Part shown: positions 1 to 64,000 of the stretch, piece after piece
How positions within the stretch are numbered: the stretch's first letter is position 1
How the letters are laid out: each line of letters opens with the position of its first letter
DNA from: Steroidobacteraceae bacterium
GTDB lineage: Bacteria > Pseudomonadota > Gammaproteobacteria > Steroidobacterales > Steroidobacteraceae
Assembly (NCBI GenBank): GCA_035524495.1
Contig: DATKOR010000045.1
Coordinates: 2,862-66,861 of the forward strand
Length of the DNA stretch: 64,000 nucleotides
Reading direction: 5' to 3'
Program-made: the position numbers and the translations under genes
Notes under the pieces: generated by a model
The model's database searches: none
What the model was told of the DNA's origin: nothing
What the model saw: only the letters and a program-made list of their open reading frames with translations

Positions 1-21
1 GGCGGCTCCCGGAGGATCTAC

Positions 22-996
22 ATGCGCACCGTCGTCGCCCTCGGAGCCCTGGCACTGTCGCTGATTGCAGTCAGTTCGGCGCGCGCCGACTGGATGCACC
101 GTGAAGAATCGATCATGGGCACGCGCATCTACGTCGAGCTGTGGCACGACGACCGCATCCAGGGCGACGCCGCCATCGATGCCGTCATGGACAACATGCG
201 GCGCATCGACGAGCTGATGAGCCACTACAAGCCCGAAAGTCAGTTGTCGCAGATCAACATGCACGCCGCGGTCGAGCCGGTTGCGGTGGATCCAGAGCTC
301 TTCGACCTCATCAAGACGTCGATTCACTACTCCGAGATCACCGAGGGCGCGTTTGATATCACGTACGCGAGCGTCGGCTACCTGTACGACTACCCGCGGC
401 ACGTGCACCCCACCGATGCCGAGATCAAGGCAGCGCTGCCCGGCATCAATTACCGCAACCTCATTCTCGACGCCGAGCACCATACGGTGCGCTTCGCCCG
501 CGAGGGCATGCGCATCGACCTCGGCGGCATCGCCAAAGGCTACGCGTGCGACCAGGCGATAGAGATCGTCAAGCGCTTCGGCGTCAAGAACGCGATGGTG
601 ATGGCGGGCGGCGATACCCGGCTGCTCGGCGACCGCCGCGGCCGGCCGTGGATGGTCGGCATCCGCAATCCCGACAACAAGAACAAGGTTGTGCTCAGCA
701 TGCCGCTGTCGGACGTCGGCATCTCAACATCGGGTGATTACGAGCGCTACTTTGACGAGGGCGGGGTCCGCTATCACCACATCATCGACCCGAAGACCGG
801 CAAGAGCCCGACGGGCGTGCGCAGCGTGACGATCATCGGGCCGACCGCGACCGACACCGAAGGCTGGTCGAAAGGCGTGTTCATCAAGGGTCCGGCGGAG
901 GGCATCCGCCTGATCGAGCAATACCCGCAGATGGATGCCGTCGTCGTCGACAAGGACGGCAAGGTCTGGTACTCGAAGGGCCTCGCGCCGCCGTAA
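22..996 (+). CDS. apbE: FAD:protein FMN transferase (ApbE family), periplasmic
   Basis: 324-aa ORF with N-terminal signal peptide (ALGALALSLIAVSSARA). ApbE-like blocks: MGT..., DLGGIAKGY, SGDYERYF, HHIIDPKTG. GGAGGA ribosome-binding site upstream of the ATG. Confidence 0.9.
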   Translation: MRTVVALGALALSLIAVSSARADWMHREESIMGTRIYVELWHDDRIQGDAAIDAVMDNMRRIDELMSHYKPESQLSQINMHAAVEPVAVDPELFDLIKTSIHYSEITEGAFDITYASVGYLYDYPRHVHPTDAEIKAALPGINYRNLILDAEHHTVRFAREGMRIDLGGIAKGYACDQAIEIVKRFGVKNAMVMAGGDTRLLGDRRGRPWMVGIRNPDNKNKVVLSMPLSDVGISTSGDYERYFDEGGVRYHHIIDPKTGKSPTGVRSVTIIGPTATDTEGWSKGVFIKGPAEGIRLIEQYPQMDAVVVDKDGKVWYSKGLAPP

Positions 997-1014
997 GTGG
1001 CGCAACCTGCGGGC

Positions 1015-2202
1015 CTAGAAGAAGATCGACAGGAAGGCCTGCACGACGTTCGCATTGTAGTGGTAGAGCGGCTCGGTTCCGGCCGGCAGTTGGCGCTGCG
1101 TCGCGTCCCGGAAGTCCTTGAACTTGTACATGATGTAGTCGTAATGCAGCGAGCCCGACGCCTTCTTCACGAGCCAGTGCTGTGACTTGAGGAAGTCGTA
1201 GGTCACCGCAGCGCCGACCGCGTTGTTGTCCTGCGCCGCCAGTTCCTTGTCGCGCGCCATGTAGTTCTGCTGGTTCGCGAACTGGAACAGATCGGAGTAG
1301 AACGACGCGGAGTTCTGCTTGTAGTACCGGTAGGTGAGGTCCGCGATCAGCCGATCGTTCAGGAAGGGCTCGGTGTAGTCGACCTCGACCGTGTGCGCGT
1401 GGATGTCCCAGGTGTCGAAGAAGTAGCGGTACTTGCCGGTCACCGAGGCGTGCCAGGGCAGGAAGTACTTCAGGCGGCCGGCGACCGCGTTGCTGGTGCG
1501 CGTGCCCGGATAGACCTCGGGACCGGTCAGGTAGATCGCCGACCCGGGCCCGGCGAGGTAGCGGATCGCGCGGTAAGGGTTCTGAAGGTAACCCTGCTCG
1601 GTGATTGCCTCGTAGTCGAAGCCCGAGATCAGGTTGCGCGTCAGGATCTGCGAGACGCCGAGCGACCAGGTCTTGCGGTCGACGCGCTTGCGGAAGTTGG
1701 GGTCCTTCTGGTGCGCGGCGTTGATGACCCGCGTCACGATGTCCCAGCCGCGGCTCGCGCCGATCGATATCGTCGTCAGGTCGCCGAACATGCTCTGCGA
1801 GATGCCGAAGCTCGCGGTGCTCGAATCGTAGTCGTTCTCGATGCTGCTCTGGACGCCGGCGCTATAGGTCGTCTTGCCGTACAGGTAGTCGACACCGAGC
1901 TGCTTTTGCTTGCGCACCTCGTGCAGCGGGCTCGCCCCGAGCACGATCATGTCGATCGACGCCCCGGTAACCTGGTCAACTTGGTAGCCGGCGGTGACCG
2001 AGATGTTGTCGGAGAAGTTCTTGCGCACGAGCACGGCTGGGCCCTGTGCCTTCAGGCCGCCGCCGTCGTACACCCGCCAGCTGGCGTCGGCGCGCTCCTC
2101 TGGCAGCACGTCGGCCACGGCGCTCGCGGCGACCAGGCACGCGAGCGCCGCCGCGCACAGCGGACGGCGCAGGGGACGCGGCTTGGACACGATCCGATCC
2201 AT
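1015..2202 (-). CDS. DUF3570-family outer-membrane beta-barrel protein, predicted ApbE flavinylation substrate
   Basis: 395 aa with signal peptide and alternating beta-strand pattern. C-terminal aromatic residue (…AFLSIFF). Contains D-Q-V-T-G-A-S (nt 1957-1977), matching the ApbE target motif. Sits beside apbE, DUF4266 and a thioredoxin, as is typical for DUF3570 loci. Confidence 0.8.
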   Translation of the reverse strand: MDRIVSKPRPLRRPLCAAALACLVAASAVADVLPEERADASWRVYDGGGLKAQGPAVLVRKNFSDNISVTAGYQVDQVTGASIDMIVLGASPLHEVRKQKQLGVDYLYGKTTYSAGVQSSIENDYDSSTASFGISQSMFGDLTTISIGASRGWDIVTRVINAAHQKDPNFRKRVDRKTWSLGVSQILTRNLISGFDYEAITEQGYLQNPYRAIRYLAGPGSAIYLTGPEVYPGTRTSNAVAGRLKYFLPWHASVTGKYRYFFDTWDIHAHTVEVDYTEPFLNDRLIADLTYRYYKQNSASFYSDLFQFANQQNYMARDKELAAQDNNAVGAAVTYDFLKSQHWLVKKASGSLHYDYIMYKFKDFRDATQRQLPAGTEPLYHYNANVVQAFLSIFF

Positions 2203-2210
2203 GCGCGTCT

Positions 2211-2438
2211 TCAGTTGCAGCCGCAGCCGCCGCCGGCCTCGCCGGTGCCGCCCCGCGCGCCTTCGCGGTTCTCGCGCACGTGCGTGATGTAGGAGGTCGC
2301 GATCGCATCGCGATCCCAGGCCATCACGCGATCCGCGAGCCGCTCGCGCTCATACGGCTTGACCCACGGCTGGATCTGGCCGCAGGCCGAGGTCAGCGCC
2401 ACGCATCCGAGCAGGACGAGCATGCCGAGCCTGTTCAT
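2211..2438 (-). CDS. DUF4266-like small lipoprotein
   Basis: Internal ATG of track ORF 2211..2762 gives 75 aa: MNRLGMLVLLGCVALTSAC (lipobox) … GGCGCN C-terminus. The longer N-terminal extension overlaps the upstream thioredoxin gene and is Arg/Gly-rich. Confidence 0.75.
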   Translation of the reverse strand: MNRLGMLVLLGCVALTSACGQIQPWVKPYERERLADRVMAWDRDAIATSYITHVRENREGARGGTGEAGGGCGCN

Positions 2439-2440
2439 GG

Positions 2441-2950
2441 CTACTTCTCCATCAGCATCGCGCGCACCTGGTTCAGGTACTCGTTCTCGTCGCCCGGCAC
2501 ATAGCTGCGGTGCACCCAGCGCAACGTGCCCTTGCGATCGATCAGCACGGTCGTCGGCATGCCGGAGACGTGGTACAGCTTGCTGACCGCGCTGTCCTTG
2601 TCGAACACGATCGGGAAGGTCACCGGCGTCTTGGCGATGAACCCTTCGGCGTCCTTGGCCTCCGGCTCGACGTTGACGCCGACCAGCGTGAAGCCGGCGC
2701 CCTTGTACTTCTTGTAGATCTGGTCGAGCAGCGGGAATTCCTTGCGGCACGGCTCGCACCACGAGGCCCAGAAGTTGACCATGACGACCTGGCCGCGCAG
2801 CTTCTCGAGGCCGAGCGGGGCGCTGCCGCCGCGCAACGGCAGCGAGAACGCGGGTGCCGGCTGCCCGATCGGGTCGGCGGCGGTTGCCGTCGAGGACACG
2901 CTCGCGGCGGCGGCGAGTGCAAGCGCGGGAAGAAGTGTCTTGATCCTCAT
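2441..2950 (-). CDS. TlpA/ResA-like periplasmic thiol:disulfide oxidoreductase
   Basis: 169 aa with signal peptide. Thioredoxin active site WASWCEPC. GMPTTVLIDRKG block typical of the TlpA/redoxin family. Confidence 0.9.
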   Translation of the reverse strand: MRIKTLLPALALAAAASVSSTATAADPIGQPAPAFSLPLRGGSAPLGLEKLRGQVVMVNFWASWCEPCRKEFPLLDQIYKKYKGAGFTLVGVNVEPEAKDAEGFIAKTPVTFPIVFDKDSAVSKLYHVSGMPTTVLIDRKGTLRWVHRSYVPGDENEYLNQVRAMLMEK

Positions 2951-2975
2951 GAATGGTCTCCGTGCTATTGCCTGT

Positions 2976-3665
2976 TCAGAAGAACACCGTTACGCCGAGG
3001 CCGGTCTCGAGGTTGTGGGTGGTCTTGGTCGAGCCGAGCAGGTCCATGTCGAAGATGCTGTCGCGTATATCGAAGTGCGCGGCCAGCCAGTCGTTGAGCA
3101 GCAGTCGGTAGCCGGCGCCGACGGCCACCGTGAAGCGGTTGTCGCCGGCGAAGTGGGTCGCGCCGACGCCGCCGACCACGTACAGCGCCGAGTTGAACGC
3201 GCGCCGGTTGCCGACGAAGACCTCGCCCGGGAACAGGTTGTACCCGAAGTCGAGGCTGTAATATGTGAGCCTGCGCTGACTATCGGTCAGCAGCTGTGCG
3301 CCGCCCGAGAGGCGCTCGTAGCTGGTGCGCCCCACGGTGGTGCGGCCGATCAGCGTCTGCGCGAAGAAGTCCTCGCTGATGTGATAGACGAGTCGCGCGC
3401 CCATCACCGGGTTGACCTCGAAATCCTCGGCGCTGTAGGTGCCGATGTAGGGCCCGATCTCGAAGTTCGAATTCTTGATCTTCGGGGTCTTGACCTTGCG
3501 GCGCACGACCTCCGGCTCGACGACCGCCGGAGCCGCGCCCTCGGCCGAGGTCGCCTCGACCGGCAGCTCCTCGGGGCGCTGCTTCTTGTGGAACGGCCAC
3601 ATCGAGCAGCCACCCAGCGCGAGCGCGCAGGCAATCAGAAAAAGAACGCGAAGCCTGCTTTCCAT
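2976..3665 (-). CDS. Small outer-membrane beta-barrel lipoprotein
   Basis: Trimmed to MESRLRVLFLIACALALGGC (lipobox). 229 aa with alternating hydrophobic strands and terminal …GLGVTVFF. The upstream 128 aa of the track ORF are Arg/Pro-rich shadow. Confidence 0.75.
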   Translation of the reverse strand: MESRLRVLFLIACALALGGCSMWPFHKKQRPEELPVEATSAEGAAPAVVEPEVVRRKVKTPKIKNSNFEIGPYIGTYSAEDFEVNPVMGARLVYHISEDFFAQTLIGRTTVGRTSYERLSGGAQLLTDSQRRLTYYSLDFGYNLFPGEVFVGNRRAFNSALYVVGGVGATHFAGDNRFTVAVGAGYRLLLNDWLAAHFDIRDSIFDMDLLGSTKTTHNLETGLGVTVFF

Positions 3666-4408
3666 TCGTTCCGATCCTCGTTTTGGTCGCGCTTCGTGAA
3701 CAGCACGTAGCTGCGGTAGTCGCCGCGCAGGATGAAGCGCCGGGACAGGTACCACTTGACGCCCAGGCCGTAGTAAGCGATCTGTTCGGTTCTCTCGGGC
3801 GGCGAGATGATCGTCGCCTTCGGCTGGATCCGGACGACGCCGGTGCCGAGGTCCAGGAACGGCGCGACGCGCCAGTCCGGCCGCGGCGAATGCGCAAGGC
3901 CGAGCAGCGCGATCAGGCCGTTCGAGGCGTGCCCGATCGTCTGCGCCACCTGCAGCTCGGTTGCGAGGTTCGCGTTCAGCGAATAGCCGACGTACAGGCT
4001 GTTGACGTTGCCGCCGCCGAAGTTTCCGGTCTGCGCGCCGGCCTCCCAAGGCCAGACGTCGAAGTCGCGGTGCGACAGGTCCTCGAGCGGCAGCTTCTCG
4101 CCGCTCGCGAGCAGCGTCTCGCGCATGTTGTCGCGGAACGCCCAGCCTTCGTGGTCGTACTCGTCGCGGACCTTGAACCAGTCGGTGCGACGGAACAGGA
4201 TCTCGACGCGCTCGCCGCGCGGAATCACTCTGAACACCGGGTAGCCGCCGCCGGGGCCCGTGTGCAGCTCGAGGTACGGATCCGCGACCGCGACTTCCGC
4301 GTAGCGGCCGGCATCGCGGTCGAATTGCCGCGCCGCGTCCCCCGAGTGTGCGAGTCCCGCTGCCGTGGCCAGAATAAGTAAGGTCGCGAGCTTCAGGACT
4401 TTACGCAT
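3635..4408 (-). CDS. Secreted SH3-like domain + outer-membrane beta-barrel protein
   Basis: 257 aa with signal peptide (ATLLILATAAGLAHS). N-terminal bacterial-SH3-like segment (YPVFRVIPRGERVEILFRRTDWFKVRD). C-terminal barrel ending …KAGFAFFF. Its 3' end overlaps the next gene start by 31 nt. Confidence 0.75.
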   Translation of the reverse strand: MRKVLKLATLLILATAAGLAHSGDAARQFDRDAGRYAEVAVADPYLELHTGPGGGYPVFRVIPRGERVEILFRRTDWFKVRDEYDHEGWAFRDNMRETLLASGEKLPLEDLSHRDFDVWPWEAGAQTGNFGGGNVNSLYVGYSLNANLATELQVAQTIGHASNGLIALLGLAHSPRPDWRVAPFLDLGTGVVRIQPKATIISPPERTEQIAYYGLGVKWYLSRRFILRGDYRSYVLFTKRDQNEDRNEWKAGFAFFF

Positions 4409-4412
4409 TCGC

Positions 4413-7235
4413 TCAGTTGGCCGGTGGTGGGATCGCGAACGGATCGTTGTAGTACTGACCGCCGATGTCGAGCCACTCGGAGATCAGCTTCAGCTCGGCC
4501 CCGGTCAGCCAGCCGGCGTGCGTACCGCCAGTGGCGAACTCATTGAAGAAGGCCGCCGAAGCATTCGCTCCCGCGCCGCTCATTGGCGGAGTGACCTGCA
4601 CGATGACCTGCGTGGGCAGGCCCGTCACCGGGTCCGGCGGTCCGGGCACGACGACGGGCTGCATAGTAACAGGGTCGAGCTCGGGGTGCGGGAACAGCAG
4701 CTGGCAGAACGAGGTGAACTCGTTCTGGTCGCAGGGGTTGGTCTGGGCCGGGCTGCTTGAGAGGTCGAGCTGACCCGCCGACACGCGCTTGACTCCGGCC
4801 GTGTCCAGCGGGCTGTGGCAGCCGGTGCAGGTCGTGTACGGCATCGTCGTGTTGGGATCGACGGCCGTGATCGTCGACCGCGGGCTGGTCCACAGCGGCG
4901 CGATGTGCAGCGGGTAGTGGATCGTGATGCGGCAGTTGTTCTGCCAGTTCGTCTCGCAGTCGGCCCGGACCGGTGCCGGCGTGCCGAGCTGCGCGTACGT
5001 CCAGGAGAACGAGGGGTCGGGCGTGCCGACACCGGTCGTCGTCCAGACGTCGGTGAACACGATGTCGACCGCCGGGTCGCTGGCGCAGGCCGCATCGACG
5101 CACGTCACCTGCATCGCGGCCCGGTAGTCGGCCATCGTCTCGCCGGCATTGGGCTGGCGCGGCGGGGGGACGATGTTGCCGGTGCGGTCGGTGACCTGCA
5201 GCGCCGTGTTCGGGAAGGCCTGGCCGGACACCGGGGCGCCGGTGTTCACGAGCGGGAACAGGCCGACCCGTCCGTGCGAGTTCGACGGCGGCATCTGCTG
5301 TTGCACGTGGCAGCCGTTGCAGACGACGGTCTCGCCGGTGCGGATCTGCATCCACGCGCGGTGGCGAGGGAACGTCCCGTCGAGCCGCCGGCCGTTGGCG
5401 TCGAGCAGGCTGATCTGGAAGGCGATGTTGGCCGGCACCTTGATGCGCACCGAGCCGTCCGGCTCGACCGGCGCGTAGCCGATGATCTCGCGCATGAAGC
5501 CGCCGGCTACGCCGAAGGCATAGTTCGGGAAGTTGTTGTTCGACAGCACTTCCTTGTCGGGCAGGCTGACCGCCTTCTCGACGCGCACGAAGCGCGGCCG
5601 GGTCGCGCTCGGCTGGCGCAGCGCCGGGTCGCGGACGGTCGCGATGCCCCCCGGAGCCGTATCGACGCCGTCGAAGTCGTAGACACTCTTTATATCCAGG
5701 ATGCCGACACCCTCGGCCGCCAGGGCGAAGGTGTAGGAGCCGGTGGTGCTCGGCTGGGCGTCCGGGATCACGGTCGGCGTCGGCAGCCGGGGCTGCAGCG
5801 CGACGACGTCGGTGAACATCATGCCCTCGACCGGCGTCACGATCGGCATCTGCGTGTTGTTGGCCGGATCGTAGATCCAGATGCTGTAGATCGTAGGTGC
5901 CGGCGTCACGCCGGTGATCGCGAGATTCTGCGAGGTGCACGGCACGACCAGCGTCTGGTTGAGCAGCCGGCACTGGCTCCAGCTGACGAGCAGCCGGTTG
6001 GTGCCGTCCCACAGCGGGAACACACTCGAGAAGCGGCCGCCGGGTGAGGGCGGCGCGACCGGCGGCGTCGCGTTGGGATCGGCGGCCGTGGTCACGACGT
6101 CGTTGACAACCATGCGCACCTGGCCGGTCGCGCCGGCCGCGACGGTCGCACCCAGGACCGTCTGCAGGTTCTCGACGAAGTTGGCCTGGTCAACGAGCGC
6201 GATGTCGCCGCCGAACTCGGTGCCCTGGAACGGCAGCAGGAGCGCAACGATCTTGCCGTCCGGACGGGAGCGCGCCTGGGTGAACTGCACCAGCGAGCCG
6301 CCCTGTGCGGTCGTCGGGTTGCCGGTGTCGTGGCTGTTGCGCCCGTACAGCAACTGCATGTCGCCGCCGTCCGGGTCGATCGCGTACAGGTGCATGCCGG
6401 CACCCGAGTTCTGGTCCCAGCGCGTGAACACGACGCGACCGTCGTTGAGCACCGACGGGTCGAGGTCGTGTCCGGTGTTGAACGAGACTTGGTGGATGCC
6501 GGTGCCGTCCGCGTTCATCACGTGGACGACGAACGCCGGCAGGTTGCGGTTGCCCTCGATGCCGGCCGCGAACTGCTGCTTGCCCTCGTCGATCAGCACC
6601 GCCTTGGCGTCGTGCTGGCGCGTCGAGGAGAACACGATGCGCCCGTCCGGCAGGTAGTGCGGACCGACGTCGTGACCGAGCGCCGCGGCGATCGGGTCGC
6701 TGATGACCTGGCGTACCGTGCCCTTGGTCGCGTCGTATTCGAAGATCGTCCAGCGCGGCTGCTGCGACTCCTTGGCGTTCTTAATCGTGTGGCAGCGGAA
6801 CGAGAAGATCAGCTTGGTGCCGTCGAAGGACGAGTCGAGATCGCGCACGTCGTGATCGGGGCCGGAGTTCCGGTTCGGATCCGAGGCCAGCGGGCAGGCA
6901 ATCGAGGAGGTGATGTTCTTCTCGTTCGCCGTCGGGCTCGCGCGCTCGCGCACCCACACGTCGGCCGGCCCGTTCCAGACGCGCTGCACGCGCAGGTCGT
7001 CCTCGAGCGTGATCGCGTTCGGGTCGGTGGGGTCGGGCAACGTCCGCTTGATGTAGGCGATCGCGAAGTCGGGCGATACCGGGTCGTTCGACGAGGTGCC
7101 GCTGCCCAGACCGATGCCGCTGTTGCTGCTGGCGGTGCCGTCGCTGCTCGAGCAGGCGGCGGCGAGCGCCGCGAGCAACGTCACAACGAGCAAGCGCTGT
7201 ACGCGGCTCAGCAGTGTTGCGTTCACAGTGTCCAT
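4413..7235 (-). CDS. Large lipoprotein: TolB/PD40-like beta-propeller with two c-type heme-binding (CxxCH) motifs
   Basis: Trimmed to MDTVNATLLSRVQRLLVVTLLAALAAAC (lipobox), 940 aa. PD40-like repeats: HYLPDGRIVFSSTR, LNDGRVVFTRWD, RPDGKIVALL. CNGCH at nt 5307-5321 and CTGCH at nt 4815-4829. The overall architecture is reminiscent of proteins carrying the hydrazine-synthase-alpha middle domain (inference). Confidence 0.8.
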   Translation of the reverse strand: MDTVNATLLSRVQRLLVVTLLAALAAACSSSDGTASSNSGIGLGSGTSSNDPVSPDFAIAYIKRTLPDPTDPNAITLEDDLRVQRVWNGPADVWVRERASPTANEKNITSSIACPLASDPNRNSGPDHDVRDLDSSFDGTKLIFSFRCHTIKNAKESQQPRWTIFEYDATKGTVRQVISDPIAAALGHDVGPHYLPDGRIVFSSTRQHDAKAVLIDEGKQQFAAGIEGNRNLPAFVVHVMNADGTGIHQVSFNTGHDLDPSVLNDGRVVFTRWDQNSGAGMHLYAIDPDGGDMQLLYGRNSHDTGNPTTAQGGSLVQFTQARSRPDGKIVALLLPFQGTEFGGDIALVDQANFVENLQTVLGATVAAGATGQVRMVVNDVVTTAADPNATPPVAPPSPGGRFSSVFPLWDGTNRLLVSWSQCRLLNQTLVVPCTSQNLAITGVTPAPTIYSIWIYDPANNTQMPIVTPVEGMMFTDVVALQPRLPTPTVIPDAQPSTTGSYTFALAAEGVGILDIKSVYDFDGVDTAPGGIATVRDPALRQPSATRPRFVRVEKAVSLPDKEVLSNNNFPNYAFGVAGGFMREIIGYAPVEPDGSVRIKVPANIAFQISLLDANGRRLDGTFPRHRAWMQIRTGETVVCNGCHVQQQMPPSNSHGRVGLFPLVNTGAPVSGQAFPNTALQVTDRTGNIVPPPRQPNAGETMADYRAAMQVTCVDAACASDPAVDIVFTDVWTTTGVGTPDPSFSWTYAQLGTPAPVRADCETNWQNNCRITIHYPLHIAPLWTSPRSTITAVDPNTTMPYTTCTGCHSPLDTAGVKRVSAGQLDLSSSPAQTNPCDQNEFTSFCQLLFPHPELDPVTMQPVVVPGPPDPVTGLPTQVIVQVTPPMSGAGANASAAFFNEFATGGTHAGWLTGAELKLISEWLDIGGQYYNDPFAIPPPAN

Positions 7236-7578
7236 CCCAGTCCTCGCTTCGGTCGCGCCGCACGCGCCGCGCGTGTGACGCGCGACACGAGAGAAGCGGA
7301 CCGCATCATGTCTTTCGCCAGCAGTGCATTCTGTTAACACGCTCACAGCCTCAGCCAAGTCATTTCACGTATTCATGCTTCGCGCAAAAGGGAGTCGCCA
7401 GCAACGCGAGACTAACCTGCCAAGCACTCTGCTCGTAATGTCGCAGCGCTGCGACTTCGGCGTGGTCTGGGAGGCCTGTCACAACTACGCCAATGTCGCT
7501 CCCCTGAGACATTACGGCTGCGAATGGCTCTCGATATAGTCGCGGCGAGTCTCAATTTTTGTCCGCGAGTGAATCGCC

Positions 7579-8799
7579 ATGAAAGCAGCGATGCAGGTTA
7601 GGCAGATCAACGCAGCCGCTCCGCAGCGAGCTCTCGGCGCCGCGATCGTCGCGTCGGCGCTCGTGATGCTCTCGGCACTCGCGGCGCCGGCCCTCGCCGG
7701 GTCGCGCGAGCAGGCGATGCGCATGCACGACCGCCTGAACGGTTCGCCACCGACGCAGGCCGTGCTCGACTCGATGCAGGCGCAGATCGACGGCGGCAAC
7801 GCCAAGGGTGCCGCGCTGCTCGCGATCGACGACCCGAACGGCAACTTCTACTCGGTCGTGCTGAAGAACTTCGCGATGCCGTGGACGAACCGCGACCAGA
7901 CCGCGTTCGCCCCGCTCAACGACTACGTCGCGACCGTCGTCGGCATGGTGCGCGACGAGGTGCCGTTCAACACGCTGCTGTCGGCCGACCTTATCTATGT
8001 GGGCAAGAGCGGGCTCGGACTGCCGGCCTACTCGAACACCGACAACAACCACTATGTGCAGATGGAGGCGCAGGCGCTGAATCTGCGCGACGTGCTGGTG
8101 GCGGCGCCGCAATCGGCGACGACCGGACTTCCGGCGGCAGCAACCGCCGGCGTGATCACGACCCGCGCCGCGGCTCGTGCCTTCTTCATCCTCGGCACCA
8201 ACCGCGCGATGTTCCGCTTCACGATGATCAATCACATGTGCACGGACCTGCAGCTCGTGATGGACATCACGCGTCCGACCGACCGCATCCGCCAGGACGT
8301 CAGCCGCAGCCCGGGCGGCGACAGCCGCGTGTTCCTGAACAACTGCGTCGGTTGCCACTCCGGCATGGACCCGATGGTGCAGGCGTTCGCCTTCTACGAC
8401 TACGTCGATAATACGACGACCGACAACGGCTCGCTGCAGTACACGCCGGGCACGGTCGTCGGCAAGTACTTCCACAACAACACGACGTTCGCCCCGGGCT
8501 ACATCACGCCCGACGATCACTGGGACAACCGCTGGCGGACGGGACAGAACTCGCTGATGGGCTGGGACTCGACGCAGCCCGGCTCCGGCAACGGCGCGAA
8601 GTCACTCGGGGCCGAGATCGGCGCCAGCGGCCAGTTTGCGCAGTGCCAGGTGACGAAAGTGTTTCAGGCGGTGTGCCTGCGCGCGCCTTCGGACGCGGCA
8701 GACCGCTCGCAGGTGGCCACGATGGTCGCGGACTTCAAGCAGGGCTACTCCTTGAAGAACGCGTTCGCTGAGGCCGCTGTGTACTGCATGGGCAATTGA
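7579..8799 (+). CDS. Secreted DUF1588-like protein with CxxCH motif
   Basis: 406 aa with signal peptide (…LSALAAPALAGS). CVGCHSGMDPM (nt 8344-8358 for CVGCH) matches the C-x-x-C-H-x-x-x-D-P signature I associate with DUF1588/PSD-type planctomycete domains. Confidence 0.75.
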   Translation: MKAAMQVRQINAAAPQRALGAAIVASALVMLSALAAPALAGSREQAMRMHDRLNGSPPTQAVLDSMQAQIDGGNAKGAALLAIDDPNGNFYSVVLKNFAMPWTNRDQTAFAPLNDYVATVVGMVRDEVPFNTLLSADLIYVGKSGLGLPAYSNTDNNHYVQMEAQALNLRDVLVAAPQSATTGLPAAATAGVITTRAAARAFFILGTNRAMFRFTMINHMCTDLQLVMDITRPTDRIRQDVSRSPGGDSRVFLNNCVGCHSGMDPMVQAFAFYDYVDNTTTDNGSLQYTPGTVVGKYFHNNTTFAPGYITPDDHWDNRWRTGQNSLMGWDSTQPGSGNGAKSLGAEIGASGQFAQCQVTKVFQAVCLRAPSDAADRSQVATMVADFKQGYSLKNAFAEAAVYCMGN

Positions 8800-8812
8800 G
8801 GGAGTATCGACC

Positions 8813-11341
8813 ATGAACGCGTCAGGTTTGATCGATACTCTTCGGACTCAGTCGCTGCGCGTGACGCGCGGCCGGGTGACGGCGCTCGCGGTCCTCGCGG
8901 CCAGCGTGCTGCTCGCCGGCTGCGGCGCCGGCAGCGTCCAGACGGCCGCCAACCCGGTGGCACCGCCGACGACCAACGGTCAGAGCTACAACGGCCCGGC
9001 ACCGGCGAGCGCCGACGTCCAGGCCTTCGTCGTCAACTTCTGGAACAACGTCAAGGCAACCGACCGCTGCGGCGCGTGCCACATCCAGGGCAACCAGAGC
9101 CCGATGTTCGCCCGCAACGACGACGTCAACCTCGCCTACCAGGCGGCGCAGACCGTCGTTGACCTGACGAATCCGGCCAACTCGATCATCGTCGGCAAGG
9201 TCGGCGGCGGCCACCACTGCTGGCTCGCCAGCAACCAGGCGTGCGCCGACACGATGACGACCTGGATCAAGAACTGGGCCGGCGTCACGATGGGCAGCTC
9301 GAAGGCGACGATCCAGCTCGTCGCGCCGACGCTGATGGACGCCGGCGGCTCGCGCACGTTCCCGGCGAGCTCGACGCTCTTCGCGCAGACCGTCTATCCG
9401 CTGCTGACGCAGTACTGCTCGCGCTGCCATTCGCCGAGCGCCGCGACGGCCCAGTCGCCGTACTTCGCGCAGGCCGACGTCGACGCCGCCTACGCGGCCG
9501 CGCAGCCGAAGATGAACCTCGACACGCCGACGCTGTCGCGCTTCTACGTCCGGCTGCACGACGAGTTTCACAACTGCTGGGGCGGCGACTGTGCCGCGGC
9601 CTCGGCGCAGATGCTGGCCGCGATCCAGGCCTTCGCGAACCAGGTGCCGGTCACGCAGGTCGACCCGAACTGGTTGCTGTCGAAGGCGCTGACGATGTAC
9701 GACGGCGTCGTCGACAACGGCGGCACGCGTGTCGAGACCGGCCTGATCGCCAAGTTCGAGTTCAAGACCGGCACCGGCACGATCGCCTACGACACGAGCG
9801 GCGTCGAGCCAGCGCTGAACCTCGACATGTCCGGCGACGTGACCTGGGTCGGTGGCTGGGGCGTGCAGGTGCAGAACAAGGGCAAGCTGCAGGGCACGAC
9901 TACCGGCAGCGCCAAGCTGCACGACATGATCCTGACCACCGGCGAGTACAGCGTCGAGGCGTGGGTCGCGCCGGCCAACGTGACGCAGACGATGGCCTAC
10001 ATCGTCTCGTACTCGGGCGGCACGACGCAGCGTAACTTCACGCTCGGCCAGACGATGTACAACTACGACGCGTTCCTGCGCAGCACCACGACCAATGCCA
10101 ACGGCCAGCCGGAATTCTCGACTCCGTCGGCGCAGCAGGTCCTGCAGGCGACGCTGCAGCACGTCGTGATGACCTACGACCCGGTCAACGGTCGCCAGAT
10201 CTACGTCAACGGCCAGCTGGTCGCGACCGGTGACCCGCAGAAGGGCGGCTCGCTGTCGCAGTGGGACAACACCTTCGCGCTGGTGCTCGGCAACGAGGTC
10301 TCGTCCGACCGGCCGTTCTCTGGCCTGCTGAAGATGGTCGCGATCTACAACCGCGCGATGCCGGCTGCCGACGTGCAGTCGAACTTCGCCGCCGGCGTCG
10401 GCGAGCGGTACTACCTGCTCTTCAACGTGGACAAGTTCACCGGCCTCAACCAGACCTACGTGATGTTCGAGGTGTCCGAGTACGACAGCTACTCGTACCT
10501 CTTCAACAAGCCGGTGTTCCTGAGCCTCGATCCGACCGTCAACTACAGCGGCCTCGTGGTCAAGGGCATGCGCATCGGCATCAACGGCATGGAAGCGCCG
10601 GTCGGCCAGGCGTACGCACCGCTGAACACGACGGTCAGCGGCCAGGGCTTCGACCCGACCACGAGTCCGCTCTCGGCCGTGGCGCTGTCGAGCGTCGGCA
10701 CGACGATCGCGCTGCAGAAGGGTCCGTCCTACGACCAGTTCTTCCTGACCTTCGAGCAGCTCGGCACGGCGACCAACGTGCACACCGACGCCACGCCGAT
10801 CGCGCCGATCCCGACGGACTCGCCGCGGCCGGCCGATGTCGGCGTGCGCACCTTCGAGCAGATCAACACGTCGCTGTCGACGATGACGACGGTGCCGAAG
10901 ACCAACGCGGCGGCCAGCGCGCTCTACCATAGCCTGCAGCAGTCGCTGCCGGCCACGCCGTCCTTCGTCGGCTTCGTGTCCTCGCACCAGACGGCGATCG
11001 CCCAGCTGTCGATCCAGTACTGCGACGCGCTGGTGCGGGATCCGAACCTGAGCGCGGCGTACTTCCCAGGCTTGAACTTCGGTGCGGCGCCGGCTGCGGC
11101 CTACGACACCAACGGGCGCAACGCACTGATCACGCCGCTGATCGACCACATGCTCAGCGCCAACTCGGCGGCGGGCAAGTTCCTCGCCAGCCAGCCGACC
11201 GCGGCTTCAGTGAGGACGGAGCTCAATGCGCTGATCGACAAGCTGTCGGCATCGGTGTCCGCGGATACGACCGGTACCGCGACCATTGCCAAGGCGGCCT
11301 GTGCGGCCGTCGCCGGCAGCTCCGCGATGCTGGTGCAGTAA
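8813..11341 (+). CDS. Lipoprotein with two tandem CxxCH modules, a LamG/concanavalin-like domain and a long C-terminal domain
   Basis: 842 aa. GAGGGAG ribosome-binding site and lipobox LLAGC. CGACH (nt 9068-9082) and CSRCH (nt 9416-9430). LamG-type blocks: HVVMTYDPVNGRQIYVNGQLV and FALVLGNE…FSGLLKMVAIYNRAMPAADV. Confidence 0.8.
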   Translation: MNASGLIDTLRTQSLRVTRGRVTALAVLAASVLLAGCGAGSVQTAANPVAPPTTNGQSYNGPAPASADVQAFVVNFWNNVKATDRCGACHIQGNQSPMFARNDDVNLAYQAAQTVVDLTNPANSIIVGKVGGGHHCWLASNQACADTMTTWIKNWAGVTMGSSKATIQLVAPTLMDAGGSRTFPASSTLFAQTVYPLLTQYCSRCHSPSAATAQSPYFAQADVDAAYAAAQPKMNLDTPTLSRFYVRLHDEFHNCWGGDCAAASAQMLAAIQAFANQVPVTQVDPNWLLSKALTMYDGVVDNGGTRVETGLIAKFEFKTGTGTIAYDTSGVEPALNLDMSGDVTWVGGWGVQVQNKGKLQGTTTGSAKLHDMILTTGEYSVEAWVAPANVTQTMAYIVSYSGGTTQRNFTLGQTMYNYDAFLRSTTTNANGQPEFSTPSAQQVLQATLQHVVMTYDPVNGRQIYVNGQLVATGDPQKGGSLSQWDNTFALVLGNEVSSDRPFSGLLKMVAIYNRAMPAADVQSNFAAGVGERYYLLFNVDKFTGLNQTYVMFEVSEYDSYSYLFNKPVFLSLDPTVNYSGLVVKGMRIGINGMEAPVGQAYAPLNTTVSGQGFDPTTSPLSAVALSSVGTTIALQKGPSYDQFFLTFEQLGTATNVHTDATPIAPIPTDSPRPADVGVRTFEQINTSLSTMTTVPKTNAAASALYHSLQQSLPATPSFVGFVSSHQTAIAQLSIQYCDALVRDPNLSAAYFPGLNFGAAPAAAYDTNGRNALITPLIDHMLSANSAAGKFLASQPTAASVRTELNALIDKLSASVSADTTGTATIAKAACAAVAGSSAMLVQ

Positions 11342-11363
11342 CGGAACCATCGAGGCAACTATC

Positions 11364-12977
11364 ATGATCATCCGGAACAAACCGCCGCGGACTCTGAAGC
11401 TCGACGAGCCGATCCTTCACCGCGAGGCGCACAAGCGGCCGGTCACCCGGCGCGACTTCATCGCCCAGGGCCTGATGACCGGCTCGGCGACCGTGATCGC
11501 GCCGGCCGCGCTCGGTCTGCTGCTCAACCCGCGTCGCGCGATGGCGCTCGACTCGGACATCCTGGCGCAGAAGATCGCGTGCGGCATCACCGGCGGCGCC
11601 GGCAAGATCCCGTTCATCTGCTTCGACCTCAACGGCGGCGGCAACATCGCCGGCTCGAACGTGCTGGTCGGGGGTACCGGTGGTCAGCAGGACTTCCTGA
11701 CGACCGCGGCCTACGCCAAGATGGGCTTGCCGGGCAGCATGGTCCCGAACGCGTCGGCGACGGGCAACTTCATCGAGAACCGCCTCGGCCTCCTGTTCCA
11801 CTCCGACAGCGCGCACGTGCGCGGCATTCTCGAGCGCACCGCGCCGTCGACACAGGCGTTCACGAACGGCGTCGTGCTGCCGGCCCTGTCGAACAACGAT
11901 ACCAACACCAACCCGCACAACCCGATGTACGGCATCGCCAAGGTCGGTGCCAAGGGTGAACTGCTGACGCTGATCGGCTCGCAGGCCTCGACCTCGGGCG
12001 GCAATTCGATGGCGCCGCTATCGATGGTCGACCCGACGCTGACGCCGACGGTCGTCAATCAGGCGAGCAACGTCACCGGCCTCGTCGATACGGGCGTCCT
12101 CGGGCAGCTGTTCTCGAACCCGGCCGACGCGGTCTCGGTGCTCGAGTCGATGTCGCGGATCAGCGGCCAGAAGTTCGGCAACGTCTCGACGCAGCTCGCC
12201 ACCGACGCGTCGGTCAAGGCGGCAGCCAACTGCAACTACGTGAAGTCCGCCTACCTCGCCGAGAACTTCTCGAGCCCGGCGGCGTTGAACCCGGACCTCG
12301 ATCCGGTGATCGTCGACCAGAGCTCGACCCGCGGCACTGGCATCTTCAGCCAGGCCGAGTACCAGGGCGACAACGAGTTCCAGAAGACGGCGGCGATCAT
12401 GAAGATGGTCGTCAACGGCTATGCCGGCGCTGGCACGATCTCGATGGGCGGCTTCGACTACCACGGCCAGGGCCGCTCCACCGGCGAGCTGCGCGACCTG
12501 CGCGCGGGCCGCTGCATCGGTGCGTGCCTCGAGTACGCGGCGCGGATGCAGAAGCCGCTGATGATCTACGTGTTCAGCGACGGCGGCATCTCGGCCAACG
12601 GCCAGGTCGACACCTCGGTCGACGGCCGCAACAAGTTCATGTGGAGCAGCGACAACGAGTCGGTCGCCTCGACCTACTTCCTCGTCTACAACCCGACCGG
12701 GCGCCCGCAGCTGCTCGACGGCGCCGGCGGCCTGCCGGCGGCCCGCCACCAGCAGATCGGCGCCTTCACGCCGGACGGCTCGGTGAACGCGGCCTCGAGC
12801 CCGGCGGCCAGCAACGTGCTGCTGCTCGTTCAGACGGTGCTGCTCAACTACATGGCGCTGCACGGCCAGCAGGCGCAGTTCCCGCAGCTGTTCCCGGACC
12901 AGGCGCTCGGCAGCGGGTCGGCGCTCGATGCGCTGACGGCGTTCGCGCCGATCGTCAACGGCAAGATCGGCGGCTAA
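11364..12977 (+). CDS. Tat-exported DUF1501/DUF1552-like protein (alkaline-phosphatase/sulfatase-fold-like)
   Basis: Trimmed to MIIRNKPP…, 537 aa. Twin-arginine motif TRRDFIAQGL. Motifs FICFDLNGGGNIAGSNV and ISMGGFDYHGQG resemble the DUF1501 signatures (…GG.DG.N…, GGWDTH). Confidence 0.75.
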   Translation: MIIRNKPPRTLKLDEPILHREAHKRPVTRRDFIAQGLMTGSATVIAPAALGLLLNPRRAMALDSDILAQKIACGITGGAGKIPFICFDLNGGGNIAGSNVLVGGTGGQQDFLTTAAYAKMGLPGSMVPNASATGNFIENRLGLLFHSDSAHVRGILERTAPSTQAFTNGVVLPALSNNDTNTNPHNPMYGIAKVGAKGELLTLIGSQASTSGGNSMAPLSMVDPTLTPTVVNQASNVTGLVDTGVLGQLFSNPADAVSVLESMSRISGQKFGNVSTQLATDASVKAAANCNYVKSAYLAENFSSPAALNPDLDPVIVDQSSTRGTGIFSQAEYQGDNEFQKTAAIMKMVVNGYAGAGTISMGGFDYHGQGRSTGELRDLRAGRCIGACLEYAARMQKPLMIYVFSDGGISANGQVDTSVDGRNKFMWSSDNESVASTYFLVYNPTGRPQLLDGAGGLPAARHQQIGAFTPDGSVNAASSPAASNVLLLVQTVLLNYMALHGQQAQFPQLFPDQALGSGSALDALTAFAPIVNGKIGG

Positions 12978-13051
12978 CCCCGCGCGGCCCGGGCCGGCAC
13001 CGGATGGCCGGCACGGCTGCGCGCTTTCGCCGCTTCCGGCATGCTGTGCCC

Positions 13052-14416
13052 ATGCCAGGCCCGGGCCTCCTGGAGCTTCTGCAATGCCCGCGCTGCCGTC
13101 GCGCGGCGCTCGCCGCCACCGGTGCGCGCCTCGCGTGCGGCACCTGCAGGCTCGAGTTCCCGACGCTCGGGTCGATCCCCTGGCTGTTCGCGCAGCCTGA
13201 CGCGACGCTCGGCGAGTGGCGCAACCGCCTGACGCTCTACCTCGAAGAATTCTCCGCCGCCGAGCGCGCGGCCGCGGCCGACCTCGCGAGCGCGACGCGG
13301 CCCGCGACCCGCGCGCGGCTGCAGCGGCTCGGCGCGGCGTATCGCGAGCAGGGCGAGCGCGTGCGTGCGCTGCTCGCGCCGCTGCGCGTCGCGCCCGGCC
13401 CGCTCGCGCAGGCCACGCAGGTCGCGCTCGGTACGCATGTGCCGCTGACCCAGGACCTGCACTCCTACTATGCGAACCTGCATCGCGACTGGTGCTGGGG
13501 CGAGGAGGAGAACGCCGCGGCACTCGCCGAGGTCGGGACGGCACTCGGGGACGGCCGGGAGCGCGTCCTCGTGCTGGGTGCCGGCGGCGGCCGCCTCGCC
13601 TACGACCTGCACCAGGCGAGCCGCCGGCCGCTCACGGTCGCGCTCGACATCAACCCGCTGCTGCTGCTGGTCGCCGAGCGGGTCAGCCGGGGCGAGCGCG
13701 TCACGCTGTTTGAGTTCCCGATCGCACCGCGCACCGAGGCCGACGTCGCGCTGCCCCGCGAGCTCGCGGCGCCGGCGCCCGCACGTGCGGGCCTCGAGTT
13801 CGTGTTCGCCGACGCGTGGCGGGCGCCATTCGCGCCGCAGAGCTTCGATGCGGTGGTCACGCCGTGGCTCATCGACATCGTCGACCTGGACTTCGAATCG
13901 GTGGCGCTCGCGGTGAACCGGCTGCTGGTTCCGGGCGGGCGCTGGGTCAACTTCGGCTCGCTCGCGTTCCCGTGGCGCCGTCCGGAACGCCGCTACGGAC
14001 CGGACGAGGTGCGCGCGATCGTCACCGACGCGGGGTTTGAAGTCGGCCTGCAGCGCGATGCGACGCTGCCCTACATGCGCTCGCCCGCGAGCCGCCACGG
14101 ACGGCTCGAGACCGTGGCGCTGTTCGCCGCCGACAAGCGCCGCCGTGGCCCGCGCGATCCAGCCGAGGACGCTGGCCCACCCTGGCTCGCCGACACGACG
14201 CTCGCCGTGCCAAGGACCGAGGCGCTCGCGCTCGCCGCCGATGCCAGCCGCATACAGGCGGTGCTGCTCGCGCTGGTCGACGGGCAGCGCTCCGTCGACG
14301 ACCTGGTTCGCATCGTGAGCGAGCAGGGCTTGCTGCCGGCACCGCAAGCGCTGAGCGCGGTGCGCGGCCTGCTCGAGCGCCTGCATCGCACCGGCGCGAG
14401 GCTCGATCACACGTGA
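13052..14416 (+). CDS. Zn-ribbon (Trm112-like) / class I SAM-dependent methyltransferase / C-terminal PqqD-like domain fusion
   Basis: Trimmed to MPGPGLLELLQCPRCRR…CGTC (4-Cys ribbon), 454 aa. SAM motif I: VLVLGAGGGRLAYDL. Post-I/II motifs: ALDINP…, VVTPWLIDIV, LLVPGGRWVNFG (N2227-like layout). C-terminus AVLLALVDGQRSVDDLVRIVSEQG…LLERL resembles PqqD/RRE winged helix. Confidence 0.75.
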   Translation: MPGPGLLELLQCPRCRRAALAATGARLACGTCRLEFPTLGSIPWLFAQPDATLGEWRNRLTLYLEEFSAAERAAAADLASATRPATRARLQRLGAAYREQGERVRALLAPLRVAPGPLAQATQVALGTHVPLTQDLHSYYANLHRDWCWGEEENAAALAEVGTALGDGRERVLVLGAGGGRLAYDLHQASRRPLTVALDINPLLLLVAERVSRGERVTLFEFPIAPRTEADVALPRELAAPAPARAGLEFVFADAWRAPFAPQSFDAVVTPWLIDIVDLDFESVALAVNRLLVPGGRWVNFGSLAFPWRRPERRYGPDEVRAIVTDAGFEVGLQRDATLPYMRSPASRHGRLETVALFAADKRRRGPRDPAEDAGPPWLADTTLAVPRTEALALAADASRIQAVLLALVDGQRSVDDLVRIVSEQGLLPAPQALSAVRGLLERLHRTGARLDHT

Positions 14417-14741
14417 CGCGCCTCACGCCGCAAGCCGCGCGGTGCGCCGCGGCCTGTCGCTATCCGGCGACTCGATTTGGGCCCAAACCGCGGTCCAGCG
14501 TTTTTGTGAAGCGTCCAACACTCTGCGTCGAAGCTGCGCGTTGACACTGTGGGGCCTGCGTGCGAGCTTTACAGAATCTGCCAAGGGCAAACTCGTCGCG
14601 AGGCGAGGACGCAAAGCTACCGGTCCGTGACAACGCGGATAGCGGGGTTGCCGCGGGTGGCCGTGTCCGTTTTGCGGCGGCCTGCGCGACGCTCGCCAAC
14701 GGTCGCTCGCGACGCGGGCGCGCTGCCCTCGGCTCGGTGAC

Positions 14742-15317
14742 ATGGAGTTCGTGGCGACGGTGGTGCGGCGGCTCGCTCTATTGAACGTCCGGGTGCGGCG
14801 CAGTGCGGCGAGTGCCGCGCTGGCGATCGTGCTCGCCGGCGTTTCATCGTCGGCGCCGGCCGCCGACGCCGGTGCGCGCCACCCGTTGATCGGCAAGCCG
14901 GCACCGGAGATCGTGCAGCGCCTGTTCGCGGGACCGGGCCGGAACTTCCGCCTGTCCGAGCGCCGTGGTGAGGTCGTCGCGATCGGTTTCTGGACCAGCT
15001 GGTGCGGGTCGTGCCGCACGTATCTTGAGCGGCTCGCCAAGCTCGATGCGACCTACGGCCAGGCCGGTCTCGTCGTCGTCGGGATCAGCCTCGATGACGA
15101 TGCTGCAAGGGCCACGGCGCTCGCCCGCGCGGTCGGCACCAAGTTTCGCACCGGCGTCGACACGGAAAAGTCCGCCGGCAAGCGCTTCGCGGTGCCGGAC
15201 GTGCCGCTGACGCTTTTGATTGACCGCAGCGGCGTCGTGCGCTACGCGCATGGCGAGCTCGACGCCGCGTCCGATGCCGATCTCGTCAAAGAGATTCGGC
15301 AGCTGCTCGACGAATAG
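14742..15317 (+). CDS. TlpA-like periplasmic thioredoxin (second copy)
   Basis: 191 aa with active site WTSWCGSCR and the VPLTLLIDRSG block. An alternative GTG start at 14793 gives a cleaner signal peptide (VRRSAASAALAIVLAGVSSSAPA). Confidence 0.85.
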   Translation: MEFVATVVRRLALLNVRVRRSAASAALAIVLAGVSSSAPAADAGARHPLIGKPAPEIVQRLFAGPGRNFRLSERRGEVVAIGFWTSWCGSCRTYLERLAKLDATYGQAGLVVVGISLDDDAARATALARAVGTKFRTGVDTEKSAGKRFAVPDVPLTLLIDRSGVVRYAHGELDAASDADLVKEIRQLLDE

Positions 15318-15463
15318 GAACACCCGGAGTACGCGATGGACAGTCCACGTATAGCGCTCGCGATGCTCGACTGCGGCAGGGGTTCGCGACGCCGTGGTGC
15401 CCGGCGCAAGGCCTTGGCACTGCCGCGCTGGCTGTTGTGGATCACCGGAGCGCGCTCGCGCGC

Positions 15464-16096
15464 ATGACCAGAAAGGCCCGGACGATGCTCACCTACACCC
15501 GATTCTCCCAGTGGCTGCGTGCCCTCGCGGCCTGCAGCGTGCTCGCGCTCGGTGCGCCGGCGTACGCCGCCGACTCCGCGCCAGCGGCGGCGCCGGCGGC
15601 CGCTGCCGCGACGGAGCCCGCGGCCGCGCCGGCGACGACCGGCGGCGACTTCAAGAGCCTCGATGGCGAGGTGCAGGGTCTCAAGAAGGAGGTGCTGGAC
15701 CTCAACCGCGACCTCTTCATGCTCGAGGAAGAGCTGCTGTTCCCGGCAAACACCCAGGTCGCGGTGTTCCTGTCGCTCGACGTCGGCACGTTCTTCGAGC
15801 TCGACTCGGTGCAGATCAAGCTCGACAACAAGGAGGTCGCGAACTACCTGTACACGGATCGCGAGGTCGAGGCGCTCAACCGCGGCGGCGTGCACCGGGT
15901 ATTCATCGGCAACCTCAAGACCGGCAAGCACGAGCTCGTGGCGTTCTTCACCGGCAAGGGACCGCACGAGCGCGACTACAAGCGCGGCGCCAACATGACC
16001 TTCGAGAAGGGCGTGGGCGCGAAGTACCTCGAGCTCAAGATCTCCGACCGCCAGAGCGCCCAGCAGCCCGAGTTCAAGGTCAAGGAGTGGGAGTGA
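15464..16096 (+). CDS. Secreted coiled-coil protein of unknown function (first gene of the TPR/ExbBD/TonB operon)
   Basis: About 210 aa from MTRKARTMLTYTRF…. Signal peptide …VLALGAPAYA, Ala/Pro-rich linker, heptad-like segment LDGEVQGLKKEVLDLNRDLFMLEEEL, then a beta-rich C-terminal domain. Its stop overlaps the next gene's GTG. Confidence 0.7.
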   Translation: MTRKARTMLTYTRFSQWLRALAACSVLALGAPAYAADSAPAAAPAAAAATEPAAAPATTGGDFKSLDGEVQGLKKEVLDLNRDLFMLEEELLFPANTQVAVFLSLDVGTFFELDSVQIKLDNKEVANYLYTDREVEALNRGGVHRVFIGNLKTGKHELVAFFTGKGPHERDYKRGANMTFEKGVGAKYLELKISDRQSAQQPEFKVKEWE

Positions 16097-18033
16097 GCCG
16101 AGGCGGCATCACGAGCGGCGCGCGCGCGTGTGCGTGCCTGCTGGCGCTGGCGTTCAGCGCCGGCGTGGCCGCGCCGAAGGCGACGCCGACACCGGGGGCG
16201 CTGCCTCCGGTCAAGGTCCGTGACCTCTATTACGGCGATGTGCTCTATTACTTCTACCAGGACGACTATTTCACGGCGCTGACCCACCTGACCGCCGCGC
16301 AGCAGCTCGGGCGCGTGTCGCACCACGAGGGTGATGCGCAGCTGCTTCTCGGGGGCCTGTACCTCTCGCTCGGGCAGCATCGCGAGGCCGGCCAGATCTT
16401 CGCCGAGGTGTTGGACCGCAAGAACGTGCCGCAGCCGGTGCGCGACCGCGCGCGGTTCTTCCTCGGCAAGGTGTGGTACCAGCGCGGCTACTTCGACAAG
16501 GCCGCCGACACGCTCGCGGCGGCGGGCAGGGCGGGCCTGTCGCCGGCGATGGAGGCCGAGCGCCGGATGCTGCTCGCCCAGGCGCTGCTGTACCAGGGCA
16601 AGTATCCCGAGGCGATTGCCGCGCTCGAGAACTGGAAGGGCCCGGTGATGTGGCAGGCCTACGCCAAGTTCAACCTGGGCGTCGCGTTCGTGCGCAACGG
16701 CCAGCTCGACCAGGGCGCGCACCTGCTCGACGAGATCGGCCGGCTCGAGCGCACCAACCGCGAGCTCGACGCGCTGCGTGACAAAGCGAACCTGGCGCTC
16801 GGCTACGCGCTGCTGCAGGCCAAGAAGCCCGTCGAGGCGCGCCCGGTGCTCGAGCGCGTGCGGCTGGACGGACCGCTGTCGACCAAGGCGCTGCTCGGCG
16901 TCGGCTGGGCCTCGAGCGATGCGCAGCAGTACCGCGACGCGCTGGTGCCGTGGCTCGAACTGCACGGGCGCGGCATGCTCGATTCGGCAGTCCAGGAGAG
17001 CTACCTCGCGGTCCCGTACGCCTACGGCAAGCTCAACGCCAACCGCCAGGCCGCCGAGTACTACGAGACGGCGATCCGCGAATTCGGAGCCGAGACCGGG
17101 CGCCTCGACGAATCGATCGCGGCGATCCGGCGCGGCGGCATGCTCGAGACGATCGTCAAGAACGAGTCGCGCAGCCAGCTTGGCTGGTTCTGGCAGCTCT
17201 CGACGCTGCCGGATGCGCCCGAGTCACGCTACCTCTATCACCTGCTCGCCCAGAACGACTTCCAGGAAGGCCTGAAGAACTTCCGAATGCTGCGCTACAT
17301 GGAGCGCAACCTCGATGGCTGGTCGACCAGCGTGGAAGCCTTCGACGACATGCTCGCCACACGCCGCGAGCGCTACGATACGCGCCTGCCGGCGGTCCTC
17401 GCCAAGCTCAACGGCGTCGACCTCGAGGAGCTGCAGCGCCGGCGCACGGAGATCGAGTCGCAGGTCGTCAGCGCCGAGAACACCGGAGACGTTGCGGCGC
17501 TCGGCACGCCGCACGAGCGCGAGCTGTGGGCGCAGGTCGAGCAGATGGAGTCGGTGCTCGCGAACGCCGGCAATGACCCCGACCTCGACGATGCCCGCGA
17601 CAAGCTGCGGCTGGCGCGCGGCGTCCTCTACTGGGAGATGAACGACGGCTTCAAGGCCCGCGCCTGGGCCGTGAGGAAGGGCGTGCGCGAGGTCTCGCAG
17701 GCGCTGCGCGAGACCGAGAAGCGCTGGTCGCTGGTTCAGGAGGCGAAGCAGGCCGTTCCGGACCGCAACGGCGAGTTCGGCGCGCGGATCGCCTCGCTGC
17801 GCCCGCGCATCGAAGGGGCGCGCGACCGGCTCGCGGCGCTTGAGCGCGCGCAGGCCGACTACCTGGCCGACATCGCGGTGCGCGAGCTCGAGTCGCAGAA
17901 GGAGCGCATCGCGACCTACATGCTGCAGGCGCGTTACTCGCTCGCGACGATCTATGACCGCGCGACGCAGGACCTCGATGCCAAGCGCGGCCCGGCGCCG
18001 CAAGCGCCGACGCCGCCCCAGGGCACGCAATGA
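16093..18033 (+). CDS. Tetratricopeptide-repeat (TPR) protein with coiled-coil C-terminal half
   Basis: GTG start in a GTGA overlap with the upstream stop, about 646 aa. Signal-like N-terminus (ACACLLALAFSAGVAAP). Repeated TPR-like A/Y/L patterns, then long charged helices. The upstream part of track ORF 15394.. is out of frame with the real upstream gene and Arg-rich. Confidence 0.75.
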   Translation: MSRGGITSGARACACLLALAFSAGVAAPKATPTPGALPPVKVRDLYYGDVLYYFYQDDYFTALTHLTAAQQLGRVSHHEGDAQLLLGGLYLSLGQHREAGQIFAEVLDRKNVPQPVRDRARFFLGKVWYQRGYFDKAADTLAAAGRAGLSPAMEAERRMLLAQALLYQGKYPEAIAALENWKGPVMWQAYAKFNLGVAFVRNGQLDQGAHLLDEIGRLERTNRELDALRDKANLALGYALLQAKKPVEARPVLERVRLDGPLSTKALLGVGWASSDAQQYRDALVPWLELHGRGMLDSAVQESYLAVPYAYGKLNANRQAAEYYETAIREFGAETGRLDESIAAIRRGGMLETIVKNESRSQLGWFWQLSTLPDAPESRYLYHLLAQNDFQEGLKNFRMLRYMERNLDGWSTSVEAFDDMLATRRERYDTRLPAVLAKLNGVDLEELQRRRTEIESQVVSAENTGDVAALGTPHERELWAQVEQMESVLANAGNDPDLDDARDKLRLARGVLYWEMNDGFKARAWAVRKGVREVSQALRETEKRWSLVQEAKQAVPDRNGEFGARIASLRPRIEGARDRLAALERAQADYLADIAVRELESQKERIATYMLQARYSLATIYDRATQDLDAKRGPAPQAPTPPQGTQ

Positions 18034-21000
18034 GACGCGCGGCCCCCGCAATCATCCTGTGGCTCTGCACCGGCCTGCTGGCCGCGGGCGTCGCCGTGGC
18101 TGCGGCGCCGAAGAAACAGCCGACGATTGCCGACCTCAAGGGCAAGACGGTCGACGTCACGCCCGACGAGCCGACCGACGCCAACTCCGACAAGGCGCGG
18201 CAGAACTACCAGGAATTCCTCAACCTCGAGCGCGGCGACGCGGCGCTGCGCGCCGAGGCGATGCGCCGGCTCGGCGACCTCAAGCTCGAGGCCGGCGAGC
18301 TGAACCGCATCGAGAAGGAGCTGGTGTCGGGCTCGCCGCTCGACACGTCGGACGCGATCGTCCTGTACACGAAGCTGCTCGCCGCGTACCCGAACTACGA
18401 GCGCAACGACGCGGTGCTCTACCAGCTGGCGCGCGCCTACGAGGCCGACCAGCAGAGCGACAAGGCGCTCGGCACGCTCGATCAGCTGGTGCGCCGCTAC
18501 CCCTCGAGTCGCTACATCGACGAGGCGCAGTTCCGCCGCGGCGAGATCATGTTCGTCGACAAGCGCTGGGCGGACGCCGAGGCGGCCTATGCGCACGTGA
18601 TGAAGTTCGGTTCCAAGTCCGAGTTCTACGAGCAAAGCCTGTACAAGCATGGCTGGTCGCTGTTCAAGCGCGGCGAGTCCGAGGGGGCGCTCGACTCGTT
18701 CGCGAAGCTGCTCGACATCAAGCTCATCGACCCGCAGGGCAAGGAGCGCGACCTCGAGGGCTTCACGCGGCCGCAGCGCGAGCTCGTCGAGGACACGCTG
18801 CGGGTGTGCGCGATCACCTTCTCCTTCGACGAGGACGCGAAGGGCGTCGATGCTTTCCTGAAGCGCCACGGGTCCAAGCCCTACGCCTATTTGCTGTACG
18901 GGACGCTCGGCGACCTGTACGTCAGCAAGGAGCGCTGGACCGACGCGGCGGACGCCTACCGCGCGTTCGCCAAGCGCGAGCCGGATCACGAGCACGCGCC
19001 GCTCCTGCAGATGCAGGCGATCGACGCCTACAAGCGCGGAGGATTTGCGAGCCTGGTGCTCGACGGCAAGCGCGAGTACGTCGAGCGCTACCAGCTCGGC
19101 TCCCCGTTCTGGGCGCATCGCCAGCCGGCCGATGCGCCGCTGGTCGTGCGCGAGCTCAAGACCAACGTCAAGGACCTCGCCGCCTACTATCACTCGCAGG
19201 CCCAGACCTCGAAGCAGACGGCGGACTACCAGGAGGCGGCGCACTGGTACCGCGTGTACCTGCAGTCGTTCCCGGACGACAAGGACGCCGCGAACACCAA
19301 CTACCTGCTGGCCGACACGCTGTTCGAGAGCCACCAGTTCCACGACGCCGCGCTCGAGTACGAGCACAGCGCCTACGGCTACCCGCCGAACGACAAGTCG
19401 GCGACCGCCGGCTACGCGGCGCTCGTGTCCTACGAGAAGCACGAGCCGACGCTGCAGGGCGAGGCGCGCAGCGCCTGGCACCGCCAGGGCCTCGAGAGCG
19501 GGCTGCGGTTCGCGACGACGTTCCAGAGCCATCCGGAGAGCGCGCCGGTGCTGGTGCGCACCGCGCGCGAGTACTACGACCTCAAGGAATACGCGAAGGC
19601 GATCGATGTCGCCGACATCGCGCTCGCACGCCAGCCGCCGATCGACGTCGAGAAGCAGCGCACCGTGTGGACCGTCATTGCCAACGGCCAGTTCGAGCTC
19701 GGTCAATTCGACAAGGCCGAGGGCGCCTACCTGCAGGTGCAGTCTCTGCTCGCGGCCAACGATCCGCAGCGGCCGGTGATCGACGAGCGCATCGCGGCCT
19801 CCGTGTACAAGCAGGGCGAGGCGCGCAAGGCGGCCGGCGACGAGGCCGGCGCGGTCGGCGATTTCCTACGGATTGCGCAGCTTGCGCCGCACTCGAAGAT
19901 CCGCGCCAGCGCCGACTACGACGCCGCGGCGCTGCTGATCGGGCTCAAGGACTGGCCGAAGGCGATCGAGGTGCTGGAGGGCTACCGGCGGAACTTCCCG
20001 ACGAGCGAGCTGCAGCCCGAAGTGACGCGCAAGCTCGCCGTCGCCTACGTCGAGGCCGGCCGGCCGGGACCGGCTGCGGTCGAGTTCGAGCGCATCGCAT
20101 CGGCGCCCGGCGGCAGCGTCGACGTGCAGCGCGAGGCGCTCGTCCAGGCGGCGACGCTTTACGAGAAGTCCGGCGACACCGCGAAGACCGTCGCGTCCTG
20201 GGAAAGCTACGTCAAGCGCTTCCCGCAACCCTTCGAGCCGGCGATGGAGGCCCGCCAAAAGCTCGCCGACCTGGCGCAGCAGCGCGGCGATGCAGCGCGC
20301 CGCGCGGCGCTGCTCGACGAGATCATCCGCGCCGACCAAGGCGCGGGCGCAGCGCGCACTGACCGCAGCCGCTACCTCGCCGCCAAGGCCTCGCTCGAGC
20401 TTGCGATGCCGACGCGCGAGGCGTTCAATGCGGTGCGACTGGTGCTGCCGCTCAAGAAGTCCCTTGAGGCCAAGCGCGCTGCGCTGCAGCGTGCGCTGAA
20501 GTCCTTCGAGGCGGCGGACGCCTACGCGATCGCCGAGGTCTCTACCGCCGCGACCTTCGAGATGGCCGAGCTCTACCGTCAGCTCAGCGTCGACCTCCTG
20601 AAGTCGGAGCGCCCGAAGAGCCTGACCGACGAGGCGCTCGAGCAGTACAACCTGCTGCTCGAGGAGCAGGCCTACCCGTTCGAAGAGAAGGCCATCGAGA
20701 TCCACCTCGTGAACACCGCGCGCGCAGCGCAGGGCCTGTACAACGAGCCGGTGCGCGCGAGCTTCGCGGCGCTCGCCAAGCTCAAGCCCGCGCGCTTCGC
20801 CAAGACCGAACAGAACGAGGATCTCGTGATCGACGCCGCGGCGGGTGCCCCGCCGCCCGAGCCGCCGGCGCCCGCCGTGCCGGCCAAGGCGCCGGCCAGC
20901 AATGCGAAGAGTGCGCCGCCGCCGGCCAACGCGGTGCCGCTGCAGCTCGCGGTTCGCTTCCAGGAGGCGGTCGCCGCAGCCGATCGCGGCGGCGAGGCGC

Positions 21001-21440
21001 AGGCGGATGCCGAGTTCGTCGCGTTGACGAGCGGCGCCCCGACGCTCGCCGGGCCGCCGCTCAACCACGGCATCCTGCTGAGCCGCGCCCAGCACTGGCC
21101 CGAGGCGGCGGACGCGCTCGGCGAGGCGCTCAGGCGCCATCCGGGCTGCGCGACCGCGGCGGCGCAGCTCGGCGTCGTCTACCGCCAGCTCGGCAAGTTC
21201 AGCGACGCCGAGCAGTCGTACCGCAAGGCCCTCGAGTCCGACGCGAACGACGCGCGCACACACCGCAATTTCGGCGTGCTGCTCGACCTGTACGTGCAGA
21301 AGCCTGCCGAAGCGCTTGCCGAGTACGAGCGCTCGCTGGCGCTGGCCGGCGGCGAGGACAAGCAGATGTCGGCCTGGATCGCCGAGCTGCGCCAGCGGCT
21401 CGGGGCGGGCCAGAAGAGCGCCCGCGCGGAGGCCCAATGA
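18030..21440 (+). CDS. Giant TPR-repeat protein (1136 aa), exported
   Basis: ATGA overlap with the upstream gene. Signal peptide (IILWLCTGLLAAGVAVAAAP). Many TPR/BamD/CpoB-like repeats along the entire length. Confidence 0.85.
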   Translation: MRRAAPAIILWLCTGLLAAGVAVAAAPKKQPTIADLKGKTVDVTPDEPTDANSDKARQNYQEFLNLERGDAALRAEAMRRLGDLKLEAGELNRIEKELVSGSPLDTSDAIVLYTKLLAAYPNYERNDAVLYQLARAYEADQQSDKALGTLDQLVRRYPSSRYIDEAQFRRGEIMFVDKRWADAEAAYAHVMKFGSKSEFYEQSLYKHGWSLFKRGESEGALDSFAKLLDIKLIDPQGKERDLEGFTRPQRELVEDTLRVCAITFSFDEDAKGVDAFLKRHGSKPYAYLLYGTLGDLYVSKERWTDAADAYRAFAKREPDHEHAPLLQMQAIDAYKRGGFASLVLDGKREYVERYQLGSPFWAHRQPADAPLVVRELKTNVKDLAAYYHSQAQTSKQTADYQEAAHWYRVYLQSFPDDKDAANTNYLLADTLFESHQFHDAALEYEHSAYGYPPNDKSATAGYAALVSYEKHEPTLQGEARSAWHRQGLESGLRFATTFQSHPESAPVLVRTAREYYDLKEYAKAIDVADIALARQPPIDVEKQRTVWTVIANGQFELGQFDKAEGAYLQVQSLLAANDPQRPVIDERIAASVYKQGEARKAAGDEAGAVGDFLRIAQLAPHSKIRASADYDAAALLIGLKDWPKAIEVLEGYRRNFPTSELQPEVTRKLAVAYVEAGRPGPAAVEFERIASAPGGSVDVQREALVQAATLYEKSGDTAKTVASWESYVKRFPQPFEPAMEARQKLADLAQQRGDAARRAALLDEIIRADQGAGAARTDRSRYLAAKASLELAMPTREAFNAVRLVLPLKKSLEAKRAALQRALKSFEAADAYAIAEVSTAATFEMAELYRQLSVDLLKSERPKSLTDEALEQYNLLLEEQAYPFEEKAIEIHLVNTARAAQGLYNEPVRASFAALAKLKPARFAKTEQNEDLVIDAAAGAPPPEPPAPAVPAKAPASNAKSAPPPANAVPLQLAVRFQEAVAAADRGGEAQADAEFVALTSGAPTLAGPPLNHGILLSRAQHWPEAADALGEALRRHPGCATAAAQLGVVYRQLGKFSDAEQSYRKALESDANDARTHRNFGVLLDLYVQKPAEALAEYERSLALAGGEDKQMSAWIAELRQRLGAGQKSARAEAQ

Positions 21441-21922
21441 GCAAGAGATGGCTGACGATGTTCGCCGCGCTCGGCACCACCGCCGTATTGGGGGTCGCCT
21501 CGGCCGAGGATCCGCCGAGCGCCGGGCGCGCCGCCCGCGCGGCCTCGCCCGAGGTCCAGCAGGCTGAGCCGGCGGTCAAGGCGCCGCCCGCCACCCCGAA
21601 GCCGCGCAAGGCGTCCGCGAAGGCCGATGCCGCGCCCGGCGAAAAGACCGCGAAGGCCATCGACCGCCTCGAGCTCGAGACGACCCAGATCACCGGCAAC
21701 CGCGAGCTGCCGAAGGTCATGGTGATCGTTCCCTGGAAGCGCTCGGATATCGGCGACCTCGTCGGCCGCCCGGTGAACAGCCTGGTCGACGAGGCGCTGC
21801 AGCCGGTCGACCGGGAGGTGTTCCGGCGCGAGATCGACTACTTCGACGCGCTGGCCCCGGACCGGGCCCGAAGCGAGACGCGCGTCACAGGCGGGACTCC
21901 GGGATCCCGGCCTGAGAAGTGA
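21437..21922 (+). CDS. Small secreted protein of unknown function
   Basis: 161 aa with ATGA overlap with the upstream TPR gene. Signal peptide (MFAALGTTAVLGVASA), Ala/Pro/Lys-rich linker, and a conserved-looking C-terminal half (LPKVMVIVPWKR…). Confidence 0.65.
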   Translation: MSKRWLTMFAALGTTAVLGVASAEDPPSAGRAARAASPEVQQAEPAVKAPPATPKPRKASAKADAAPGEKTAKAIDRLELETTQITGNRELPKVMVIVPWKRSDIGDLVGRPVNSLVDEALQPVDREVFRREIDYFDALAPDRARSETRVTGGTPGSRPEK

Positions 21923-22003
21923 ACCACGGTATTCGTAACATAAGTTGAGTGAAATGGACCGGCCAAGCCGGCAAACCTCGTCGAATCGAACGGAGCAGCG
22001 GAG

Positions 22004-22708
22004 ATGCATGCCTACGACGTGATCGTGAACTTCTTCAAGCAGGGAGGCTTCTTCCTGTACCCGATCGCCCTGATCTGGGCGATCGGCCTGGTGATCGCCA
22101 TCGAGCGGTTCGCCTACCTCATGAAGGTCGGGACCGGCAACAAGCGCCTGTGGGACCAGCTGCAGCCGCTGTTCGAGGCCGGCAACTTCAAGCAGGCGAC
22201 CAACGCCGTCTCCGACTCGGACACCGCGCTCGCACAGGTCATGCGCTACGGCATGAGCCGCATCACGACCGCGCGGCGCCGCGAGGACATCGAGAAGGCA
22301 ATGGAGGAGAGCCTGGTCGAGGTGATCCCGCACCTCGAGCGGCGCACCCACTACCTCGCCGCGCTCGCCAACATCGGCATGCTGATGGGCCTGTTCGGTA
22401 CCGTGCTCGGCCTGATCAACGCCTTCGCCGCGGTCGCCCAGGCGAACCCGGCCGAGAAGGCGAGCCTGCTGTCGGCGAGCATCTCGGTGGCGATGAACAA
22501 CACGGCACTCGGCCTGCTGGTCGCGATCACGCTGCTGCTGTCGCACCTGTATCTCGAGACCAAGACGACCAACATCGTCGACAGCCTCGAGGTCGCGAGC
22601 GTGAAGTTCTTGAACGCCCTGTCCGAGCGCCAGCAGCGCGCCGAGGCGCCCGCGACTGCCGCGAGCGCGGCACCGCGCGGCGGTGAGGTGCGCGGGGCGA
22701 GGGCATGA
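22004..22708 (+). CDS. exbB: MotA/TolQ/ExbB-family proton channel
   Basis: 234 aa with three TM segments and the signature LANIGMLMGLFGTVLGLINAF … MNNTALGLLVAI. Confidence 0.9.
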   Translation: MHAYDVIVNFFKQGGFFLYPIALIWAIGLVIAIERFAYLMKVGTGNKRLWDQLQPLFEAGNFKQATNAVSDSDTALAQVMRYGMSRITTARRREDIEKAMEESLVEVIPHLERRTHYLAALANIGMLMGLFGTVLGLINAFAAVAQANPAEKASLLSASISVAMNNTALGLLVAITLLLSHLYLETKTTNIVDSLEVASVKFLNALSERQQRAEAPATAASAAPRGGEVRGARA

Positions 22709-23214
22709 GCGGATCCTCGATAGCCCGCCGCCAGGCGCGCAACCATGCGCGCTACAAGGGTCGGAACGATATCAACATCGTTCCGATGCTCGACATTTTC
22801 ACGATCCTCGTGTTCTTCCTGATCTTCACGGCCGTGTTCTCGAAGACCCACATCGTCGAGATGAATCTGCCGGCCCAGAGTTCCGAGCCCCTGTCGCTGC
22901 CCGAGGGGCTCGTGCTCGAGATCGTGGTGCGCAAGGACGGTCTGGTGGTGCAGGACAAGAACTCGGGGCCCCTGCAGCCGTTCCCGAACAACGAGCAGGG
23001 CTACGACTTCGACGGCCTCAACTCGTACCTGACCCGCGTCAAGGCCCGCTTCCCGGAGCTCAAGTCCGCGACGGTGCTGCTCGAGCAGAACATCCCGTAT
23101 GACACGATCATCGCGACGATGGACGCGGTGAAGTCCTACGAGGGCACGCTCGACGGCCAGCCGGCGCGCGGCGAACTGTTCCCGCAGATCTCGCTCGGAG
23201 ATGCGCCGACATGA
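22705..23214 (+). CDS. exbD: ExbD/TolR-family protein (copy 1)
   Basis: 169 aa with ATGA overlap with exbB. INIVPMLDIFTILVFFLI contains the conserved TM Asp. Confidence 0.9.
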   Translation: MSGSSIARRQARNHARYKGRNDINIVPMLDIFTILVFFLIFTAVFSKTHIVEMNLPAQSSEPLSLPEGLVLEIVVRKDGLVVQDKNSGPLQPFPNNEQGYDFDGLNSYLTRVKARFPELKSATVLLEQNIPYDTIIATMDAVKSYEGTLDGQPARGELFPQISLGDAPT

Positions 23215-23726
23215 TTGCCTCGCGCCTGAAGCGCTACCGCAAGTCCGGCGGCCACCACAGTGGTCACGGCATGCCGGCGCTCATCCCGATGATCGACATG
23301 CTCGTGATCCTGGTCGTGTACATGCTGATTCACACGGCCGACTACGAGATCCTGCCGAACACCAAGAACATCTCGATCCCGCAGTCGATCTCCGAGTCGC
23401 GCCCGCGGGAGTCGACGGTGCTGATGGTCACGCGCGACATGATCTTCGTAAACGGCAACGCGACCGCCTCGGTCGCGGACATCGACGCCGACGTGCCGGC
23501 GGCGCGCGATTCACTGCAGGCGAGCCTGAAGGCGGAGACGCAGAAGCGCACGCAGTTGCGGCCCGACGACCCGACCGCCCGTGAGGTCACGGTGATGGCC
23601 GACAAGGGCCTGCCGTACAGCCTGCTGAAGAAGATCATGTTGGCGGCGACCGCGGCGGACATCGGCAAGATGTCGCTGGCGGTCATCGAGAAAGAGCGGG
23701 CCTACCACGGCCCGAACCCTGGCTGA
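23211..23726 (+). CDS. exbD: ExbD/TolR-family protein (copy 2)
   Basis: 171 aa with ATGA overlap with copy 1. ALIPMIDMLVILVVYML contains the conserved TM Asp. Confidence 0.9.
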   Translation: MIASRLKRYRKSGGHHSGHGMPALIPMIDMLVILVVYMLIHTADYEILPNTKNISIPQSISESRPRESTVLMVTRDMIFVNGNATASVADIDADVPAARDSLQASLKAETQKRTQLRPDDPTAREVTVMADKGLPYSLLKKIMLAATAADIGKMSLAVIEKERAYHGPNPG

Positions 23727-23747
23727 GTTTCGCCGAGCGAGCCCACG

Positions 23748-24662
23748 ATGACCGCGCTTTCGACCAATTATCGGATCTTCGAGCTTCCCTGGACGCCGAA
23801 CGACGACGAGGAGCGGCATTTTAAACGGCTGCTCACGATCGGCATCGTCATCTGGCTGATCATCGTCTTCGGCACGCAGCTGCTGCCGACGCCGGAGCGT
23901 CCGGCCGCACAGCCGCTGCCCGAGGAGGTCGTCAAGCTCGTGCTGCAGCCGCCGTTGCCGAAGCCGAAGCCCGTCGAGGAGAAGAAGCCGGAGCCCAAGC
24001 CGATCCCGAAGACGGTCGTGCCGCCTCCGCAGGTCGACAAGACCGAGCAGGCGCGCAAGAAGGCGCAGAAGGCGATGAACGCCGTCAAAGACGAGCTCGC
24101 CGACCTGCGCGCGGCGCTCAACACCGAGCAGCTCGCGAGCGCCAAGCCGCTCAAGGACAAGGTCGACGGCCCGGCGCGCGCCGAGCGCTCGCTGATCACG
24201 TCGAACCTGACGGGCGGCAGCGGCGGCATCAACACCGCGGCGCTCAGTTCCGGCTTCGGTGGCGGACCGGGCTCGCTGCACGGCCACTCGACGATGCAGG
24301 GCGTCCAGTCCTTCGCCGACGGCATCCGCAAGGACCACGCCGAGGCCAAGCGCACCGGCTCGAGCGGCAAGGCCTCGCGCAGCCGCGAAGAGATCGAAAT
24401 GGTGTTCGACCGCAACAAGGCGGCGATCTACGCGCTCTACAATCGCGCGCTGCGCGACAATCCGCAGCTGCAGGGCAAGGTCGTCGTGCAGCTGACGATC
24501 GCCCCGACCGGCGAGGTCACCGACTGCAAAGTGCTGTCGTCGGAGCTCAAGGACGAAGAGCTCGAGCGCAAGCTCGTGGCGCGGATCAAGATGTTCAAGT
24601 TCGACGACAAGGACGTCGAGCTGATCACGACGACGAAGCCGATCGACTTCTTCCCGGCCTGA
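23748..24662 (+). CDS. TonB-like energy transducer
   Basis: 304 aa with N-terminal TM anchor (LLTIGIVIWLIIVFG). Pro/Lys/Glu-rich spacer (PPLPKPKPVEEKKPEPKPIPK). C-terminal TonB/AgmX-type domain (GKVVVQLTIAPTGEVTDCKVLSS…). Confidence 0.85.
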   Translation: MTALSTNYRIFELPWTPNDDEERHFKRLLTIGIVIWLIIVFGTQLLPTPERPAAQPLPEEVVKLVLQPPLPKPKPVEEKKPEPKPIPKTVVPPPQVDKTEQARKKAQKAMNAVKDELADLRAALNTEQLASAKPLKDKVDGPARAERSLITSNLTGGSGGINTAALSSGFGGGPGSLHGHSTMQGVQSFADGIRKDHAEAKRTGSSGKASRSREEIEMVFDRNKAAIYALYNRALRDNPQLQGKVVVQLTIAPTGEVTDCKVLSSELKDEELERKLVARIKMFKFDDKDVELITTTKPIDFFPA

Positions 24663-24672
24663 ACGCCGCGAC

Positions 24673-25065
24673 GTGCTGGCGCGCTACTACGTCGCGCTGA
24701 AGACGCTGCACGTCGCGTCGGTCGCGCTCTCGATCGGGCTGTTCCTGTTCCGGGCCGGCCTCAGGATCGCGGGCTCGAGCCTGCTCGGCACGCGCGTGCT
24801 GCGCATCGCGCCGCATGTCATCGACACGGTGCTGCTCGCGAGCGCCGTGCTGCTGACGCTGATCCTGCACCAGTATCCGTTCGTCAACGACTGGCTGACC
24901 GCGAAGCTCGTCGCGCTCATTGCCTACGTCGTCCTCGGCTCGATCGCGCTGCGCCGCGGACGCACGCCGGCGGTCCGCGCAGTCGCGCTCGTCGCGGCGC
25001 TGCTGGCGGTCGGCTACATCCTCGGTACCGCGCTCCACCACGACGCCAACCCGCTGCGCTGGTGA
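24673..25065 (+). CDS. SirB2/YchQ-family small inner-membrane protein
   Basis: 130 aa with GTG start and four TM helices. The sequence pattern (YVALKTLHV…IDTVLL…LIAYVVLG) is typical of the SirB family. Confidence 0.7.
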   Translation: MLARYYVALKTLHVASVALSIGLFLFRAGLRIAGSSLLGTRVLRIAPHVIDTVLLASAVLLTLILHQYPFVNDWLTAKLVALIAYVVLGSIALRRGRTPAVRAVALVAALLAVGYILGTALHHDANPLRW

Positions 25066-25081
25066 GCGGCGGGCCTGCCCC

Positions 25082-26020
25082 TCAGTCGTCCGGGCCGCCC
25101 GCAGCGCCCGGGCGCCGCGCGAACTCCAGCGAGAGGATCCCGGCGACGATCAGCGCGACGCCGGCCCATTGCGCGGTGCGCAGGCGCTCACCGAGCAGCC
25201 ACGCGCCGAGCAGGATCGTGGTCGGCGGCCCGACGGTCGCGATCACCGATGCCCGTGGCGCGCCGAGGCGCTGAACGCCCTCGGCCATGGCCCACAGCGG
25301 CACGACCGTGGCACCGATCACCAGCGCGAGCATCAGCCACAGGTCGCGCGCGTTCCAGGCGCCGGCGCTCACCCGGCCGCTGAGCGCCTGCTGCACCACG
25401 AGGCACAGCGCCGCGGCGGCGAGCGCATAGAAGCTGAACGCCAGGCTCCCGATCGTCGGCGTCAGGCGCTCGCCGGCAAGATAGTAGAGGGCCGACGTCA
25501 GCGCGCAGATGAGCACCAGCCCGGCGCCGGTGAGGTTGCCGTGCAGCACGCCGAGGTCGAGCGCGGTGACCACCATCACGATGCCCGCGTAGGTGATCAC
25601 GAGCGCGGCGAGCACCCGTCCCTCCGGCCGGCGGCGGTACAGCACCGCGTGCAGCACGACGATGACCGACGGGTACGAGAACAGCAGCACCCGCTCGACG
25701 CTCGCATCGATCATCGCGAGCGCCCTGAAGTCGAGCAGGGCGCCGACGTAGTAGCAGATGGCGCCCGCGAGCACCGAGCCGAGGAGCGCGCGCGGCGGCG
25801 GGCGAAACAGGCGCTCGGCGCCGATCGCCCACCAGGCCCAGGCGCCCAGCACCGGAAGCGCCAGCAACGCGCGCACCGTCAGGACCGTGTCCGGGTCCCA
25901 GCCGTCGGCGTACAGGAACTTCGCGATGACGCCCTTGGCCGCGAAGCCGACCGAGCCGACGATCGAGAGGCCGATGCCGAGCCACGGGACACCGGGATTG
26001 TCACGCAGCGCGCGCGTCAC
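25082..26020 (-). CDS. EamA/DMT-family transporter
   Basis: Trimmed to GTG (VTRALRDNPGVPWLGIGLS…) in a GTGA overlap with the upstream nitroreductase stop. 312 aa with about 10 TM helices and two EamA-like halves. Confidence 0.8.
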   Translation of the reverse strand: MTRALRDNPGVPWLGIGLSIVGSVGFAAKGVIAKFLYADGWDPDTVLTVRALLALPVLGAWAWWAIGAERLFRPPPRALLGSVLAGAICYYVGALLDFRALAMIDASVERVLLFSYPSVIVVLHAVLYRRRPEGRVLAALVITYAGIVMVVTALDLGVLHGNLTGAGLVLICALTSALYYLAGERLTPTIGSLAFSFYALAAAALCLVVQQALSGRVSAGAWNARDLWLMLALVIGATVVPLWAMAEGVQRLGAPRASVIATVGPPTTILLGAWLLGERLRTAQWAGVALIVAGILSLEFARRPGAAGGPDD

Positions 26021-26697
26021 GCGGCCTCCTCGGGTCCATGCCAGGTCGTGAACTCGTCGACCGCGAGGCGGCTCGGCCGAAAGCCGTTGACCGGGGCGGT
26101 GCGGTCGGCATAGCCGAGCGCCATGCCGCAGATCAGGACCGGCGCATCCGCGACCCGCAGGTGCGCCCGGATGATCGCGTGAAACGGCGCCCACGCGGCC
26201 TGCGGGCACGTCGCGAGCCCTTGACCGACGGCGGCGACCATCAGCGCCTCGAGGAACATCCCGTAGTCGAGCCAGCTGCCGGGACCGAGGTCGGGGTCGA
26301 TGAAGAAGAACAGCCCGACGGGCGCCCCGAAGAAGTCGTAGTTGCGAAGCTCCTGCGCGAGCCCGGCCGCGCGGTCGCCGCGCGCGATCCCGAGCAGCGA
26401 GTAAAGGCCCCAGCCGCAGGCGCGGCGCCGCGCGAGGTACGGCTCGCGCCACACGGACGGATAGTAGTCATAGGGCCATGCCGGCGGCGCGGCGGCGGCG
26501 GCCCGTTCGCGGACCGCGCCGCAGATCGCGTCGCGCACCGCGCCGCTCACGACGTGCACCTGCCACGGCTGGATGTTCGAGCCGCTGGGCGCGAAGCGCG
26601 CCTGTTCGAGTATCGATGCGATTATCGCGCGGGAGACGGGCTCGCGGCGAAAGGCGCGGGTGGAACCGCGGCCGCGCAAGGCGGTGGCAACGTCCAT
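26017..26697 (-). CDS. Nitroreductase-family flavoprotein
   Basis: Trimmed to MDVATALRGRGSTRAFRREPV…APSGSNIQPW…, 226 aa, with a canonical nitroreductase N-terminal motif. The upstream 335 aa of the track ORF are Arg-rich shadow. Confidence 0.85.
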   Translation of the reverse strand: MDVATALRGRGSTRAFRREPVSRAIIASILEQARFAPSGSNIQPWQVHVVSGAVRDAICGAVRERAAAAAPPAWPYDYYPSVWREPYLARRRACGWGLYSLLGIARGDRAAGLAQELRNYDFFGAPVGLFFFIDPDLGPGSWLDYGMFLEALMVAAVGQGLATCPQAAWAPFHAIIRAHLRVADAPVLICGMALGYADRTAPVNGFRPSRLAVDEFTTWHGPEEAA

Positions 26698-26771
26698 GAG
26701 GGATCCGTTCGGCGGGACCCGGGCCACTGTATGCGATTCGGTGGCGCCTCGCACGCGGCGCCGGATACGGG

Positions 26772-27683
26772 CTACTCGGCGGCGGCGAGCCGCTTGTCGC
26801 GCAGGCTCGCGTGCGCGCGCTCGAGCCGTGCCGCGAGCTCGGGACCGAGCCTGAGCGCGACGCCGATCGACAGCACGTCGATCAGCGTCAGCTGCGCGAG
26901 CCGGGTCGTCATCGGCGTGTACACGTCGGTGTCCTCGTCGACCGCGATCCCGAGTGGCACCGTCGCGCGCAGCGCGAGCGGCGAGCCGGGCGGGGCGATC
27001 GCGATCACGCGGGCGCCGGCCTCGAGGGCGAGCTCGACGCTCGCGATCAGGTCGATGGTGCGCCCGGTGCTCGAGATCGCGACCACGACGTCCGCGCCGC
27101 TCAGCATCGTCGCCGCCATGCCGTGCACGTGGGCGTCGGCGTAAGACGCCGCCTGCAGTCCGAGGCGGAAGAACTTGTGGCGCGCGTCGGCGGCGACGAT
27201 ACCGGAGCTGCCGAGGCCGTAGAACTCGATGCGCCGCGCCGCGGCGAGCAGCCGGATCGCCTCCTCGAGGTGCGCCGGCGCGATCTGGCCCGACACGTCG
27301 CGCAGCGTGCGCGCGGCGCGCTCGAACACCTTCGCGGCGAGTTCGGCCGGGGTATCGTCGCGGTCGATGTCGCGGTGCAGGACCGAGGCGCCGCTGCCGA
27401 GGCTGTGGGCGAGACGCAGGCGGAACGACTGGTAGCCGTCGAGACCCAGCGAGCGGCAGAAGCGGATCACGGTCGGGTCGCTGACGCCGGCGCGGACCGC
27501 GACGGCCGAGAGCGTGTTCTGCAGCACCCACGCGGGCGAAGCGAGCACGGTCTGCGCGACGCGCGCCTCGGCCGGCGGCAGCTCGGGCTTCAGTGCCGCG
27601 ACGGTCCTCAGAAGCTGAGCCTCGCTCGCGGGCTCGTCGTGTCCGGCCCGAGGCTCGCGCGCGCCTACATTTCGTCGTGCCAT
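26772..27683 (-). CDS. hexR: RpiR/HexR-family transcriptional regulator (HTH + SIS domain)
   Basis: 303 aa from MARRNVG…. HTH segment ([19 protein letters not shown]) and SIS domain ([20 protein letters not shown]). Lies immediately downstream of zwf and overlaps it by 19 nt. Confidence 0.85.
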
Positions 27684-29167
27684 GCAAATCCGTCCCGTGC
27701 AATCAGCGCGCTCGAGGCCGCCGGGCCCCAGCTGCCCGCGGCGTAGGGGCGCGGGGCGTCGTCGTCGGCGTCCCAGGCGCTGCGGATCGGGTCGATCCAG
27801 TCCCAGGCGGCCTCGATCTCGTCCCGACGCATGAACAGCGTCAGGTTGCCCTGGATCGCGTCGCCGAGCAGCCGCTCGTAGGCCTCGAGCGGCCGGCCCT
27901 TGAACGACTCGCCGAGGTCGAGCGCGAGGTCCACCGGCTTGAGGCGCATCGCCTCGCCCGGGCTTTTCGCGAGGATCCTGAGCGTGATGCATTCGTCCGG
28001 CTGCAGCCGGATCACGAGCCGGTTCGGCGGCTGCGAGCTGAACGGCCCCGCGAAGATCGAGTGCGGCACCTGGTCGAACGTGACCACGATCTCGGCGACC
28101 TGGTCATGCAGCCGCTTGCCGGTGCGCAGGTAGAAGGGCACGCCGGCCCAGCGCCAGGTGTCGATCTCGGCCTTGATCGCGACGAACGTCTCGGTGCGGC
28201 TCGCCGGCTCGACGCCGGACTCCTCGAGGTAGCCGGCCGCCCTGCTGGTACCGACGACCCCGCCGCGGTACTGGCCCCGCACGGTCTTGATCAGCGCCTC
28301 GGCATCGCCGATCGGGCGCAGCGCGCGCAGCACCTTCAGCTTCTCGTCGCGCACCGCGTCGGCGGCACTGCTGGCGGGCGGCTCCATCGCGAGGATGCAC
28401 AGCAGCTGCAGCAGGTGGTTCTGCACCATGTCGCGCAGCGCCCCGGTGCGGTCGTAGAACGTGCCACGGGCCTCCACGCCGAGCTGCTCGGCGACCGTGA
28501 TCTGCACGTGGCGGATCTGTCCGCGGCGCCACAGCGGCTCGAACAGCGCGTTGCCGAAGCGCAACGCGAGCAGGTTCTGGACCGTCTCCTTGCCGAGGTA
28601 GTGGTCGATCCGGTAGATCTGCCGCTCGCCGACCATCGCGCCGACGGTGTCGTTGATGCGTCGCGCCGACGCGCCGTCCTCGCCGAGCGGCTTCTCGAGC
28701 ATGATGCGCGAGTCCGGTGTCACGATGCCGGCGGCGGCGAGCTCGCGGCAGATCGCCGCGAAGAGATCGGGCGCCGTGGACAGCGAGAAGATGCGTGCGA
28801 CGCCCGGGCGCTGGCCGAGCTTGGCCGCGAGCACGCCGTAGTCGGCGGCGACGGTCGCATCGACGCGCAGGTAGCTCAGCACCGCGGCGAATTGCGGCCA
28901 CGCGTCGGCCCGATAATCGGCACCGAGGTGCGCGCGCAGTGCCTTCTCGGCCTGCGCGCGGTACTCGTCGTCGTCGTGCGGGCTGCGCGCGAGGCCGATG
29001 ATCCGCGAACCCGGCGCGATCGCGCCCGCGCAGTGCCGCCGAAAGAGCGCCGGCAGCAGCTTGCGCATCGCAAGGTCTCCGGTGCCCCCGAACAGCACGA
29101 GGTCGAATGGGAGCGGCGCCGGGTGGTGGCCCGTGCCCGCGGCGGCGGTGCGCGCGTCGGTACTCAT
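27665..29167 (-). CDS. zwf: Glucose-6-phosphate 1-dehydrogenase
   Basis: 500 aa with [29 protein letters not shown] and other hallmark Zwf motifs. Confidence 0.95.
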
Positions 29168-29174
29168 ACGGTTT

Positions 29175-29189
29175 TGTAGTTTATATACT
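29175..29189. promoter_or_regulatory. Candidate HexR operator (TGTA-N7-TACT) proximal to zwf
   Basis: TGTAGTTTATATACT lies in the AT-rich zwf/edd divergent intergenic region. It shares 12 of 16 positions with the second site at 29292. Confidence 0.4.
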
Positions 29190-29291
29190 CATCGTCCACC
29201 AGTGAAGCGGTCTAACGTTATGTGAAGTAGAATGTAACACATTGTTAATAAAGGAGTAAGAGAGGCGTGCTTCTGGTATTTCGATCGATAA

Positions 29292-29306
29292 TGTAGCTAA
29301 ACTACT
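29292..29306. promoter_or_regulatory. Candidate HexR operator (TGTA-N7-TACT) proximal to edd
   Basis: TGTAGCTAAACTACT contains the inverted repeat GTAG-N5-CTAC, just upstream of the edd ribosome-binding site and start. Confidence 0.4.
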
Positions 29307-29333
29307 CGCCTCGTGACGGGTATTGGAGGCGCG

Positions 29334-31163
29334 GTGGCTTCAGCTTCGGAGGACCGGCTGCATCCGGTGGTGCGCGAGGTGACATCACGCATCGCGATGC
29401 GCAGTGCCGATACGCGCCGCGCCTACCTCGACGACCTCGCGCGCGCGCAGACGCAACGCGCTTCGCGCGGACGCCTCTCGTGCGCGAACCTCGCGCACGT
29501 CTTCGCCGCCGCCGACGGTGCCGACAAGGCGCAGCTGCGCGGTGCGCGCTGGCCGAACCTCGCGATCGTCTCGGCCTACAACGACCTCCTGTCCGCCCAC
29601 CAGCCGCTCGAGCGGTATCCGACGCTGATCAAGCACGCTGCGCGCGCCGCGGGCGCGGTCGCGCAGTTCGCGGGCGGCGTGCCCGCGATGTGCGATGGCA
29701 TCACGCAGGGCCAGCCGGGAATGGAGCTGTCGCTGATGAGTCGCGACGTCATCGCGATGGCGACCGCCGTTGCGCTGACGCACGATGCGTTCGACGGCGT
29801 CGCGGCGCTCGGCGTCTGCGACAAGATCGTGCCGGGACTGCTGCTCGGCGCGCTGTCGTTCGGTCACCTGCCGGCCGTGTTCGTGCCCGCCGGCCCGATG
29901 CCGTCCGGACTCGGCAACGCCGACAAGGCGCGCGTGCGGCGCGAGTACGCCGCCGGCACCGTCAGCCGCGAGGAACTGCTCGAGGCCGAGGCCCGCAGCT
30001 ACCACGCACCTGGCACCTGCACCTTCTACGGCACGGCGAACAGCAACCAGATGCTGATGGAGGCGATGGGGCTGCACCTGCCGGGCAGCGCCTTCGTGCC
30101 GCCCGGGACGGCGCTGCGCGATGCGCTGACCTCGCAGGCCGCGGTGCGGCTCGCGCAGATCACCGCGCTCGGCGGCGATTACCGGCCGCTCGGCCGGCTG
30201 CTTGACGAGCGCGCGCTCGTGAACGGCATTGTGGCCCTGCTCGCGACCGGCGGCTCGACGAATCACACGATCCACCTGGTCGCCATCGCCGCGGCCGCGG
30301 GCCTCAGCGTCAACTGGGACGACTTCGATGCGCTCTCGGCCGTCGTGCCGCTGATCGCGCGGATCTACCCGAACGGCACGGCCGACGTGAACCACTTCCA
30401 CGCGGCGGGCGGCACGGCGTTCGTGATCCGGGAGCTCCTCGACGCGGGCCTGCTGTGGCGCGAGGTCAGGACGATCGCCGGCGACGGGCTCGATGCCTAC
30501 ACCCGCGAGCCGCGGCTCGTCGACGGGACGCTCTGCTGGGGCGAGGTGCCCCGCAAGAGCCCCGACCACAACGTGCTCAGGGGCGTCGCCGATGCCTTCA
30601 GTGCCGAGGGCGGCATCCGCGTGCTGCGCGGCAATCTCGGCCGGGCCGTCATCAAGACCTCGGCGCTCGCGCCGGCCGATCACGTTGTCGAGGCGCCGGC
30701 GCTGGTGTTCGACGGCCAGCAGGCGCTCATGGACGCGTTCAAGGCCGGCGCGCTCGAGCGCGACTTCGTGGCCGTGGTCCGCTTCCAGGGACCGCGCGCC
30801 AACGGCATGCCCGAGCTCCACCAGCTGACGCCGGTGCTCGGCGCGCTGATGAGCCGCGGCCGGCGGATCGCGCTCGTGACCGACGGCCGCATGTCGGGCG
30901 CATCCGGCCCGGTGCCGGCGGCGCTGCACGTCACGCCCGAATGCGCCGCTGCGGGGCCGCTCGGCCGGCTGCGCGACGGGGACCTGATCCGGCTCGATGC
31001 ACGGGCGCGCACGCTCGAGGCGCGCGTGGCGCCAGAGACGCTCGCGGCGCGTGACGCCGCGTGTCCGCCGGCGGCGGACGCCGCAGGCCATGGACGCGAG
31101 CTCTTCGCGACGCTTCGTCGCGCGATCAGCGACGCCGAGCGGGGAGCGCTCGCATGCCACTGA
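29334..31163 (+). CDS. edd: Phosphogluconate dehydratase (Entner-Doudoroff)
   Basis: IlvD/Edd-family motifs along the whole ORF (…CDKIVPG…, …[13 protein letters not shown]…). I prefer the GTG at 29334, preceded by GGAGG at 29325-29329. The track start at 29313 is also possible. Confidence 0.92.
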
Positions 31164-31801
31164 CGCCGATCCGCGCGATCCTCGCGCGCGCGCCGGTCAT
31201 CCCGGTGTTGACGATCACCGAACTCGCAAGCGCCGTGCCGCTGGCGCGCGCGCTGCTCGCCGGGAGCCTGCCGGTGCTCGAGGTGACTTTGCGCTCGGCG
31301 GTCGCGCTCGATGCGATCCGGGCGCTGCGCGCCGCGGTCCCGGAGGCGATCGTCGGTGCCGGAACGGTCATTGATGCGGGCCAGCTCGCGGATGCGCTCG
31401 CGGCCGGCAGCCAGTTCATCGTCTCGCCCGGCTATTCGCCGGCGCTGTGCGCCGAGGCTCGGCGTCGGGGCGCCGTGGTGCTGCCGGGCGTCGCGACCGC
31501 GAGCGAGCTGATGGCGGCCCTCGCGGCGGGCATCGATACGCTGAAGTTCTTCCCGGCCGCGCAGGCCGGCGGCGCCGGGATGCTGAAGGCGCTCGCCGCG
31601 CCGTTCCCGACCGCGCAGTTCTGCCCGACCGGCGGCATCGACGTGAACTCGGCCGGCGAGTACCTGGCGCTGCCGAACGTGCTCTGCGTCGGCATGTCCT
31701 CGCTCGCGCCGCCGGCGCTCGTGGCGGCCGGCGATTTCGCGGCGATCACGGCGCTCGCGCGCCGCGCCGCATTGCTGCGCCCGGCGGCGCCGGCGCGCTG
31801 A
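31154..31801 (+). CDS. eda: KDPG/KHG aldolase
   Basis: Trimmed to [21 protein letters not shown]…, 215 aa. Eda motifs LEVTLRS, GAGTV, KFFPA. Overlaps the edd stop by 10 nt. Confidence 0.92.
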
Positions 31802-31811
31802 GCCGCACGCG

Positions 31812-32489
31812 CTACAGGAAGTTGTAGGTCACGCCGACCGTCGCGAGGCTCGGGTTGCCACCCGCGGCGTTGAAGCGCTCGTACTCGGCGCGCAGCGCCC
31901 AGTGCCCGAGCTTGAACTGCGCGCCGAGGCCTGCCGCGAGGCCGGTCGTGGTCGCGCCATAGCCCTGCGCGAACGTGCAGTTAGGCGCAGCGGTGACGCA
32001 CGTGGCGATCGGTGCTCCGTAGGTCGCCGTGACCGTCGCCGTTTCCTTGAGGCGCGCGACGCCGCCCTTGACGTAGACGTCGACGATCGGGACCGGAAGG
32101 TAGAGCACGCCGTACGCGGCGCTGCCAGAGAGCTTGGCATCGGCAACGACACTGACGCCGCCGATCGTCGGGTTCGTGGGAACGTTCGTGTTGGGATGTC
32201 CGAAGTCCATGTAGTCGACCTCGATCCCGAACAGCGACACGAGGCGCACGCCGGCAATCGCCTTGAATGCCGAGTGGTTCTCCTTGAAGCTCGCGACCGG
32301 CGGGACCGCAATGACGCTGGGGTTCGACAGGTTGCCGACGTCGACGCGTCCCTGTCCGGCGGCGGCGCCCACGTAGAGGTCGAGCACGTCGGCGACGGCG
32401 GCGCGCGCGTCGAGGAGCGTCGCGATGAGGGCGAGCAGGATCAGCGCGTGCCGGCGCCGGCATGCGGTTGCTCGATCGCGCGGTTGCAT
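31812..32489 (-). CDS. Small outer-membrane beta-barrel protein (OmpA-like/porin family 8-strand type)
   Basis: Trimmed to [33 protein letters not shown], 225 aa. C-terminal …[10 protein letters not shown] barrel signature. Confidence 0.7.
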
Positions 32490-32634
32490 CGTGGTGATCC
32501 TCCGTGATCGATGACGTCGGTCAGCCTGCCAAAACGGTGCTGACGGCGCGCGGTTGACGCATGTCGCCGATTGGCGACGTCCGCGCGACGCGCGCCTGTT
32601 ATCATGCCGGCTCCGTCGTCGATCCGCTGGCGCG

Positions 32635-35355
32635 ATGTACCGGCAGAACATTCAGTTTCCGGCCAAGGACGCCCCGCTGCGCGAGGACGTCCACGCGCTC
32701 GGCGCGCTCATCGGCGAGATTCTCCTCGAGCAGTGCGGTCGCGAGCGCTTCGATCTCGTCGAGGGCGATCGCGTCGCCGCGATCCGGCGGCGCGAAGGCG
32801 TCGACGGCGGTGCGACCGAGCTCCTCGACCGCACCCGCGGCCGGGACCCGAAGGAGGCGCGTGACCTCGTGCGTGCGTTCTCGACGTGGTTCCAGGTCGT
32901 CAACCTCGCCGAGAAGGTCCACCGCATCCGGCGCCGCCGCGAGTACCTCAACAATTCCGCGCAGCCGCAGCCCGGCGGCCTCGACGACGCGCTGACCCGG
33001 CTCCAGAAGGAGGGCTGCACGCTCGGTGAAGTGCTCGGCCTGCTGGGCCGCCTGTGCATCTACCCGGTGTTCACCGCCCACCCGACCGAGTCGACGCGGC
33101 GCACGATCCTGCGCAAGCACCAGCGCATCGCGGGGCTATTGCTCGACCGCCTCGATCCGTCGATCACGCCCGCCGAACGGCGCGCGACCTGGGAGCAGAT
33201 CCGCACCGAGCTGATCTCCGGCTGGCAGACCGAGGAGCACCCGCGCGAGCGCCTGACGGTGGCCGACGAGCGCGAGCACGTGCTGTTCTTTCTGTCCGAG
33301 ATCCTCTACCGGATCCTGCCCGGCTTCTACGAGGAGCTCGCGGTCGCGCTGGAGCGCGCCTTCGGCGCGAGCGTGACACCGCGCCAGCTGCCGCGCGTGC
33401 TGCGCTTCGGCTCATGGGTCGGCGGCGACATGGACGGCGCGCCGGACGTGCACGCCAAGACGATCCGCGAGACGCTGCAACGCCAGCAGGCGGTGATCGT
33501 CAACGCCTACTACCTCGACGTGCAGCGCCTCGGCGAGCGGCTCTCGCAGAGCGCGAGCCGGATCAACGTGTCGAAGGCGTTGCAGTCGCGCATCGACGCC
33601 TACGCGGCGCTCTTGCCGGCGGCCCAGCGCGATTCGCCGGCGCGCCACGACCGGATGCCCTACCGGCAGTTCTGCGCCCAGCTTGCGGCCCGGCTGCGCA
33701 ACACCTACGACGGCCGCCCGAACCACTACGAGAGCGCCGAGCAGTTTCTGTCGGACGTGCAGGTGATGGCCGAGAGCCTCGCGGCCAACAAGGGCGCGCG
33801 CGCGGGCCTGTTCGACGTCGAGCGCCTGCTGCGCCGGATCGGCACCTTCGGCTTCCACCTCGCGACGCTCGATGTGCGCCAGCACGCCGACATCCACCGC
33901 ATCGTCGTCGGTCAGGGCCTCGGCGAGGCGGACTTTGCGTCGCGGCCGTCCGCGGAGCGGCTCGAGCGCGTGCGCCTTGCGCTCGAGCGCGACGAGGGTC
34001 CCTCGCACGCGCTCGACGCGGTCGGGCGCCGTACCCTTGCGGTGTTCGAGCAGCTGATGCACTGCCGCCATCGCCATGGCCGCGAGGCGATCGGCGACTA
34101 CGTCGTCAGTGGCGCGACGGGACCCGACGACGTGCTCGCGGTGCTGCTGCTGGCCCGCTGGGCGGAGATGGTCGACAAGCGCATTGGCGAGGTGCCGCTC
34201 GACGTCGCGCCGCTGTTCGAATCGGTCGATACGCTCGATGCGAGCGGCGCGACGCTGAAGGCCCTGTTCGCCGAGCCGATCTATCGGCGCCACGTCCAGG
34301 CCCGTGGCGACCGGCAGGTGGCGATGATCGGCTACGCCGACAGCAACAAGGAAAGCGGCTTCGCGGCCTCGCGCTGGGCGCTGAATCGGGCACAAGCCGC
34401 ACTCGCTGCCGTCGCCGCCGAGTCCGGCATCACGCTGACGGTGTTTCACGGCCGTGGCAGCGCCACCGGGCGCGGCACGAACCGGGTAGAGACGATCCTG
34501 AGGAGCGCGCCGCCGGGCAGCTTCCACGGCACCCTGCGCATCACCGAGCAGGGCGAGGTGATCAACCAGAACTACGCGCTCAGGCCGATCGCGATGCGTA
34601 GCCTCGAGCAGGCCCTCGGCGGGGCCAGCCAGGTGCTGGCGGGCCGGCCCGCGCGCTCCCCGCCGGATCCGGCCTTCGCGCTCGCCTTCGATGCGGTCGC
34701 GGCGGCGAGCCGCGCAACCTACCGGGCGCTCGTGTACGACGCGCCGGGTTTCTACGAGTACTTTCGCGACGCGACGCCGATCGACGTCATCGAGCGCATG
34801 CAAATCGGCTCGCGGCCGGCGACGCGACCCGGGCGCGCAGGTCCCGAGTCGCTGCGTGCCGTGCCGTGGGGATTCGCGCTGAGCCAGAGTCGCCATCTGC
34901 TGCCGGGTTGGTTCGGCGTCGGCAGCGGGCTGGATGCGGCGGCCGAGCGGCACGGCGCGCCGGTGCTCGAGCGGATGCTCGCCCAGTGGCCGTTCTTCGG
35001 GCTGCTGCTCGACGAGGTCGAGTTCGGGCTTGCCGTTGCCGACATGGACATCGCATCCTGGTACGCAGAGCTCGCGGCGCCTGCCCACCGGCGCCATTTC
35101 GCGACCGTGCGCACCGAGTACGAGCGCACGCGCGACTGGGTGCTGAGGCTGCGTGGCGAGCGGCGCCTGCTCGACGGCGAGCCCTCGATCCAGCGCGCGA
35201 TGAAGCTGCGAAATCCGTACGTCGACCCGATGCACCTGATGCAGATTGACCTGCTGCGACGCTGGCGGGCCACGGAACGCCAGGACTTCGACCTGCTCGA
35301 CGCGCTGATCGCGAGTATTGCGGGAATTGCGCAGGGGCTTCAGGCCACCGGCTGA
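32635..35355 (+). CDS. ppc: Phosphoenolpyruvate carboxylase
   Basis: 906 aa from MYRQNIQFPAKDAPLREDVHALG…. Motifs VFTAHPTE and FHGRGSATGRG, with a C-terminal …GIAQGLQATG. Confidence 0.95.
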   Translation: MYRQNIQFPAKDAPLREDVHALGALIGEILLEQCGRERFDLVEGDRVAAIRRREGVDGGATELLDRTRGRDPKEARDLVRAFSTWFQVVNLAEKVHRIRRRREYLNNSAQPQPGGLDDALTRLQKEGCTLGEVLGLLGRLCIYPVFTAHPTESTRRTILRKHQRIAGLLLDRLDPSITPAERRATWEQIRTELISGWQTEEHPRERLTVADEREHVLFFLSEILYRILPGFYEELAVALERAFGASVTPRQLPRVLRFGSWVGGDMDGAPDVHAKTIRETLQRQQAVIVNAYYLDVQRLGERLSQSASRINVSKALQSRIDAYAALLPAAQRDSPARHDRMPYRQFCAQLAARLRNTYDGRPNHYESAEQFLSDVQVMAESLAANKGARAGLFDVERLLRRIGTFGFHLATLDVRQHADIHRIVVGQGLGEADFASRPSAERLERVRLALERDEGPSHALDAVGRRTLAVFEQLMHCRHRHGREAIGDYVVSGATGPDDVLAVLLLARWAEMVDKRIGEVPLDVAPLFESVDTLDASGATLKALFAEPIYRRHVQARGDRQVAMIGYADSNKESGFAASRWALNRAQAALAAVAAESGITLTVFHGRGSATGRGTNRVETILRSAPPGSFHGTLRITEQGEVINQNYALRPIAMRSLEQALGGASQVLAGRPARSPPDPAFALAFDAVAAASRATYRALVYDAPGFYEYFRDATPIDVIERMQIGSRPATRPGRAGPESLRAVPWGFALSQSRHLLPGWFGVGSGLDAAAERHGAPVLERMLAQWPFFGLLLDEVEFGLAVADMDIASWYAELAAPAHRRHFATVRTEYERTRDWVLRLRGERRLLDGEPSIQRAMKLRNPYVDPMHLMQIDLLRRWRATERQDFDLLDALIASIAGIAQGLQATG

Positions 35356-35394
35356 GGCGCGCTGCAGCAAAGTCAGGGCGTGCTTCACGGTTCT

Positions 35395-35415
35395 GCGGCC
35401 GCGGCGCGCGGCCGC
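35395..35415 (+). terminator. GC-only hairpin downstream of ppc (possible terminator)
   Basis: GCGGCCGCG-GCG-CGCGGCCGC forms a 9-bp perfect stem with a 3-nt loop, 40 nt after the ppc stop. No U-tract follows. Confidence 0.3.
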
Positions 35416-35671
35416 TCAAGGCGCCGGCCGGCCGGCCGATGAAGGGACTGTGCCCCGGAGGTTCCCGTGAAGCGCGCCAGCCGTCCCGAACCGGATTCCG
35501 CGATCTCCCCTGAAACTGCCGTGTGGCTGCTGTATGCCGGCCTCGTACAGGGCATGCGCTGGAGACGCCACCTGGCTCACGCGCCGCGCCCCGACCTGCC
35601 GGCCATTGCGCCGCCCCGCACCCGAAGCTTCGCGCGCGTGAGCCGCTAAGCGTAGGGCGCGCGGCCCCCGA

Positions 35672-37042
35672 TCAGCACTCGGGCACGTTCACCGCAAGTC
35701 CGCCCTGCGAGGTCTCCTTGTAGACCGCGGACATGTCTTCGCCCGTCTGGCGCATCGTCGCGATCACCTGGTCGAGCGTTACCTTGTGAGTGCCGTCGCC
35801 GCGCATCGCGAGCCGCGCGGCGTTGATCGCCTTGACCGCGCCCATCGCGTTGCGCTCGATGCACGGGATCTGGACGAGGCCCGCGATCGGATCGCAGGTG
35901 AGGCCGAGGTTGTGTTCCATGCCGATCTCGGCCGCGTTCTCGATCTGCTCGTTGGTGCCATTGAGGGCCGCGACGAGCCCGCCGGCCGCCATCGAGCACG
36001 CGACGCCGACCTCGCCCTGGCAGCCCATCTCGGCACCCGAGATCGAGGCGTTCTTCTTGTAGAGCATCCCGATCGCGCCGCCGACCAGCAGGAAGCGCAG
36101 CACGCCCTCGTCGGAGGCTCCGGGCTCGAAGCGCCGGTAATAGGTGAGGACGGCGGGCACGATGCCGGCGGCGCCATTGGTCGGCGCGGTGACGATGCGG
36201 CCACCGGCGGCGTTCTCTTCATTGACGGCGAGCGCGAACGCGTTGACCCAGTCCATGGCCTGCATCGGCGAGGCGCTGCCGGCCTCGGTCAGCTGCCGGT
36301 AGAGCTTGGGCGCTCGCCGGCGGACCTTGAGGACTCCGGGCAGCAGGCCCTGTGACTGAAATCCCCGCTCGATGCATGCCTGCATCACGCTCCAGATCGC
36401 ATGCAGCGCCGTGCGCGTCGCGGCCGGTTCGCGGAACGCGCCTTCGTTGGCCATCACGAGTTCGTGCAGTTCGAGCCCGCTGCCGCGGGCCATCTCGAGC
36501 AGCTGGTCCGCGGACTCGAACGGGTGCGGCACGCGGATCGCCGCCGCCGCCGCCGCCGGCGCGTCGAGCTCGTCGGCGCGCGCGACGAAGCCGCCGCCGG
36601 TGGAGTAATACTCCTCGCGGCACAACAGCTCGCCGCCGGCACCGAGCGCCGTGAAACGCATGCCGTTGGAGTGTCCGGGCAGGGTCTGGTCGCGGTGCCA
36701 CAGCACGTCCATCGGCTCGTCGAAGTTGATCTCCTTCGCGCCGGCGAGATGCAGCCGGCCGCTGCCGCGGATCCGCGCGAGCGCGGGCTCGACGATCGCG
36801 GGGTCGAGCCCCTCCGGGGCGTGGCCTTCGAGCCCGAGCAGGATCGCCCGGTCGGTGCAGTGCCCGCGGCCGGTCAGCGCCAGCGAGCCGTACAGCTGCA
36901 CGCCGACCTGGGTCGTGCGCCCGACGAGGTCCCTGGCCACCAGGTCCAGCACGAAGCGGCGCGCCGCGTTCATCGGGCCCATCGTGTGGGAACTCGAGGG
37001 TCCGATGCCGATCTTGAAGATGTCGAGAACGCTTAAGGTCAT
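35672..37042 (-). CDS. sdaA: L-serine ammonia-lyase (iron-sulfur dependent, single chain)
   Basis: Trimmed to [24 protein letters not shown]…, 456 aa, a canonical SdaA N-terminus. Confidence 0.93.
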
Positions 37043-37088
37043 GGTGGCAGTGTGACGTGATCGCAAGAGCGCCGCAAATGGCAGCTGC

Positions 37089-38150
37089 TCAATTCCCGGC
37101 CGCGCGCGCTGCGCGCTCGGCGCGCAGGCGCGCGAGCGACGCGTCGCGGCCCGCCTCGCGTGCCGCCGCCTCCAGCGCGTCGCGGTCGCGATAGTCGGGC
37201 AGGTTCACGGTGCCACCGCGCGCCCAGCAGGCCTCGACCTCAGCGAGCGCCTCGCCGCGCCGGCCGAGCGCGACGAGGCGCGCGACGAGGTCGTCGCCGA
37301 CCCGGTCCGCGAACCGCGCCTCGCCCCATTCGAGCGCGCGCGCCCGCAGCCAGCGCAAGTCGCCGGGGTCGCGCCCGTGCTGCGCGAGCCAGGCGCTCGC
37401 CTGCGTCCAGGCGTCCGCCGGCCGGCGCGCGCGCAACAGGCCATAGATCGCGTCGGCCCACGCTGCACGCTCGCAGTCGGCGCTGCGCTGCGCGCGCTCC
37501 CGATCGTGCTCCGGCGCCTGCCAGGCCTCGAGACCGAGCTCGTGGCGGCGCGCATACAACGCGCTGCCGAGCGTGGTCGCGAGCGAATAGAGGAGAAACT
37601 GCGCGAGCGCGAACAGCGCGGCCGGCGGCAGGCGCGGCGCCACCGCCGCGAGCGCCGCGCAGTAGAGGGCGCCGAGGGCGAGCAGGAGGGCGTAGTGCGC
37701 GCCGAGCCCTGCGGCGATGCGCAGCAGAGCCGGCGGCCACACCGCCCGCGCAGTGCTCCCTTCCACCGCCAGCAGCGCCAGCGAGGCCGGCAACGTCAGC
37801 AGCGCGAACGCGCCGACGCCGATCGCCGCCCAGGCGCCGAGGTGCGTGCCGAGAAAGCCGGCGAGGCTCGCGGCGCCGGCGAGCAGCAGCAGCTGCAGCA
37901 AGGGGCGCGGCTCGTGCCACGGGTTGGCCGACTCGATCGACAGGACCGGCAGCGGCAGCCCGTGCGCGACCGCGCTCACCAGCAGGAACGCATAGGTCCA
38001 GACCCATGACAGCGCGAGCAGCAGCAGCGGCAGGCCGATGAGCCCGGCCGCGACGGCGAGCGCGAACAGCACGGTCGTCACCGCAACCAGCGCGAGTGGC
38101 GGGCCGGCGAGGGGACGCAACGCGCCGCGCGCAATCAGGTCGTGCCACAT
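37089..38150 (-). CDS. Integral membrane protein with cytoplasmic helical C-terminal domain, unknown function
   Basis: 353 aa. About 6 hydrophobic helices in the first 200 aa, then an Arg/Ala/Trp-rich helical region. The frame is supported by hydrophobic periodicity. Confidence 0.55.
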
Positions 38151-38203
38151 CCGATAATTATGCGCCGCGCCCTCGGCGTGGCATCCGATAGAATGCGGCT
38201 GTC

Positions 38204-38821
38204 ATGGCGGATCCTGCGAGCGAGGTGGTGAGCGGGCGGCTGGCGCGCGCGGTGTGCGTGTACTGCGCCTCGAGCAGCCGTTGCGATCCCGAATACCATG
38301 CCGCGGCGCGCGAACTCGGCACGCGCCTGGCGGCCGACGGCCGCACGATCGTCTACGGCGGCAGCCGCATCGGCTCGATGGGTGCGCTCGCCGACGGGGC
38401 GCTCGCCGGTGGCGGCCGGGTCATCGGCGTGCTGCCGCGGTTCCTCAAGGATCTCGAGGTCTCTCACGACGGACTCAGCGAGCTGCACATTGTCGAGGAC
38501 ATGCGCGCGCGCAAGCACCTGATGCTGTCGCGCAGCGAGGCGGTCGTGGCACTGCCGGGCGGCTGCGGTACCTTCGAGGAGCTGCTCGAGGCGATGACGC
38601 TCAAGCGCCTCGGCGTCTACGTCGGGCCGATCGTCATCGTCAACACGCGCGGCTACTTCGCGCCGCTGCTCGCGCTGCTCGAGTCGGCCGTGCGCGAGCG
38701 ATTCATGGACGAGCGCCACCTCGCGATGTGGCAGGTCGTCGCGACGCCCGTCGAGGTCATCGCGGCGCTCGCGAGCGCGCCGCCCTGGAGCGTCGAGGCG
38801 CGCCGCTTCGCGACGCTGTAG
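38204..38821 (+). CDS. LOG-family (TIGR00730-type) nucleotide phosphoribohydrolase
   Basis: 205 aa with VCVYCASS…, GGSRIGSMG, and the PGGCGTFEELLE motif (PGGxGTxxE). Confidence 0.88.
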   Translation: MADPASEVVSGRLARAVCVYCASSSRCDPEYHAAARELGTRLAADGRTIVYGGSRIGSMGALADGALAGGGRVIGVLPRFLKDLEVSHDGLSELHIVEDMRARKHLMLSRSEAVVALPGGCGTFEELLEAMTLKRLGVYVGPIVIVNTRGYFAPLLALLESAVRERFMDERHLAMWQVVATPVEVIAALASAPPWSVEARRFATL

Positions 38822-38996
38822 CCTGCGGTACGCCGCGCGCAAGCGGTTGATTACGCAGGCGCGCGAATCGCGCGCGGCGAAACATCTGTATCCACTGTGC
38901 CAATGGCGCTGCGCGCCGCGCGGGCGCACCCTTGCGCTGTCCACCCAGGACAACGCGGCGAACCCGGCCGCAGTGGGTGGGAGGAAGGAGGATGCC

Positions 38997-39449
38997 ATGC
39001 TTGCCCGTGATCTCTTCCCAGTAAAGGCCTTCGAAGGCTATTTCGATCGGTTTGAACCGTTCTTCAGCGGCGATTTCATGCCACGCATCGCATGGCCGCG
39101 GAAGCTCGACATTACGGCCGAATGGCGTCCGAGTGCCGACATCATCGAGAAGAAGGACGAATACCTCGTCAAGGCGGAGCTGCCTGAAGTCAAGAAGGAA
39201 GACGTCAAGATCGACGTCGTCGATGGTCTTTTGAAGCTGCGCGGCGAGCGCAAGCTGGAAGTCGACGAGAAGAAGGACACCGTGCATCGCGTCGAGACGT
39301 TCTATGGCAAGTTCGTACGTACCTTTGAGCTGCCCGAGAACGTAGACGTCACGAAGATCCGTGCCGAGTGTGCGGATGGCGTGCTGACGGTCCACATTCC
39401 GAAAGTGGTTGCGGCAATGCCGAAGCCGATCGAGATCGCGGTCCAGTAA
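38997..39449 (+). CDS. Hsp20/alpha-crystallin small heat-shock protein
   Basis: Trimmed to MLARDLFP…, preceded by GGAGGAAGGAGG. 150 aa with the alpha-crystallin core (DIIEKKDEYLVKAELPEVKKEDVKIDV…GVLTVHIPK). Confidence 0.9.
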   Translation: MLARDLFPVKAFEGYFDRFEPFFSGDFMPRIAWPRKLDITAEWRPSADIIEKKDEYLVKAELPEVKKEDVKIDVVDGLLKLRGERKLEVDEKKDTVHRVETFYGKFVRTFELPENVDVTKIRAECADGVLTVHIPKVVAAMPKPIEIAVQ

Positions 39450-39475
39450 CGAACCCCGAATCGAGCGAGGTCTGA

Positions 39476-39513
39476 GCGGGGCGGGCGCCGACGGGGCCCG
39501 CCCCGCGCTTTAT
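39476..39513 (+). terminator. Rho-independent-type terminator after the hsp20 gene
   Basis: GCGGGGCGGGC (39476-39486) and GCCCGCCCCGC (39496-39506) form an 11-bp perfect stem with a 9-nt loop, followed by GCTTTAT. Confidence 0.6.
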
Positions 39514-39581
39514 GCGCGGTCCGCGCTCCAGCCGGATCACGTAGAATCGAACCGAACAACGGGATATTCGCGGGGGCCGGC

Positions 39582-39830
39582 ATGTCCAGCGACGATATCA
39601 ACGCCTTACTGAAGCGCCTGCACGAGGAACTCGCCCGGGCGACGACCCTGGACGCCGAGTCGCGCCGGCTGGTCGGCGTCGTGGTCGCCGACATCCAGAA
39701 GCTCGGCGGCGCCTCGCCCTCGACGCCCGGGGGAGCCGAGGCCCTGGCGGTGCGCTTCGAGGCCGACCATCCGGGGGTCGCTGCGGCGCTGCGCCAGCTC
39801 GGCGACCTGCTCGGCAAGGCCGGGATCTGA
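39582..39830 (+). CDS. DUF4404-like small protein
   Basis: 82 aa. The LLKRLHEEL…FEADHPGVAAALRQLGDLLGKAGI pattern is typical of DUF4404. Confidence 0.65.
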   Translation: MSSDDINALLKRLHEELARATTLDAESRRLVGVVVADIQKLGGASPSTPGGAEALAVRFEADHPGVAAALRQLGDLLGKAGI

Positions 39831-39833
39831 CCG

Positions 39834-40343
39834 ATGGCGCCGGCCGCGGCCGCGCGCGCGGTCGACCTGCGTACCGCAACCGCGGCCGACGTCGAGTTCG
39901 TATTCGCGACCGAGCGCCTGCCCGGCTACGAGTGGCTGACCGCGCGTTGGACGCGCGAGGAGCATCTCGCGGCGCTCGCGCGCGCCGATACGCGCTACCT
40001 CGTCGGCGGCTGGGCGGGCGAGCCCCTGCAGGGCTTCTCGATCCTGCAGCCGCTCGCCGACCCGCACGAAGGGGCCAAGCTCAAGCGGATCTGCGTGACG
40101 CAGCCGGGCGAAGGCTTCGGGGGGCCGTTCCTCGAAGCGACGATCCGCTGGGTGTTCACGGCGACCGCGAACGATCGCCTGTGGCTCGACGTCTTCTGCC
40201 ACAACGAGCGCGCCCGCCGGGCCTACCGGCGCGCGGGAATGCGCGAGGACGGCCTGCTGAGGCAGGCCTACCGGATGCCCGACGGCAGCCGCGCCGACCG
40301 CATGATCATGTCGATCCTCAGTAGCGAATGGCGCGCCGCGTGA
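39834..40343 (+). CDS. GNAT-family N-acetyltransferase
   Basis: 169 aa with acetyl-CoA motif-A-like QPGEGFGGPFLEATI and NERARRAYRRAGMRE. Confidence 0.8.
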   Translation: MAPAAAARAVDLRTATAADVEFVFATERLPGYEWLTARWTREEHLAALARADTRYLVGGWAGEPLQGFSILQPLADPHEGAKLKRICVTQPGEGFGGPFLEATIRWVFTATANDRLWLDVFCHNERARRAYRRAGMREDGLLRQAYRMPDGSRADRMIMSILSSEWRAA

Positions 40344-41077
40344 CTCGCGCGTGGCCGGGGGCTGCGCTCGCGCTCGCGGCGGGGCTCGCGCACGCGGCGC
40401 CCGAGACCCCGGTCGCGCCGGCCGCCGCCCCGGAAGGCGTCGTGACGCGGCTGCCGACCCGCGAGAAGGTCGTTGCGCTGACCTTCGACGCCTGCCAGGC
40501 GGGCGAGCGCATGCACCTCGACCACGGCATCACCGACTTCCTGGTGGGGCGGCGGATTCCGTTCACCGTGTTCATGGGTGGGCGCTTCGCCCGCGACAAC
40601 GCGGATGAGGTGCGCGCGCTCGCGCGCAATGACTTCGTCTCGATCCAGAACCACTCGTGGAGCCACCCGGCCGACATGCGCCTCGTCGACGACGAGCGCG
40701 TACGGACGGAAGTGCGGCGTGCCGAGGCGATGCTGACGCAGGTGACCGGCCAGCGCCCGACGCTGTTCCGCTTTCCCGGCGGCAACGCCGACGAGCGCAC
40801 CGTCGCACTGGTGCGCGCGCTCGGGTATCAGGTCGTGCACTGGCGCTGGGCCGAGGGTGATCCGTCGCCGACCGTCGATGCCGAGCGGCTCGTTCAGCAG
40901 ACGCTCTCGCGCACGCGCCCCGGCGACATCCTGATCTTCCACGTCAATGGTCGCGGCTGGCACACGGCCGAGGCCCTGCCGCGGATCGTCGAGGGTCTCG
41001 CGGCGCGCGGATATCGCTTCGTGACGGTCCCGCAGGGGCTGGCCGCGGCCGGTCAGACCTTGCCGCCGGTGCGGTAG
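40328..41077 (+). CDS. Polysaccharide deacetylase (NodB-homology) family protein, secreted
   Basis: 249 aa with signal peptide. NodB motifs TFDAC…, HSWSHP, FRFPGG. Overlaps the GNAT gene by 16 nt. Confidence 0.85.
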   Translation: MARRVTRAWPGAALALAAGLAHAAPETPVAPAAAPEGVVTRLPTREKVVALTFDACQAGERMHLDHGITDFLVGRRIPFTVFMGGRFARDNADEVRALARNDFVSIQNHSWSHPADMRLVDDERVRTEVRRAEAMLTQVTGQRPTLFRFPGGNADERTVALVRALGYQVVHWRWAEGDPSPTVDAERLVQQTLSRTRPGDILIFHVNGRGWHTAEALPRIVEGLAARGYRFVTVPQGLAAAGQTLPPVR

Positions 41078-41529
41078 AGGTAGTTCTCGAGGTCGCGCAT
41101 CTGCAGCGCGAGGCGCCGCTGCACCTTGTGCGCGGCGCGCATGATGGCGCGCATCACCTTGTAAACGACGCGCGGCTCGGTCTCGACGAGCGTCTCGAAG
41201 TCGCGGCGGTCGAGCACCAGCACCTCGGTCGCGCCGGAGGCGACCAGCGCCGCGTAGCGGGGCTCATCGTCCATGAACGACAGTTCGCCCACGAGATCGC
41301 CGGGCTCGAGCGTGTGCAGCAGCGAGCGGCCGTGCGGCGAATCCTTCAGCACGTCGATGCGGCCGTGGATCACGACGTGCAGGTGTCCGTCGCGCCGGCC
41401 CTCGGGGATCAGCACCTCGCCATCGCCGAGCGCCTTGATGCGCACCAAGGCGCCGAGCACCTGCGTCTCGGCGGGCGTCAGTTCGGTCGCGAGCGGGCTC
41501 GCGCGCAGGGCGTCGATGATGCTGGTCAT
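41053..41529 (-). CDS. Stand-alone cyclic-nucleotide-binding domain protein
   Basis: Trimmed to MTSIIDALRASPLA…, 158 aa. cNMP-binding signature GDLVGELSFMDDEPRYAALVA. Its 3' end overlaps the convergent deacetylase gene by 25 nt. Confidence 0.8.
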   Translation of the reverse strand: MTSIIDALRASPLATELTPAETQVLGALVRIKALGDGEVLIPEGRRDGHLHVVIHGRIDVLKDSPHGRSLLHTLEPGDLVGELSFMDDEPRYAALVASGATEVLVLDRRDFETLVETEPRVVYKVMRAIMRAAHKVQRRLALQMRDLENYLYRTGGKV

Positions 41530-41612
41530 GGGCCGACTCCGGGGCCGCTGGGGACGGCTCACTATCGCCAATCCCAGCCCGGCGATCGTCCGGGGTTGCC
41601 GCAACGCCCGGG

Positions 41613-42545
41613 CTAAGGCGGGGCGGCGAGGAACCGCAGGTAGGCCCGTGCCGTGGCGCGCGGCCGCTCGATCATCGGCACGTGGCCGGTTGCCGCCATC
41701 AGGTCGACCTCGGCGCGTGCGATCCGCGCCTGCAGCGCCCCCGCTGCGGCGGGGTTCAGGATGCGGTCGTCCTGGCCCCAGACGACCAGCGTCGGCGCGC
41801 GGATCAGCGACAGGCGGTCCTCAAGCGTCGGTGACTCGAGGCCGATTTCGCGGAAGATGCGCGCATGCAGTGCGAGATCGCCGACCGCGCGCAGTGCCAG
41901 GGTGTGCCTGAGTGAGTAGGGCAGCGGCGGCGGACGGTGCATCACCGCATGGAGCAGCGCACCGTAGTCCTCGACCCGATGGAGGAGGAGCGGCAGTTCG
42001 CCGGTCGCGAGGTAGTGCTTGATGACCGCGGTCTCGTGCGCAAGCGCGGTGCCCGCGGCATCGAGCAGCCAGAGGCTCCGTACCGCGTCGGGGTAGGTTG
42101 CGGCGTACTGCGCGGCGATGAAGCCGCCCATCGAGTTGCCGCCGAGGTGCACTGCGTCAAGCCCGAGCCCGACGATGAAGGCCCGCAGCCGCTCGACCTG
42201 CGCATCGATGTGGTAGCTGGCCGTCGGGTCGCGGCCGGCGTCACCGAAACCCGGCAGGTCCGGAATGATCAGCCGCAGATGCGAACCGAGGTGCGCGGCG
42301 AGGCGCGTGAAGTTGTCCTTGTCGCCGCCAAAGCCGTGCACGAGCACGAGCGGCTCGCCGCGCCCGCCGTCGAGATAGGGCATCTCGAATCCCGCGACGC
42401 GGGCGCGCCGCAGCGACAGCCCGGCGCGCCGCCGCTCGAGCGCGAGCCAGCCGCGGGCGGCAACCGCCGGCGCCAGCCGGTCCACGATGACGATCGCGGC
42501 TGCGACGCCAGCGAGCCCGACCGCGATGGCGACGATGGTCGGCAT
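41613..42545 (-). CDS. Alpha/beta-fold hydrolase (esterase/lipase type), membrane-anchored
   Basis: 310 aa with N-terminal TM helix. HGFGG oxyanion region, nucleophile elbow GNSMGG, and a C-terminal …GHVPMIE His. Confidence 0.85.
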   Translation of the reverse strand: MPTIVAIAVGLAGVAAAIVIVDRLAPAVAARGWLALERRRAGLSLRRARVAGFEMPYLDGGRGEPLVLVHGFGGDKDNFTRLAAHLGSHLRLIIPDLPGFGDAGRDPTASYHIDAQVERLRAFIVGLGLDAVHLGGNSMGGFIAAQYAATYPDAVRSLWLLDAAGTALAHETAVIKHYLATGELPLLLHRVEDYGALLHAVMHRPPPLPYSLRHTLALRAVGDLALHARIFREIGLESPTLEDRLSLIRAPTLVVWGQDDRILNPAAAGALQARIARAEVDLMAATGHVPMIERPRATARAYLRFLAAPP

Positions 42546-44089
42546 CAGCGCGCATCCTCGCCGGCGAGCGCGGCACGGCCAGGCGCGCTCGCCGGCCCTT
42601 GCTCGAAGTCATAGTCATCGAACCGCGGACGCCTGAGCTCGAGCACGTAGCGGGTGATGTAGCCGGGATAGGCCGCGAACACCTTGCCGGACGCATTCTT
42701 GTACCAGCTCGAGCAGGCGGGCGAGGCCCAGACGGTCGCCGCCATCCGCCGCTGCAGCTCGACGTTGTGTCGCGCCATGACCTCGGCCCGCACCTCGAGC
42801 GACTGCGCCCGGCGTCGCTCGGTCTCGCGTATGCAGGCGAGCGTGTAGCGCGCCTGCGCCTCGATCGGAATCAGCACCGAGATGTGGCCGGTGCCGGTAT
42901 TGGGGCCGAGCAGCAGGAACAGGTTGGGGAAGCCCGCGACCGTCACGCCGTGGTACGCCTCGGGCCCTTCGCGCCAGGCCGCGGCGAGCGTGCGGCCGCC
43001 ACGGCCCGCGATCGGCAGTTTCGCGAGCGGATCGAGAGTCTCGAAGCCGGTCGCGCAGACGATTGCGTCGACCTCGTGGTGGCGGCCGTCCGCACCAGTG
43101 ACGCCGCTCGCCGTGAAGCCCGCCGCGGCCTGCGCGACGAGCTCGACGTTCGGTCGCGTCAGTGCCGGGTAGAAGTCGCTCGCGACCAGGATGCGCTTGC
43201 AGCCCATCGGGTAGTCGGGCCTGAGCTTCGCGCGCAGCGCGGGATCCGCGACCTGCTTCTCGAGGTGCGTGCGCGCCATGTGCGTCAGCAGCCGGTACAT
43301 CGGCCCGCGGCCCTTGAACGCCGCGAAGTTCGCCTCGAACCGCCAGTAGAGCCAGCCGCGGTAGGCGCGCGCGATCAGCCGGTTGCGGAACAGCCGCTTC
43401 GCGAGCGCGCCGAACGGATGGTCCGGGCGCGCGACGATCCAGGAGGGCGAGCGCTGGAACACCGTCAGCTTCGCGGCACGCGCGGCGAGCGGCGGCACGA
43501 CCTGCACGGCGCTCGCGGCACTGCCGATCACCGCGACGCGCTTGCCCCCGAAGTCGTAGGCGTGGTCCCAGCGCGCGGTGTGCATGACCGTGCCGCGGAA
43601 CGCCTCGACCCCGGGCGGCAGCCGCGGGTGGTTCAGCGGGCCGAGGCTGAGCACGAAGTGGCGCGGCCGGTAGCTGCGGCCGGTCGAGGTCTTCAGCTGC
43701 CAGCGGCCGGCGCGCTCATCGAACGCGGCGCTCGTGACGGTCGTTGCCAGCTCGATGTGCGGGCCGATCGCGTAGCGGCGCACGCAGTGCTCGACGTAGG
43801 CCTGGATCTCGGCGCTCGGCGCGAACGCCCGCGTCCAGTCGGGCTTGAGTTCGAACGAGAAGCTGTAGAGGTGCGAGGGCACGTCGCACTGCGCGCCCGG
43901 ATAGCTGTTGTCCCACCAGGTGCCGCCGACGCCTCGCGACTGCTCGAGCACGACGAACGAGTCGAGACCGGCGCGTTTGAGCGTAATGGCCATCGCGATC
44001 CCGGACATGCCGGCACCGACGATGACGATCTCAGGATCTGCGCCGTCGCGGCGGCGCAAGGCGCCGGACGAGGCGTCGCGTTCTGTCAT
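42545..44089 (-). CDS. Baeyer-Villiger-type flavin monooxygenase
   Basis: 514 aa with FAD fold GAGMSG. BVMO fingerprint FRGTVMHTARWD (FxGxxxHxxxW[D/P], nt 43565-43600). Second dinucleotide fold VIGSAASAVQ. Its stop shares 1 nt with the downstream hydrolase start. Confidence 0.88.
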   Translation of the reverse strand: MTERDASSGALRRRDGADPEIVIVGAGMSGIAMAITLKRAGLDSFVVLEQSRGVGGTWWDNSYPGAQCDVPSHLYSFSFELKPDWTRAFAPSAEIQAYVEHCVRRYAIGPHIELATTVTSAAFDERAGRWQLKTSTGRSYRPRHFVLSLGPLNHPRLPPGVEAFRGTVMHTARWDHAYDFGGKRVAVIGSAASAVQVVPPLAARAAKLTVFQRSPSWIVARPDHPFGALAKRLFRNRLIARAYRGWLYWRFEANFAAFKGRGPMYRLLTHMARTHLEKQVADPALRAKLRPDYPMGCKRILVASDFYPALTRPNVELVAQAAAGFTASGVTGADGRHHEVDAIVCATGFETLDPLAKLPIAGRGGRTLAAAWREGPEAYHGVTVAGFPNLFLLLGPNTGTGHISVLIPIEAQARYTLACIRETERRRAQSLEVRAEVMARHNVELQRRMAATVWASPACSSWYKNASGKVFAAYPGYITRYVLELRRPRFDDYDFEQGPASAPGRAALAGEDAR

Positions 44090-44131
44090 CGAGGGGCTCC
44101 GGATGCGACTCGGGCGCCGAGTATGACGCGC

Positions 44132-46216
44132 TTAGGCCTCGTGCGTCGCGGTCGCGTGCGGGTGGCCGGCGAACGGTCGGCCGGTCGCCGTCGAGCGCAG
44201 CACGGCCTCGGCCAGATAGTCGACCGAGCCACCCACTTGTGCACGCTTTTCGGTCAGCGTGGTCTCGACGTGCGGATCGATCGCGCCGGCGCGCAGCGCC
44301 GCGGCCAGCGCGAGCTCGCGCGACAGCCGTCGCGCGTGCTCGATCGCGGGCTCGGCGTCGGCGTAGTCGCGGGTGCCGGCCGGGTCGTGCACCCGGAACA
44401 CCTTGAACGTCGGCTGGTTCACCAGCACCTCGACCGTCTGCGACACGACGCCCGCCACGGCGCCGACGGCGTTGCAGACCGCCGCGTGCTCCGGAATCGA
44501 CAGAGGCGCGCCGAGGCGCCGCGCGACCTCCGGGTAGTAGGCGCCGACCGGCGCACCGATCGCGACGAGCGGCGTCGCGAGCGCGAGCGAAGCGCGCAGC
44601 AGGGCGGAGAACGGCCGGCCGCCGACGGCGTCGGCGACGAGGCGGTCGCCGAGCAGCCCCCAGTGGCCGCCGCGCGCCTCGAGCCCCGGATCGTGGGCGA
44701 GCGCAGTCGCGAGCACGATGCGGCCGGTGTCGGCGATCACGTGCTCGAGCGTGCGCTCGCAGATCGCCTGCGCGCTCGCCGCGGACTTCGCGCCGCGCGC
44801 ATTGCGCTCCTCGACCGCGAGCAGCCGGGCGCCGAGTTCCGCGGCCTCGACGCTCCAGCCGTGCTGGCGGCCGAGCACGTGCATCGCATCGCTCGGCGTG
44901 AACGAGGCGAGCGTGGCGAGCCCGGCGTCGGCGAGGCGGCGCAGCGCCTGCAGCCCGGCGGCGTTGCGCACCAGCACCGAGGCGCGCCGCGGCTCGGTGC
45001 CGAGCGCCTCGTATACGCGCCGCTCGAGGCTCGTCAGGTGCGCCGGCGCCTCGCGGCCCGGCGTCCGCAGCGCGAACTGCGTCGGGAAGTCCGGCAGCCG
45101 CTCGAGCGTCGCCAGCGCGCGCAGGTCCGCGAGCAGCTCGGGGACCTGGTGCGCGAGCAGGCTGAGCGGCATCGCCTTGCGCGGCCCGACACGCAGCACG
45201 AGGTCGCGGTCGAAGTGCACCTCGCTGTCGCCGCCGAGGCCGATCGTGCGCATGTCGACGGCCTCGACCATCGTCCGCCAGCCGCCGACCAGCGCGCCCT
45301 CGGCGTTGATGACCGGCCGCCCGCCGGTGACGACCGCGACGTCGGTCGTCGTTCCGCCCATGTCGGACACGATGAAGTCGCTGAGGCCGGTCAGGAAACC
45401 CGCGCCGACGACGCTGGCCGCCGGCCCCGACAGGATCGTCTCCACCGGGTACTCGAGTGCGACGTCCGAGCGCATCAGCGAGCCGTCGCCCTTGACGATC
45501 ATCAGCGGCGCATCGACCGACTCGGCCTCGAGCACGCGCGACAGCGCCTCGATCAGATGGCGGATCTGCGGTGTCAGGCGCGCATTAAGCGCCGCCGTCA
45601 GCGCGCGCCGCGGCGCATCGAGCTTGGAGCTGAGCTCGTGGGCGCAGGTGACGGGCTTCCTCGACAGCGCGCGGATCAGTTGCCGCGCGCGCAGCTCGTG
45701 GGCGGGGTTGCGCACCGAGAAGCGCGCCGCCACCGCGAAGCCCTCGACGCGCTCGCCGTGCTCGCGTACCGCGGCCTCGACGGCCACCTCATCGAGCGGC
45801 TCGAGCTCATCGCCGGTCGCGTCGTGGCCCCCCGGCACCTGAACGACGAAGCCGGCACCTTCGCGCCGCAGTCCCGAGCGCTCGAGCATCGGCTCGTCAA
45901 ATCCGATCAGCAGCGAGCACACGGGGCTGAAGCGGTTCTCGACGACCGCGTTGGTGGCGAGCGTCGTCGACACCGACACGAGCGTCACGTCCTCGCGGCG
46001 CGCGCCGCCCGGCAGCGCCGCGAGCACCGCGCGGATCGCACCGCCGATGCCGAGCGACAGGTCCCAGTGCGTCGTCAGCGACTTGGCGCTCGCGACGACG
46101 CGCCGGCCCCCGTCGAGCAGCACCGCGTCGGTGAAGGTGCCGCCCGTGTCGAGTCCGAGCCAGAGACCGTCGCCGCGGACCCGCTCGCCGCGGGACGCTG
46201 CGCCTTGCTGATCCAT
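44132..46216 (-). CDS. Hydantoinase/oxoprolinase A-family (HyuA-like) ATP-dependent hydrolase
   Basis: 694 aa. GLDTGGTFTDAV N-terminus and the DMGGTTTDV block are typical of hydantoinase_A. No HyuB partner is in the window. Confidence 0.85.
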   Translation of the reverse strand: MDQQGAASRGERVRGDGLWLGLDTGGTFTDAVLLDGGRRVVASAKSLTTHWDLSLGIGGAIRAVLAALPGGARREDVTLVSVSTTLATNAVVENRFSPVCSLLIGFDEPMLERSGLRREGAGFVVQVPGGHDATGDELEPLDEVAVEAAVREHGERVEGFAVAARFSVRNPAHELRARQLIRALSRKPVTCAHELSSKLDAPRRALTAALNARLTPQIRHLIEALSRVLEAESVDAPLMIVKGDGSLMRSDVALEYPVETILSGPAASVVGAGFLTGLSDFIVSDMGGTTTDVAVVTGGRPVINAEGALVGGWRTMVEAVDMRTIGLGGDSEVHFDRDLVLRVGPRKAMPLSLLAHQVPELLADLRALATLERLPDFPTQFALRTPGREAPAHLTSLERRVYEALGTEPRRASVLVRNAAGLQALRRLADAGLATLASFTPSDAMHVLGRQHGWSVEAAELGARLLAVEERNARGAKSAASAQAICERTLEHVIADTGRIVLATALAHDPGLEARGGHWGLLGDRLVADAVGGRPFSALLRASLALATPLVAIGAPVGAYYPEVARRLGAPLSIPEHAAVCNAVGAVAGVVSQTVEVLVNQPTFKVFRVHDPAGTRDYADAEPAIEHARRLSRELALAAALRAGAIDPHVETTLTEKRAQVGGSVDYLAEAVLRSTATGRPFAGHPHATATHEA

Positions 46217-46343
46217 GATGCCTGCCGGCCCCGCACGGGGCTAAAGGGTCGGTCGGGCGCGCGCCGGGCGGCCGGCCACGACCGGCGGCGAGGTTACCAC
46301 AGGGATCTGGCGGTGCCGCGGCCCGCGCCGGCCGGCGCGACCG

Positions 46344-48848
46344 TCAGCGGCGGCGCTTCGGAGCGGCGACGGCGGTCGCCGCCGCCGCGCGCTCGGGATC
46401 CTGCGCCCGCTCGAACGGCGAGTGGTCGCCGACCGGGCACCGGTCGACGGCGCGGGCGCTGATCGTGCCCTGGGCGGCCGGTCGCGCGGTCGCGGCGCGC
46501 TCGACGGGGGCGGTGCGGCCACGCACCCAGGCATCGAACTCCGTGGCCGGCATCGGCTTCGCGACGAAGTAGCCCTGGACGAGGTCGCAGCCGAGGCGCG
46601 CCAGCGTGTCCCAGCTTAACGGGACCTCGACGCCCTCGGCGACCACCTTGAGCCCGAGCGCGTGGCCGAGGTTGATCGTCGAGCGCACGATCACGTCGTC
46701 CGATCCGCGCGCCTCGAGCTCCTGCACGAACGACCGGTCGATCTTGATCTCGTTGACGGGCAGGCGCCGCAGGTGCGCGAGCGAGGAGTAGCCGGTGCCG
46801 AAGTCGTCGATCGAGAAGCGCACGCCGAGCACACGCAGCTGCTCCATCATCCGCAGCGTGACCGCGAGGTCCTTCATCGCGCCGCTCTCGGTGACCTCGA
46901 GGACGATGCGGCCCGCGTCGGCGCCGGTCTGCGCGAGCTGCACCGCGAGCGCGTCAGCGAATCCGGCGTCGGCGAGATCGGCCGGCGAGACGTTGATCGC
47001 GACGTCGAGATTGAGCCCGTCGGCCTGCCAGCGCCGCTGCTGTCGGAGCGCCGTGCCGATGACCCAGCCGGTCAGCGCGCGGATGAGCCCGGTGCGTTCG
47101 GCGTGCGGGATGAAATCATTCGGCGGGATGAAGCCCTTCTGCGGATGGCGCCAGCGGATCAGCGCCTCGCAGCCGACGACGTGCCCGCTCGGCAGGGCGA
47201 CCTTCGGCTGGTAGTAGAGCTCAAGCTCGTCGGCCTCGATCGCGCGTCGCAGGTCACCCAGCACCGCGAGGCGGTGACGGTGCGCCTCGTCGTCGCCGCG
47301 CACGAAGCTGCCGACGGCCGCCCCCGACTCCTTGGCCCGGTAGAGGCCGAGGTCGGCACGCTGCAGGAGCTCCGCCGCCCGGGCGCCGTCGTCGGGGAAC
47401 ACCGCGACGCCGATGCGCGTCTCGAACTGCAGCGAGACGCTCGAGTACTCGAACGGCCGGCGCAGCAGCTCGGCCAGCTCGCCGGCGCGGCGCACCGCCT
47501 GCAGCCGCTCGGTGTTCTCGAGCACGACGACGAACTGGTCGGTGCCGATGCGCGCGACGCGGTTCTCGCGCGCCTCGCCCTCCGACAGGCGGCGGCCGAG
47601 CTCGCGCAGCACTTCGTCGCCGGCGGCGTGGCCGAGCGAGCCGACGATGCTCTTGAACTGCTGCAGCTCGACGATGCAGACCGTCAGCGCGCGCCCGGCG
47701 CGACGCATGGCGACGAGCGCCTCCTCCAGGAGTTCCGTCAGTCGTGCGCGGTTCGGAAGGCCGGTGACCGCGTCGTGGCGCGCCTGGTGCAGGATGCGAA
47801 GCTCGCGGTCGGCGACCGCGGCGCGCATCGCATTGAAGGCCCCGGCGAGGCGCGTCATCTCGATCGTGCCGGTTGCGGCGACCGGTGCGCTGTGGTCACC
47901 CGCCTCGAGCCGCTCGGCGGCGCGCGTCAGCTCGTCGACCGGGCGCGTGGCGCTGCGCGCGAGCCAGGCGGCGAGAGCGAGCGCAGCGGCGAGCACCGCG
48001 GCGCCGATGCCGAGGATCGAGCCGCGCAGCTGCTGGTAGGGGCGCAGCGCCCCGGACAGCGAACGCTGCAGCACGAGCGTCAGCGGACCGTTGGCCGACC
48101 GGATCGGGTTCGTCAGCGTCAGCCACTCGTCCGACTCACTGCCGTCCGTGAATGGCTCCGACTCCGCATGCGCGGCGGCCGCGAGCAGCGCCGCGCGCGC
48201 GCTCGCGGGTCGCGAGCTCGCGACGAACGCCGCGGCGCCCTCGGCGGTCGTGACGAACGACACCTCGACTCCGAGGAGGCGCGCCATGTCGCGCGCGACC
48301 CGATCGTCGAGCGCGAAGCCGGTCGCGGTCCACGCGATCGGATCCGGCGCCAGCACCGGGGAGATCACGAGCTGGTAGGGGCGACCGTCGATCAGCCGGT
48401 AGAGGCGCACGAGCTGCGCGTCGCGGTCGGTGGCGACAAGGTCCCTGAGGTCCGCCCGGGTGCGCGCCGACAGCGGCGCGAGGGTGCTCGAGGTCACGCC
48501 GCCGTCCGGGTCGAGCACGATCACGAGGTCGGCGCCGATGCGGCTGCGCAGGTTGTTGATCGCCGACATCAGCGTCGGCGTGTCGCCGGAAGCGACCGCT
48601 TCTTTGAATCCGAAGTCGGCGGCCAAGACCTCGGCGGCGCTGGTCAGCTGATTGCCCCGAAAGCGCAACACCTCGCGGCCGGTGTCGGCGGCGGAGTGCA
48701 GCTGCTCGGTCGCCTCCCTGCCGACCTCGGCACGCGCCTTGAGCACGACCGCGACCACGGTTGCGCTCAGTGCCACGGTGACGAGCCCCAGAACTAACGC
48801 TAGGATGCGGCTGCGGAAGCTGCGCAGGATCATTCGAGGCGCATGCAT
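46344..48848 (-). CDS. Membrane sensor with periplasmic domain, HAMP, degenerate GGDEF (GTDQF) and intact EAL domain
   Basis: 834 aa with two TM helices flanking an approximately 240-aa periplasmic domain. GGDEF position reads GTDQF (nt 47532-47546). EAL motifs are intact: EALIRW, DDFGTGYSSL, IKIDRSF, EGVE. Confidence 0.88.
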   Translation of the reverse strand: MHAPRMILRSFRSRILALVLGLVTVALSATVVAVVLKARAEVGREATEQLHSAADTGREVLRFRGNQLTSAAEVLAADFGFKEAVASGDTPTLMSAINNLRSRIGADLVIVLDPDGGVTSSTLAPLSARTRADLRDLVATDRDAQLVRLYRLIDGRPYQLVISPVLAPDPIAWTATGFALDDRVARDMARLLGVEVSFVTTAEGAAAFVASSRPASARAALLAAAAHAESEPFTDGSESDEWLTLTNPIRSANGPLTLVLQRSLSGALRPYQQLRGSILGIGAAVLAAALALAAWLARSATRPVDELTRAAERLEAGDHSAPVAATGTIEMTRLAGAFNAMRAAVADRELRILHQARHDAVTGLPNRARLTELLEEALVAMRRAGRALTVCIVELQQFKSIVGSLGHAAGDEVLRELGRRLSEGEARENRVARIGTDQFVVVLENTERLQAVRRAGELAELLRRPFEYSSVSLQFETRIGVAVFPDDGARAAELLQRADLGLYRAKESGAAVGSFVRGDDEAHRHRLAVLGDLRRAIEADELELYYQPKVALPSGHVVGCEALIRWRHPQKGFIPPNDFIPHAERTGLIRALTGWVIGTALRQQRRWQADGLNLDVAINVSPADLADAGFADALAVQLAQTGADAGRIVLEVTESGAMKDLAVTLRMMEQLRVLGVRFSIDDFGTGYSSLAHLRRLPVNEIKIDRSFVQELEARGSDDVIVRSTINLGHALGLKVVAEGVEVPLSWDTLARLGCDLVQGYFVAKPMPATEFDAWVRGRTAPVERAATARPAAQGTISARAVDRCPVGDHSPFERAQDPERAAAATAVAAPKRRR

Positions 48849-49584
48849 GTCCCATCATAGGTCTGGTGCTCGCGGCGCCTCCGGTTGGCGGGGGGGATCT
48901 GCGACCCGCTTCGCGCGGCAATTCCTTCGATCTGCAAAGTACGTCACGTTCTGCCTCGCGCTCGTCGGCGCAATCCGGCCGTGCGCGGCCGCGGAGCTCG
49001 CCGTCAGCGTCGTCGAGGCGTCCGGCCGGGCGCTCGGCGACGTCGTCGTCACGATCGCACCCGCGTCGGGGGCTGCGGTGCTGCCAACGTCCGGGCCGCG
49101 CAGCGCGGTCATGGACCAGCGCCACCGCGCGTTCGTGCCGCGCGTGCTCGCGATCGCGACCGGCGCCAGCGTCGAGTTCCCCAACAACGACGATGTCAAC
49201 CACCAGGTCTACTCGTTCTCGCCCGCCAAGCGCTTCCAGCTGCCGCTCTACAAGGGTGCGCACCACCCGCCCGTCAGCTTCGATCAGCAGGGCCTCGTCG
49301 TCCTCGGCTGCAACATCCACGACGAGATGGTCGGCTACATCTACGTCACCGACGCGCCCTGGTTCGGTACCACCGGGCCCGACGGCACGCTCAGGATCAC
49401 GGCTCCGCCGGCTGGCGACTACCGCATCAGCATCTGGAGCCCGCTGATCGCCGACCCGCCGAGCGCACTCACGCGCATCGTGCATGTCGATGCGGCCGAG
49501 GGCGCGACGAGCCGCGTGCAGCTGACGCGCGCGCTGCGCGCGCGCCCGGAGCCGCGGCCGCGGCGCGGCGACTGGGAGTACTGA
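48847..49584 (+). CDS. Periplasmic cupredoxin-like protein (family often annotated methylamine utilization protein)
   Basis: About 245 aa. Carboxypeptidase-regulatory-like N-terminal strand (LAVSVVEASGRALGDVVVTI). FPNNDDVNHQVYSFS and GCNIHDEMVGYIYV motifs. The start is uncertain: the only in-frame ATG before the signal peptide overlaps the divergent gene's ATG. Confidence 0.7.
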   Translation: MSHHRSGARGASGWRGGSATRFARQFLRSAKYVTFCLALVGAIRPCAAAELAVSVVEASGRALGDVVVTIAPASGAAVLPTSGPRSAVMDQRHRAFVPRVLAIATGASVEFPNNDDVNHQVYSFSPAKRFQLPLYKGAHHPPVSFDQQGLVVLGCNIHDEMVGYIYVTDAPWFGTTGPDGTLRITAPPAGDYRISIWSPLIADPPSALTRIVHVDAAEGATSRVQLTRALRARPEPRPRRGDWEY

Positions 49585-50801
49585 TGGGGCGCCGCACGTG
49601 CCTGGCGCTGTCGCTGCTGTGCGTGGCGGCGGCCGGTGCGCGCGCCGACGAGCGCGTGTCCGCGGTCGGCGTGATCGATCTGCGCCTCGTGCATTCGGAC
49701 GGCGCGACCTCGTATCTGGAGGGTGGGCCGGGGCTGCTGCGATTCGACTCGAGCGACGACGGACTGCACCTCGGCCGCGCGTTCGTCGCGCTCAAGGCGC
49801 GCGTGACCGACATCGCGAGCGTGCACGCGGTCATCGACACCTACGGCGATCACGACCGCAATCCGGTCGACCTGAGCGAGCTGTGGCTCGAGCTCAGGCC
49901 CTACCCGGTAAGCGCGCTGCGCTGGCGCGCCCGCATCGGCGCGTTCTACATGCCGGTGTCGCTCGAAAACCGCGGGCCCGGCTGGAGCAGCGTCTATGCG
50001 TTGACGCCCTCGGCGATCAACACGTGGTTCGGCGAGGAGTTTCGCACCATCGGCGCCGAGGTCGAAGCCCGCTGGCTCGGCGCGCCGAGCGGCTACCTCG
50101 GCGACCTCGCGCTGGTCGCGGCCGCCTACGGCTGGAACGATCCGGCGGGCGTGCTGATCGCCGACCGCGGCTTCGCGCTCAGCGACCGCCCGTCGACGCT
50201 GTTCGGAGGCCTCGGACGGCCGCCGATGACGTTCTATCACGAGATTGACCGCCGTCCCGGCTACTACGCCGGCCTCAGCTGGCGGGCGTACGACCGGCTC
50301 GAGCTGCGCGCGCTGCGCTACGACAATCGCGCCGATCCGGGCGCCTCGACCTTGTCCGGGAACTACGCGTGGCTGACGCGCTTCTCGACCGCCGGGGTGC
50401 GCTTCGAGCCGACCGCGCGCTGGACGTTCATCACCCAGTACGTCGACGGCAGCACGTGGATCGGGCCCGACTCGGCCGGCGACTTCCAGTTCCGGATGAC
50501 CTATCACTCGGCGTTCGCGCTGACGAGCTTCGAGCGCGGACCGGACCGCCTGACTGCCCGTTACGACGGATTCGGGACGCACCAGTCGCAGGGTTTTTAC
50601 GGGCCGCCGCCCGCCGACCAGTCCGGTCACGCCTGGACGCTCGCGTGGACGCACGAACTCGGCGATGACTGGCAGCTCGCCGCCGAGTGGCTGCGCGTGA
50701 CGAGCAACTTCCCGCCGCGCCTCGAGTACGGCGGGCCGCCGGGGCTCGTCGAGTCGCAGTACCAGATCGCGATCCGCTATCGCTTCCGCTTCGGCTTCTG
50801 A
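49584..50801 (+). CDS. Outer-membrane beta-barrel protein of unknown function
   Basis: Trimmed to MGRRTCLALSLLCVAAAGARA (ATGA overlap with the upstream stop), 405 aa. Ends …IAIRYRFRFGF. Confidence 0.75.
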   Translation: MGRRTCLALSLLCVAAAGARADERVSAVGVIDLRLVHSDGATSYLEGGPGLLRFDSSDDGLHLGRAFVALKARVTDIASVHAVIDTYGDHDRNPVDLSELWLELRPYPVSALRWRARIGAFYMPVSLENRGPGWSSVYALTPSAINTWFGEEFRTIGAEVEARWLGAPSGYLGDLALVAAAYGWNDPAGVLIADRGFALSDRPSTLFGGLGRPPMTFYHEIDRRPGYYAGLSWRAYDRLELRALRYDNRADPGASTLSGNYAWLTRFSTAGVRFEPTARWTFITQYVDGSTWIGPDSAGDFQFRMTYHSAFALTSFERGPDRLTARYDGFGTHQSQGFYGPPPADQSGHAWTLAWTHELGDDWQLAAEWLRVTSNFPPRLEYGGPPGLVESQYQIAIRYRFRFGF

Positions 50802-50805
50802 GCGC

Positions 50806-52353
50806 TCAGCGGGCGTACAGGCGCGCGTAGGTCGCCCGCAGCGTGGCCTTCTGCACCTTGCCCATCGTGTTGCGCGGCAGTTCGCTGACGAACACGATGC
50901 GCCGCGGCACCTTGTAGCGCGCAAGCCGCGTGCCGAGCGCCGCGAGGGCCTCGGCCTCGGCGAGCGCGGCGCCGGGCCGCAGCGCGACGATCGCGGTGAC
51001 GACCTCGCCGAGATCCGCATGCGGCAGGCCGATGACCGCGCTCTCGATCACCCCCGGCAGGGCATCGAGCTCGCTCTCGACTTCCTTCGGGTATACGTTG
51101 TAGCCGCCGCTGATCACGAGATCCTTGGCGCGGCCGACGATCTGCACGTAGCCGGCGGCGTCGATGGCGCCGAGATCGCCGGTGACGAAGAAGCCGTCGC
51201 GCGTGAAGGAGGCCGCGGTCTTCTCGGGGTCGTTCCAGTAACCGCGGAAGACGTTCGGGCCCCGCACTTCGAGCATGCCGATCGCCCCGGGCCGCGAGGC
51301 GACGGCACCGGTCGCCGGGTCGGTGACGCGGATCGCGACGCCGGGCAACGCGGGCCCGACCGAGCCGGGGCGGCGCTCGCGATCGTAGGGGTTCGAGGCG
51401 TTGACCAGCGTCTCGGTCATGCCGTAGCGCTCGAGAATCTTGTGGCCGGTTCGCGCCTCGAAATCGCGATGCGTGTCCGGCAGGAGCGGCGCGGATCCCG
51501 ACACGAACAGGCGCATGCCCGCGGTCGCGCGCCGGTCGAGGCCCGCCTCCTCGAGCAGGCGCGTGTAGTAGGTCGGGACGCCCATCAGTACCGAGGCCGA
51601 CGGCAGCAGCCGCAGCACCTCGGCTGCGTCGAACTTCGGCACCAGCAGCAGGCTCGCGCCGGCGGCGAGCACGGTGTTGATCGAGATGAAGAGCCCGTGC
51701 ACGTGAAAGAGCGGCAACGCGTGCAGCAGCACGTCGTCGGCGCTGAACCGCCAGGCGGCCGCGAGCGCGGCACCGTTGGAGGCGAGGTTGCCACGCGTCA
51801 GCATCGCGCCCTTGGAACGGCCGGTCGTTCCGGACGTGTAGAGAAGCGCGGCGAGCGCATCGGCCGGGAGCCGCTCACGTTCCGCGGACGGCGCGCGCAT
51901 CGCGCGCGCGCGCTCAAGCAGCGAGCCCGTGCCGTCGACGCCGAGCGTCTCGACGCACGGACAGCCGGCGTCGCGCGCGAGCGGCCCGAGGCGCGCTCGC
52001 TCGCTCGGCCGGACGACCGCGATTCGCGGCCGCGCATCGGCGAGGAAGTACTCGAGCTCGGCCGGCGTGTAGGCCGTATTGAGCGGCAACAGCACGGCTC
52101 CGAGGCGCAGGCACGCCACGTACAGCACGACCGCGTCCGGGGACTTGTCGACCTGCAGCGCGACGCGGTCGGCGGGAGCGACCCCCATGTCGGCAAGCAC
52201 GGCGGCGAGGAGCGCGCTCTCGCGGTCCAGTTCGCGATAGCTGAGGCGACGGCCACCCGGGGTCGTCAGAAAGGGCCGGTCGGCATCGCGCGTGAGCGCG
52301 GCGTCGAGCCAGGCGCTTGGGTCGGTCTCGGAGGCGGATTCGGGTGTGGCCAT
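50806..52353 (-). CDS. matB: Malonyl-CoA synthetase-like AMP-forming acyl-CoA ligase
   Basis: Trimmed to MATPESASE…, 515 aa. AMP-binding motifs (LYTSGTTGRSKG; GDLG…; GRAKD). The LPLNTAYTPAELEYFLADARP block is characteristic of MatB-type enzymes. Confidence 0.8.
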   Translation of the reverse strand: MATPESASETDPSAWLDAALTRDADRPFLTTPGGRRLSYRELDRESALLAAVLADMGVAPADRVALQVDKSPDAVVLYVACLRLGAVLLPLNTAYTPAELEYFLADARPRIAVVRPSERARLGPLARDAGCPCVETLGVDGTGSLLERARAMRAPSAERERLPADALAALLYTSGTTGRSKGAMLTRGNLASNGAALAAAWRFSADDVLLHALPLFHVHGLFISINTVLAAGASLLLVPKFDAAEVLRLLPSASVLMGVPTYYTRLLEEAGLDRRATAGMRLFVSGSAPLLPDTHRDFEARTGHKILERYGMTETLVNASNPYDRERRPGSVGPALPGVAIRVTDPATGAVASRPGAIGMLEVRGPNVFRGYWNDPEKTAASFTRDGFFVTGDLGAIDAAGYVQIVGRAKDLVISGGYNVYPKEVESELDALPGVIESAVIGLPHADLGEVVTAIVALRPGAALAEAEALAALGTRLARYKVPRRIVFVSELPRNTMGKVQKATLRATYARLYAR

Positions 52354-52769
52354 CGGCAGGGTTGCTCGGCAGCGGGGCGAACGTGTCGTCAGTGCGGCGC
52401 ACCCGCCTCGCACAGCGTAACCGAAGCAATCGACTCGGGCCGCAGCGACTGGGGAGCGCTCGCACGCGGCCGCGGTGGCGGAACTCTGGTGTGACGCGCA
52501 GATAACGCGGCCAAATCCCGTTGCGTTACCAGCACTTACGGGCTCGCGATGATTGTCGCCGCCGCCGGGAAGATCCGGCGATGTCTGGGTCTTTGGGCGC
52601 GCTTCGTCGAGCGCACCGACGACGTGTGCCGGCTCGGAGTGACCCCGAACGCTGCGAACCGACGCGTGAAACGCGGGCTCGTCCCTGTGCGTTGACTGTG
52701 CAGCAGATGCGATGCTCTCAAGGACGTCATTGCGACAGAGCGCAGGCGGCGCTTGGCGGACGTGACGGA

Positions 52770-53438
52770 ATGAGAATGGCGTCGTTGTCGAGTCGCGGCT
52801 GTCTGCTGCTGGCGCTGGGCGCCGTCGTCCGCGCGACGGGCGTCGGCGCCGGCATCGAGTGGTGGGGCATTAGGTACGCGCGCAGCGTCATCGCCGGCTT
52901 CCAGCACGCCGACATGGCGCTGGCCGAAGTGGTCGGCAATCTGCACGATAATGTCCTGCAACTGCGCCGCTACAAGAAGGATCTGTTCATCAACGTCGGC
53001 TCCGCGCAAGAACGCGACAGCTATCGCGCGCAATGGGACGAGGTATTCCTGGTGAAGCGCTACGACCTCATGCGCATCCGGGCGCCGGCACGGCAGTCCG
53101 CGAGCGCCGATCCGCAGCAGTTCGTCGATTCGGTGGCGGTCTTTCGCGCGGCATTCATGCGCACCTACGATCAGATTCGAGCCGGAAGCGTCGTCACCGC
53201 GCAGCAGGCGAACGAGCGGATGGGCGAGGCGAAGGAAGCCGTGCATCAGGCGGAGCAGCAACTCGTCGAACTGGAGCGGCAGACGCAGTTGCGCATGGCA
53301 GGGCTCGCCGATCCGGTGACCACGGCGGGCTGGACCGGATTGATCGCGAATCTGGCATTGCTGGTGATGATCGATGTCCCGCTCGCATGGACGGCGTGGC
53401 AGCGTCCGGCGGTCGCGTCGCCGCTCAGCAGCCGTTGA
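52770..53438 (+). CDS. Stand-alone four-helix-bundle (MCP/Tar ligand-binding-like) membrane protein
   Basis: About 222 aa from MRMASLSSRGCLLLALGAVV…. N-terminal TM, helical segment (LRRYKKDLFINVGS…), and a second TM (WTGLIANLALLVMIDVPLAW). No HAMP or signalling domain follows. Lower third-position GC than the neighbours. Confidence 0.55.
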   Translation: MRMASLSSRGCLLLALGAVVRATGVGAGIEWWGIRYARSVIAGFQHADMALAEVVGNLHDNVLQLRRYKKDLFINVGSAQERDSYRAQWDEVFLVKRYDLMRIRAPARQSASADPQQFVDSVAVFRAAFMRTYDQIRAGSVVTAQQANERMGEAKEAVHQAEQQLVELERQTQLRMAGLADPVTTAGWTGLIANLALLVMIDVPLAWTAWQRPAVASPLSSR

Positions 53439-53785
53439 GGGCAGCGGGCCGCGGGACGAACTGAGCCGCTTGATCGCCGGCGAGACGCGTGAACTGGCGG
53501 ACCAGGATACGAGGCTTCGACGCCCTGATGCGTGGGCGGATATCGACCCGAAAGGCCGGATGCGAACTAGCCGCTTGCGCCGGCTGCGCAGCCGCGTTCC
53601 AATCTCAAGGAGACAGACGGCGCTTATACCCCACTTGCCGACAGGATGAGCGTGTCCTGCTCCGCCCAATCAAGCGACCAGTGTGCACCCGAAACCGCCG
53701 CCGGACGGCACCTGCGGGAGCGGGTCACGGCAGCCCGCGCAGCGGCCCGATCGCGCGCGGTGAGCGGGGCACGCGCGAGCGAACG

Positions 53786-54673
53786 GTGACGGTTCGTCAG
53801 CTCAACGCGCTGCTTGCGGCAGGGGCATTGATCATCGCCCAGGCGGTCCGTGCCGAGGCACCGGTCGGCCTGCTCGAGTTTCACGACCTCGCCCTCGCCC
53901 GGGCCGTCGCTGGCGCGCCTGAGAAGGAGCTGTCGGTCGTCTGCGCGGAGAAGCTGCATGGCGGCGGCGTGCCCACGGGCTATGCGGGTCTGTGGCTGTC
54001 GTTCCTGACTACGGAGCGGGGCCGCGTGCAGATTGCGGCGCTGACGAAGTCATCGATTACTCGGCCCGCGGACACGATCGCACTCAAGCCGCTCTTCAAC
54101 CCGCTACCGACCGCCAGGGTAGGGTCGGCCGGGACACTGGACTGGGCCTATGTGTACGACCGCAACGGCGACGGCCGCATCGACTATCTCGTCTACCTGC
54201 AAAACGCCCACGCGGTGCTCCCCGACCCGCTGCCGCCCGGCTTCCCGAAGCCCGAAGTGCTGCCGAACGGCCAGGTACGCGGCTCGATGGAGCTGATCCG
54301 AGCGATGATCAGTAACGCGCAGCTGGTGTTCAGCCACTACGCGGACGACCGCTTTGACGGCCGCGTCGACGCGGTGGTGGTCCCGGAGTTCGATGCCGAA
54401 CGCCCGATGTTCGTTGGCGGCTACATTGCCTACCTGCGCGCGCGCGACGGACGCGCCGAGGAGGCGTGGGCGTTTCGCGCGTCGATCGGCGAGCGCACTC
54501 GCACGCTGACGCGCGATCCCGCCAAAGGTTACCTGCTGCCCACTCCTGTACCCGGCGAGACCGAGCCGGCCTCCGCGCGAATTGAACGCGGCACGCGGCT
54601 GCTCGAGCTATTCAACGCCGCGCTGGCGCGCTGTCCGGCCGGCACCGCCACCGTGGAACAAGGACCGCGCTGA
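53786..54673 (+). CDS. Secreted orphan protein with a D-x-N-x-D-G-x-I-D calcium-loop-like motif
   Basis: GTG start, 295 aa, with signal peptide (LLAAGALIIAQAVRA). YDRNGDGRIDYL lies at nt 54158-54193. The upstream part of track ORF 53489.. is Arg/Cys-rich and non-coding-like. Confidence 0.55.
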   Translation: MTVRQLNALLAAGALIIAQAVRAEAPVGLLEFHDLALARAVAGAPEKELSVVCAEKLHGGGVPTGYAGLWLSFLTTERGRVQIAALTKSSITRPADTIALKPLFNPLPTARVGSAGTLDWAYVYDRNGDGRIDYLVYLQNAHAVLPDPLPPGFPKPEVLPNGQVRGSMELIRAMISNAQLVFSHYADDRFDGRVDAVVVPEFDAERPMFVGGYIAYLRARDGRAEEAWAFRASIGERTRTLTRDPAKGYLLPTPVPGETEPASARIERGTRLLELFNAALARCPAGTATVEQGPR

Positions 54674-54942
54674 CGGCGCCGAGCGACGCGCCCGTGGAGC
54701 AGCGGGCTCGCGAGGACGTCTCCAAGAGCATCGCGCCACGCGACGACGGCCCGTTCTCGATGCAGCGGGATCACTCGTCACGGCCTCGGGTTCCGGTCCG
54801 CAGCGGCCTGCCCCGTCCGACGACCAAGCATGGGGCTGCCGACGGTCAGCGTCGGCCGCGTGAGCTTTCGGGCTCATCGGTTACAGGTCATTCCGGCCGG
54901 AATAATCTGTTACCCATGTGTCCGGAACAGACCGAGTAAGAT

Positions 54943-55019
<77 letters not shown>

Positions 55020-55045
55020 TCGCGTGCCGCGATCCGCGGGCGCCG

Positions 55046-56035
55046 TCAGTACGAGCGACTGATCGCAAACCCCGCGAGCTGCCTGAGCGCTTCGCAATGA
55101 ACCGACTTGGGAAGTGGTTCGAGCGCCGCAAGAGCCTGATCGGCCTCGCCTTGAGCGAGTCGCGCAGTGTACTCAAGGCCCCCCGACGATTCAATCGCCT
55201 TGATGACCGCCGGAAGCTCCTCGAGGCCGCCGGTCTCGATCGCCCGGCGCAGGAGCGCCTGCTGGTCTGCGGTGCCGTGGCGCAGGGTGTGGATCACGGG
55301 CAGCGTCGGCTTGCCCTCGGCGAGGTCGTCGCCGATGTTCTTGCCGCGCTCGGCGGTGCTGCCGCGGTAGTCGAGCGCATCGTCGACCAGCTGAAACGCG
55401 TTACCGAGGTGACGCCCGTAAGCAGCGAGCGCGCGTTCGACCGCGGGCTCGGCACCGGCGAGCACCGCGGCGATCGCGGCCCCGGACTCGAAGAGCCGCG
55501 CCGTCTTGCGGTAGATCACATCGAGGTAGCGGCGCTCGGTCGTGTCGGGGTCGTGCGCATTCATCAACTGCAGCACTTCGCCCTCGGCGATGATGTTGGT
55601 GGCATCGGCCATGATTTCCATGACGCGCGGGCTCTTCAGCCGCACCATCATCTGGAAGGCCCGGGAATACAGGAAGTCGCCGACCAGCACGCTCGCGGCG
55701 TTGCCCCAGACTTCGTTCGCGGTGTCGCGGCCGCGGCGCTGGTGGGAGCCGTCGACGACGTCGTCGTGCAGCAGCGTCGCCGTGTGGATGAACTCGATGA
55801 CGACCGCGGCGAGCACCTGCGGTCCGAGCGGCGGGGCCCCGGCCGCGCGCGCGGCGATCAGGACCAGCAGCGGCCGCAGGCGCTTGCCGCCGGCGCCAAT
55901 GATGTACTCGGAGACCTGGTTGACGAGCGCGACGTCGCTGGCGAGCTCCTTGCGGATCGTCGCGTCCACGGCCGCGAGGTCCGCGGTCACCGTGCCGCGG
56001 ATGCCCTCGAGCAGCGTTGGTTGTTCGGCGGCCAT
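55046..56035 (-). CDS. ispB: Octaprenyl-diphosphate synthase
   Basis: Trimmed to [14 protein letters not shown]…, 329 aa. Both polyprenyl synthase Asp-rich motifs are present ([17 protein letters not shown]). Confidence 0.92.
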
Positions 56036-56105
56036 AGCGCTCGGGATCCTACCGGCATTCCCGAACCGGGCCAAACGGCCCGGACGCCCCGGGTGTCGTC
56101 CGGGT

Positions 56106-56134
56106 TTGACGCAACCCCGCGCCCTCATTAGAAT
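56106..56134 (+). promoter_or_regulatory. Sigma70-type promoter for rplU-rpmA
   Basis: TTGACG (56106-56111), a 17-nt spacer, then TAGAAT (56129-56134), about 74 nt upstream of the rplU ATG. Confidence 0.6.
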
Positions 56135-56207
56135 TCGCGGTTCCGTCGACCCGCCCGGGCGCAGGGTGCCCGGGATCCGGCGGGTCCCGTTTCGAGGTGA
56201 GTGCCAC

Positions 56208-56519
56208 ATGTTCGCGGTCATCCAAACCGGCGGTAAGCAGTACCGCGTCAGCGAGGGCAGCGTCCTTCGCGTGGAGAAGCTCCCGGCCGACGCCGGCGCC
56301 ACGGTCGAGTTCAGCGACGTGCTGCTGGTCGGGCAGGGCGACAGCGTCAAGCTCGGCAAGCCGTACCTCGCAGGCGCCAAGGTCACGGCGACGGTCCAGT
56401 CGCACGGCCGCGCGGCGAAGGTTGCGATCGTGAAATTCCGGCGCCGCAAGCATTACCTGCGCCAGGGCACGCACCGCCAGCCGTACACCGAGGTCAAGGT
56501 CACCGGGATCAGCGGCTAG
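56208..56519 (+). CDS. rplU: 50S ribosomal protein L21
   Basis: [17 protein letters not shown]…, 103 aa. Confidence 0.97.
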
Positions 56520-56551
56520 GGCCGAGTCCCCCGCATCGGAGTTCATCCCCC

Positions 56552-56809
56552 ATGGCACACAAAAAGGCAGGCGGCAGTACCAAGAACGGCCGCGATTCCC
56601 AGTCGAAGCGGCTTGGCGTCAAGCGCTTCGGCGGCGAGCAGGTCCTGGCCGGCAACATCCTGGTCCGCCAGCGCGGCACGCAGTACAAGGCCGGCCGCAA
56701 CGTCGGCGTCGGCACCGACCACACGCTGTTCGCGCTCGTCACCGGCAAGGTGGCGTTTGCGAAGAAGGGCGCCGAACAGCGCACCTTCGTCAGCGTCGTC
56801 GCCGACTGA
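56552..56809 (+). CDS. rpmA: 50S ribosomal protein L27
   Basis: [24 protein letters not shown]…, 85 aa. Confidence 0.97.
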
Positions 56810-56834
56810 GGCGGCTGCAGCGCCCATCGAGGAA

Positions 56835-56862
56835 CCCCGGCCCGCGCCGGGGTTTTTCGTTT
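56835..56862 (+). terminator. Rho-independent terminator/attenuator between rpmA and obg
   Basis: CCCCGGC-CCGC-GCCGGGG forms a 7-bp stem, followed by TTTTTCGTTT. Confidence 0.75.
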
Positions 56863-56897
56863 GGGGGCCGCTTGCCCCACTTGGCTAGACTCCGGCC

Positions 56898-57938
56898 ATG
56901 AAATTCGTCGACGAAGCGCTGCTGCGGGTCCAGGCCGGCCACGGCGGGCGCGGGTGCGTGAGCTTTCGCCGCGAGAAATTCGTGCCCTTCGGGGGGCCGG
57001 ACGGCGGGGACGGGGGCCTCGGCGGCAGCGTCTACCTGCGCGCGCAGCCCGGCATCAACACGCTCGCCGACTTTCGGATCCAGCGCACCTACAAGGCCGA
57101 GTCGGGCACCGCCGGCAGCGGCAACGACTGCACCGGTGCCGGCGGCGCGGACCTCACCGTACCCGTGCCGGTCGGCACGACCGTCATCGACGATGAGACC
57201 GAGGAGCAGCTCGGCGACCTCACGAGGGCCGGCGACACCGTGATCGTCGCGCGCGGCGGCAAGGGCGGGTGGGGCAACACGCGCTTCAAGTCGAGCACCA
57301 ATCGTGCGCCGCGCAAGGCGATGCCGGGGCTTCCGGGCGAGAAGCGGCGGCTCAGGCTCGAAATGCGGGTCATCGCCGACGTCGGGCTCCTCGGCCTCCC
57401 CAACGCCGGCAAGTCGACGCTGATCCGCGCGGTGTCGGCCGCACGACCCAAGGTCGCGGACTACCCGTTCACGACGCTCTTCCCGAACCTCGGCGTCGTC
57501 AGCGTCGGCCTCGGCCGCAGCTTCGTGATGGCGGACATCCCGGGACTCATCGAGGGCGCGGCCGAGGGCGCCGGTCTCGGCATCCGCTTCCTCAAGCACC
57601 TGCAGCGCACGCGCGTGCTGCTGCACATCGTCGACATCCTGCCGCCGGATCCGGCGGCCGACCCGGTCGCCGATGCGCGCGCGATCGTCGCGGAGCTCAA
57701 GAAGTTCAGCGCCGAGCTCGGCAAGCGCGAGCGCTGGCTGGTGCTGAACAAGATCGACCTGCTGCCGGCCGCGGAGGCGGAGGCGAGGTGCCGCGAGATC
57801 GTGCGGCGGCTGCGCTTCAAGGGGCCGACGTTTCGGATCTCGGCGGCGACCGGGGCCGGGACCCGGGAGCTTTGCGAGGCGCTGATGCGCCGGATCGAGG
57901 GCGAGGCCCCGGCCGGCGATGACGCGGGCGCCCCTTAG
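56898..57938 (+). CDS. obg: GTPase Obg/CgtA
   Basis: [28 protein letters not shown]…, with G motifs [18 protein letters not shown] and NKID. 346 aa. Confidence 0.96.
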
Positions 57939-57947
57939 AAACGCAAC

Positions 57948-57967
57948 GGGCCGGTCAGTGCCGGCCC
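57948..57967. terminator. Hairpin between convergent obg and rpsT (possible bidirectional terminator)
   Basis: GGGCCGG-TCAGTG-CCGGCCC forms a 7-bp stem. No clear U-tract on either side. Confidence 0.4.
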
Positions 57968-57997
57968 GCGTGCCAGACGCGCCTCAGCGCGATCGGG

Positions 57998-58261
57998 TCA
58001 CTTCAGCGCCTTAACGAGCGCCGACAGGCGGCTCTTGTGGCGCGCCGCGGTGCTGCGGTGAATGATGCCCTTGTTGACCATCGAGTCGATGACCGGAACC
58101 GCGGCCTTCAGCGCCGCCTGGGCACCGGCCTTCTCGCCGGTCGCGATCGCGGCGCGCGCCTTCTTGATCGCGGAGCGCATCTTCGAGCGCAGCGTCATGT
58201 TGTGGGCGCGGCGCACCACGGCCTGGCGGGAGCGCTTCTCGGCGGACTTGATGTTGGCCAA
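57998..58261 (-). CDS. rpsT: 30S ribosomal protein S20
   Basis: (M)ANIKSAEKRSRQAVVRRAHN…, 87 aa. Initiates at TTG (complement of 58259-58261). The track ORF extension upstream has no homology-like sequence. Confidence 0.93.
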   Translation of the reverse strand: MANIKSAEKRSRQAVVRRAHNMTLRSKMRSAIKKARAAIATGEKAGAQAALKAAVPVIDSMVNKGIIHRSTAARHKSRLSALVKALK

Positions 58262-58401
58262 AGGACCGGACCTCGGAAAGCAGTCGAATACGGAGCCCGC
58301 TATTTTGCTGACCCGCGCATACCGTGTCAATTTCGAGGCCCGGCCGACGGCCTGCGAGCCCGGTATAGTGCCCGGCCGATGAACCCCGCGACCGCGATCG
58401 A

Positions 58402-59958
58402 ATGAAAGGCGGCTTCCTGAGGAGCACGACGATCGTCGGCGCGATGACGCTCGTCTCGCGGGTGACCGGCGTTGTGCGCGAGACGGTCTACGCCGCGATG
58501 CTGGGCGCGAGCCCGGCGATGGACGCGTTCCTGGTCGCGTTCAAGATCCCGAACTTCCTGAGGCGCATCACCGCCGAAGGCGCGTTCTCGCAGGCCTTCG
58601 TGCCGGTCGTCTCGGAATACCGCCAGAAGCGCTCGCCGCAGGAGGTCGAGCGGCTCGTCGCGGGCGTCACCGGCACGCTCGGGCTCCTGCTGCTCGGCGT
58701 GACGGCCCTGGGCATCATCGGGGCACCGGTCGTGATTTACCTGTTCGCGCCGGGCTTCGACCAGGCGGGCAGCCGACACGAGCTCGCGGTCGAGATGCTG
58801 CGCTGGACGTTTCCGTACATCTTCTTCATCTCGCTGACGGCGCTCGGCGCCGGCGTCCTGAACAGCTACGGCAAGTTCGGCACCGCGGCGTTCAACCCGG
58901 TGATCCTGAACGTCGTGATGATCGTGTTCGCGGCCTTCGTCGCGCCGCACTTCGCAAAGCCCGGGCTCGCGCTCGCGATCGGCGTGTTCGTCGCCGGCGT
59001 CGTGCAGCTGGTCGCGCAGTTCCGCGGGCTCGCCAAGCTCGGCATGCTCGGCCGGCCGCGCTGGGCGTGGTCGGACGAGGGCGTGCGGCGCGTCGGCCGG
59101 CTGATGCTGCCCGGCATCTTCGGCTCCTCGGTCGCGCAGGTCTCGATCCTGCTCGACACCTGGATCGCGACCTTTCTCGTGACCGGGAGCATCTCTTGGA
59201 ACTACTACGCCGACCGGCTCGTTGAGTTTCCGATGGGCGTGTTCTCGATCGCGCTCGCGACCGTGATCCTGCCCCGGCTCTCGGCCCACCACGCTCAGGA
59301 GTCGCCGGAGCACTTCAATGCAACGCTCGACTGGGGCCTGAAGCTCACCTGCCTCGTGTCGCTGCCGGCGGCGGTCGGGCTCTTCATGCTGGCGGGGCCG
59401 CTGAACGCAACGCTGTACGGCTACGGGCGCTTCAACACACACGACATCTGGATGACCAGCATCGCGCTGATGGCTTACGCGCTCGGCCTGCTGGCCTTCA
59501 GCCTCGTCAAGGTGCTCGCGCCCGGTTACTTCGCGCGCCAGGTGGTCGGGCCCGCGGTGCGGGCCGGCGTGATCTCGCTGATCGTCACGATGGCCTTCAA
59601 CGTGGGGGTCGCATTCCCGGCGAGTCGGCTCGGCGTGCCGGCGCCGCACGCGCTGCTCGCGCTCGCGACCGGCATCGGCGCGTACGTCAACACCTGGCTC
59701 CTGTACCGCGGGCTCAGGCGCGCCGGGGTCTACACGCCCTCGCCGGCGTGGCGGCGCCTCGCGGGTCAGATCGTGCTCGCGAATCTCGCGATGGCGCTGT
59801 TCCTGTGGTGGGCGGCGGGCAGCTGGGCCGACTGGCCTGAGTGGCGGGCGATGGCGCGCATCGTGCGGCTCGGTCTGTGCGTCGCGGGCGGCGGTGCGGT
59901 GTACGGCGCGACGCTGTGGCTCGCGGGCCTGCGGTACCGCGATCTGCGGGCCGTATAA
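58402..59958 (+). CDS. murJ: Lipid II flippase MurJ (MviN)
   Basis: 518 aa and multi-TM. SRVTGVVRETVYAAMLGASPAMDAFLVAFKIPNFLRRI is the canonical MurJ N-terminus. Confidence 0.93.
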   Translation: MKGGFLRSTTIVGAMTLVSRVTGVVRETVYAAMLGASPAMDAFLVAFKIPNFLRRITAEGAFSQAFVPVVSEYRQKRSPQEVERLVAGVTGTLGLLLLGVTALGIIGAPVVIYLFAPGFDQAGSRHELAVEMLRWTFPYIFFISLTALGAGVLNSYGKFGTAAFNPVILNVVMIVFAAFVAPHFAKPGLALAIGVFVAGVVQLVAQFRGLAKLGMLGRPRWAWSDEGVRRVGRLMLPGIFGSSVAQVSILLDTWIATFLVTGSISWNYYADRLVEFPMGVFSIALATVILPRLSAHHAQESPEHFNATLDWGLKLTCLVSLPAAVGLFMLAGPLNATLYGYGRFNTHDIWMTSIALMAYALGLLAFSLVKVLAPGYFARQVVGPAVRAGVISLIVTMAFNVGVAFPASRLGVPAPHALLALATGIGAYVNTWLLYRGLRRAGVYTPSPAWRRLAGQIVLANLAMALFLWWAAGSWADWPEWRAMARIVRLGLCVAGGGAVYGATLWLAGLRYRDLRAV

Positions 59959-59980
59959 TCCCGCGAACGACCTCGCCCTC

Positions 59981-60919
59981 ATGCACCTCTATCGCGGGCT
60001 CAACAACTGCAGGGTCGACGGCCGCGGCGCTGCGGTCGCGATCGGCAACTTCGACGGCGTGCACCTCGGCCATCAGGCGCTGGTGCGCGCCGCGCGCGAG
60101 CGGGCGCAGGCGACCGGCGCGGCGCTCGCGGTGCTGACCTTCGAGCCGCATCCGCGCGAGTACCTCGATCCCGGCGCCGCGCCGCCGCGGCTGATGCGGG
60201 TCGGCGAGAAGTGCGCCGCGCTCGCGGCGGCGGGCGTCGAGCGCCTGATCGTGCTCCGGTTCGATTCGCGCCTGCAGCACCTCTCGCCCGAGTCCTTCAT
60301 CGACACGGTGCTGCGCGACGGGCTCGGCGCGCGCCACGTCGTCGTCGGCGAGGGCTTTCGCTTCGGCTGCCGGCGCGCCGGCACGATCGAGTCGCTTCGC
60401 GCGGCCGGCGCGGCCGCGGGCTTCGAGGTCGTGGCCGTGCCGAGTGTCACGCTCGACGGGCAGCGCGTCTCGAGTACGCGGGTCCGGACGGCGCTCGCGG
60501 CCGGCGACCTCGACGGCGCCGCCCGGCTGCTCGGCAGGCCCTATACGCTGACCGGACGCGTGATCGCCGGCGAGCGACTCGGCCGCCAGCTCGGCTACGC
60601 AACCGCGAACCTGCGCCTGCACCGGCGCATCGCGCCGCTCGGCGGGGTGTTCGCGGTCGACGTGCGCGGCATCGACGGCCGGGGCGCGGCGGCCGCCGTG
60701 GCCTCGCTCGGCACGCGCCCGACGGTCGGCGGCGGCGAGACGCTGCTCGAGGTCCACGTCTTTGATTTCGACGGCGACCTGTACGGCCGGCGGCTGGCGG
60801 TCGATTTCGTCGCCAAGCTGCGCGACGAGGAGAAGTTCGCGTCGCTCGATGCGCTGGTCGCGCAGATGCACGCCGATGCGGCCCGCGCCCGTGAGATCCT
60901 AGCGGCTCGTGCCGCCTGA
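59981..60919 (+). CDS. ribF: Bifunctional riboflavin kinase / FMN adenylyltransferase
   Basis: Trimmed to MHLYRGLNN…[16 protein letters not shown]…, 312 aa. C-terminal riboflavin kinase blocks ([21 protein letters not shown]). Confidence 0.93.
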
Positions 60920-60930
60920 CGAGAGAGGCT

Positions 60931-63753
60931 GTGGACTACAAGCAAACGATCAACCTGCCGCAAACCGACTTCCCGATGAAGGCGGACCTCGCCAACCGCG
61001 AGCCGCGCTGGCTCGGGTTCTGGTCGGGCCGCGACATCTACGCGAAGCTGCGCGCGGTGGCGCGCGGCCGCCCGGTGTTCATCCTCGCCGACGGCCCGCC
61101 GTACGCCAACGGCGCGATCCACATCGGGCACGCCGTCAACAAGGTGCTGAAGGACGTCGTCGTCAAGTCGCGCACGCTCGACGGCTACGACGCACCGTAC
61201 GTGCCGGGCTGGGACTGCCACGGGCTGCCGATCGAGCACCAGGTCGAGAAGTCGCACGGCCGCGTCGGCACGAAGCTCGACGCCAAGGCCTTTCGCGCCG
61301 CGTGCCGCGAGTACGCGGGAAAGCAGATCGATGCGCAGCGCACCGACTTCGTCCGGCTGGGCGTGCTCGGCGACTGGGGGCGCCCGTACCTGACGATGGC
61401 GCCGGCCTACGAGGCGGCCCAGCTGCGCGCCTTCGCGCGCATCTACGAGCGCGGCCACATCTACAAGGGCTACAAGCCGGTCCACTGGTGCCTCGACTGC
61501 CGTTCGTCGCTCGCCGAGGCCGAGGTCGAGTACGAGGAACGCACGAGCCCGAGCATTGACGTGCGTTACGCCGTCGTCGACGTCGTTGACCTCGCGCGGC
61601 GCAGCGGGCTCGATCCCAGCGACCTCGCGAGCCCGAGCGTCGTGATCTGGACCACGACGCCGTGGACGCTGCCGGCGAGCCAGGCGGTCGCCGTGCACCC
61701 GGAATTCGACTACCTCGTGCTGCGCGCCGAGGGCGGGCGGGGTGCGGAGACACTGATCGTGGCCGCCGACCTGGCGGCGGCGGTCGCGACGCGCGCCGGC
61801 TTCGACACCCAGGCGCCGCTCGCGCGCTTCAAGGGAGCCGTGCTCGAGGGCCTGAAGCTCAGGCACCCGTTCTACGACCGCGAGGTGCCGGTGATCCTCG
61901 GCGGGCACGTGACGCTCGATGTGGGCACGGGCGCCGTGCACACGGCCCCGGGCCACGGTCTCGACGACTACATCGTCGGCCAGCGCTACGGTCTCCCGGT
62001 CGACAACCCGGTCGGCGGCGACGGCCGCTTCCTCGCCTCGACGCCGCTGTTCGCCGGGCTGCAGGTGTTCGAGGCCAACCCCAGGATCATCGAGGTGCTC
62101 GCCGAGCGCGGGCGGCTGCTGTCGCACGCGCCGTACCGGCACAGCTACCCGCACTGCTGGCGGCACAAGACCCCGGTGATCTTCCGCGCGACGCCGCAGT
62201 GGTTCATCGGCATGGAGCAGGAGGGACTGCGCGCGCAGGCGCTGTCCGAGATCCGGCGCGTCGCCTTCACGCCCGGCTGGGGCGAGAACCGCATCTACAG
62301 CATGATCGAGAGCCGCCCCGACTGGTGCGTATCGCGGCAGCGGACCTGGGGCGTGCCGATCCCGTTCTTCGTGCACCGCGAGACCGGCGCGCTGCACCCG
62401 CGCACGATCGAGCTGATCGACGCGGTCGCGGCCCGCGTCGAGCAGGGCGGCATCGACGCCTGGTTCGACTTGAAGCCCGAGGAGCTGCTCGGTGCCGAGG
62501 CCTCCGCGTACGAGAAGTCGACCGACGTGATGGACGTGTGGGTCGACTCCGGACTCTCGCACTGGTGCACGCCGCACGAGCGTCCCGAACTGCGCTTCCC
62601 GGCGGACCTCTACCTCGAGGGCTCCGACCAGCATCGCGGCTGGTTCCACTCCTCGCTGCTGACCTCGGTCGCGATGCACGGCCACGCGCCCTACCGCGGC
62701 GTCCTGACGCACGGGTTCACCGTGGACGAGAAGGGCCGCAAGATGTCGAAGTCGCTCGGCAACACGGTGGTGCCGCAGAAGGTCATCGCCTCGCTCGGCG
62801 CCGACGTGCTCCGGCTCTGGGTCGCGGCCACCGACTACGCCAACGAGATCGCGGTCTCCGACGAGATCCTGAAGCGGATGGCGGACTCGTACCGGCGGAT
62901 GCGCAACACCGTGCGCTTCCTGCTCGGCAACCTCGCCGGCTTCGCGCCGCAGCAGCACGCGCTGCCGGTCGATCGGCTCGTCGAGCTCGACCGCTGGGCG
63001 ATCGGGCGCGCGCACGCGCTGCAGCAGGAGGTGATCGCCGCCTACCGCAGTTACGAGTTCCACCTGATCTACCAGAAGGTCCACAACTTCTGCGTCGTCG
63101 ACCTCGGGGCGTTTTACCTGGACGTGCTCAAGGACCGGCTTTACACGACGCCGGCCGCCGGCGCCGCGCGGCGTTCGGCGCAGACGGCGCTCTGGCACAT
63201 TGCCGAGGCGATGGTGCGCTGGCTCGCGCCGCTGCTGTCGTTCACGGCCGAGGAAATCTGGCAGGCGCTGCCGCCGCTCGAAGGCCGCCCCGAGTCGGTG
63301 TTCCTGTCCGAGTGGTACGCGCTGCCGGCCGTGGTCCCGGGCGCCGGCATCGACTGGGACGCGGTGATTGCGCTCAAGGCCGACGTCAGTCGCGAGCTCG
63401 AGGCGCTGCGCGCCAAGGGCCTGATCGGCGGCACGCTCGACGCGGTCGTCGACGTCTGGGCCGAGCCCGCGGTTCACGCGCGCCTCGCACCGCTCGGCGA
63501 TGAGCTGCGCTTCGCGCTGATCACCTCCGAGGCGCGCCTGCACGACGCCGCGACCCGCCCGGTCGAGGCGGCGCCGGCGCCGAGCGTGGCCAAGGCCGGC
63601 GTCTACATCGCGGTGCAGCCGAGCGGCGAGCGCAAGTGCGCGCGCTGCTGGCACCTGCGCCCGGACGTCGGCCAGGATCCGCGCCACCCGGAAATCTGCG
63701 CGCGCTGCGCGAGCAACGTCGAGGGCCCGGGCGAGACGCGGAGGTTCGCATGA
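60931..63753 (+). CDS. ileS: Isoleucine--tRNA ligase
   Basis: 940 aa with HIGH-type motif ([12 protein letters not shown]), KMSKS, and a C-terminal Zn-binding CxxC…CxxC. Confidence 0.97.
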
Positions 63754-64000
63754 GCACGCCGCTGCCGCCGGGGAGCGCGCTGCGCTGGCTGTGGCTGAGC
63801 GCGCTCGTGGTCGCCGTCGACCAGGCGACCAAGGCGCTGATCGTCGCGCGCTTCGAGCTGTTCGAGCGCAAGGCGCTGCTGCCGGTGCTCGAGCTCACGC
63901 GGCTGCACAACAAGGGCGCGGCATTCAGCTTCCTCAGCGACGCCTCGGGCTGGCAGCACTACCTGTTCCTCGTGCTCGCGGCGCTCGTCAGCGTCGGCAT
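63750..64000 (+). CDS. lspA: Lipoprotein signal peptidase II (5' part, runs off the window)
   Basis: ATGA overlap with the ileS stop. [32 protein letters not shown]…[10 protein letters not shown] is typical LspA. The ribF-ileS-lspA order is conserved. Confidence 0.9.

Follow-up and report, generated by a model that had tools for sequence, protein, structure and literature searches.

A conserved block of envelope genes pairing a DUF3570 flavinylation module with an Agl/Glt-type motor in Steroidobacteraceae

The first 24.7 kb of a stretch of Steroidobacteraceae DNA (the window, 64,000 nucleotides in all, in whose positions coordinates are given) holds a block of envelope genes that probably encodes one conserved, envelope-spanning system, consisting of two known halves and accessory proteins. 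Both halves have already been described separately, one as a flavinylation cluster (Meheust 2021) and the other as the Agl/Glt 'core complex' (Luciano 2011). They co-occur across genomes, are repeatedly linked, have a riboswitch class in common and carry conserved cofactor motifs. We found no paper joining the DUF3570 flavinylation cluster with the Agl/Glt core complex, and the redox-motor association across many gammaproteobacterial families offers a testable lead on what this motor does, a question unanswered since 2011.

Gene content, motifs and transcription units

Open reading frame and GC3 analysis, combined with Pfam and NCBIfam scans, revealed 20 genes in a row at 22-24662. A signal peptide, lipobox, Tat motif or transmembrane helix was found by inspection of N-termini in 19 of the 20 proteins, the methyltransferase being the only exception, exactly as the original prediction of back-to-back envelope genes had it. 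The right border, predicted at about 24.7 kb, is fair because the genes past 24662 encode SirB2, an EamA transporter, a nitroreductase and an RpiR regulator; to the left, a further 2.9 kb of the contig encode an exported SYLF-like protein as well as a regulator. The single super-locus that had been proposed holds as a conserved set of sub-clusters but not as one operon, since the block comprises four transcription units here. The features are as follows:

22-996, plus: ApbE, exported FAD:protein FMN transferase (PF02424, 279.5 bits; N-terminal signal peptide)
1015-2202, minus: divergent DUF3570 outer-membrane beta-barrel (PF12094, 143 bits, model positions 108-388)
2211-2438, minus: DUF4266 lipoprotein with the tail GGGCGCN, a CXC motif (PF14086, 76.4 bits)
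2441-2950, minus: first TlpA/ResA-like periplasmic thioredoxin, WCEPC (AhpC-TSA/Redoxin; NCBIfam ResA/TlpA models below cut-offs)
2976-3665, minus: small OMP_myx_plus outer-membrane barrel lipoprotein (TIGR04565, 159.4 bits, cut-off 60; N-terminal lipobox)
3635-4408, minus: exported SH3_3 domain followed by a small outer-membrane barrel (PF08239, 39.1 bits; weak OMP_b-brl and TIGR04565 matches)
4413-7235, minus: 940-aa HZS-like lipoprotein with a PD40-type propeller and a hydrazine synthase alpha middle domain (PF18582, 52.9 bits); first gene of the minus-strand operon
7579-8799, plus: p406, 406-aa exported protein with one CxxCH; first gene of the divergent plus-strand operon
8813-11341, plus: LamG842, 842-aa LamG lipoprotein with two CxxCH (PF13385, 92.3 bits)
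11364-12977, plus: Tat-signal exported protein of about 537 aa (twin-arginine motif RRDFIAQG in the translation)
13052-14416, plus: Zn-ribbon and class I SAM methyltransferase (Methyltransf_11/25 matches; no export signal)
14477-14498, plus: terminator-like hairpin and T run after the methyltransferase gene (consensus scan)
14577-14656, plus: c-di-GMP-I-GGC riboswitch aptamer heading the motor operon (RF03167, 67.1 bits, gathering score 59, E = 4.5e-14)
14742-15317, plus: second TlpA-like thioredoxin, WCGSC (Redoxin/AhpC-TSA matches)
15485-16096 (alternative start 15464), plus: p210, exported protein of 203-210 aa (203 aa from 15485)
16087-18033, plus: 648-aa exported TPR protein, GltC-like by size and position (TPR matches)
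18030-21440, plus: 1136-aa exported TPR protein (YbgF-type repeats, 110 bits; GltE model NF033758, 29.8 bits, below cut-off)
21437-21922, plus: p161, 161-aa exported protein (orthologues lie between TPR and ExbB genes, as here)
22004-22708, plus: MotA/TolQ/ExbB-type proton channel, AglR-like (PF01618, 91.9 bits)
22705-23214, plus: ExbD/TolR-type protein, AglQ-like (PF02472, 56.6 bits); overlaps both neighbour genes by 4 nt
23211-23726, plus: second ExbD/TolR-type protein, AglS-like (PF02472, 51.5 bits)
23748-24662, plus: bitopic TonB-like protein with an AgmX/PglI C-terminal domain (NF033768, 69.4 bits, cut-off 40)

The DUF3570 barrel is the likely substrate of ApbE, whose gene is convergent with it and also adjoins the array in other families, at varying positions. 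The protein has a T-G-A-S motif at residues 79-82, while most orthologues of the subfamily have [ST]-S-A-S as against the published [S/T]GA[S/T], and one motif rather than two, a departure that weighs against the proposed system; flavinylation of DUF3570 has been shown experimentally in C. luteolum (PMC8238504). Its AlphaFold2 model (pLDDT 88, pTM 0.82) has about 16-18 strands and matched generic outer-membrane barrels only, MtrB being just one of many. Loci of the G005 type have barrels, a TlpA gene and a DUF3570-like gene beside the motor, with no HZS-like or ApbE match within the 30 kb retrieved, and the DUF3570-like gene of G005 itself no longer has the S-[GS]-A-S motif.

The predicted total of five CxxCH motifs was recovered, although in three proteins and not four: the HZS-like lipoprotein (two, at residues 639 and 803), p406 (one) and LamG842 (two). 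All five are kept in orthologues, as are the WCxPC of the first thioredoxin and the DUF4266 tail with its CGC. A suggested role for the TlpA proteins in cytochrome or copper maturation gained no support, the first being the thioredoxin member of the published DUF3570 cluster. On the plus strand, p406 and the HZS-like gene point away from each other in 39 of the 41 related loci that are full-length, and the Tat-protein gene always follows the LamG gene; Pfam and NCBIfam scans gave no family for the Tat-signal protein and none for p406 beyond PSCyt3 at E = 0.17. The methyltransferase is a facultative fourth gene of this operon: 11 of 23 genomes of the same genus have it behind the Tat gene, as do several other families, and it is absent from many others.

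Within the motor unit, the second TlpA is likewise a facultative addition, and a TlpA-like gene also precedes the TPR genes in G005, L066 and L068. The best conserved gene of the unit is p210 (57-74% identity across families), which always lies immediately upstream of the 648-aa TPR gene and encodes a signal peptide, an Ala/Pro linker, a long helix and a beta-sandwich (AlphaFold2 pLDDT 75); it has at least 8,000 homologues, none with a Pfam domain among the matches listed. No family matched p161 in the Pfam and NCBIfam scans. Myxococcus GltC has TPRs and a signal peptide in a protein of 673 aa (PMC3169522), and the 1136-aa protein is GltD-like from residue 1 to about 940 and GltE-like over its last ~200 residues, a part that is its own ORF in most other families and fused here. 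Size, order and sub-threshold models suggest that these TPR proteins are orthologous to Myxococcus GltC, GltD and GltE, and we call them GltC/D/E-like. For the stator genes, every Tol/Exb equivalog model in NCBIfam scored below cut-off. The TonB-like protein has a Pro/Lys-rich linker and is GltG-like without an FHA domain, matching the GltG model (NF033760) in its tail only, at 46.7 bits against a cut-off of 650.

The hairpin and the riboswitch both fall within 14417-14741, separating the haem/LamG operon from the motor operon; the region as a whole has no more such hairpins than chance would give, and what is suggestive about this one is its position alone. A riboswitch occupies the same place before the motor operon in 15 relatives, and the same class heads the whole array in G052, G053 and G055 and precedes the haem triad in G045. 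The class is common to the units across lineages but has 2-16 copies per genome, which makes it weak evidence for joint function.

Co-occurrence and linkage across genomes

Across 300 Gammaproteobacteria genomes drawn evenly from the class, the motor cluster (giant-TPR/ExbB-ExbD-ExbD/TonB-like) was found in 43 of 46 genomes with a divergent DUF3570 and in 20 of the other 254, a contrast whose Fisher p-value overstates the co-occurrence because the genomes are related and hence not independent. Of these 46 genomes, 31 have the divergent DUF3570 gene 2-25 kb from the motor, a linkage that takes at least four arrangements and spans many families, whereas canonical DUF3570 was never linked to it (0/45). 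The synteny and co-occurrence expected of the sub-clusters were therefore borne out, and they are not unlinked in most relatives. The motor cluster was present without the redox module in 20 of 63 motor-bearing genomes and unlinked from it in Povalibacter, Lentisalinibacter, several Pseudomonadales MAGs and G044, and in 5 of 10 named records tested.

Within the same genus and family, the DUF3570, haem/LamG and TPR/ExbBD/TonB-like units share a contig wherever assembly allows, with all three markers on one contig in nine same-genus and five other-genus genomes. Eight genomes without the haem/LamG unit have DUF3570 adjoining the motor (G005, G014, G017, G023, G052, G053, G055 and G040). Single-strand arrays occur in G198, G184, G052 and G055, in the order ApbE-HZS-barrels-TlpA-DUF4266-DUF3570-p210-TPR-TPR-p161-ExbB-ExbD-ExbD-TonB, and gene order differs in G195, G043, G202 and G349. 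Among 76 GltD-like copies placed on a tree, the 'linked' label required 12 changes compared with 23 in shuffles; two clades of stand-alone paralogues contain no linked copy and, in genomes with two motors, one particular paralogue is the linked one.

Proposed mechanism and rival explanations

Taken together as one system, the redox half would have ApbE attach FMN to the divergent DUF3570 barrel, partnered by the DUF4266 CXC lipoprotein, a TlpA-type thioredoxin, two small barrels and the di-haem propeller lipoprotein. The divergent operon that usually lies alongside would contribute a mono-haem protein, a di-haem LamG lipoprotein and a Tat-exported protein, with the methyltransferase added here. 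The other half would be a motor of the Agl/Glt core complex type, in which a TolQ-like channel, two TolR-like proteins and a TonB-like arm are combined with GltC/D/E-like TPR scaffolds and two small conserved exported proteins. Reducing power may pass from DsbD, encoded elsewhere, through TlpA and DUF4266 to the DUF3570 FMN and onward to the outer-membrane haem lipoproteins. The proton-driven motor would contact the barrels through the TonB-like arm and TPR proteins and might gate, position or expose the redox complex, or move its substrate, and the whole would be switched together with a surface-attached, c-di-GMP-controlled lifestyle. From the genes, we infer an 'energised oxidoreductase' of the kind originally proposed.

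A different division of labour would make the motor a biogenesis or export machine that transports or surface-exposes the haem propeller and LamG di-haem lipoproteins, or a polymer, by analogy with Agl-Glt exposing an adhesin and Agl-Nfs moving spore-coat polymer; the Glt-type core would then not energise redox chemistry, and the flavin and thiol proteins would perform separate chemistry on the cargo. The core has been proposed as basal transport machinery (Wartel 2013, PMC3858216), three proteins have lipoboxes, the module contains two small barrels comparable in size to GltA and GltB, and the G005-type loci keep their barrels, TlpA and DUF3570-like gene by the motor without an HZS-like or ApbE match. 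We nevertheless consider this unlikely: no recognisable secretion or sorting component is present. It also overlaps the preferred explanation and is hard to tell apart from it by sequence alone.

Slightly more doubtful still is that redox module and Glt-type motor work independently of each other, their adjacency arising from envelope-gene clustering or a neighbourhood inherited within part of Gammaproteobacteria. The division into separate transcription units, the terminator-like hairpin that parts them, the genomes and named records in which the motor is alone or unlinked, and the multicopy riboswitch class would all fit such independence. It is countered by co-occurrence in 43 of 46 genomes, linkage in several gene orders and many families, fused single-strand arrays, the specificity for divergent over canonical DUF3570 and the consistent choice of one paralogue in two-motor genomes. 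Very improbable, finally, is an ordinary Tol-Pal paralogue or a TonB system serving a metal or cofactor outer-membrane transporter. The best NCBIfam matches are indeed TolQ, TolR and YbgF/CpoB repeats, and the haem lipoprotein has a weak TolB-propeller match, but the Tol/Exb equivalog scores are all far under their cut-offs, the TonB-like tail exceeds that of the AgmX/PglI model, a true TolB lies beside a TolQ-like gene on another contig (C80) and the Pfam scan found a TonB-dependent receptor or plug domain in none of the 20 proteins.

Comparison with known systems

The proposed two-part system resembles Tol-Pal in its TolQ/TolR-like stator, TolA/TonB-like arm, YbgF-type TPR repeats and nearby PD40 propeller protein. 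A second Tol-Pal is disfavoured by the sub-threshold equivalog models and the real TolB and TolQ genes on C80, and the block has no Pal/OmpA-like peptidoglycan-binding protein. Outer-membrane electron conduits of the MtrCAB type consist of a barrel and decahaem chains. The barrel and outer-membrane haem lipoproteins here could similarly carry electrons across, but with one to two haems per protein and, as proposed from the genes, a covalent flavin on the barrel itself, a thiol relay and an attached proton-driven motor. Like hydrazine synthase alpha, the 940-aa lipoprotein is a single exported protein in which c-type haem motifs accompany a propeller and the HZS_alpha middle domain; we rejected that identity, as it is a domain relative only (NF052339, 34 bits against a cut-off of 800), and the beta and gamma subunits and an anammox context are all absent.

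Published DUF3570 flavinylation clusters contain ApbE, DUF3570, a thioredoxin-like protein and DUF4266, with or without DsbD (Meheust et al. 2021, eLife, PMC8238504); neither ExbB nor ExbD is named in the main text of that paper, which makes no connection between these clusters and TonB. The same neighbours recur here: ApbE, DUF3570 with an ApbE-type motif, DUF4266 with a CXC at its C-terminus and a periplasmic protein of thioredoxin fold are encoded next to one another. By contrast, this DUF3570 belongs to a divergent subfamily covering model positions 108-388 only, with one motif instead of two and Ser for Gly in most orthologues; the thioredoxin is of the Redoxin/AhpC-TSA type rather than PF13899, DsbD is on another contig, and extra barrels, a di-haem propeller lipoprotein and a linked Glt-type motor are present.

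The gammaproteobacterial core complex (Group B gltC, gltD, gltE, gltG, aglR, aglQ, aglS and one extra gene) is of unknown function and comes without gliding genes (Luciano et al. 2011, PMC3169522; Wartel et al. 2013, PMC3858216). Gliding genes are equally absent here, and one region holds a TolQ-like gene, two TolR-like genes, a bitopic TonB-like protein, three TPR modules (648 versus 673 aa, about 940 versus 1191 aa, and a short GltE-like part) and extra small genes without Myxococcus homologues. Differences are the fusion of the GltE-like to the GltD-like part, the GltG-like protein without FHA domain, two extra conserved genes (p210 and p161) rather than one, the TlpA gene and c-di-GMP-I-GGC riboswitch in front and a motor that is joined to a redox module instead of being 'standalone'.

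Gene content and transcription units of the envelope block

The gene block was defined by GC3-guided ORF calling and family scans in the source genome, a Steroidobacteraceae MAG that is ~82% complete, and is gap-poor, with 20 genes from 22 to 24662 in a window of ~69% G+C. The original prediction had described nearly all of these genes as encoding envelope proteins, with a methyltransferase as the one exception, and this inventory was right: judged from N-termini, the methyltransferase alone lacks a signal peptide, lipobox, twin-arginine motif or transmembrane (TM) helix. The five CxxCH motifs assigned to four proteins were also recovered, but they are spread over three.

Genes of the envelope block (window coordinates, strand, product)
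22-996, +, ApbE (family scan)
1015-2202, -, DUF3570, last gene of the minus-strand array
5' of DUF3570, -, TlpA/ResA-like thioredoxin, then DUF4266 ending GGGCGCN
Between the HZS-like gene and the thioredoxin gene, -, SH3_3+barrel protein, then OMP_myx_plus barrel lipoprotein
4413-7235, -, HZS-like 940-aa lipoprotein with PD40 propeller, HZS_alpha middle domain and two CxxCH (family scan)
7579-14416, +, 406-aa mono-CxxCH protein (p406), 842-aa di-CxxCH LamG lipoprotein, Tat-signal protein and Zn-ribbon/SAM methyltransferase, divergent from the minus-strand array
After a 325-nt gap, +, second TlpA-like gene, head of the motor operon
15485-16096, +, 203-aa exported protein (p210), motor operon
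After p210, in this order, +, 648-aa TPR protein, 1136-aa TPR protein and 161-aa exported protein (p161), motor operon
End of the motor operon, +, ExbB, two ExbD and a TonB-like protein whose tail scores above the AgmX/PglI cut-off

The block is four transcription units and not one operon, because a terminator-like hairpin and a riboswitch lie between the methyltransferase and the second TlpA gene. The units are apbE; the minus-strand redox operon, in which the genes from HZS-like to DUF3570 are tightly packed or overlapping; the haem/LamG/Tat/methyltransferase operon; and the motor operon behind the riboswitch, with overlaps of 4-10 nt between its genes. The hairpin, with its T run, is at 14477-14498, 3' of the methyltransferase, and a c-di-GMP-I-GGC aptamer (RF03167) occupies 14577-14656 (+) inside the 325-nt gap, immediately 5' of the second TlpA gene. 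The aptamer match covers model positions 1-80 of 80 and, at 67.1 bits, exceeds the Rfam gathering threshold of 59; the element is a predicted c-di-GMP-I-GGC riboswitch. A possible expression platform is a short hairpin with a T run at 14652-14665, which overlaps the 3' end of the aptamer. A search of the window gave no second riboswitch ahead of either the haem triad or the HZS-like operon, and a consensus promoter scan returned no sigma-70-like site. Just left of the window (contig C45, 1918-2763, minus strand) lies an exported SYLF/YSC84-like protein, followed by a wHTH/ATPase-type regulator before apbE.

The redox genes encode a set of putative cofactor-carrying proteins. DUF3570 matches PF12094 with 143 bits (cut-off 25), covering only model positions 108-388, and its AF2 model is a barrel of ~16-18 strands (pLDDT 88); a fold search returned generic outer-membrane barrels only, with TM-scores <=0.5 and no specific structural relative. 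ApbE (PF02424, 279.5 bits) has a signal peptide and its gene is separated from that of DUF3570 by 18 nt, DUF4266 (PF14086, 76.4 bits) ends in a C-terminal CXC and the thioredoxin beside it is a Redoxin/AhpC-TSA protein with a WCEPC site. Orthologues retain the CGC tail of DUF4266, the CxxC motif of each thioredoxin and every one of the five CxxCH motifs. DUF3570 carries one TGAS at residues 79-82, placed by the AF2 model in a low-confidence loop at the end of strand 3 and replaced by [ST]-S-A-S in most orthologues; a second flavinylation motif was looked for in the protein and not found. In a reduced locus of the same genus, the DUF3570-like gene (31% identity) has lost the flavinylation motif and no ApbE match occurs in the 30 kb fetched, a joint absence that fits ApbE acting on that DUF3570 site. 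This locus (G005, contig C16, 8195-21849) has, beside the motor, the DUF3570-like gene, TlpA and two small barrels, with no HZS-like or haem-triad match in the same 30 kb; as in the window, SirB2 follows the TonB-like gene. A DsbD encoded elsewhere in the source genome, on contig C97, could feed the locus thioredoxins.

In the motor operon, a PF01618 gene is followed by two PF02472 genes (22004-23726), with 4-nt overlaps. The TonB-like protein has a TM helix and a Pro/Lys-rich linker, and matches the AgmX/PglI tail model NF033768 with 69.4 bits (cut-off 40); its GltG equivalog score is only 46.7 of 650 bits and it has no FHA domain. The TPR proteins fit GltC/D/E in size (648 aa; 1136 aa, equal to ~940 + ~200), signal peptides and order, with a GltE model score of 29.8 of 225 bits and no match to the GltC or GltD models. 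On sequence grounds, therefore, the aglR/Q/S-like motor genes and the TonB-like protein are predicted members of an Agl/Glt core, and the resemblance of the TPR proteins to that core is architectural only. No gene of the motor unit is better conserved than p210, which has 57-74% identity across families and at least 8000 homologues, without a Pfam domain among the matches listed. Its AF2 model comprises a helix and a generic beta-sandwich, and a PDB fold search gave nothing informative; one database record labels a homologue as an AraC regulator, which looks wrong. At loose thresholds, p406, the Tat protein, p161 and p210 matched no Pfam or NCBIfam family except PSCyt3 at E 0.17, and a literature search found no paper mentioning TIGR04565, the OMP_myx_plus model.

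Three familiar identities were weighed against these gene sets. Were the motor a Tol-Pal system, its genes should be recognized by the corresponding equivalogs, but the scores fall below cut-off for TolQ (60.9 of 221 bits), TolR (41 of 127) and TolB (27 of 343), and a true TolB and a TolQ-like gene sit elsewhere, on contig C80. The ExbB, ExbD and TonB-like genes also bring to mind TonB-dependent uptake; none of the 20 proteins matches a receptor or plug family, and this identity was rejected for want of a receptor in the locus. The HZS-like lipoprotein matches the hydrazine synthase alpha model with 34.1 bits against a cut-off of 800, through the middle domain alone, and that identity was likewise rejected.

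Linkage of redox and motor genes in relatives and across the class

The original prediction had treated the whole block as one envelope super-locus, and a check of synteny and co-occurrence bore this out, with the sub-clusters linked in relatives and co-occurring across the class. Three markers were searched in 60 relatives: DUF3570, the LamG protein (842 aa) and the longer TPR protein (1136 aa). Nine same-genus genomes have the complete set on one contig in identical order, as do five other genera of the family. DUF3570 adjoined the TPR/motor unit without the LamG unit in four genomes of the same genus (G005, G014, G017 and G023) and four of other families (G052, G053, G055 and G040). A third order, motor-DUF3570-LamG, was found in G043, G048 and G051, and the motor was located elsewhere in G037, G060, G044, G046 and G050.

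We also sampled 300 Gammaproteobacteria genomes, evenly drawn within the class at a completeness of >=90%, in which PF12094 matches were of two kinds: canonical full-length (45) and a divergent subfamily to which the DUF3570 of the window belongs (46 genomes). No canonical DUF3570 shared a contig with the motor (0/45). A giant-TPR orthologue was present in 43 of the 46 genomes with divergent DUF3570 compared with 20 of the 254 others, although these genomes are related and not independent, so the p-value is indicative only. Divergent DUF3570 and the giant TPR gene were 2-25 kb apart in 31/46, where chance would give a few per cent, and most distances grouped around either 3 kb or 14 kb. Loci of the 3-kb class (G198, G184, G052 and G055) are arrays on one strand, in the order ApbE, HZS-like, SH3-barrel, OMP_myx barrel, TlpA, DUF4266, DUF3570, p210, TPR, TPR, p161, ExbB, ExbD, ExbD, TonB-like; in the 14-kb class, the haem/LamG/Tat triad is interposed, as in the window. 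Two fetched compact arrays encode a 167-169-aa Cys-rich lipoprotein (L003, 5674-6177, +; L020, 5262-5771, +) between the HZS-like and SH3-barrel genes, with a C-x4-CH-like motif and a C-terminal CG-x-C...CG[FY], which has no counterpart in the window; their HZS-like protein is longer, with a third CxxCH that is absent from the window.

Named loci with full flanks contained the HZS-to-DUF3570 array in 41 of 41 cases and the divergent triad in 39. Ten named records were checked for the motor, which was just beyond the triad in four and elsewhere in five, including Povalibacter and Lentisalinibacter; in Dasania it is probably just beyond the triad. When 76 GltD-like copies of the class sample (gammaproteobacterial copies only) were placed in a tree, the label 'linked to DUF3570' was clustered, requiring 12 changes compared with 23 in shuffles (0/500 as low). 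Two stand-alone clades (19 and 7 rows) hold no linked copy, and genomes with two GltD-like copies have one of the linked kind and one of the stand-alone kind.

Some members of the block are less constant. The TlpA-like gene ahead of the motor operon occurs in some lineages only. The methyltransferase gene is absent from many loci; it is found directly after the Tat gene in 11 of 23 genomes of the genus and in several other families. This cytoplasmic Zn-ribbon/SAM enzyme (13052-14416, +) recurs in several families as the last gene of an otherwise exported haem/LamG/Tat operon, which is odd company.

Searching the RF03167 profile in 61 relatives revealed 2-16 copies per genome, which suggests that the element controls a large regulon in this clade. 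In 15 relatives, irrespective of linkage between motor and redox genes, a copy immediately precedes the motor operon; in G052, G053 and G055 RF03167 heads the compact array as a whole, and in G045 it is 5' of the haem triad. This placement is cis-regulatory evidence for redox and motor units in one regulon, though weak alone because RF03167 is common in these genomes. The source genome has two further copies, at C63:2828-2910 (-) and C89:3793-3896 (-). Copies at G038:C270:10811-10898, G039:C72:10762-10849 and G059:C16:91984-92073 are ~4.5 kb 3' of the giant TPR gene of a stand-alone motor, and would fall after the stand-alone motor genes. A literature search found no paper that settles the ligand of the GGC variant, and none linking Agl-Glt with a c-di-GMP riboswitch.

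A proposed mechanism and comparison with known systems

Taken together, we consider it likely that the redox and motor parts are one functional system. Electrons would pass from DsbD via TlpA to the CXC of DUF4266, then to FMN carried by the DUF3570 barrel, and from there to the haem lipoproteins at the outer membrane. A TolQR-like stator would drive the TonB-like arm which, with the TPR scaffolds, p210 and p161, may reach the barrels and gate, position or expose the redox complex or its substrate; expression would track c-di-GMP or a related dinucleotide. More speculatively, and with the odds in our judgement well against it, the Agl/Glt core outside gliding bacteria may serve to drive or gate a flavin-haem-thiol redox machine in the outer membrane, controlled by such a dinucleotide. 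If true, this would be the first Tol/TonB-class proton motor coupled to cell-surface electron transfer, and would identify the cargo that later gave rise to gliding and spore-coat machines.

Both halves are published yet unexplained: DUF3570 is an established substrate of ApbE whose role is not known, and the Agl/Glt core has since 2011 been described as a functional complex without an assigned function. A literature search found no paper joining DUF3570 with Glt genes. Linkage, co-occurrence and a common riboswitch class turn these two questions into a single testable one, the action of the motor on the redox barrels, and carriers open to culture include Povalibacter, Dasania and Lentisalinibacter. 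Meheust et al. 2021 (PMC8238504) described ApbE/DUF3570/DUF4266/thioredoxin as a flavinylation-associated cluster and found Chlorobium DUF3570 to be flavinylated, leaving function open; their main text names no ExbB/ExbD, and TonB only for PepSY-like clusters. Like that cluster, the window has DUF3570, an extracytosolic ApbE, DUF4266 with a CXC and a thioredoxin-like protein. However, its thioredoxin is Redoxin/AhpC-TSA rather than PF13899, and its DUF3570 has one motif where the paper reports two conserved [S/T]GA[S/T] motifs. That only one DUF3570 subfamily is involved refines the published picture.

For the motor, Luciano et al. 2011 (PMC3169522) described seven Group B genes (gltC, D, E, G; aglR, Q, S) clustered in Gammaproteobacteria with one extra gene that is absent from Myxococcales, function unknown, and Wartel et al. 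2013 (PMC3858216) regarded the core as a standalone basal transport machinery. The protein sizes and domains of the core match those of the motor operon. The GltG-like protein of the window scores far below the equivalog cut-off and has no FHA domain.

Follow-up and report, generated by a model that had tools for sequence, protein, structure and literature searches.

The gene at positions 4413-7235 (minus strand) of the 64,000-nucleotide stretch of Steroidobacteraceae DNA analysed here (the window) is, as judged from sequence and gene neighbourhood, the invariable central gene of a large, conserved redox cluster of the cell envelope that occurs in ordinary aerobic heterotrophs. Its predicted product, an HzsA-related dihaem c lipoprotein of 940 aa, is by sequence a member of the large 'HzsA-related protein' or HZS_alpha (PF18582) family, a name that already exists in RefSeq; what is new here is the fixed supercluster around the gene. 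Neighbourhoods were counted in about 90 loci, down to 41% identity and with denominators that differ by gene, and the gene always lay within the same supercluster: downstream genes for barrels, a thioredoxin, DUF4266 and DUF3570 (often with ApbE), a divergent triad and, further on, a Glt-type module that often stands behind a c-di-GMP riboswitch. Oleiphilus messinensis, an aerobe available in culture, carries this cluster too. The family comprises 4176 clusters at 50% identity (E<=1e-3), or 455 (E<=1e-30). Full-length matches with 40-43% identity were obtained to representatives whose clusters hold Aliiglaciecola and Teredinibacter proteins named 'HzsA-related protein' (RefSeq/UniRef), and the Oleiphilus relative is named 'PD40 domain-containing protein' or 'type II secretion system protein C' in the databases.

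The reading frame translates without a stop over 940 aa, as the initial annotation of this DNA had proposed. A longer version with a TTG start, extending to 7358, was set aside; homologues are 920-955 aa long and start at the same signal peptide. The signal peptide and lipobox (7152-7235, minus strand), the latter also recognised in the initial annotation, terminate in L24-A-A-A-C28, and C28 is invariant in 48 homologues and kept in 126 of the 131 sequences of a diverse representative alignment. Because Ser occupies position +2, the sequence suggests that the lipoprotein is anchored in the outer membrane.

The initial annotation placed PD40/TolB-like repeats in the first half of the protein and two haem motifs in the second, and both assignments held. 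The N-terminal TolB/PD40-type beta-propeller (about residues 55-480; 5796-7073, minus strand) is indicated by the strand pattern of the AF2 model, by Foldseek matches to TolB (E about 1e-9 to 2e-10) and by partial matches to PD40 (21.7, just over the cutoff of 20.9) and to the TolB profile TIGR02800 (27.6 against a cutoff of 343). The AF2 model is itself of moderate quality (pLDDT 65.6, pTM 0.62). The HZS_alpha middle domain, for which a Pfam profile search had been suggested, was found at residues 578-643 (5307-5504, minus strand; E 4.9e-14, 53.1 bits against a gathering threshold of 26.6), is marked by invariance in the alignments and ends on the haem-I motif CNGCH (residues 639-643; 5307-5321, minus strand). 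The haem-II motif CTGCH (residues 803-807; 4815-4829, minus strand) lies in the C-terminal domain, and the positions first given for both motifs were exact. Lack of conservation among homologues had been named as evidence against haem binding; both motifs are kept in the 48 close homologues and in at least 126 of the 131 diverse sequences, and by our own composition estimate the chance expectation of CxxCH in a protein of this length is about 0.005. From the conserved motifs and the export signal we predict a c-type cytochrome.

Other residues are also conserved. His906 (4518-4520, minus strand; 129/131) aligns with residue H745 of the 5C2V chain which, with an offset of 27, is alpha-His772, the distal ligand of the bis-His haem alpha-II of hydrazine synthase (HZS), and a bis-His haem II with His906 as distal ligand is likewise predicted here. 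In the propeller, N300-S301-H302 (6330-6338, minus strand) belong to a conserved loop with the motif Y-G-x-[H/N]-S-[H/Q], in which residue 300 aligns with alpha-Cys303, the Zn ligand at haem alpha-I; of the 131 sequences, 78 have His and 24 have Asn at this position, which is never a conserved Cys, and residues 300-313 have low pLDDT in the AF2 model. Further near-invariant histidines in the same alignment are H238, H625 and H654, and conserved cysteine pairs include C422/C433 and C760/C768.

Hydrazine synthase is held to be biochemically unique, and its evolutionary origin is under debate. The hydrazine-synthase-alpha-like layout proposed in the initial annotation was upheld at the level of sequence, profile and fold. 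The HZS alpha structure 5C2V_A is the sole sequence relative in the PDB (phmmer E 7e-4); the family profile matches it with E 4.4e-12 in five collinear stretches spanning all three domains; and it is the top Foldseek match of the AF2 model over the full length (E 2.6e-22, TM 0.42/0.50), 12 orders of magnitude ahead of TolB in E-value. The shared three-domain fold, the two shared haem sites and the match of His906 to alpha-His772 could thus be taken to indicate a true hydrazine synthase alpha, or cryptic anammox-type N-N bond chemistry in a heterotroph, but we consider this barely credible. The iron ligand of haem alpha-I in HZS is Tyr591, four residues past the CxxCH His (PMC12758564), and it has no equivalent here, where the motif runs CNGCH-V-Q-Q-Q-M with Gln at H+4 and no conserved Tyr follows the motif in the 48 homologues. 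The Zn site of HZS is formed by His587 and the propeller-loop Cys303, which is replaced by Asn in this protein and by His in most relatives. The NCBIfam HzsA equivalog NF052339 scores 34.4 bits against a cutoff of 800, scanning of the cluster genes and of Pfam-annotated related loci gave no beta/gamma homologue (CCP_MauG-like dihaem plus second propeller), the window ORFs scanned contained no HAO/HDH, and some hosts, Oleiphilus messinensis for one, are strict aerobes. Because Tyr591 and Cys303 equivalents are missing, no beta/gamma partner lies among the nearby genes scanned and the equivalog score is below cutoff, a genuine hydrazine synthase was effectively ruled out.

The surroundings had been described as a heterotroph-type context, which agrees with the nearby genes for G6PD, Edd, PEP carboxylase and serine dehydratase, and as containing a divergent operon, which is treated below. 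The downstream co-directional genes, the TolQR/GltG-like module, the c-di-GMP riboswitch and the missing HZS catalytic residues and beta/gamma partners go beyond that description.

Downstream of the gene and on the same strand, an SH3 domain plus outer-membrane beta-barrel protein of 257 aa with C-terminal FFF (3635-4408; profile matches) adjoins it in 78/78 loci and is followed by a 229-aa lipoprotein with an OMP_b-brl-like barrel and C-terminal VFF (2976-3665; 69/69 loci). Next come an exported TlpA/Redoxin-type thioredoxin, TrxA, with WCEPC (2441-2950; 64 of 65 loci), a small DUF4266 lipoprotein with C-terminal CGC (2211-2438; 62/62) and a DUF3570 protein with C-terminal IFF (1015-2202; 50/50), all three identified by Pfam and motif. 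The DUF3570 protein has a single canonical [S/T]GA[S/T] site, TGAS at residue 79, with LGAS and IGAS nearby. An exported ApbE flavin transferase (22-996, plus strand; Pfam, signal peptide) is convergent with this operon, and ApbE is adjacent in 23 of the 44 loci with enough flank. The set of ApbE, DUF3570, thioredoxin and DUF4266 is therefore complete here, with the expected motifs and signal peptides. In Meheust et al. 2021 (PMC8238504), an ApbE/DUF3570/thioredoxin-like/DUF4266 module is described and flavinylation of DUF3570 by ApbE is shown experimentally.

We infer that thiols, flavin and haem form a relay in the envelope and that this protein is its haem-bearing subunit, either catalytic or terminal, a reading we hold to be about evenly balanced between right and wrong. 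Reducing equivalents would pass from the co-transcribed TlpA-like thioredoxin to the CXC of DUF4266, on to FMN-DUF3570 (flavinylated by ApbE) and then to the lipoprotein, an order drawn from gene neighbourhood, and a DsbD-type membrane protein whose gene lies elsewhere would probably supply the relay. Haem II, with His807 proximal and His906 distal, would be the haem of electron entry or exit, while haem I (proximal His643) would face a pocket shut by the Y-G-x-[H/N]-S-[H/Q] loop and serving as a small-molecule redox site; an N-oxide or hydroxylamine-type oxidant is our low-confidence guess at the substrate. The two adjacent outer-membrane barrels would hold the assembly at the outer membrane. 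Several points weigh against the relay. ApbE adjacency in only 23/44 loci was counted against it, as was the absence of a DsbD domain or gene among the window ORFs scanned; PMC8238504 reports 316 ApbE/DUF3570-type clusters without DsbD. Haem I could be six-coordinate via H654, H625 or M701, in which case the protein would do no more than carry electrons. Another option for the thioredoxins is a role as ResA/CcmG-like cytochrome-maturation factors, to judge from the ResA-type CEPC of TrxA.

As first described, the divergent operon is separated from the HzsA-related gene by 343 nt (7236-7578) and encodes three exported proteins, two of which carry CxxCH motifs. The intergenic region has conserved blocks on the side of the first gene (CGATATAGTC, CCTGAGACATTAC and the palindrome AATGTCGC-N6/7-GCGACT) and gave no Rfam match and no sigma-70 consensus match. 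All three genes are on the plus strand: a 406-aa exported monohaem protein with a signal peptide and CVGCH (cyt406, 7579-8799; 66/66 loci), which matches no Pfam family; an 842-aa dihaem lipoprotein with a LamG domain, CGACH and CSRCH (8813-11341; Pfam, motifs; 45/45 loci); and a 537-aa Tat-exported protein with a twin-arginine signal (11364-12977; 36/36 loci). The last has no haem motif in its sequence and no Pfam or NCBIfam match, and its AF2 model (pLDDT 74) gave weak Foldseek matches, all to the alkaline-phosphatase superfamily (best E 5e-4, TM 0.25); its GGFDYHG motif may resemble DUF1501. With three haem sites in this operon always present (66/66 and 45/45 loci), the protein might be an oxidase and not a reductase, which would oxidise a reduced small molecule (for instance hydroxylamine, or a metal or sulfur species in its reduced form) and hand the electrons to cyt406 and the LamG dihaem lipoprotein, from which they would reach the respiratory chain. 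In that case the thioredoxins would serve only haem attachment and disulfide upkeep of the five haem sites and many conserved cysteines, with which the ResA-type CEPC of TrxA and the conserved cysteine pairs of the HzsA-related protein (C422/C433, C760/C768) are consistent. We think this rather improbable: the cluster encodes no quinol- or cytochrome-oxidase link, and the DUF4266-DUF3570-Trx trio, which according to PMC8238504 occurs without cytochromes in other phyla as an independent electron-transfer module, is nonetheless invariably co-directional with the gene.

Further along the plus strand, a SAM methyltransferase with a Trm112-like zinc ribbon (13052-14416, start codon uncertain) occurs in part of the family only. 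It is followed by a c-di-GMP-I-GGC riboswitch aptamer (RF03167; 14577-14656; 67.1 bits, gathering score 59), which is flanked by terminator-like sites, is kept in 16/40 sources and forms the leader of the next transcription unit. That unit, also on the plus strand, begins with a second exported TlpA/Redoxin-type thioredoxin, with WCGSC (14742-15317; Pfam, motif), and an exported 219-aa protein (15437-16096) that matched no known family in profile scans. Profile scans also identified a TPR protein of about 640 aa (16120-18033, start approximate) and a 1136-aa TPR protein with YbgF/CpoB-type repeats (18030-21440; TIGR02795, 110 bits against a cutoff of 90); the TPR proteins, possible orthologues of GltC/GltD/GltE, gave a weak match to the GltE profile (25 bits against a cutoff of 225). 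An exported 161-aa protein of no known family (21437-21922), with a counterpart in two related loci (L090 and L091), precedes a motor module, 22004-24662, that is conserved in the same two loci. It consists of a TolQ/ExbB-like gene (22004-22708; MotA_ExbB match), two TolR/ExbD-like genes (22705-23214 and 23211-23726; two ExbD matches) and a gene for a TonB/GltG-like protein with an AgmX/PglI C-terminal domain (23748-24662; NF033768, 69 bits against a cutoff of 40; partial GltG match). Since the motor unit stands behind a c-di-GMP riboswitch in many lineages, the arrangement points to an envelope or surface-associated function for the cluster.

The motor module raises the alternative that the protein has no catalytic role and serves as adaptor or electron carrier in a trans-envelope machine of Tol/Glt type, in which the propeller would dock proteins, as TolB does for Pal and TolA, and the haems would be six-coordinate wires or redox sensors linking the TolQR-GltG motor and TPR scaffold to the outer-membrane barrels. 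TolB is the best non-HZS structural match of the propeller; TolQ-, TolR- and TolA/TonB/GltG-like proteins, a YbgF/CpoB-type TPR protein and outer-membrane lipoproteins in one cluster parallel Tol-Pal and the Agl-Glt core complex; and the additional conserved H654, H625 and M701 could close haem I. Against this, PD40 propellers are common and not Tol-specific, there is no sign of a TolB-box or Pal-binding surface, and conservation of the loop aligned to the HZS Zn loop, together with retention of the whole HZS_alpha middle domain, suggests that a pocket has been kept for chemistry. The adaptor is in our view unlikely, though it deserves serious attention.

In the relay reading, which we prefer, the proposed thiol-flavin-haem unit is genetically tied both to the cytochrome/LamG/Tat triad and to the 'Glt core complex'-like motor. 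A bolder and highly doubtful extension makes the lipoprotein the catalytic head of a hitherto unrecognised c-di-GMP-controlled machine spanning the envelope. In it, a pmf-driven TolQR-GltG motor, the ancestral and long puzzling 'Glt core complex', would be coupled to the outer-membrane flavoprotein barrel (DUF3570) and haem lipoproteins, and the redox chemistry would take place at the outer membrane or outside it; in aerobic heterotrophs of soil and sea this might be N-O/N-N chemistry of the HZS kind, with hydroxylamine or NO as substrate. Were this so, HzsA-related proteins, DUF3570/DUF4266 and the Glt core complex would all gain a function together. Through their strict linkage these three orphan systems, each described on its own before and the second of them comprising flavinylated DUF3570, DUF4266 and a thioredoxin, become one testable unit; Oleiphilus messinensis, Teredinibacter and Aliiglaciecola are cultured hosts for genetics, and the riboswitch offers a handle on the timing of expression. 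Aerobic heterotrophs widely possess the full HZS alpha body plan, down to the predicted bis-His ligand of haem II, in thousands of 50%-identity clusters and with partners wholly unlike those of hydrazine synthase.

Among known systems, Tol-Pal resembles the cluster in its TolB-type propeller and in its TolQ/R/A-like and YbgF-like genes, but TolB, which is no lipoprotein, carries no haem domains. An Agl-Glt 'core complex' of unassigned function has been described in Gammaproteobacteria (Luciano et al. 2011, PMC3169522), in taxa that overlap with those of the cluster, e.g. Teredinibacter. In each, a single unit combines one TolQ-like and two TolR-like proteins, large exported TPR proteins and a TonB-like protein with an AgmX/PglI C-terminal domain; the hosts of our cluster, however, are not known gliders, and the word 'cytochrome' is absent from the main text of that paper. 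All four components of the ApbE/DUF3570 cluster of PMC8238504 are also present here, but DsbD is not co-located and the thioredoxin is of the Redoxin/AhpC-TSA type and not PF13899; the main text of that paper does not mention an HZS_alpha/PD40 haem protein, outer-membrane barrels or a Tol/Glt-like motor as partners.

HzsA of Kuenenia stuttgartiensis (5C2V chain A) shares with our protein the propeller, the HZS_alpha middle domain with CxxCH, the C-terminal domain with a second CxxCH, the distal His at the alpha-His772 position and a propeller loop that aligns with the Zn loop. The protein described here, however, is about 14% identical, 130-160 residues longer and a lipoprotein, and its gene lies in a wholly different operon, without a beta/gamma partner, in hosts that are aerobic heterotrophs. 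Non-anammox HZS-alpha homologues were already said in the initial annotation to have no assigned function, in agreement with Hagglund et al. 2025 (PMC12758564), whose clades I-IV are delimited by the presence of fused beta-gamma homologues at the same locus, together with FG-GAP/CRTAC1 and ABC genes. Haem II is missing from clades II-III, and His772 from clade I. Similar hzs-like genes occur in Phycisphaerae/KSB1 (PMC10732223), and these homologues are seen as a broad family, possibly with differing substrates. Clades I-IV and the Phycisphaerae/KSB1 proteins have in common with the present clade an HZS_alpha domain and a canonical haem-I site without Tyr591 or Cys303; unlike clades I-IV, the present clade lacks a beta-gamma partner, retains haem II together with the His772 equivalent, and has a fixed partner set of its own.

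The 940-aa reading frame at 4413-7235(-) translates without an internal stop, and its CNGCH (haem I; residues 639-643, nt 5307-5321) and CTGCH (haem II; residues 803-807, nt 4815-4829) motifs lie exactly where the initial annotation had placed them. From composition, about 0.005 CxxCH motifs are expected by chance in this protein; a chance origin was ruled out by their conservation. An alternative upstream TTG start at 7358, which would add 41 residues, was dropped because homologues are 920-955 aa long and have their N-termini at the same signal peptide, and ATG at 7235 is therefore the better start. The N-terminus carries a lipoprotein signal, MDTVNATLLSRVQRLLVVTLLAALAAAC-SSS, and Cys28 is invariant across 48 homologues and present in 126 of the 131 sequences of a diverse alignment.

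Residues 578-643 match the Pfam HZS_alpha domain (PF18582) with an E value of 4.9e-14 and 53 bits (cutoff 26.6), and Pfam PD40 is found marginally above threshold. The sole sequence relative in the PDB is the alpha subunit of hydrazine synthase, 5C2V_A (phmmer E 7e-4), which a profile built from 48 homologues matches at E 4.4e-12 in five collinear stretches that extend from the propeller through the middle domain to the C-terminal helix. An AF2 model computed from the 48-sequence alignment (pLDDT 65.6, pTM 0.62) was matched by Foldseek to 5C2V_A over its full length (E 2.6e-22, TM 0.42/0.50), followed by TolB propellers (E ~2e-10) and then S9-peptidase propellers. By all three routes the layout resembling hydrazine synthase alpha that was first proposed from the sequence is correct in fold terms. 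A true hydrazine synthase was rejected, as the NCBIfam HzsA equivalog model gives 34 bits (cutoff 800), and neither a CCP/MauG-like dihaem gamma homologue nor a second propeller was found among the cluster genes or the related loci. The remainder of the window encodes ordinary heterotroph metabolism, as the initial annotation had supposed, including G6PD, Edd, PEP carboxylase, serine dehydratase and a GGDEF-EAL protein; a tRNA gene lies at 54946-55019(-).

The family is large, with more than 3158 members among the matches listed in a word-indexed search and, among representatives at 50% identity, 4176 at E<=1e-3 and 455 at E<=1e-30. Databases and published work already recognise this family and its likeness to HzsA, so the bare finding is a member of a known, uncharacterised family; the searchable literature holds no functional study of the focal clade. 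RefSeq and UniRef use the name 'HzsA-related protein' for the members in Aliiglaciecola and Teredinibacter. At least one host, Oleiphilus messinensis, is a cultured aerobe; its member is labelled 'PD40 domain-containing protein' or 'type II secretion system protein C', the latter a mislabel. The nearest named relatives of the window genes come from Steroidobacteraceae or other gammaproteobacterial MAGs. The closest of all, at 97% identity, is on a 3.9-kb contig (L001, DASQHH010000721.1) that was assigned to Vicinamibacterales (Acidobacteriota); the other close relatives and neighbours are all from Steroidobacteraceae or Gammaproteobacteria, and this short contig is probably mis-binned.

All ligand assignments were taken from alignment with 5C2V (phmmer and profile), whose chain numbering is the published numbering minus 27, His560 of its CSGCH motif being His587. 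His906 of the focal protein, conserved in 129 of 131 sequences of the diverse alignment, aligns with alpha-His772, the residue that ligates the bis-His haem alpha-II of HzsA on its distal side. According to Hagglund et al. (PMC12758564), clade I of the HZS-alpha homologues lacks His772 and clades II-III lack haem II; since both His906 and haem II are kept here, the focal clade is nearer to HzsA in these respects than clades I-III. We found no description in the searchable literature of a clade that lacks a beta-gamma partner and keeps both haem II and a His772 equivalent. In HzsA, haem alpha-I has an unusual proximal ligand, alpha-Tyr591 (PMC12758564), which has no counterpart here: CNGCH is followed by VQQQM, with no conserved Tyr across 48 homologues, and judging from the alignment His643 is the probable, canonical ligand of haem I. 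A zinc ligand of HzsA, alpha-Cys303, aligns with Asn300 in the conserved loop Y297-G298-x-N300-S301-H302. Across the 131-sequence alignment this loop takes the form Y-G-x-[H 78/N 24]-S-[H 86/Q 28], and it has low pLDDT in the cofactor-free AF2 model. Further near-invariant candidate ligands are H654, which is in an SHGR motif 11-16 residues past CxxCH, H625, H238, M701 and M581.

To describe the gene neighbourhood, 89 loci with focal relatives at 41-99% identity were collected and homologues of the window neighbours were placed by tblastn, counts being restricted to loci with enough flank. Downstream on the same strand are an SH3 and outer-membrane barrel protein (78/78 loci), an outer-membrane barrel lipoprotein (69/69), a TlpA-type thioredoxin (64/65), DUF4266 (62/62) and DUF3570 (50/50), with ApbE next in 23 of 44 loci. 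The initial description of the divergent operon and of the 343-nt gap holds, and the operon encodes a 406-aa monohaem protein at 7579-8799(+) in 66 of 66 loci, a LamG dihaem lipoprotein at 8813-11341(+) in 45 of 45 and a Tat-exported protein at 11364-12977(+) in 36 of 36. Linkage to the barrels, to the thiol/flavin module and to this cytochrome/LamG/Tat triad is thus invariant, and the invariant association with a DUF3570 flavinylation module and the triad is undescribed in the searchable literature. The genes past DUF3570/ApbE differ among loci (Ysc84, TonB-dependent receptor, DUF3187, PPK2), which places a boundary of the cluster there. The three downstream barrel proteins end in FFF, VFF and IFF; aromatic C-terminal residues are typical of outer-membrane proteins.

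The 537-aa Tat protein has thousands of homologues and no Pfam or NCBIfam family; its model (pLDDT 74) has only weak matches, all within the alkaline-phosphatase/sulfatase superfamily, and some records mislabel it as 'general secretion pathway protein GspF'. Searched against PDB sequences, the 406-aa cytochrome, the LamG and Tat proteins, DUF3570 and a 219-aa exported protein had no meaningful match. Between the Tat-protein gene and a riboswitch, and in about half of the related loci, is a methyltransferase gene at 13052-14416(+), whose product lacks a signal peptide and begins with a Trm112-like zinc ribbon at its N-terminus.

We propose that the focal protein may be an outer-membrane-anchored dihaem oxidoreductase, in which haem II would act as an electron relay and haem I with the propeller loop would form a small-molecule site. 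Electrons could reach the focal protein from thioredoxin by way of DUF4266 and then FMN-DUF3570. Thiol and flavin carriers typically have low midpoint potentials, which would favour a reductase role toward an oxidant; under a rival explanation the focal protein would be an oxidase feeding the neighbouring cytochromes. The window DUF3570 has TGAS at residue 79, the DUF4266 C-terminus is GGGCGCN, and ApbE has a signal peptide. As reported by Meheust et al. [quoted passage not shown] The main text of that paper makes no mention of a PD40, propeller or hydrazine-synthase-like partner.

The cluster is also associated with a riboswitch. A full-length c-di-GMP-I-GGC aptamer at 14577-14656(+) scores 67 bits against a gathering threshold of 59 (Rfam) and is flanked by a terminator-like site that follows the methyltransferase gene and by the gene for a second exported thioredoxin, thioredoxin-B, at 14742-15317(+); the 3' end of the aptamer is overlapped by a weak hairpin that resembles a terminator. 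Of 40 sources, 16 carry the riboswitch according to Rfam scans and a covariance model trained on 8 copies. Copies of the c-di-GMP-I-GGC class in other loci lie at L002 2686-2765(-), L006 2543-2621(-), L009 2607-2685(-), L015 2331-2408(-), L026 1736-1819(-), L043 17977-18078(+), L044 9482-9583(+), L005 7626-7724(+) and L055 9098-9181(-), and L033 has a canonical c-di-GMP-I copy at 2313-2409(-). Almost always the riboswitch is directly upstream of the thioredoxin-B/219-aa/TPR/motor unit, rearranged loci included; in one locus, L055, it precedes the monohaem gene instead, within the divergent intergenic region. None was found in L008, L024 or L090 at a relaxed threshold of E<=0.05, so the riboswitch is lineage-restricted. 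A dCache-HAMP-GGDEF-EAL protein encoded at 46344-48848(-), ~30 kb from the riboswitch, is a possible c-di-GMP turnover enzyme.

The divergent intergenic region of the window matched no Rfam family and no sigma-70 or terminator consensus. On its cyt406 side, that is, the side of the 406-aa cytochrome gene, positions 7380-7560 hold a -10-like block CGATATAGTC, a block CCTGAGACATTAC and repeated half-sites ATGTCGC/GCGACAT, among them the palindrome AATGTCGC-N6/7-GCGACT, and these blocks are kept across loci whose proteins share only 53-72% identity. This suggests a putative promoter with operator sites for some regulator.

About 28 of the 32 loci with 10 kb of upstream flank encode thioredoxin-B, the 219-aa exported protein and two large TPR proteins, and the genes for these proteins are still linked where they have moved behind ApbE or DUF3570 (L005, L043, L083, L092). 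The motor module is present where visible: in L090 and L091, as in the window, the unit runs on into one TolQ/ExbB-like gene and a pair of TolR/ExbD-like genes, with a ~310-aa gene next in L090 at the position of the window TonB-like protein; the L091 sequence ends inside the second ExbD. The unit at 15437-24662(+) encodes the 219-aa protein, the two large TPR proteins, a 161-aa exported protein, a TolQ-like, two TolR-like and a TonB-like (AgmX/PglI) protein. Its ExbB and ExbD proteins have top scores to TolQ and TolR, its 1136-aa TPR protein has YbgF/CpoB-type repeats, and its TonB-like protein matched GltG partially and has a C-terminal domain of the AgmX/PglI type (NF033768, 69 bits vs 40). 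Beside these genes the focal protein could alternatively be read as a non-catalytic Tol/Glt adaptor; its haem motifs, His772 equivalent and active-site loop are conserved, and an oxidoreductase is the reading we prefer. Linkage to a Glt-core-like motor under predicted c-di-GMP riboswitch control is undescribed in the searchable literature. The cluster connects three orphan systems, and its cultured hosts make it testable. The unit resembles the seven-gene 'core complex' gltC/D/E/G plus aglRQS of Luciano et al. 2011 (PMC3169522), reported there from Gammaproteobacteria including Teredinibacter, and in the window this core-complex-like unit is joined physically to a redox cluster.

Follow-up and report, generated by a model that had tools for sequence, protein, structure and literature searches.

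The described systems closest to the locus that we studied come from Planctomycetes, Verrucomicrobia, and Lentisphaerae, which encode PSCyt1/PSCyt2/PSD1 (DUF1549/DUF1553) proteins together with DUF1501 proteins in modules that also have multi-gene variants (Kamneva et al. 2012, PMC3542564). Kamneva et al. proposed that the DUF1501/PSCyt modules combine electron transport with a Tat-exported cofactor enzyme, while their function is unknown (PMC3542564). In the canonical pairings, DUF1501 lies beside PSCyt2/PSD1, while PSCyt3/PSD2-type proteins lie beside DUF1552. Three other known systems are relevant. First, Cbp2D of the gammaproteobacterium Cellvibrio japonicus combines a CBM, DUF1587, and the mono-heme domains X183/X132, and it donates electrons to LPMOs; its CBM-linked X183 domain has been proven to be a cytochrome c and to reduce LPMOs, and its modules serve a separate extracytoplasmic metalloenzyme (PMC8981238). 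Second, ApbE, DUF3570, DUF4266, and a thioredoxin-like protein make up a published extracytosolic electron-transfer (flavinylation) module; the passages on DUF3570/DUF4266 in that paper give no terminal function for it (Meheust et al. 2021, PMC8238504). Third, homologs of hydrazine synthase alpha (HZS-alpha) in non-anammox bacteria have no known function (PMC12758564).

Our subject is a 64,000-nucleotide stretch of DNA from a Steroidobacteraceae bacterium (the window). A preliminary description had reported three tightly packed plus-strand genes for exported proteins, and the ORF list agrees: the genes, which we call A, B, and C, are co-directional, with intergenic gaps of just 13 and 22 nt, and all three products carry export signals. 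Their features, all on the + strand, are as follows.

7579..8799, +: gene A (ORF 7579-8799), a Sec-exported, all-helical protein of 406 aa with one CxxCH (ORF, translation, AF2)
8323..8751, +: region of A (aa 249-391) resembling PSCyt3 (DUF1588) and then PSD2 (DUF1585) (sub-threshold Pfam, hhalign)
8344-8373, +: CVGCHSGMDP in A (aa 256-265; translation)
8813..11341, +: gene B (ORF 8813-11341), an 842-aa lipoprotein with heme-motif modules, LamG, middle, and C-terminal domains
8921-8923, +: Cys37 in the lipobox LLAGC of B (sequence motif)
8990..9637, +: two tandem mini-cytochrome-like modules of B (aa 60-275; conserved motifs)
9899..10378, +: Laminin_G_3 of B (aa 363-522; Pfam E = 4.3e-26), a concanavalin-like lectin domain
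10388..10741, +: middle domain of B (aa 526-643; hmmsearch of B profiles against distant loci)
10760..11302, +: C-terminal domain of B (aa 650-830), with invariant Y736, C737, and C830
11364..12977, +: gene C (full ORF 11286-12977), 537 aa, with a predicted alkaline-phosphatase-superfamily core and a helical cap insert at about aa 245-350
11364..11546, +: signal region of C, a conserved n-region of about 29 aa (with H24) followed by T-R30-R31-D-F-I
11448-11453, +: invariant twin arginines R30-R31 of C
11613..11660, +: motif PFICFDLNGGGNIAGS of C at the end of beta-strand 1, with D89, G92, and G93
12447..12584, +: motifs GGFD366-Y-H368-GQG and VFSD407-G of C, predicted metal ligands, each directly after a beta-strand

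The likely start of C is the ATG at 11364, which is kept in its orthologs. GC3 is 0.90-0.93 in all three genes, as in the other real genes of this window of about 70% GC. Because the gaps are so short and we found no terminator-like site on the + strand between the genes, A-B-C is probably one transcription unit.

Homologs are numerous: at 90% identity there are at least 8000 clusters for A and at least 8000 for C, 1554 clusters match C at 50% identity, and relatives of C occur in at least 590 GTDB species genomes. (A itself is 100% identical to a protein from one Steroidobacteraceae MAG.) A, B, and C are strictly co-inherited. In all 67 of the gammaproteobacterial loci with enough flanking sequence, the order is the same, with an HZS-alpha-like gene on the minus strand diverging from A-B-C; these loci come from Steroidobacteraceae, Woeseiaceae, Kangiellaceae, Microbulbifer, Paraglaciecola, Aliiglaciecola, Lentisalinibacter, and Sedimenticola. 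No second copy of A-B-C was found within the loci of about 21 kb that we compared, in contrast to the massively expanded families of the PVC bacteria, and the system is highly conserved in Gammaproteobacteria. Every cysteine of A and B is kept across about 70 orthologs.

How is A related to the planctomycete-type proteins? The preliminary description had called it DUF1588-like on the basis of CVGCHSGMDP, and this largely stands: C256, C259, and H260 are invariant, and 36 of 40 orthologs match PSCyt3, although the protein in the window is itself sub-threshold (E = 0.17). PSD2 is matched by 26 of 40 (best E = 6e-6). Profile comparison with hhalign pairs A with the C-terminus of DUF1592-type proteins at 61% probability (E = 8e-5). 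As in the DUF1587/DUF1592/DUF1595/DUF1588/DUF1585 proteins that pair with DUF1552, the C-terminal half of A (CxxCH-x-G-M-D-P and the last 60 aa or so) resembles PSCyt3 and then PSD2, and the gene lies upstream of that for a Tat-signal partner. On the other hand, A is only about 400 aa long and lacks the DUF1587, DUF1592, and DUF1595 parts. No match of A or B to PSCyt1, PSCyt2, or PSD1 reaches threshold. The AF2 model of A is all-alpha (pLDDT 69) and has no match among PDB folds. A therefore looks like a consistent but sub-threshold relative of PSCyt3 and PSD2.

C was described initially as a Tat-exported protein with DUF1501-like motifs. The motifs are there (TRRDFI, NGGGNIAGSN, and GGFDYHGQG). 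Across 49 representatives that reach down to 29% identity, R30 and R31 never vary and H24 is conserved in at least 90%; G92, G93, D180, G364, D366, H368, D407, G408, D431, and Q465 are also invariant, while D89 is absent from the invariant list of the most diverse alignment. Furthermore, five motifs occur in the same order and spacing in C and DUF1501: RR, beta-strand 1 followed by GG, N-x-H-x-P, [WY]-D-x-H, and GR. PFICFDLNGGGNIAGS aligns with V-I-x-L-x-x-x-G-G-P-S of DUF1501, and the D-x-H of C with its W-D-x-H. The hhalign alignment is collinear with nearly identical motif spacing, but it is assigned only 8% probability (P = 0.004), and C differs from DUF1501 at GGPS-x-x-DTFD, EFGRT, and GRDH. 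Searches of Pfam (even at E <= 10), NCBIfam, and PDB sequences gave no match to C, and none of 49 diverse family members matches DUF1501 or DUF1552 at E <= 1. So we rejected membership in DUF1501, and also in DUF1552, for which the hhalign probability is 0.9%.

Because C lies outside both families and A is related only below threshold to PSCyt3/PSD2, which canonically pair with DUF1552, these comparisons indicate that A-B-C is a separate sister system and not a transplanted planctomycete pair. The systems do share a layout, in that a Tat-signal protein of about 480-540 aa is encoded beside exported CxxCH proteins, with Laminin_G_3 as a possible component; by our comparisons, this resemblance to PSCyt/PSD and DUF1501 is remote kinship. 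Nor does the proteobacterial host make the locus stand out, given that a canonical DUF1553+DUF1501 pair is already present on a plasmid of Catenovulum, another gammaproteobacterium. HMM searches placed none of the three proteins in a characterized enzyme family, in agreement with the preliminary description, and we propose that A/B/C form a family that was not previously described.

The structural model of C (pLDDT 74) weakly suggests a fold class. The best 50 PDB fold matches from Foldseek are all enzymes of the alkaline phosphatase (AP) superfamily, including sulfatases, alkaline phosphatases, ENPP6, MCR-1, and LtaS, but the E-values are around 1e-3 or worse (best 1.4e-3) and the TM-scores are 0.2-0.3. 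In this superfamily, metal ligands sit at the ends of core beta-strands. The predicted core of C likewise places Asp, Asp-x-His, and Asp at strand ends, as in sulfatases, PhoA, NPP/ENPP, iPGM, MCR-1/EptA, and LtaS. Unlike those enzymes, C has D-x-H instead of D-H and a large helical cap insert, has no sequence-level match to them, and is co-inherited with three heme-motif sites.

If C has this fold, it might be a conventional hydrolase or group transferase of the superfamily whose substrate is a phospho- or sulfo-ester on a glycan, either of the envelope or extracellular. LamG in B would present the substrate, and the hemes of A and B would sense redox state or oxygen or be structural, without passing electrons to C. 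Every fold match of C is a hydrolase or transferase, LamG is the best-defined domain in the locus, and PSCyt genes in Verrucomicrobia often accompany CBMs and lie near sulfatases. Nevertheless, we consider this unlikely. We could not assign a catalytic nucleophile in C (in some orthologs Gly or Ala replaces S148 and S150), and LamG is missing from some versions of B, as described below, so it is not essential to the core. Three invariant heme sites that are kept through divergence to 30% identity and through fusion or splitting would also be costly for a regulatory add-on, and dedicated redox modules are wired to the locus in 67 of 67 gammaproteobacterial loci.

B matches its first description as an 842-aa lipoprotein with two CxxCH motifs and a LamG domain. 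The motifs are CGACH at aa 86 and CSRCH at aa 202, and each belongs to a module of the form CxxCH-(43-46 aa)-H-x-C-W-(3-7 aa)-C: C86, C89, H90, H134, C136, and C144 in module 1, and C202, C205, H206, H253, C255, and C260 in module 2. All of these residues are invariant in 29 orthologs and conserved in 75. Laminin_G_3 is found in all 29, and it matches sialidase lectin domains in the PDB weakly. All 29 also have weak matches to generic cytochrome c models. B had no sequence match to PDB cytochromes, including X183. Like Cbp2D, B is an exported protein from a gammaproteobacterial host in which small single-heme-type modules are fused to a carbohydrate-binding-type module, but its partner has a predicted AP fold and is not a copper LPMO.

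Could these motifs bind no heme at all? The conserved cysteines might instead be metal ligands or be paired in disulfides, kept in that state by the two thioredoxin-fold proteins encoded nearby, with A and B having non-redox structural or binding roles. An extra invariant cysteine pair goes with each CxxCH of B, and A has four further invariant cysteines; neither protein reaches the threshold of any specific cytochrome family model; and AF2 models the CxxCH region of A poorly (pLDDT below 50). We know of no demonstration that a PSCyt domain binds heme, and papers on these domains call their function unknown. We still find this improbable. The histidine of the CxxCH is invariant in all three motifs, and both B modules have a second invariant histidine 44-47 residues on, which is the pattern of bis-His heme c and does not fit a disulfide. 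The heme-motif proteins all carry Sec or lipoprotein signals and so would reach the compartment where heme is attached. ResA/TlpA-type thioredoxins, which one adjacent protein resembles, reduce the CxxCH of apocytochromes. Finally, X183, a related mono-heme domain from a protein that also has DUF1587, has been proven to be a cytochrome c (PMC8981238).

Distant relatives show that the unit can be divided differently. In six sequenced lineages at 30-37% identity, hmmsearch with B profiles finds the C-terminal domain as a separate lipoprotein of 186-280 aa between A and C, and the middle domain with the heme modules as another lipoprotein downstream of C, so that the order is A-like, B-C-terminal-like, C-like, B-heme/middle-like. 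A seventh lineage has the same pattern, judged by gene sizes. LamG is missing from these split versions, while CxxCH is retained in the A-like and B-like proteins. By this comparison B joins two proteins that have genes of their own in distant lineages, and the unit, originally counted as three proteins, is better described as four modules. The pattern also argues for a physical partnership of the A, B, and C products.

The preliminary description also linked A-B-C to neighboring genes, and its ApbE, thioredoxin, beta-propeller lipoprotein, and TonB-like genes are real neighbors. The genes on either side are as follows.

4413..7235, -: HZS-alpha-like 940-aa lipoprotein, beta-propeller (Pfam HZS_alpha E = 5e-14, plus PD40)
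1015..4408, -: the rest of the operon shared with the HZS-alpha-like gene (Pfam and motif searches)
3635-4408, -: SH3/OMP barrel
2976-3665, -: OMP-barrel lipoprotein
2441-2950, -: ResA/TlpA-like thioredoxin
2211-2438, -: DUF4266 with C-terminal CGC
1015-2202, -: DUF3570 with TGAS flavinylation motif
22..996, +: ApbE flavin transferase (Pfam E = 3.9e-83)
13004..15317, +: accessory genes downstream of C
13004-14416, +: cytoplasmic methyltransferase with Trm112-like zinc ribbon
14742-15317, +: exported AhpC/TSA-type redoxin
15394..24662, +: facultative module of two TPR proteins, a small protein, ExbB/TolQ, two ExbD/TolR, and a GltG-like TonB-family protein

The layout of the HZS-alpha-like protein is that of hydrazine synthase alpha, in that a beta-propeller is combined with the HZS_alpha middle domain and CxxCH occurs twice (ORF residues 680 and 844), but the protein scores just 34 bits against the hydrazine-synthase equivalog model (cut-off 800), lacks beta and gamma subunits, and comes from a host that is not an anammox bacterium. 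All four components of the flavinylation module are present, with the diagnostic TGAS in DUF3570 and the C-terminal CXC in DUF4266. The DUF3570/DUF4266/thioredoxin part also lies upstream of A-B-C in the gammaproteobacterial loci, and ApbE is within 3.5 kb downstream of C in 10 other loci. A/B/C and the HZS-alpha-like gene are thus invariant neighbors of the module here, whereas the published passages on DUF3570/DUF4266 mention neither (PMC8238504). No DsbD was identified among the window ORFs that we scanned. The methyltransferase is accessory (20 of 83 loci), the redoxin lies downstream of C in 36 of 63, and the TPR/ExbB/ExbD/TonB-like module in 45 of 63.

This last module raises the idea that A/B/C form the end nearest the outer membrane of a trans-envelope machine that runs on the proton-motive force, with the TolQR/ExbBD-like proteins, the GltG-like TonB protein, and the TPR scaffolds as its motor. 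The layout (TPR-TPR-small-ExbB-ExbD-ExbD-TonB-like) resembles the Agl/Glt core complex, whose function in Gammaproteobacteria is unknown; the TonB-like protein exceeds the curated cut-off for the AgmX/PglI C-terminal domain and has a match to GltG as well; and the cluster has two small OMP barrels, a DUF3570 barrel, and three lipoproteins. Also, MotA-MotB lie directly upstream of the A-like gene in two very divergent split-type loci, whose C-like proteins are 30% identical. However, motor genes are missing from about 30% of gammaproteobacterial loci and from 3 of 5 split-type loci with upstream flank, the TPR proteins gave only a weak GltE match, and A, B, and C show no resemblance to a TonB box or a known Glt component. 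We are more doubtful of this idea than of the hydrolase, although it overlaps with the explanation that we prefer. The adjoining TonB-family module could also point to iron acquisition, with flavin- and heme-based reduction of ferric iron or siderophores at the outer membrane, energized by the TonB-like protein. This seems very improbable: neither the cluster in the window nor two annotated related loci (L001 and L002) yielded a gene for a TonB-dependent receptor, an iron transporter, a Fur-type regulator, or a siderophore, the TonB-like protein belongs with GltG/AgmX and not with classical TonB, and it is hard to see what an AP-fold protein would do in iron uptake.

The explanation that we prefer, tentatively and at somewhat less than even confidence, is that the three proteins work together, as subunits or obligate partners, in a single extracytoplasmic enzyme complex, namely a periplasmic redox complex anchored to the outer membrane whose mini-cytochromes serve the metal site of C. 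The catalytic subunit would be C, with an AP-superfamily fold and a predicted metal site of D89, D366-x-H368, and D407; it would fold, and probably be metallated, in the cytoplasm and then be exported by Tat. The lipid anchor of B would probably hold it at the outer membrane, and, judging from its motifs, B would supply two small heme c modules, probably bis-His ligated, while its LamG would hold the substrate or a partner. A may supply a third heme c. The hemes would connect C to an electron source or sink, in whichever direction electrons flow. In Gammaproteobacteria, candidate electron partners are a relay of thioredoxin, DUF4266, and flavinylated DUF3570, and the HZS-alpha-like di-heme propeller. 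This flavin/thiol module is not obligatory, because the split-type clusters stand alone, with neither DUF3570 nor HZS-alpha-like neighbors. Also, we know of no AP-superfamily enzyme that acts as an oxidoreductase, so this explanation offers no reason for C to need electrons. The locus lies beside a known flavin/thiol electron-transfer module, so its putative function is open to test.

Three tightly packed genes on the plus strand, which we call A, B, and C, encode exported proteins, and every feature that a preliminary description had listed for them is found in their translations. The gaps between them are 13 nt (A-B) and 22 nt (B-C), and a promoter and terminator scan found no terminator-like site between them on the plus strand. 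The window has a GC content of about 70%, and the GC3 of the three genes (0.90-0.93) matches that of the other genuine genes in the window. The ORF call for C starts at TTG 11286; the start that is conserved among orthologues is the ATG at 11364. Our residue numbers for C count from translation at 11361, so subtracting 1 gives the numbering from Met. The features that we refer to below are:

4413-7235, minus strand: HZS-alpha-like neighbour, a 940-aa lipoprotein with a beta-propeller, an HZS_alpha middle domain, and two CxxCH motifs
7579-8799, plus strand: gene A, 406 aa
8813-11341, plus strand: gene B, 842 aa
11364-12977, plus strand: gene C, 537 aa
13004-14416: cytoplasmic SAM methyltransferase with an N-terminal Trm112-like CxxC…CxxC ribbon
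15394-24662: seven-gene module (TPR, TPR, small protein, ExbB/TolQ, ExbD/TolR, ExbD/TolR, TonB-like)
24673-64000: SirB-like, glucose-6-phosphate dehydrogenase, Edd/IlvD-type dehydratase, PEP carboxylase, serine dehydratase, flavin monooxygenase, hydantoinase, a dCache-HAMP-GGDEF-EAL protein, and Ile-tRNA synthetase

The last of these regions is ordinary housekeeping chromosome. No DsbD was found among the window ORFs that we scanned.

The three genes stay together in other bacteria. When each GTDB species was represented by one genome, a relative of C turned up in at least 590 genomes, including Sedimenticola, Kangiellaceae, and Woeseiaceae as well as the cultured hosts Microbulbifer harenosus, M. 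flavimaris, Paraglaciecola, Aliiglaciecola, and Lentisalinibacter. A closer alignment of C gave 80 related loci, all at least 55% identical. The order is the same in all 67 of the loci that have enough upstream flank: the HZS-alpha-like gene on the minus strand, then A, B, and C on the plus strand. The synteny on which the preliminary description depended is thus kept in relatives. Genes of the flavin/thiol module (DUF3570, DUF4266, and thioredoxin) lie further upstream in 66-67 of these 67 loci. The genes upstream of A in the window and in two annotated loci are, in order, DUF3570, DUF4266, thioredoxin, OMP, SH3/OMP, and the HZS-alpha-like gene, and each is on the minus strand. No second, paralogous copy of A/B/C is present in any of the loci that we fetched.

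Distant lineages have another arrangement, which we call split-type clusters. Their C-like proteins are 30-37% identical, their GC content is 41-60%, and their order is an A-like gene (with one CxxCH), a lipoprotein of 186-280 aa, a C-like gene, and a lipoprotein of 286-497 aa. The shorter lipoprotein matches residues 650-823 of B, and the longer one matches the haem modules of B together with residues 526-643. These clusters have no LamG domain, no DUF3570, and no HZS-alpha-like gene. Because the counterpart of B is two separate genes in these lineages, B is a fusion and the conserved core consists of four modules.

Protein C belongs to a large family that the protein family databases do not see. 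Searches with Pfam and NCBIfam models found nothing in C at any threshold, and none of the homologues, which form at least 8000 clusters at 90% identity, has a Pfam domain. When 1.84 billion representative proteins were searched with a profile of the family, 1554 clusters at 50% identity came back, while tblastn against 72,556 plasmids gave no match and a sequence-profile search of the PDB found nothing. Among 49 diverse members, down to 29% identity, the invariant residues are R30, R31, G92, G93, D180, G364, D366, H368, D407, G408, D431, and Q465. R30 and R31 are the Tat motif. C has, as had been proposed, a twin-arginine signal and exported CxxCH (PSCyt-type) proteins next to it, with A and B as its immediate upstream neighbours at all 67 loci. 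The n-region of the Tat signal (window 11364-11453) is unusually long, at about 29 aa, and is conserved; H24, six residues before the twin arginines, is nearly invariant even at 29% identity. This region might bind a chaperone or a modifying enzyme. The NCBI records of several homologues of C (P0003, P0107, and P0517) are named "general secretion pathway protein GspF." Nothing in the sequence backs this name, which appears to be a misannotation that has been passed on between records.

The AF2 model of C (pLDDT 74, pTM 0.76) shows an alpha/beta core into which helices are inserted at about residues 245-350. When the PDB was searched with this model using Foldseek, the best 50 matches were all enzymes of the alkaline phosphatase (AP) superfamily, with weak scores (best E = 1.4e-3, best probability 0.82, TM 0.2-0.3). 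D366, H368, and D407, which are invariant and follow beta-strands, are predicted metal ligands; D89 is invariant among closer relatives only. Judging from the model, C is best described as a putative new AP-fold family. C could be a plain esterase, with the haems of its partners being sensory. The AP-like fold would suit an esterase, and yet the family has no single invariant nucleophile: S148 and S150 are variable, which leaves S99 and T181 as candidates.

Is C a DUF1501 protein, as its motifs had suggested? The DUF1501 model (PF07394) does not match C even at E ≤ 10, and neither DUF1501 nor DUF1552 matches any of the 49 diverse family members at E ≤ 1. Genuine DUF1501 proteins were recognised within the same collection. 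We also compared profiles with hhalign, using a DUF1501 set of genuine proteins from Singulisphaera and Catenovulum plasmids plus 120 further homologues. The C family (49 sequences) aligned to DUF1501 (63 sequences) with a probability of 7.9% (P = 0.0043) and a score of 32.2, versus 21.7-22.6 for unrelated controls; an alignment of just three DUF1501 sequences gave no signal. Despite the weak P value, the two profiles align collinearly along about 400 columns, and the alignment pairs the Tat RR, beta-1 followed by GG, N-x-H-x-P, and [WY]-D-x-H at near-identical spacing. So the label "DUF1501-like" survives for the order and spacing of the motifs, but not as family membership, which no HMM match backs. 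As for DUF1552 (PF07586), there was no Pfam match to C, and hhalign against two annotated DUF1552 proteins gave a probability of 0.9%. The choice between the two families that the preliminary description had posed therefore falls away, as C is a member of neither by Pfam. C is probably a distant cousin of DUF1501 that lies outside DUF1501 proper. During this comparison we noticed an unannotated DUF1552-like sequence that is spread over two reading frames on a plasmid of Novosphingobium sp. KACC 22771 (L087, 4371-6020). It is 50% identical to an approximate motif query and has a DUF1592-like ORF of 867 aa upstream. It may be a pseudogene or reflect a sequencing frameshift.

Protein A shares 100% identity with a protein of a Steroidobacteraceae metagenome-assembled genome. 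It has a Sec-type signal peptide, and its cysteines 221, 256, 259, 356, 366, and 403, along with H260, are conserved across about 70 orthologues. It had been described as DUF1588-like. The DUF1588 model (PSCyt3) does match A exactly on CxxCH-x-GMDP, with E = 0.17 and 12.6 bits, below the gathering cut-off of 27; Pfam gave no match of DUF1585 (PSD2) to this protein. Across 40 orthologues, PSCyt3 matches 36 (best E = 0.0028), PSD2 matches 26 (best E = 6e-6), and PSCyt2 matches 5. The PSCyt3-like and PSD2-like signals come in the expected order, with the CxxCH region first and then the C-terminal domain, and some orthologues have a precomputed match to PF07624. Also, hhalign places residues 249-391 of A on the last ~110 aa of DUF1592-type proteins (61% probability, E = 8e-5), which we took from annotated plasmids of Planctomyces, Chondrinema, and Novosphingobium. 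Given the sub-threshold PSCyt3 match, the family-wide PSD2 matches, and the hhalign result, A is a short, remote relative of the PSCyt3 plus PSD2 end of planctomycete-type proteins. The earlier label is right about a remote likeness that runs through the whole family, but the protein in the window falls short of Pfam's gathering thresholds. The AF2 model of A is all-helical (pLDDT 69) with a poorly modelled CxxCH region, a fold search of the PDB with it found nothing (E > 8), and neither did a sequence-profile search of the PDB.

Protein B is a lipoprotein (its lipobox has Cys37 followed by Gly) that carries a tandem pair of modules with the pattern CxxCH-(43-46)-H-x-C-W-(3-7)-C. The invariant residues are C86, C89, H90, H134, C136, and C144 in the first module and C202, C205, H206, H253, C255, and C260 in the second. 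These modules would be consistent with small haem c domains that each have bis-His ligation and a disulfide staple. Next comes Laminin_G_3 (PF13385) at residues 363-522, which scores 92.3 bits (E = 4e-26) against a cut-off of 27.6 and is found in 29 of 29 orthologues, so the LamG domain that had been noticed in this 842-aa lipoprotein is genuine by Pfam's gathering score. It is followed by two domains without a family model (526-643 and 650-830). A sequence-profile search of the PDB with B gave only a weak match to a lectin domain. Profile comparison found no domain in common between A and B. Against DUF1587, DUF1592, or DUF1553 proteins, hhalign gave B only short matches centred on CxxCH, at 38% probability or less. 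The CxxCH cysteines of A and B might instead form non-haem motifs, and of the cytochrome c models only generic ones match B, weakly. Nevertheless, all three motifs (one in A and two in B) are invariant, as the preliminary description required, and A and B have Sec and lipoprotein signals. By the criterion of conserved CxxCH plus periplasmic export, A and B are predicted to be c-type cytochromes with covalent haem.

The neighbouring genes give the locus a redox context outside the cytoplasm. The flavinylation module is complete at the window locus, with Pfam E values of 3.9e-83 for ApbE, 1.5e-41 for DUF3570, and 1.7e-20 for DUF4266. The thioredoxin is ResA/TlpA-like (ResA match, E = 1.7e-32), DUF3570 has the TGAS flavinylation motif at residue 79, and DUF4266 ends in GGCGCN, with a C-terminal CGC. 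DUF3570, DUF4266, thioredoxin, and ApbE together are a published extracytosolic flavinylation module, the function of which the authors leave uncertain (Meheust et al. 2021, PMC8238504). In 10 loci, ApbE is within 3.5 kb downstream of C. The HZS-alpha-like gene is invariably divergent from A, and its host is an aerobic-type gammaproteobacterium. We rejected hydrazine synthase as its identity, because it scores 34 bits where the cut-off is 800 and because the beta and gamma subunits are missing; homologues of such layout are without known function (PMC12758564).

The genes downstream of C are not always there: of 63 loci, 36 have a redoxin and 45 have the TPR-TPR-small-ExbB-ExbD-ExbD-TonB-like module. 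The TonB-like protein matches the AgmX/PglI C-terminal domain with a score that exceeds the curated cut-off, and it matches GltG as well; the seven-gene module looks similar to the Agl/Glt "core complex" of Gammaproteobacteria, which has no known function. Two split-type clusters, whose C-like proteins share just 30% identity, have MotA-MotB directly upstream of the A-like gene (L093, 1412-3129; L094, 5210-6841). This adjacency is a second, independent link of the A/B/C unit to a proton-driven motor. Such links would suit a view of A/B/C as part of an envelope machine that is driven by the proton-motive force, although the downstream module is missing from 18 of the 63 loci. The TonB-like gene would suit a role of the cluster in iron uptake. 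The methyltransferase gene is found after C in 20 of 83 loci, and its product may act on C ahead of Tat export. A 408-aa Methyltransf_11-like gene adjoins one distant split-type cluster.

What we observe directly is that three or four exported proteins are inherited together and are fused in some lineages. Our tentative proposal, which we hold to be possible but somewhat doubtful, is that the AP-fold protein C and the haem proteins A and B form one redox-linked extracytoplasmic complex. A, B, and C would be tethered by the lipid anchor of B, C would be a catalytic metalloprotein, and the haems of A and B would link it to a redox partner; in Gammaproteobacteria, the adjoining thiol, flavin, and haem genes would provide this partner. 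A similar proposal has been made for DUF1501/PSCyt modules (Kamneva et al. 2012, PMC3542564), and the CBM-linked mono-haem domains of Cellvibrio Cbp2D are electron donors to an extracytoplasmic metalloenzyme (PMC8981238).

The main weaknesses of the redox-complex model are that C has no assignable nucleophile, that the flavin module is dispensable in distant lineages, and that we know of no oxidoreductase with the AP fold. Its rivals are a plain esterase with sensory haems, a part of an envelope machine driven by the proton-motive force, non-haem cysteine motifs, and iron uptake, each of which we hold to be less likely.

How does this unit relate to the planctomycete-type pairs? In Planctomycetes and Verrucomicrobia, pairs of PSCyt/PSD proteins with DUF1501 or DUF1552 partners rank with the largest families whose function is unknown, and they have been uncharacterised since 2004-2012 (including PMC3542564). 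So the general kind of system, in which exported CxxCH proteins are paired with a Tat-signal protein, is already known, although uncharacterised. Nor is such a pair special for being in a proteobacterium, as the preliminary description had it: a canonical DUF1553 plus DUF1501 pair is already present on a plasmid of Catenovulum adriaticum (L085, 1-6318), so canonical pairs occur in Gammaproteobacteria. On that plasmid, the pair comes after genes for a c-type cytochrome and a 6-bladed beta-propeller, which parallels the haem/propeller neighbour in the window. We rejected the idea that A/B/C is a planctomycete pair that was transferred into a proteobacterium. Unlike the known pairs, the A, B, and C families fall below or outside all of the curated models; the PSCyt3/PSD2-like A goes with a DUF1501-like C rather than a DUF1552 partner; there is a third component, B, that is fused or split; and the locus is in fixed association with the DUF3570 module and the HZS-alpha-like protein.

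A/B/C is instead a compact and highly conserved sister system, single-copy within the loci that we fetched, with a fixed redox context. The flavinylated DUF3570 module in that context is likewise without a known terminal function, at least in the published account that we cite. The family of C, with at least 1554 clusters at 50% identity and in at least 590 species, is invisible to Pfam and NCBIfam and merits a family model, as do the two unmodelled domains of B that are also found as separate genes. A bolder reading, which we consider unlikely, is that C and its remote cousin DUF1501 are the first AP-fold redox enzymes. The metal site of C would exchange electrons with the mini-cytochromes A and B, and in Gammaproteobacteria C would supply the terminal acceptor or donor that is missing from the flavinylated DUF3570/DUF4266/thioredoxin relay and the HZS-alpha-like haem propeller. 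It might, for example, carry out the oxidation or reduction of a group with P, S, or a metal on a glycan or an envelope molecule. If this were true, then one biochemical answer would also explain the highly abundant PSCyt/PSD plus DUF1501 pairs of Planctomycetes and Verrucomicrobia.
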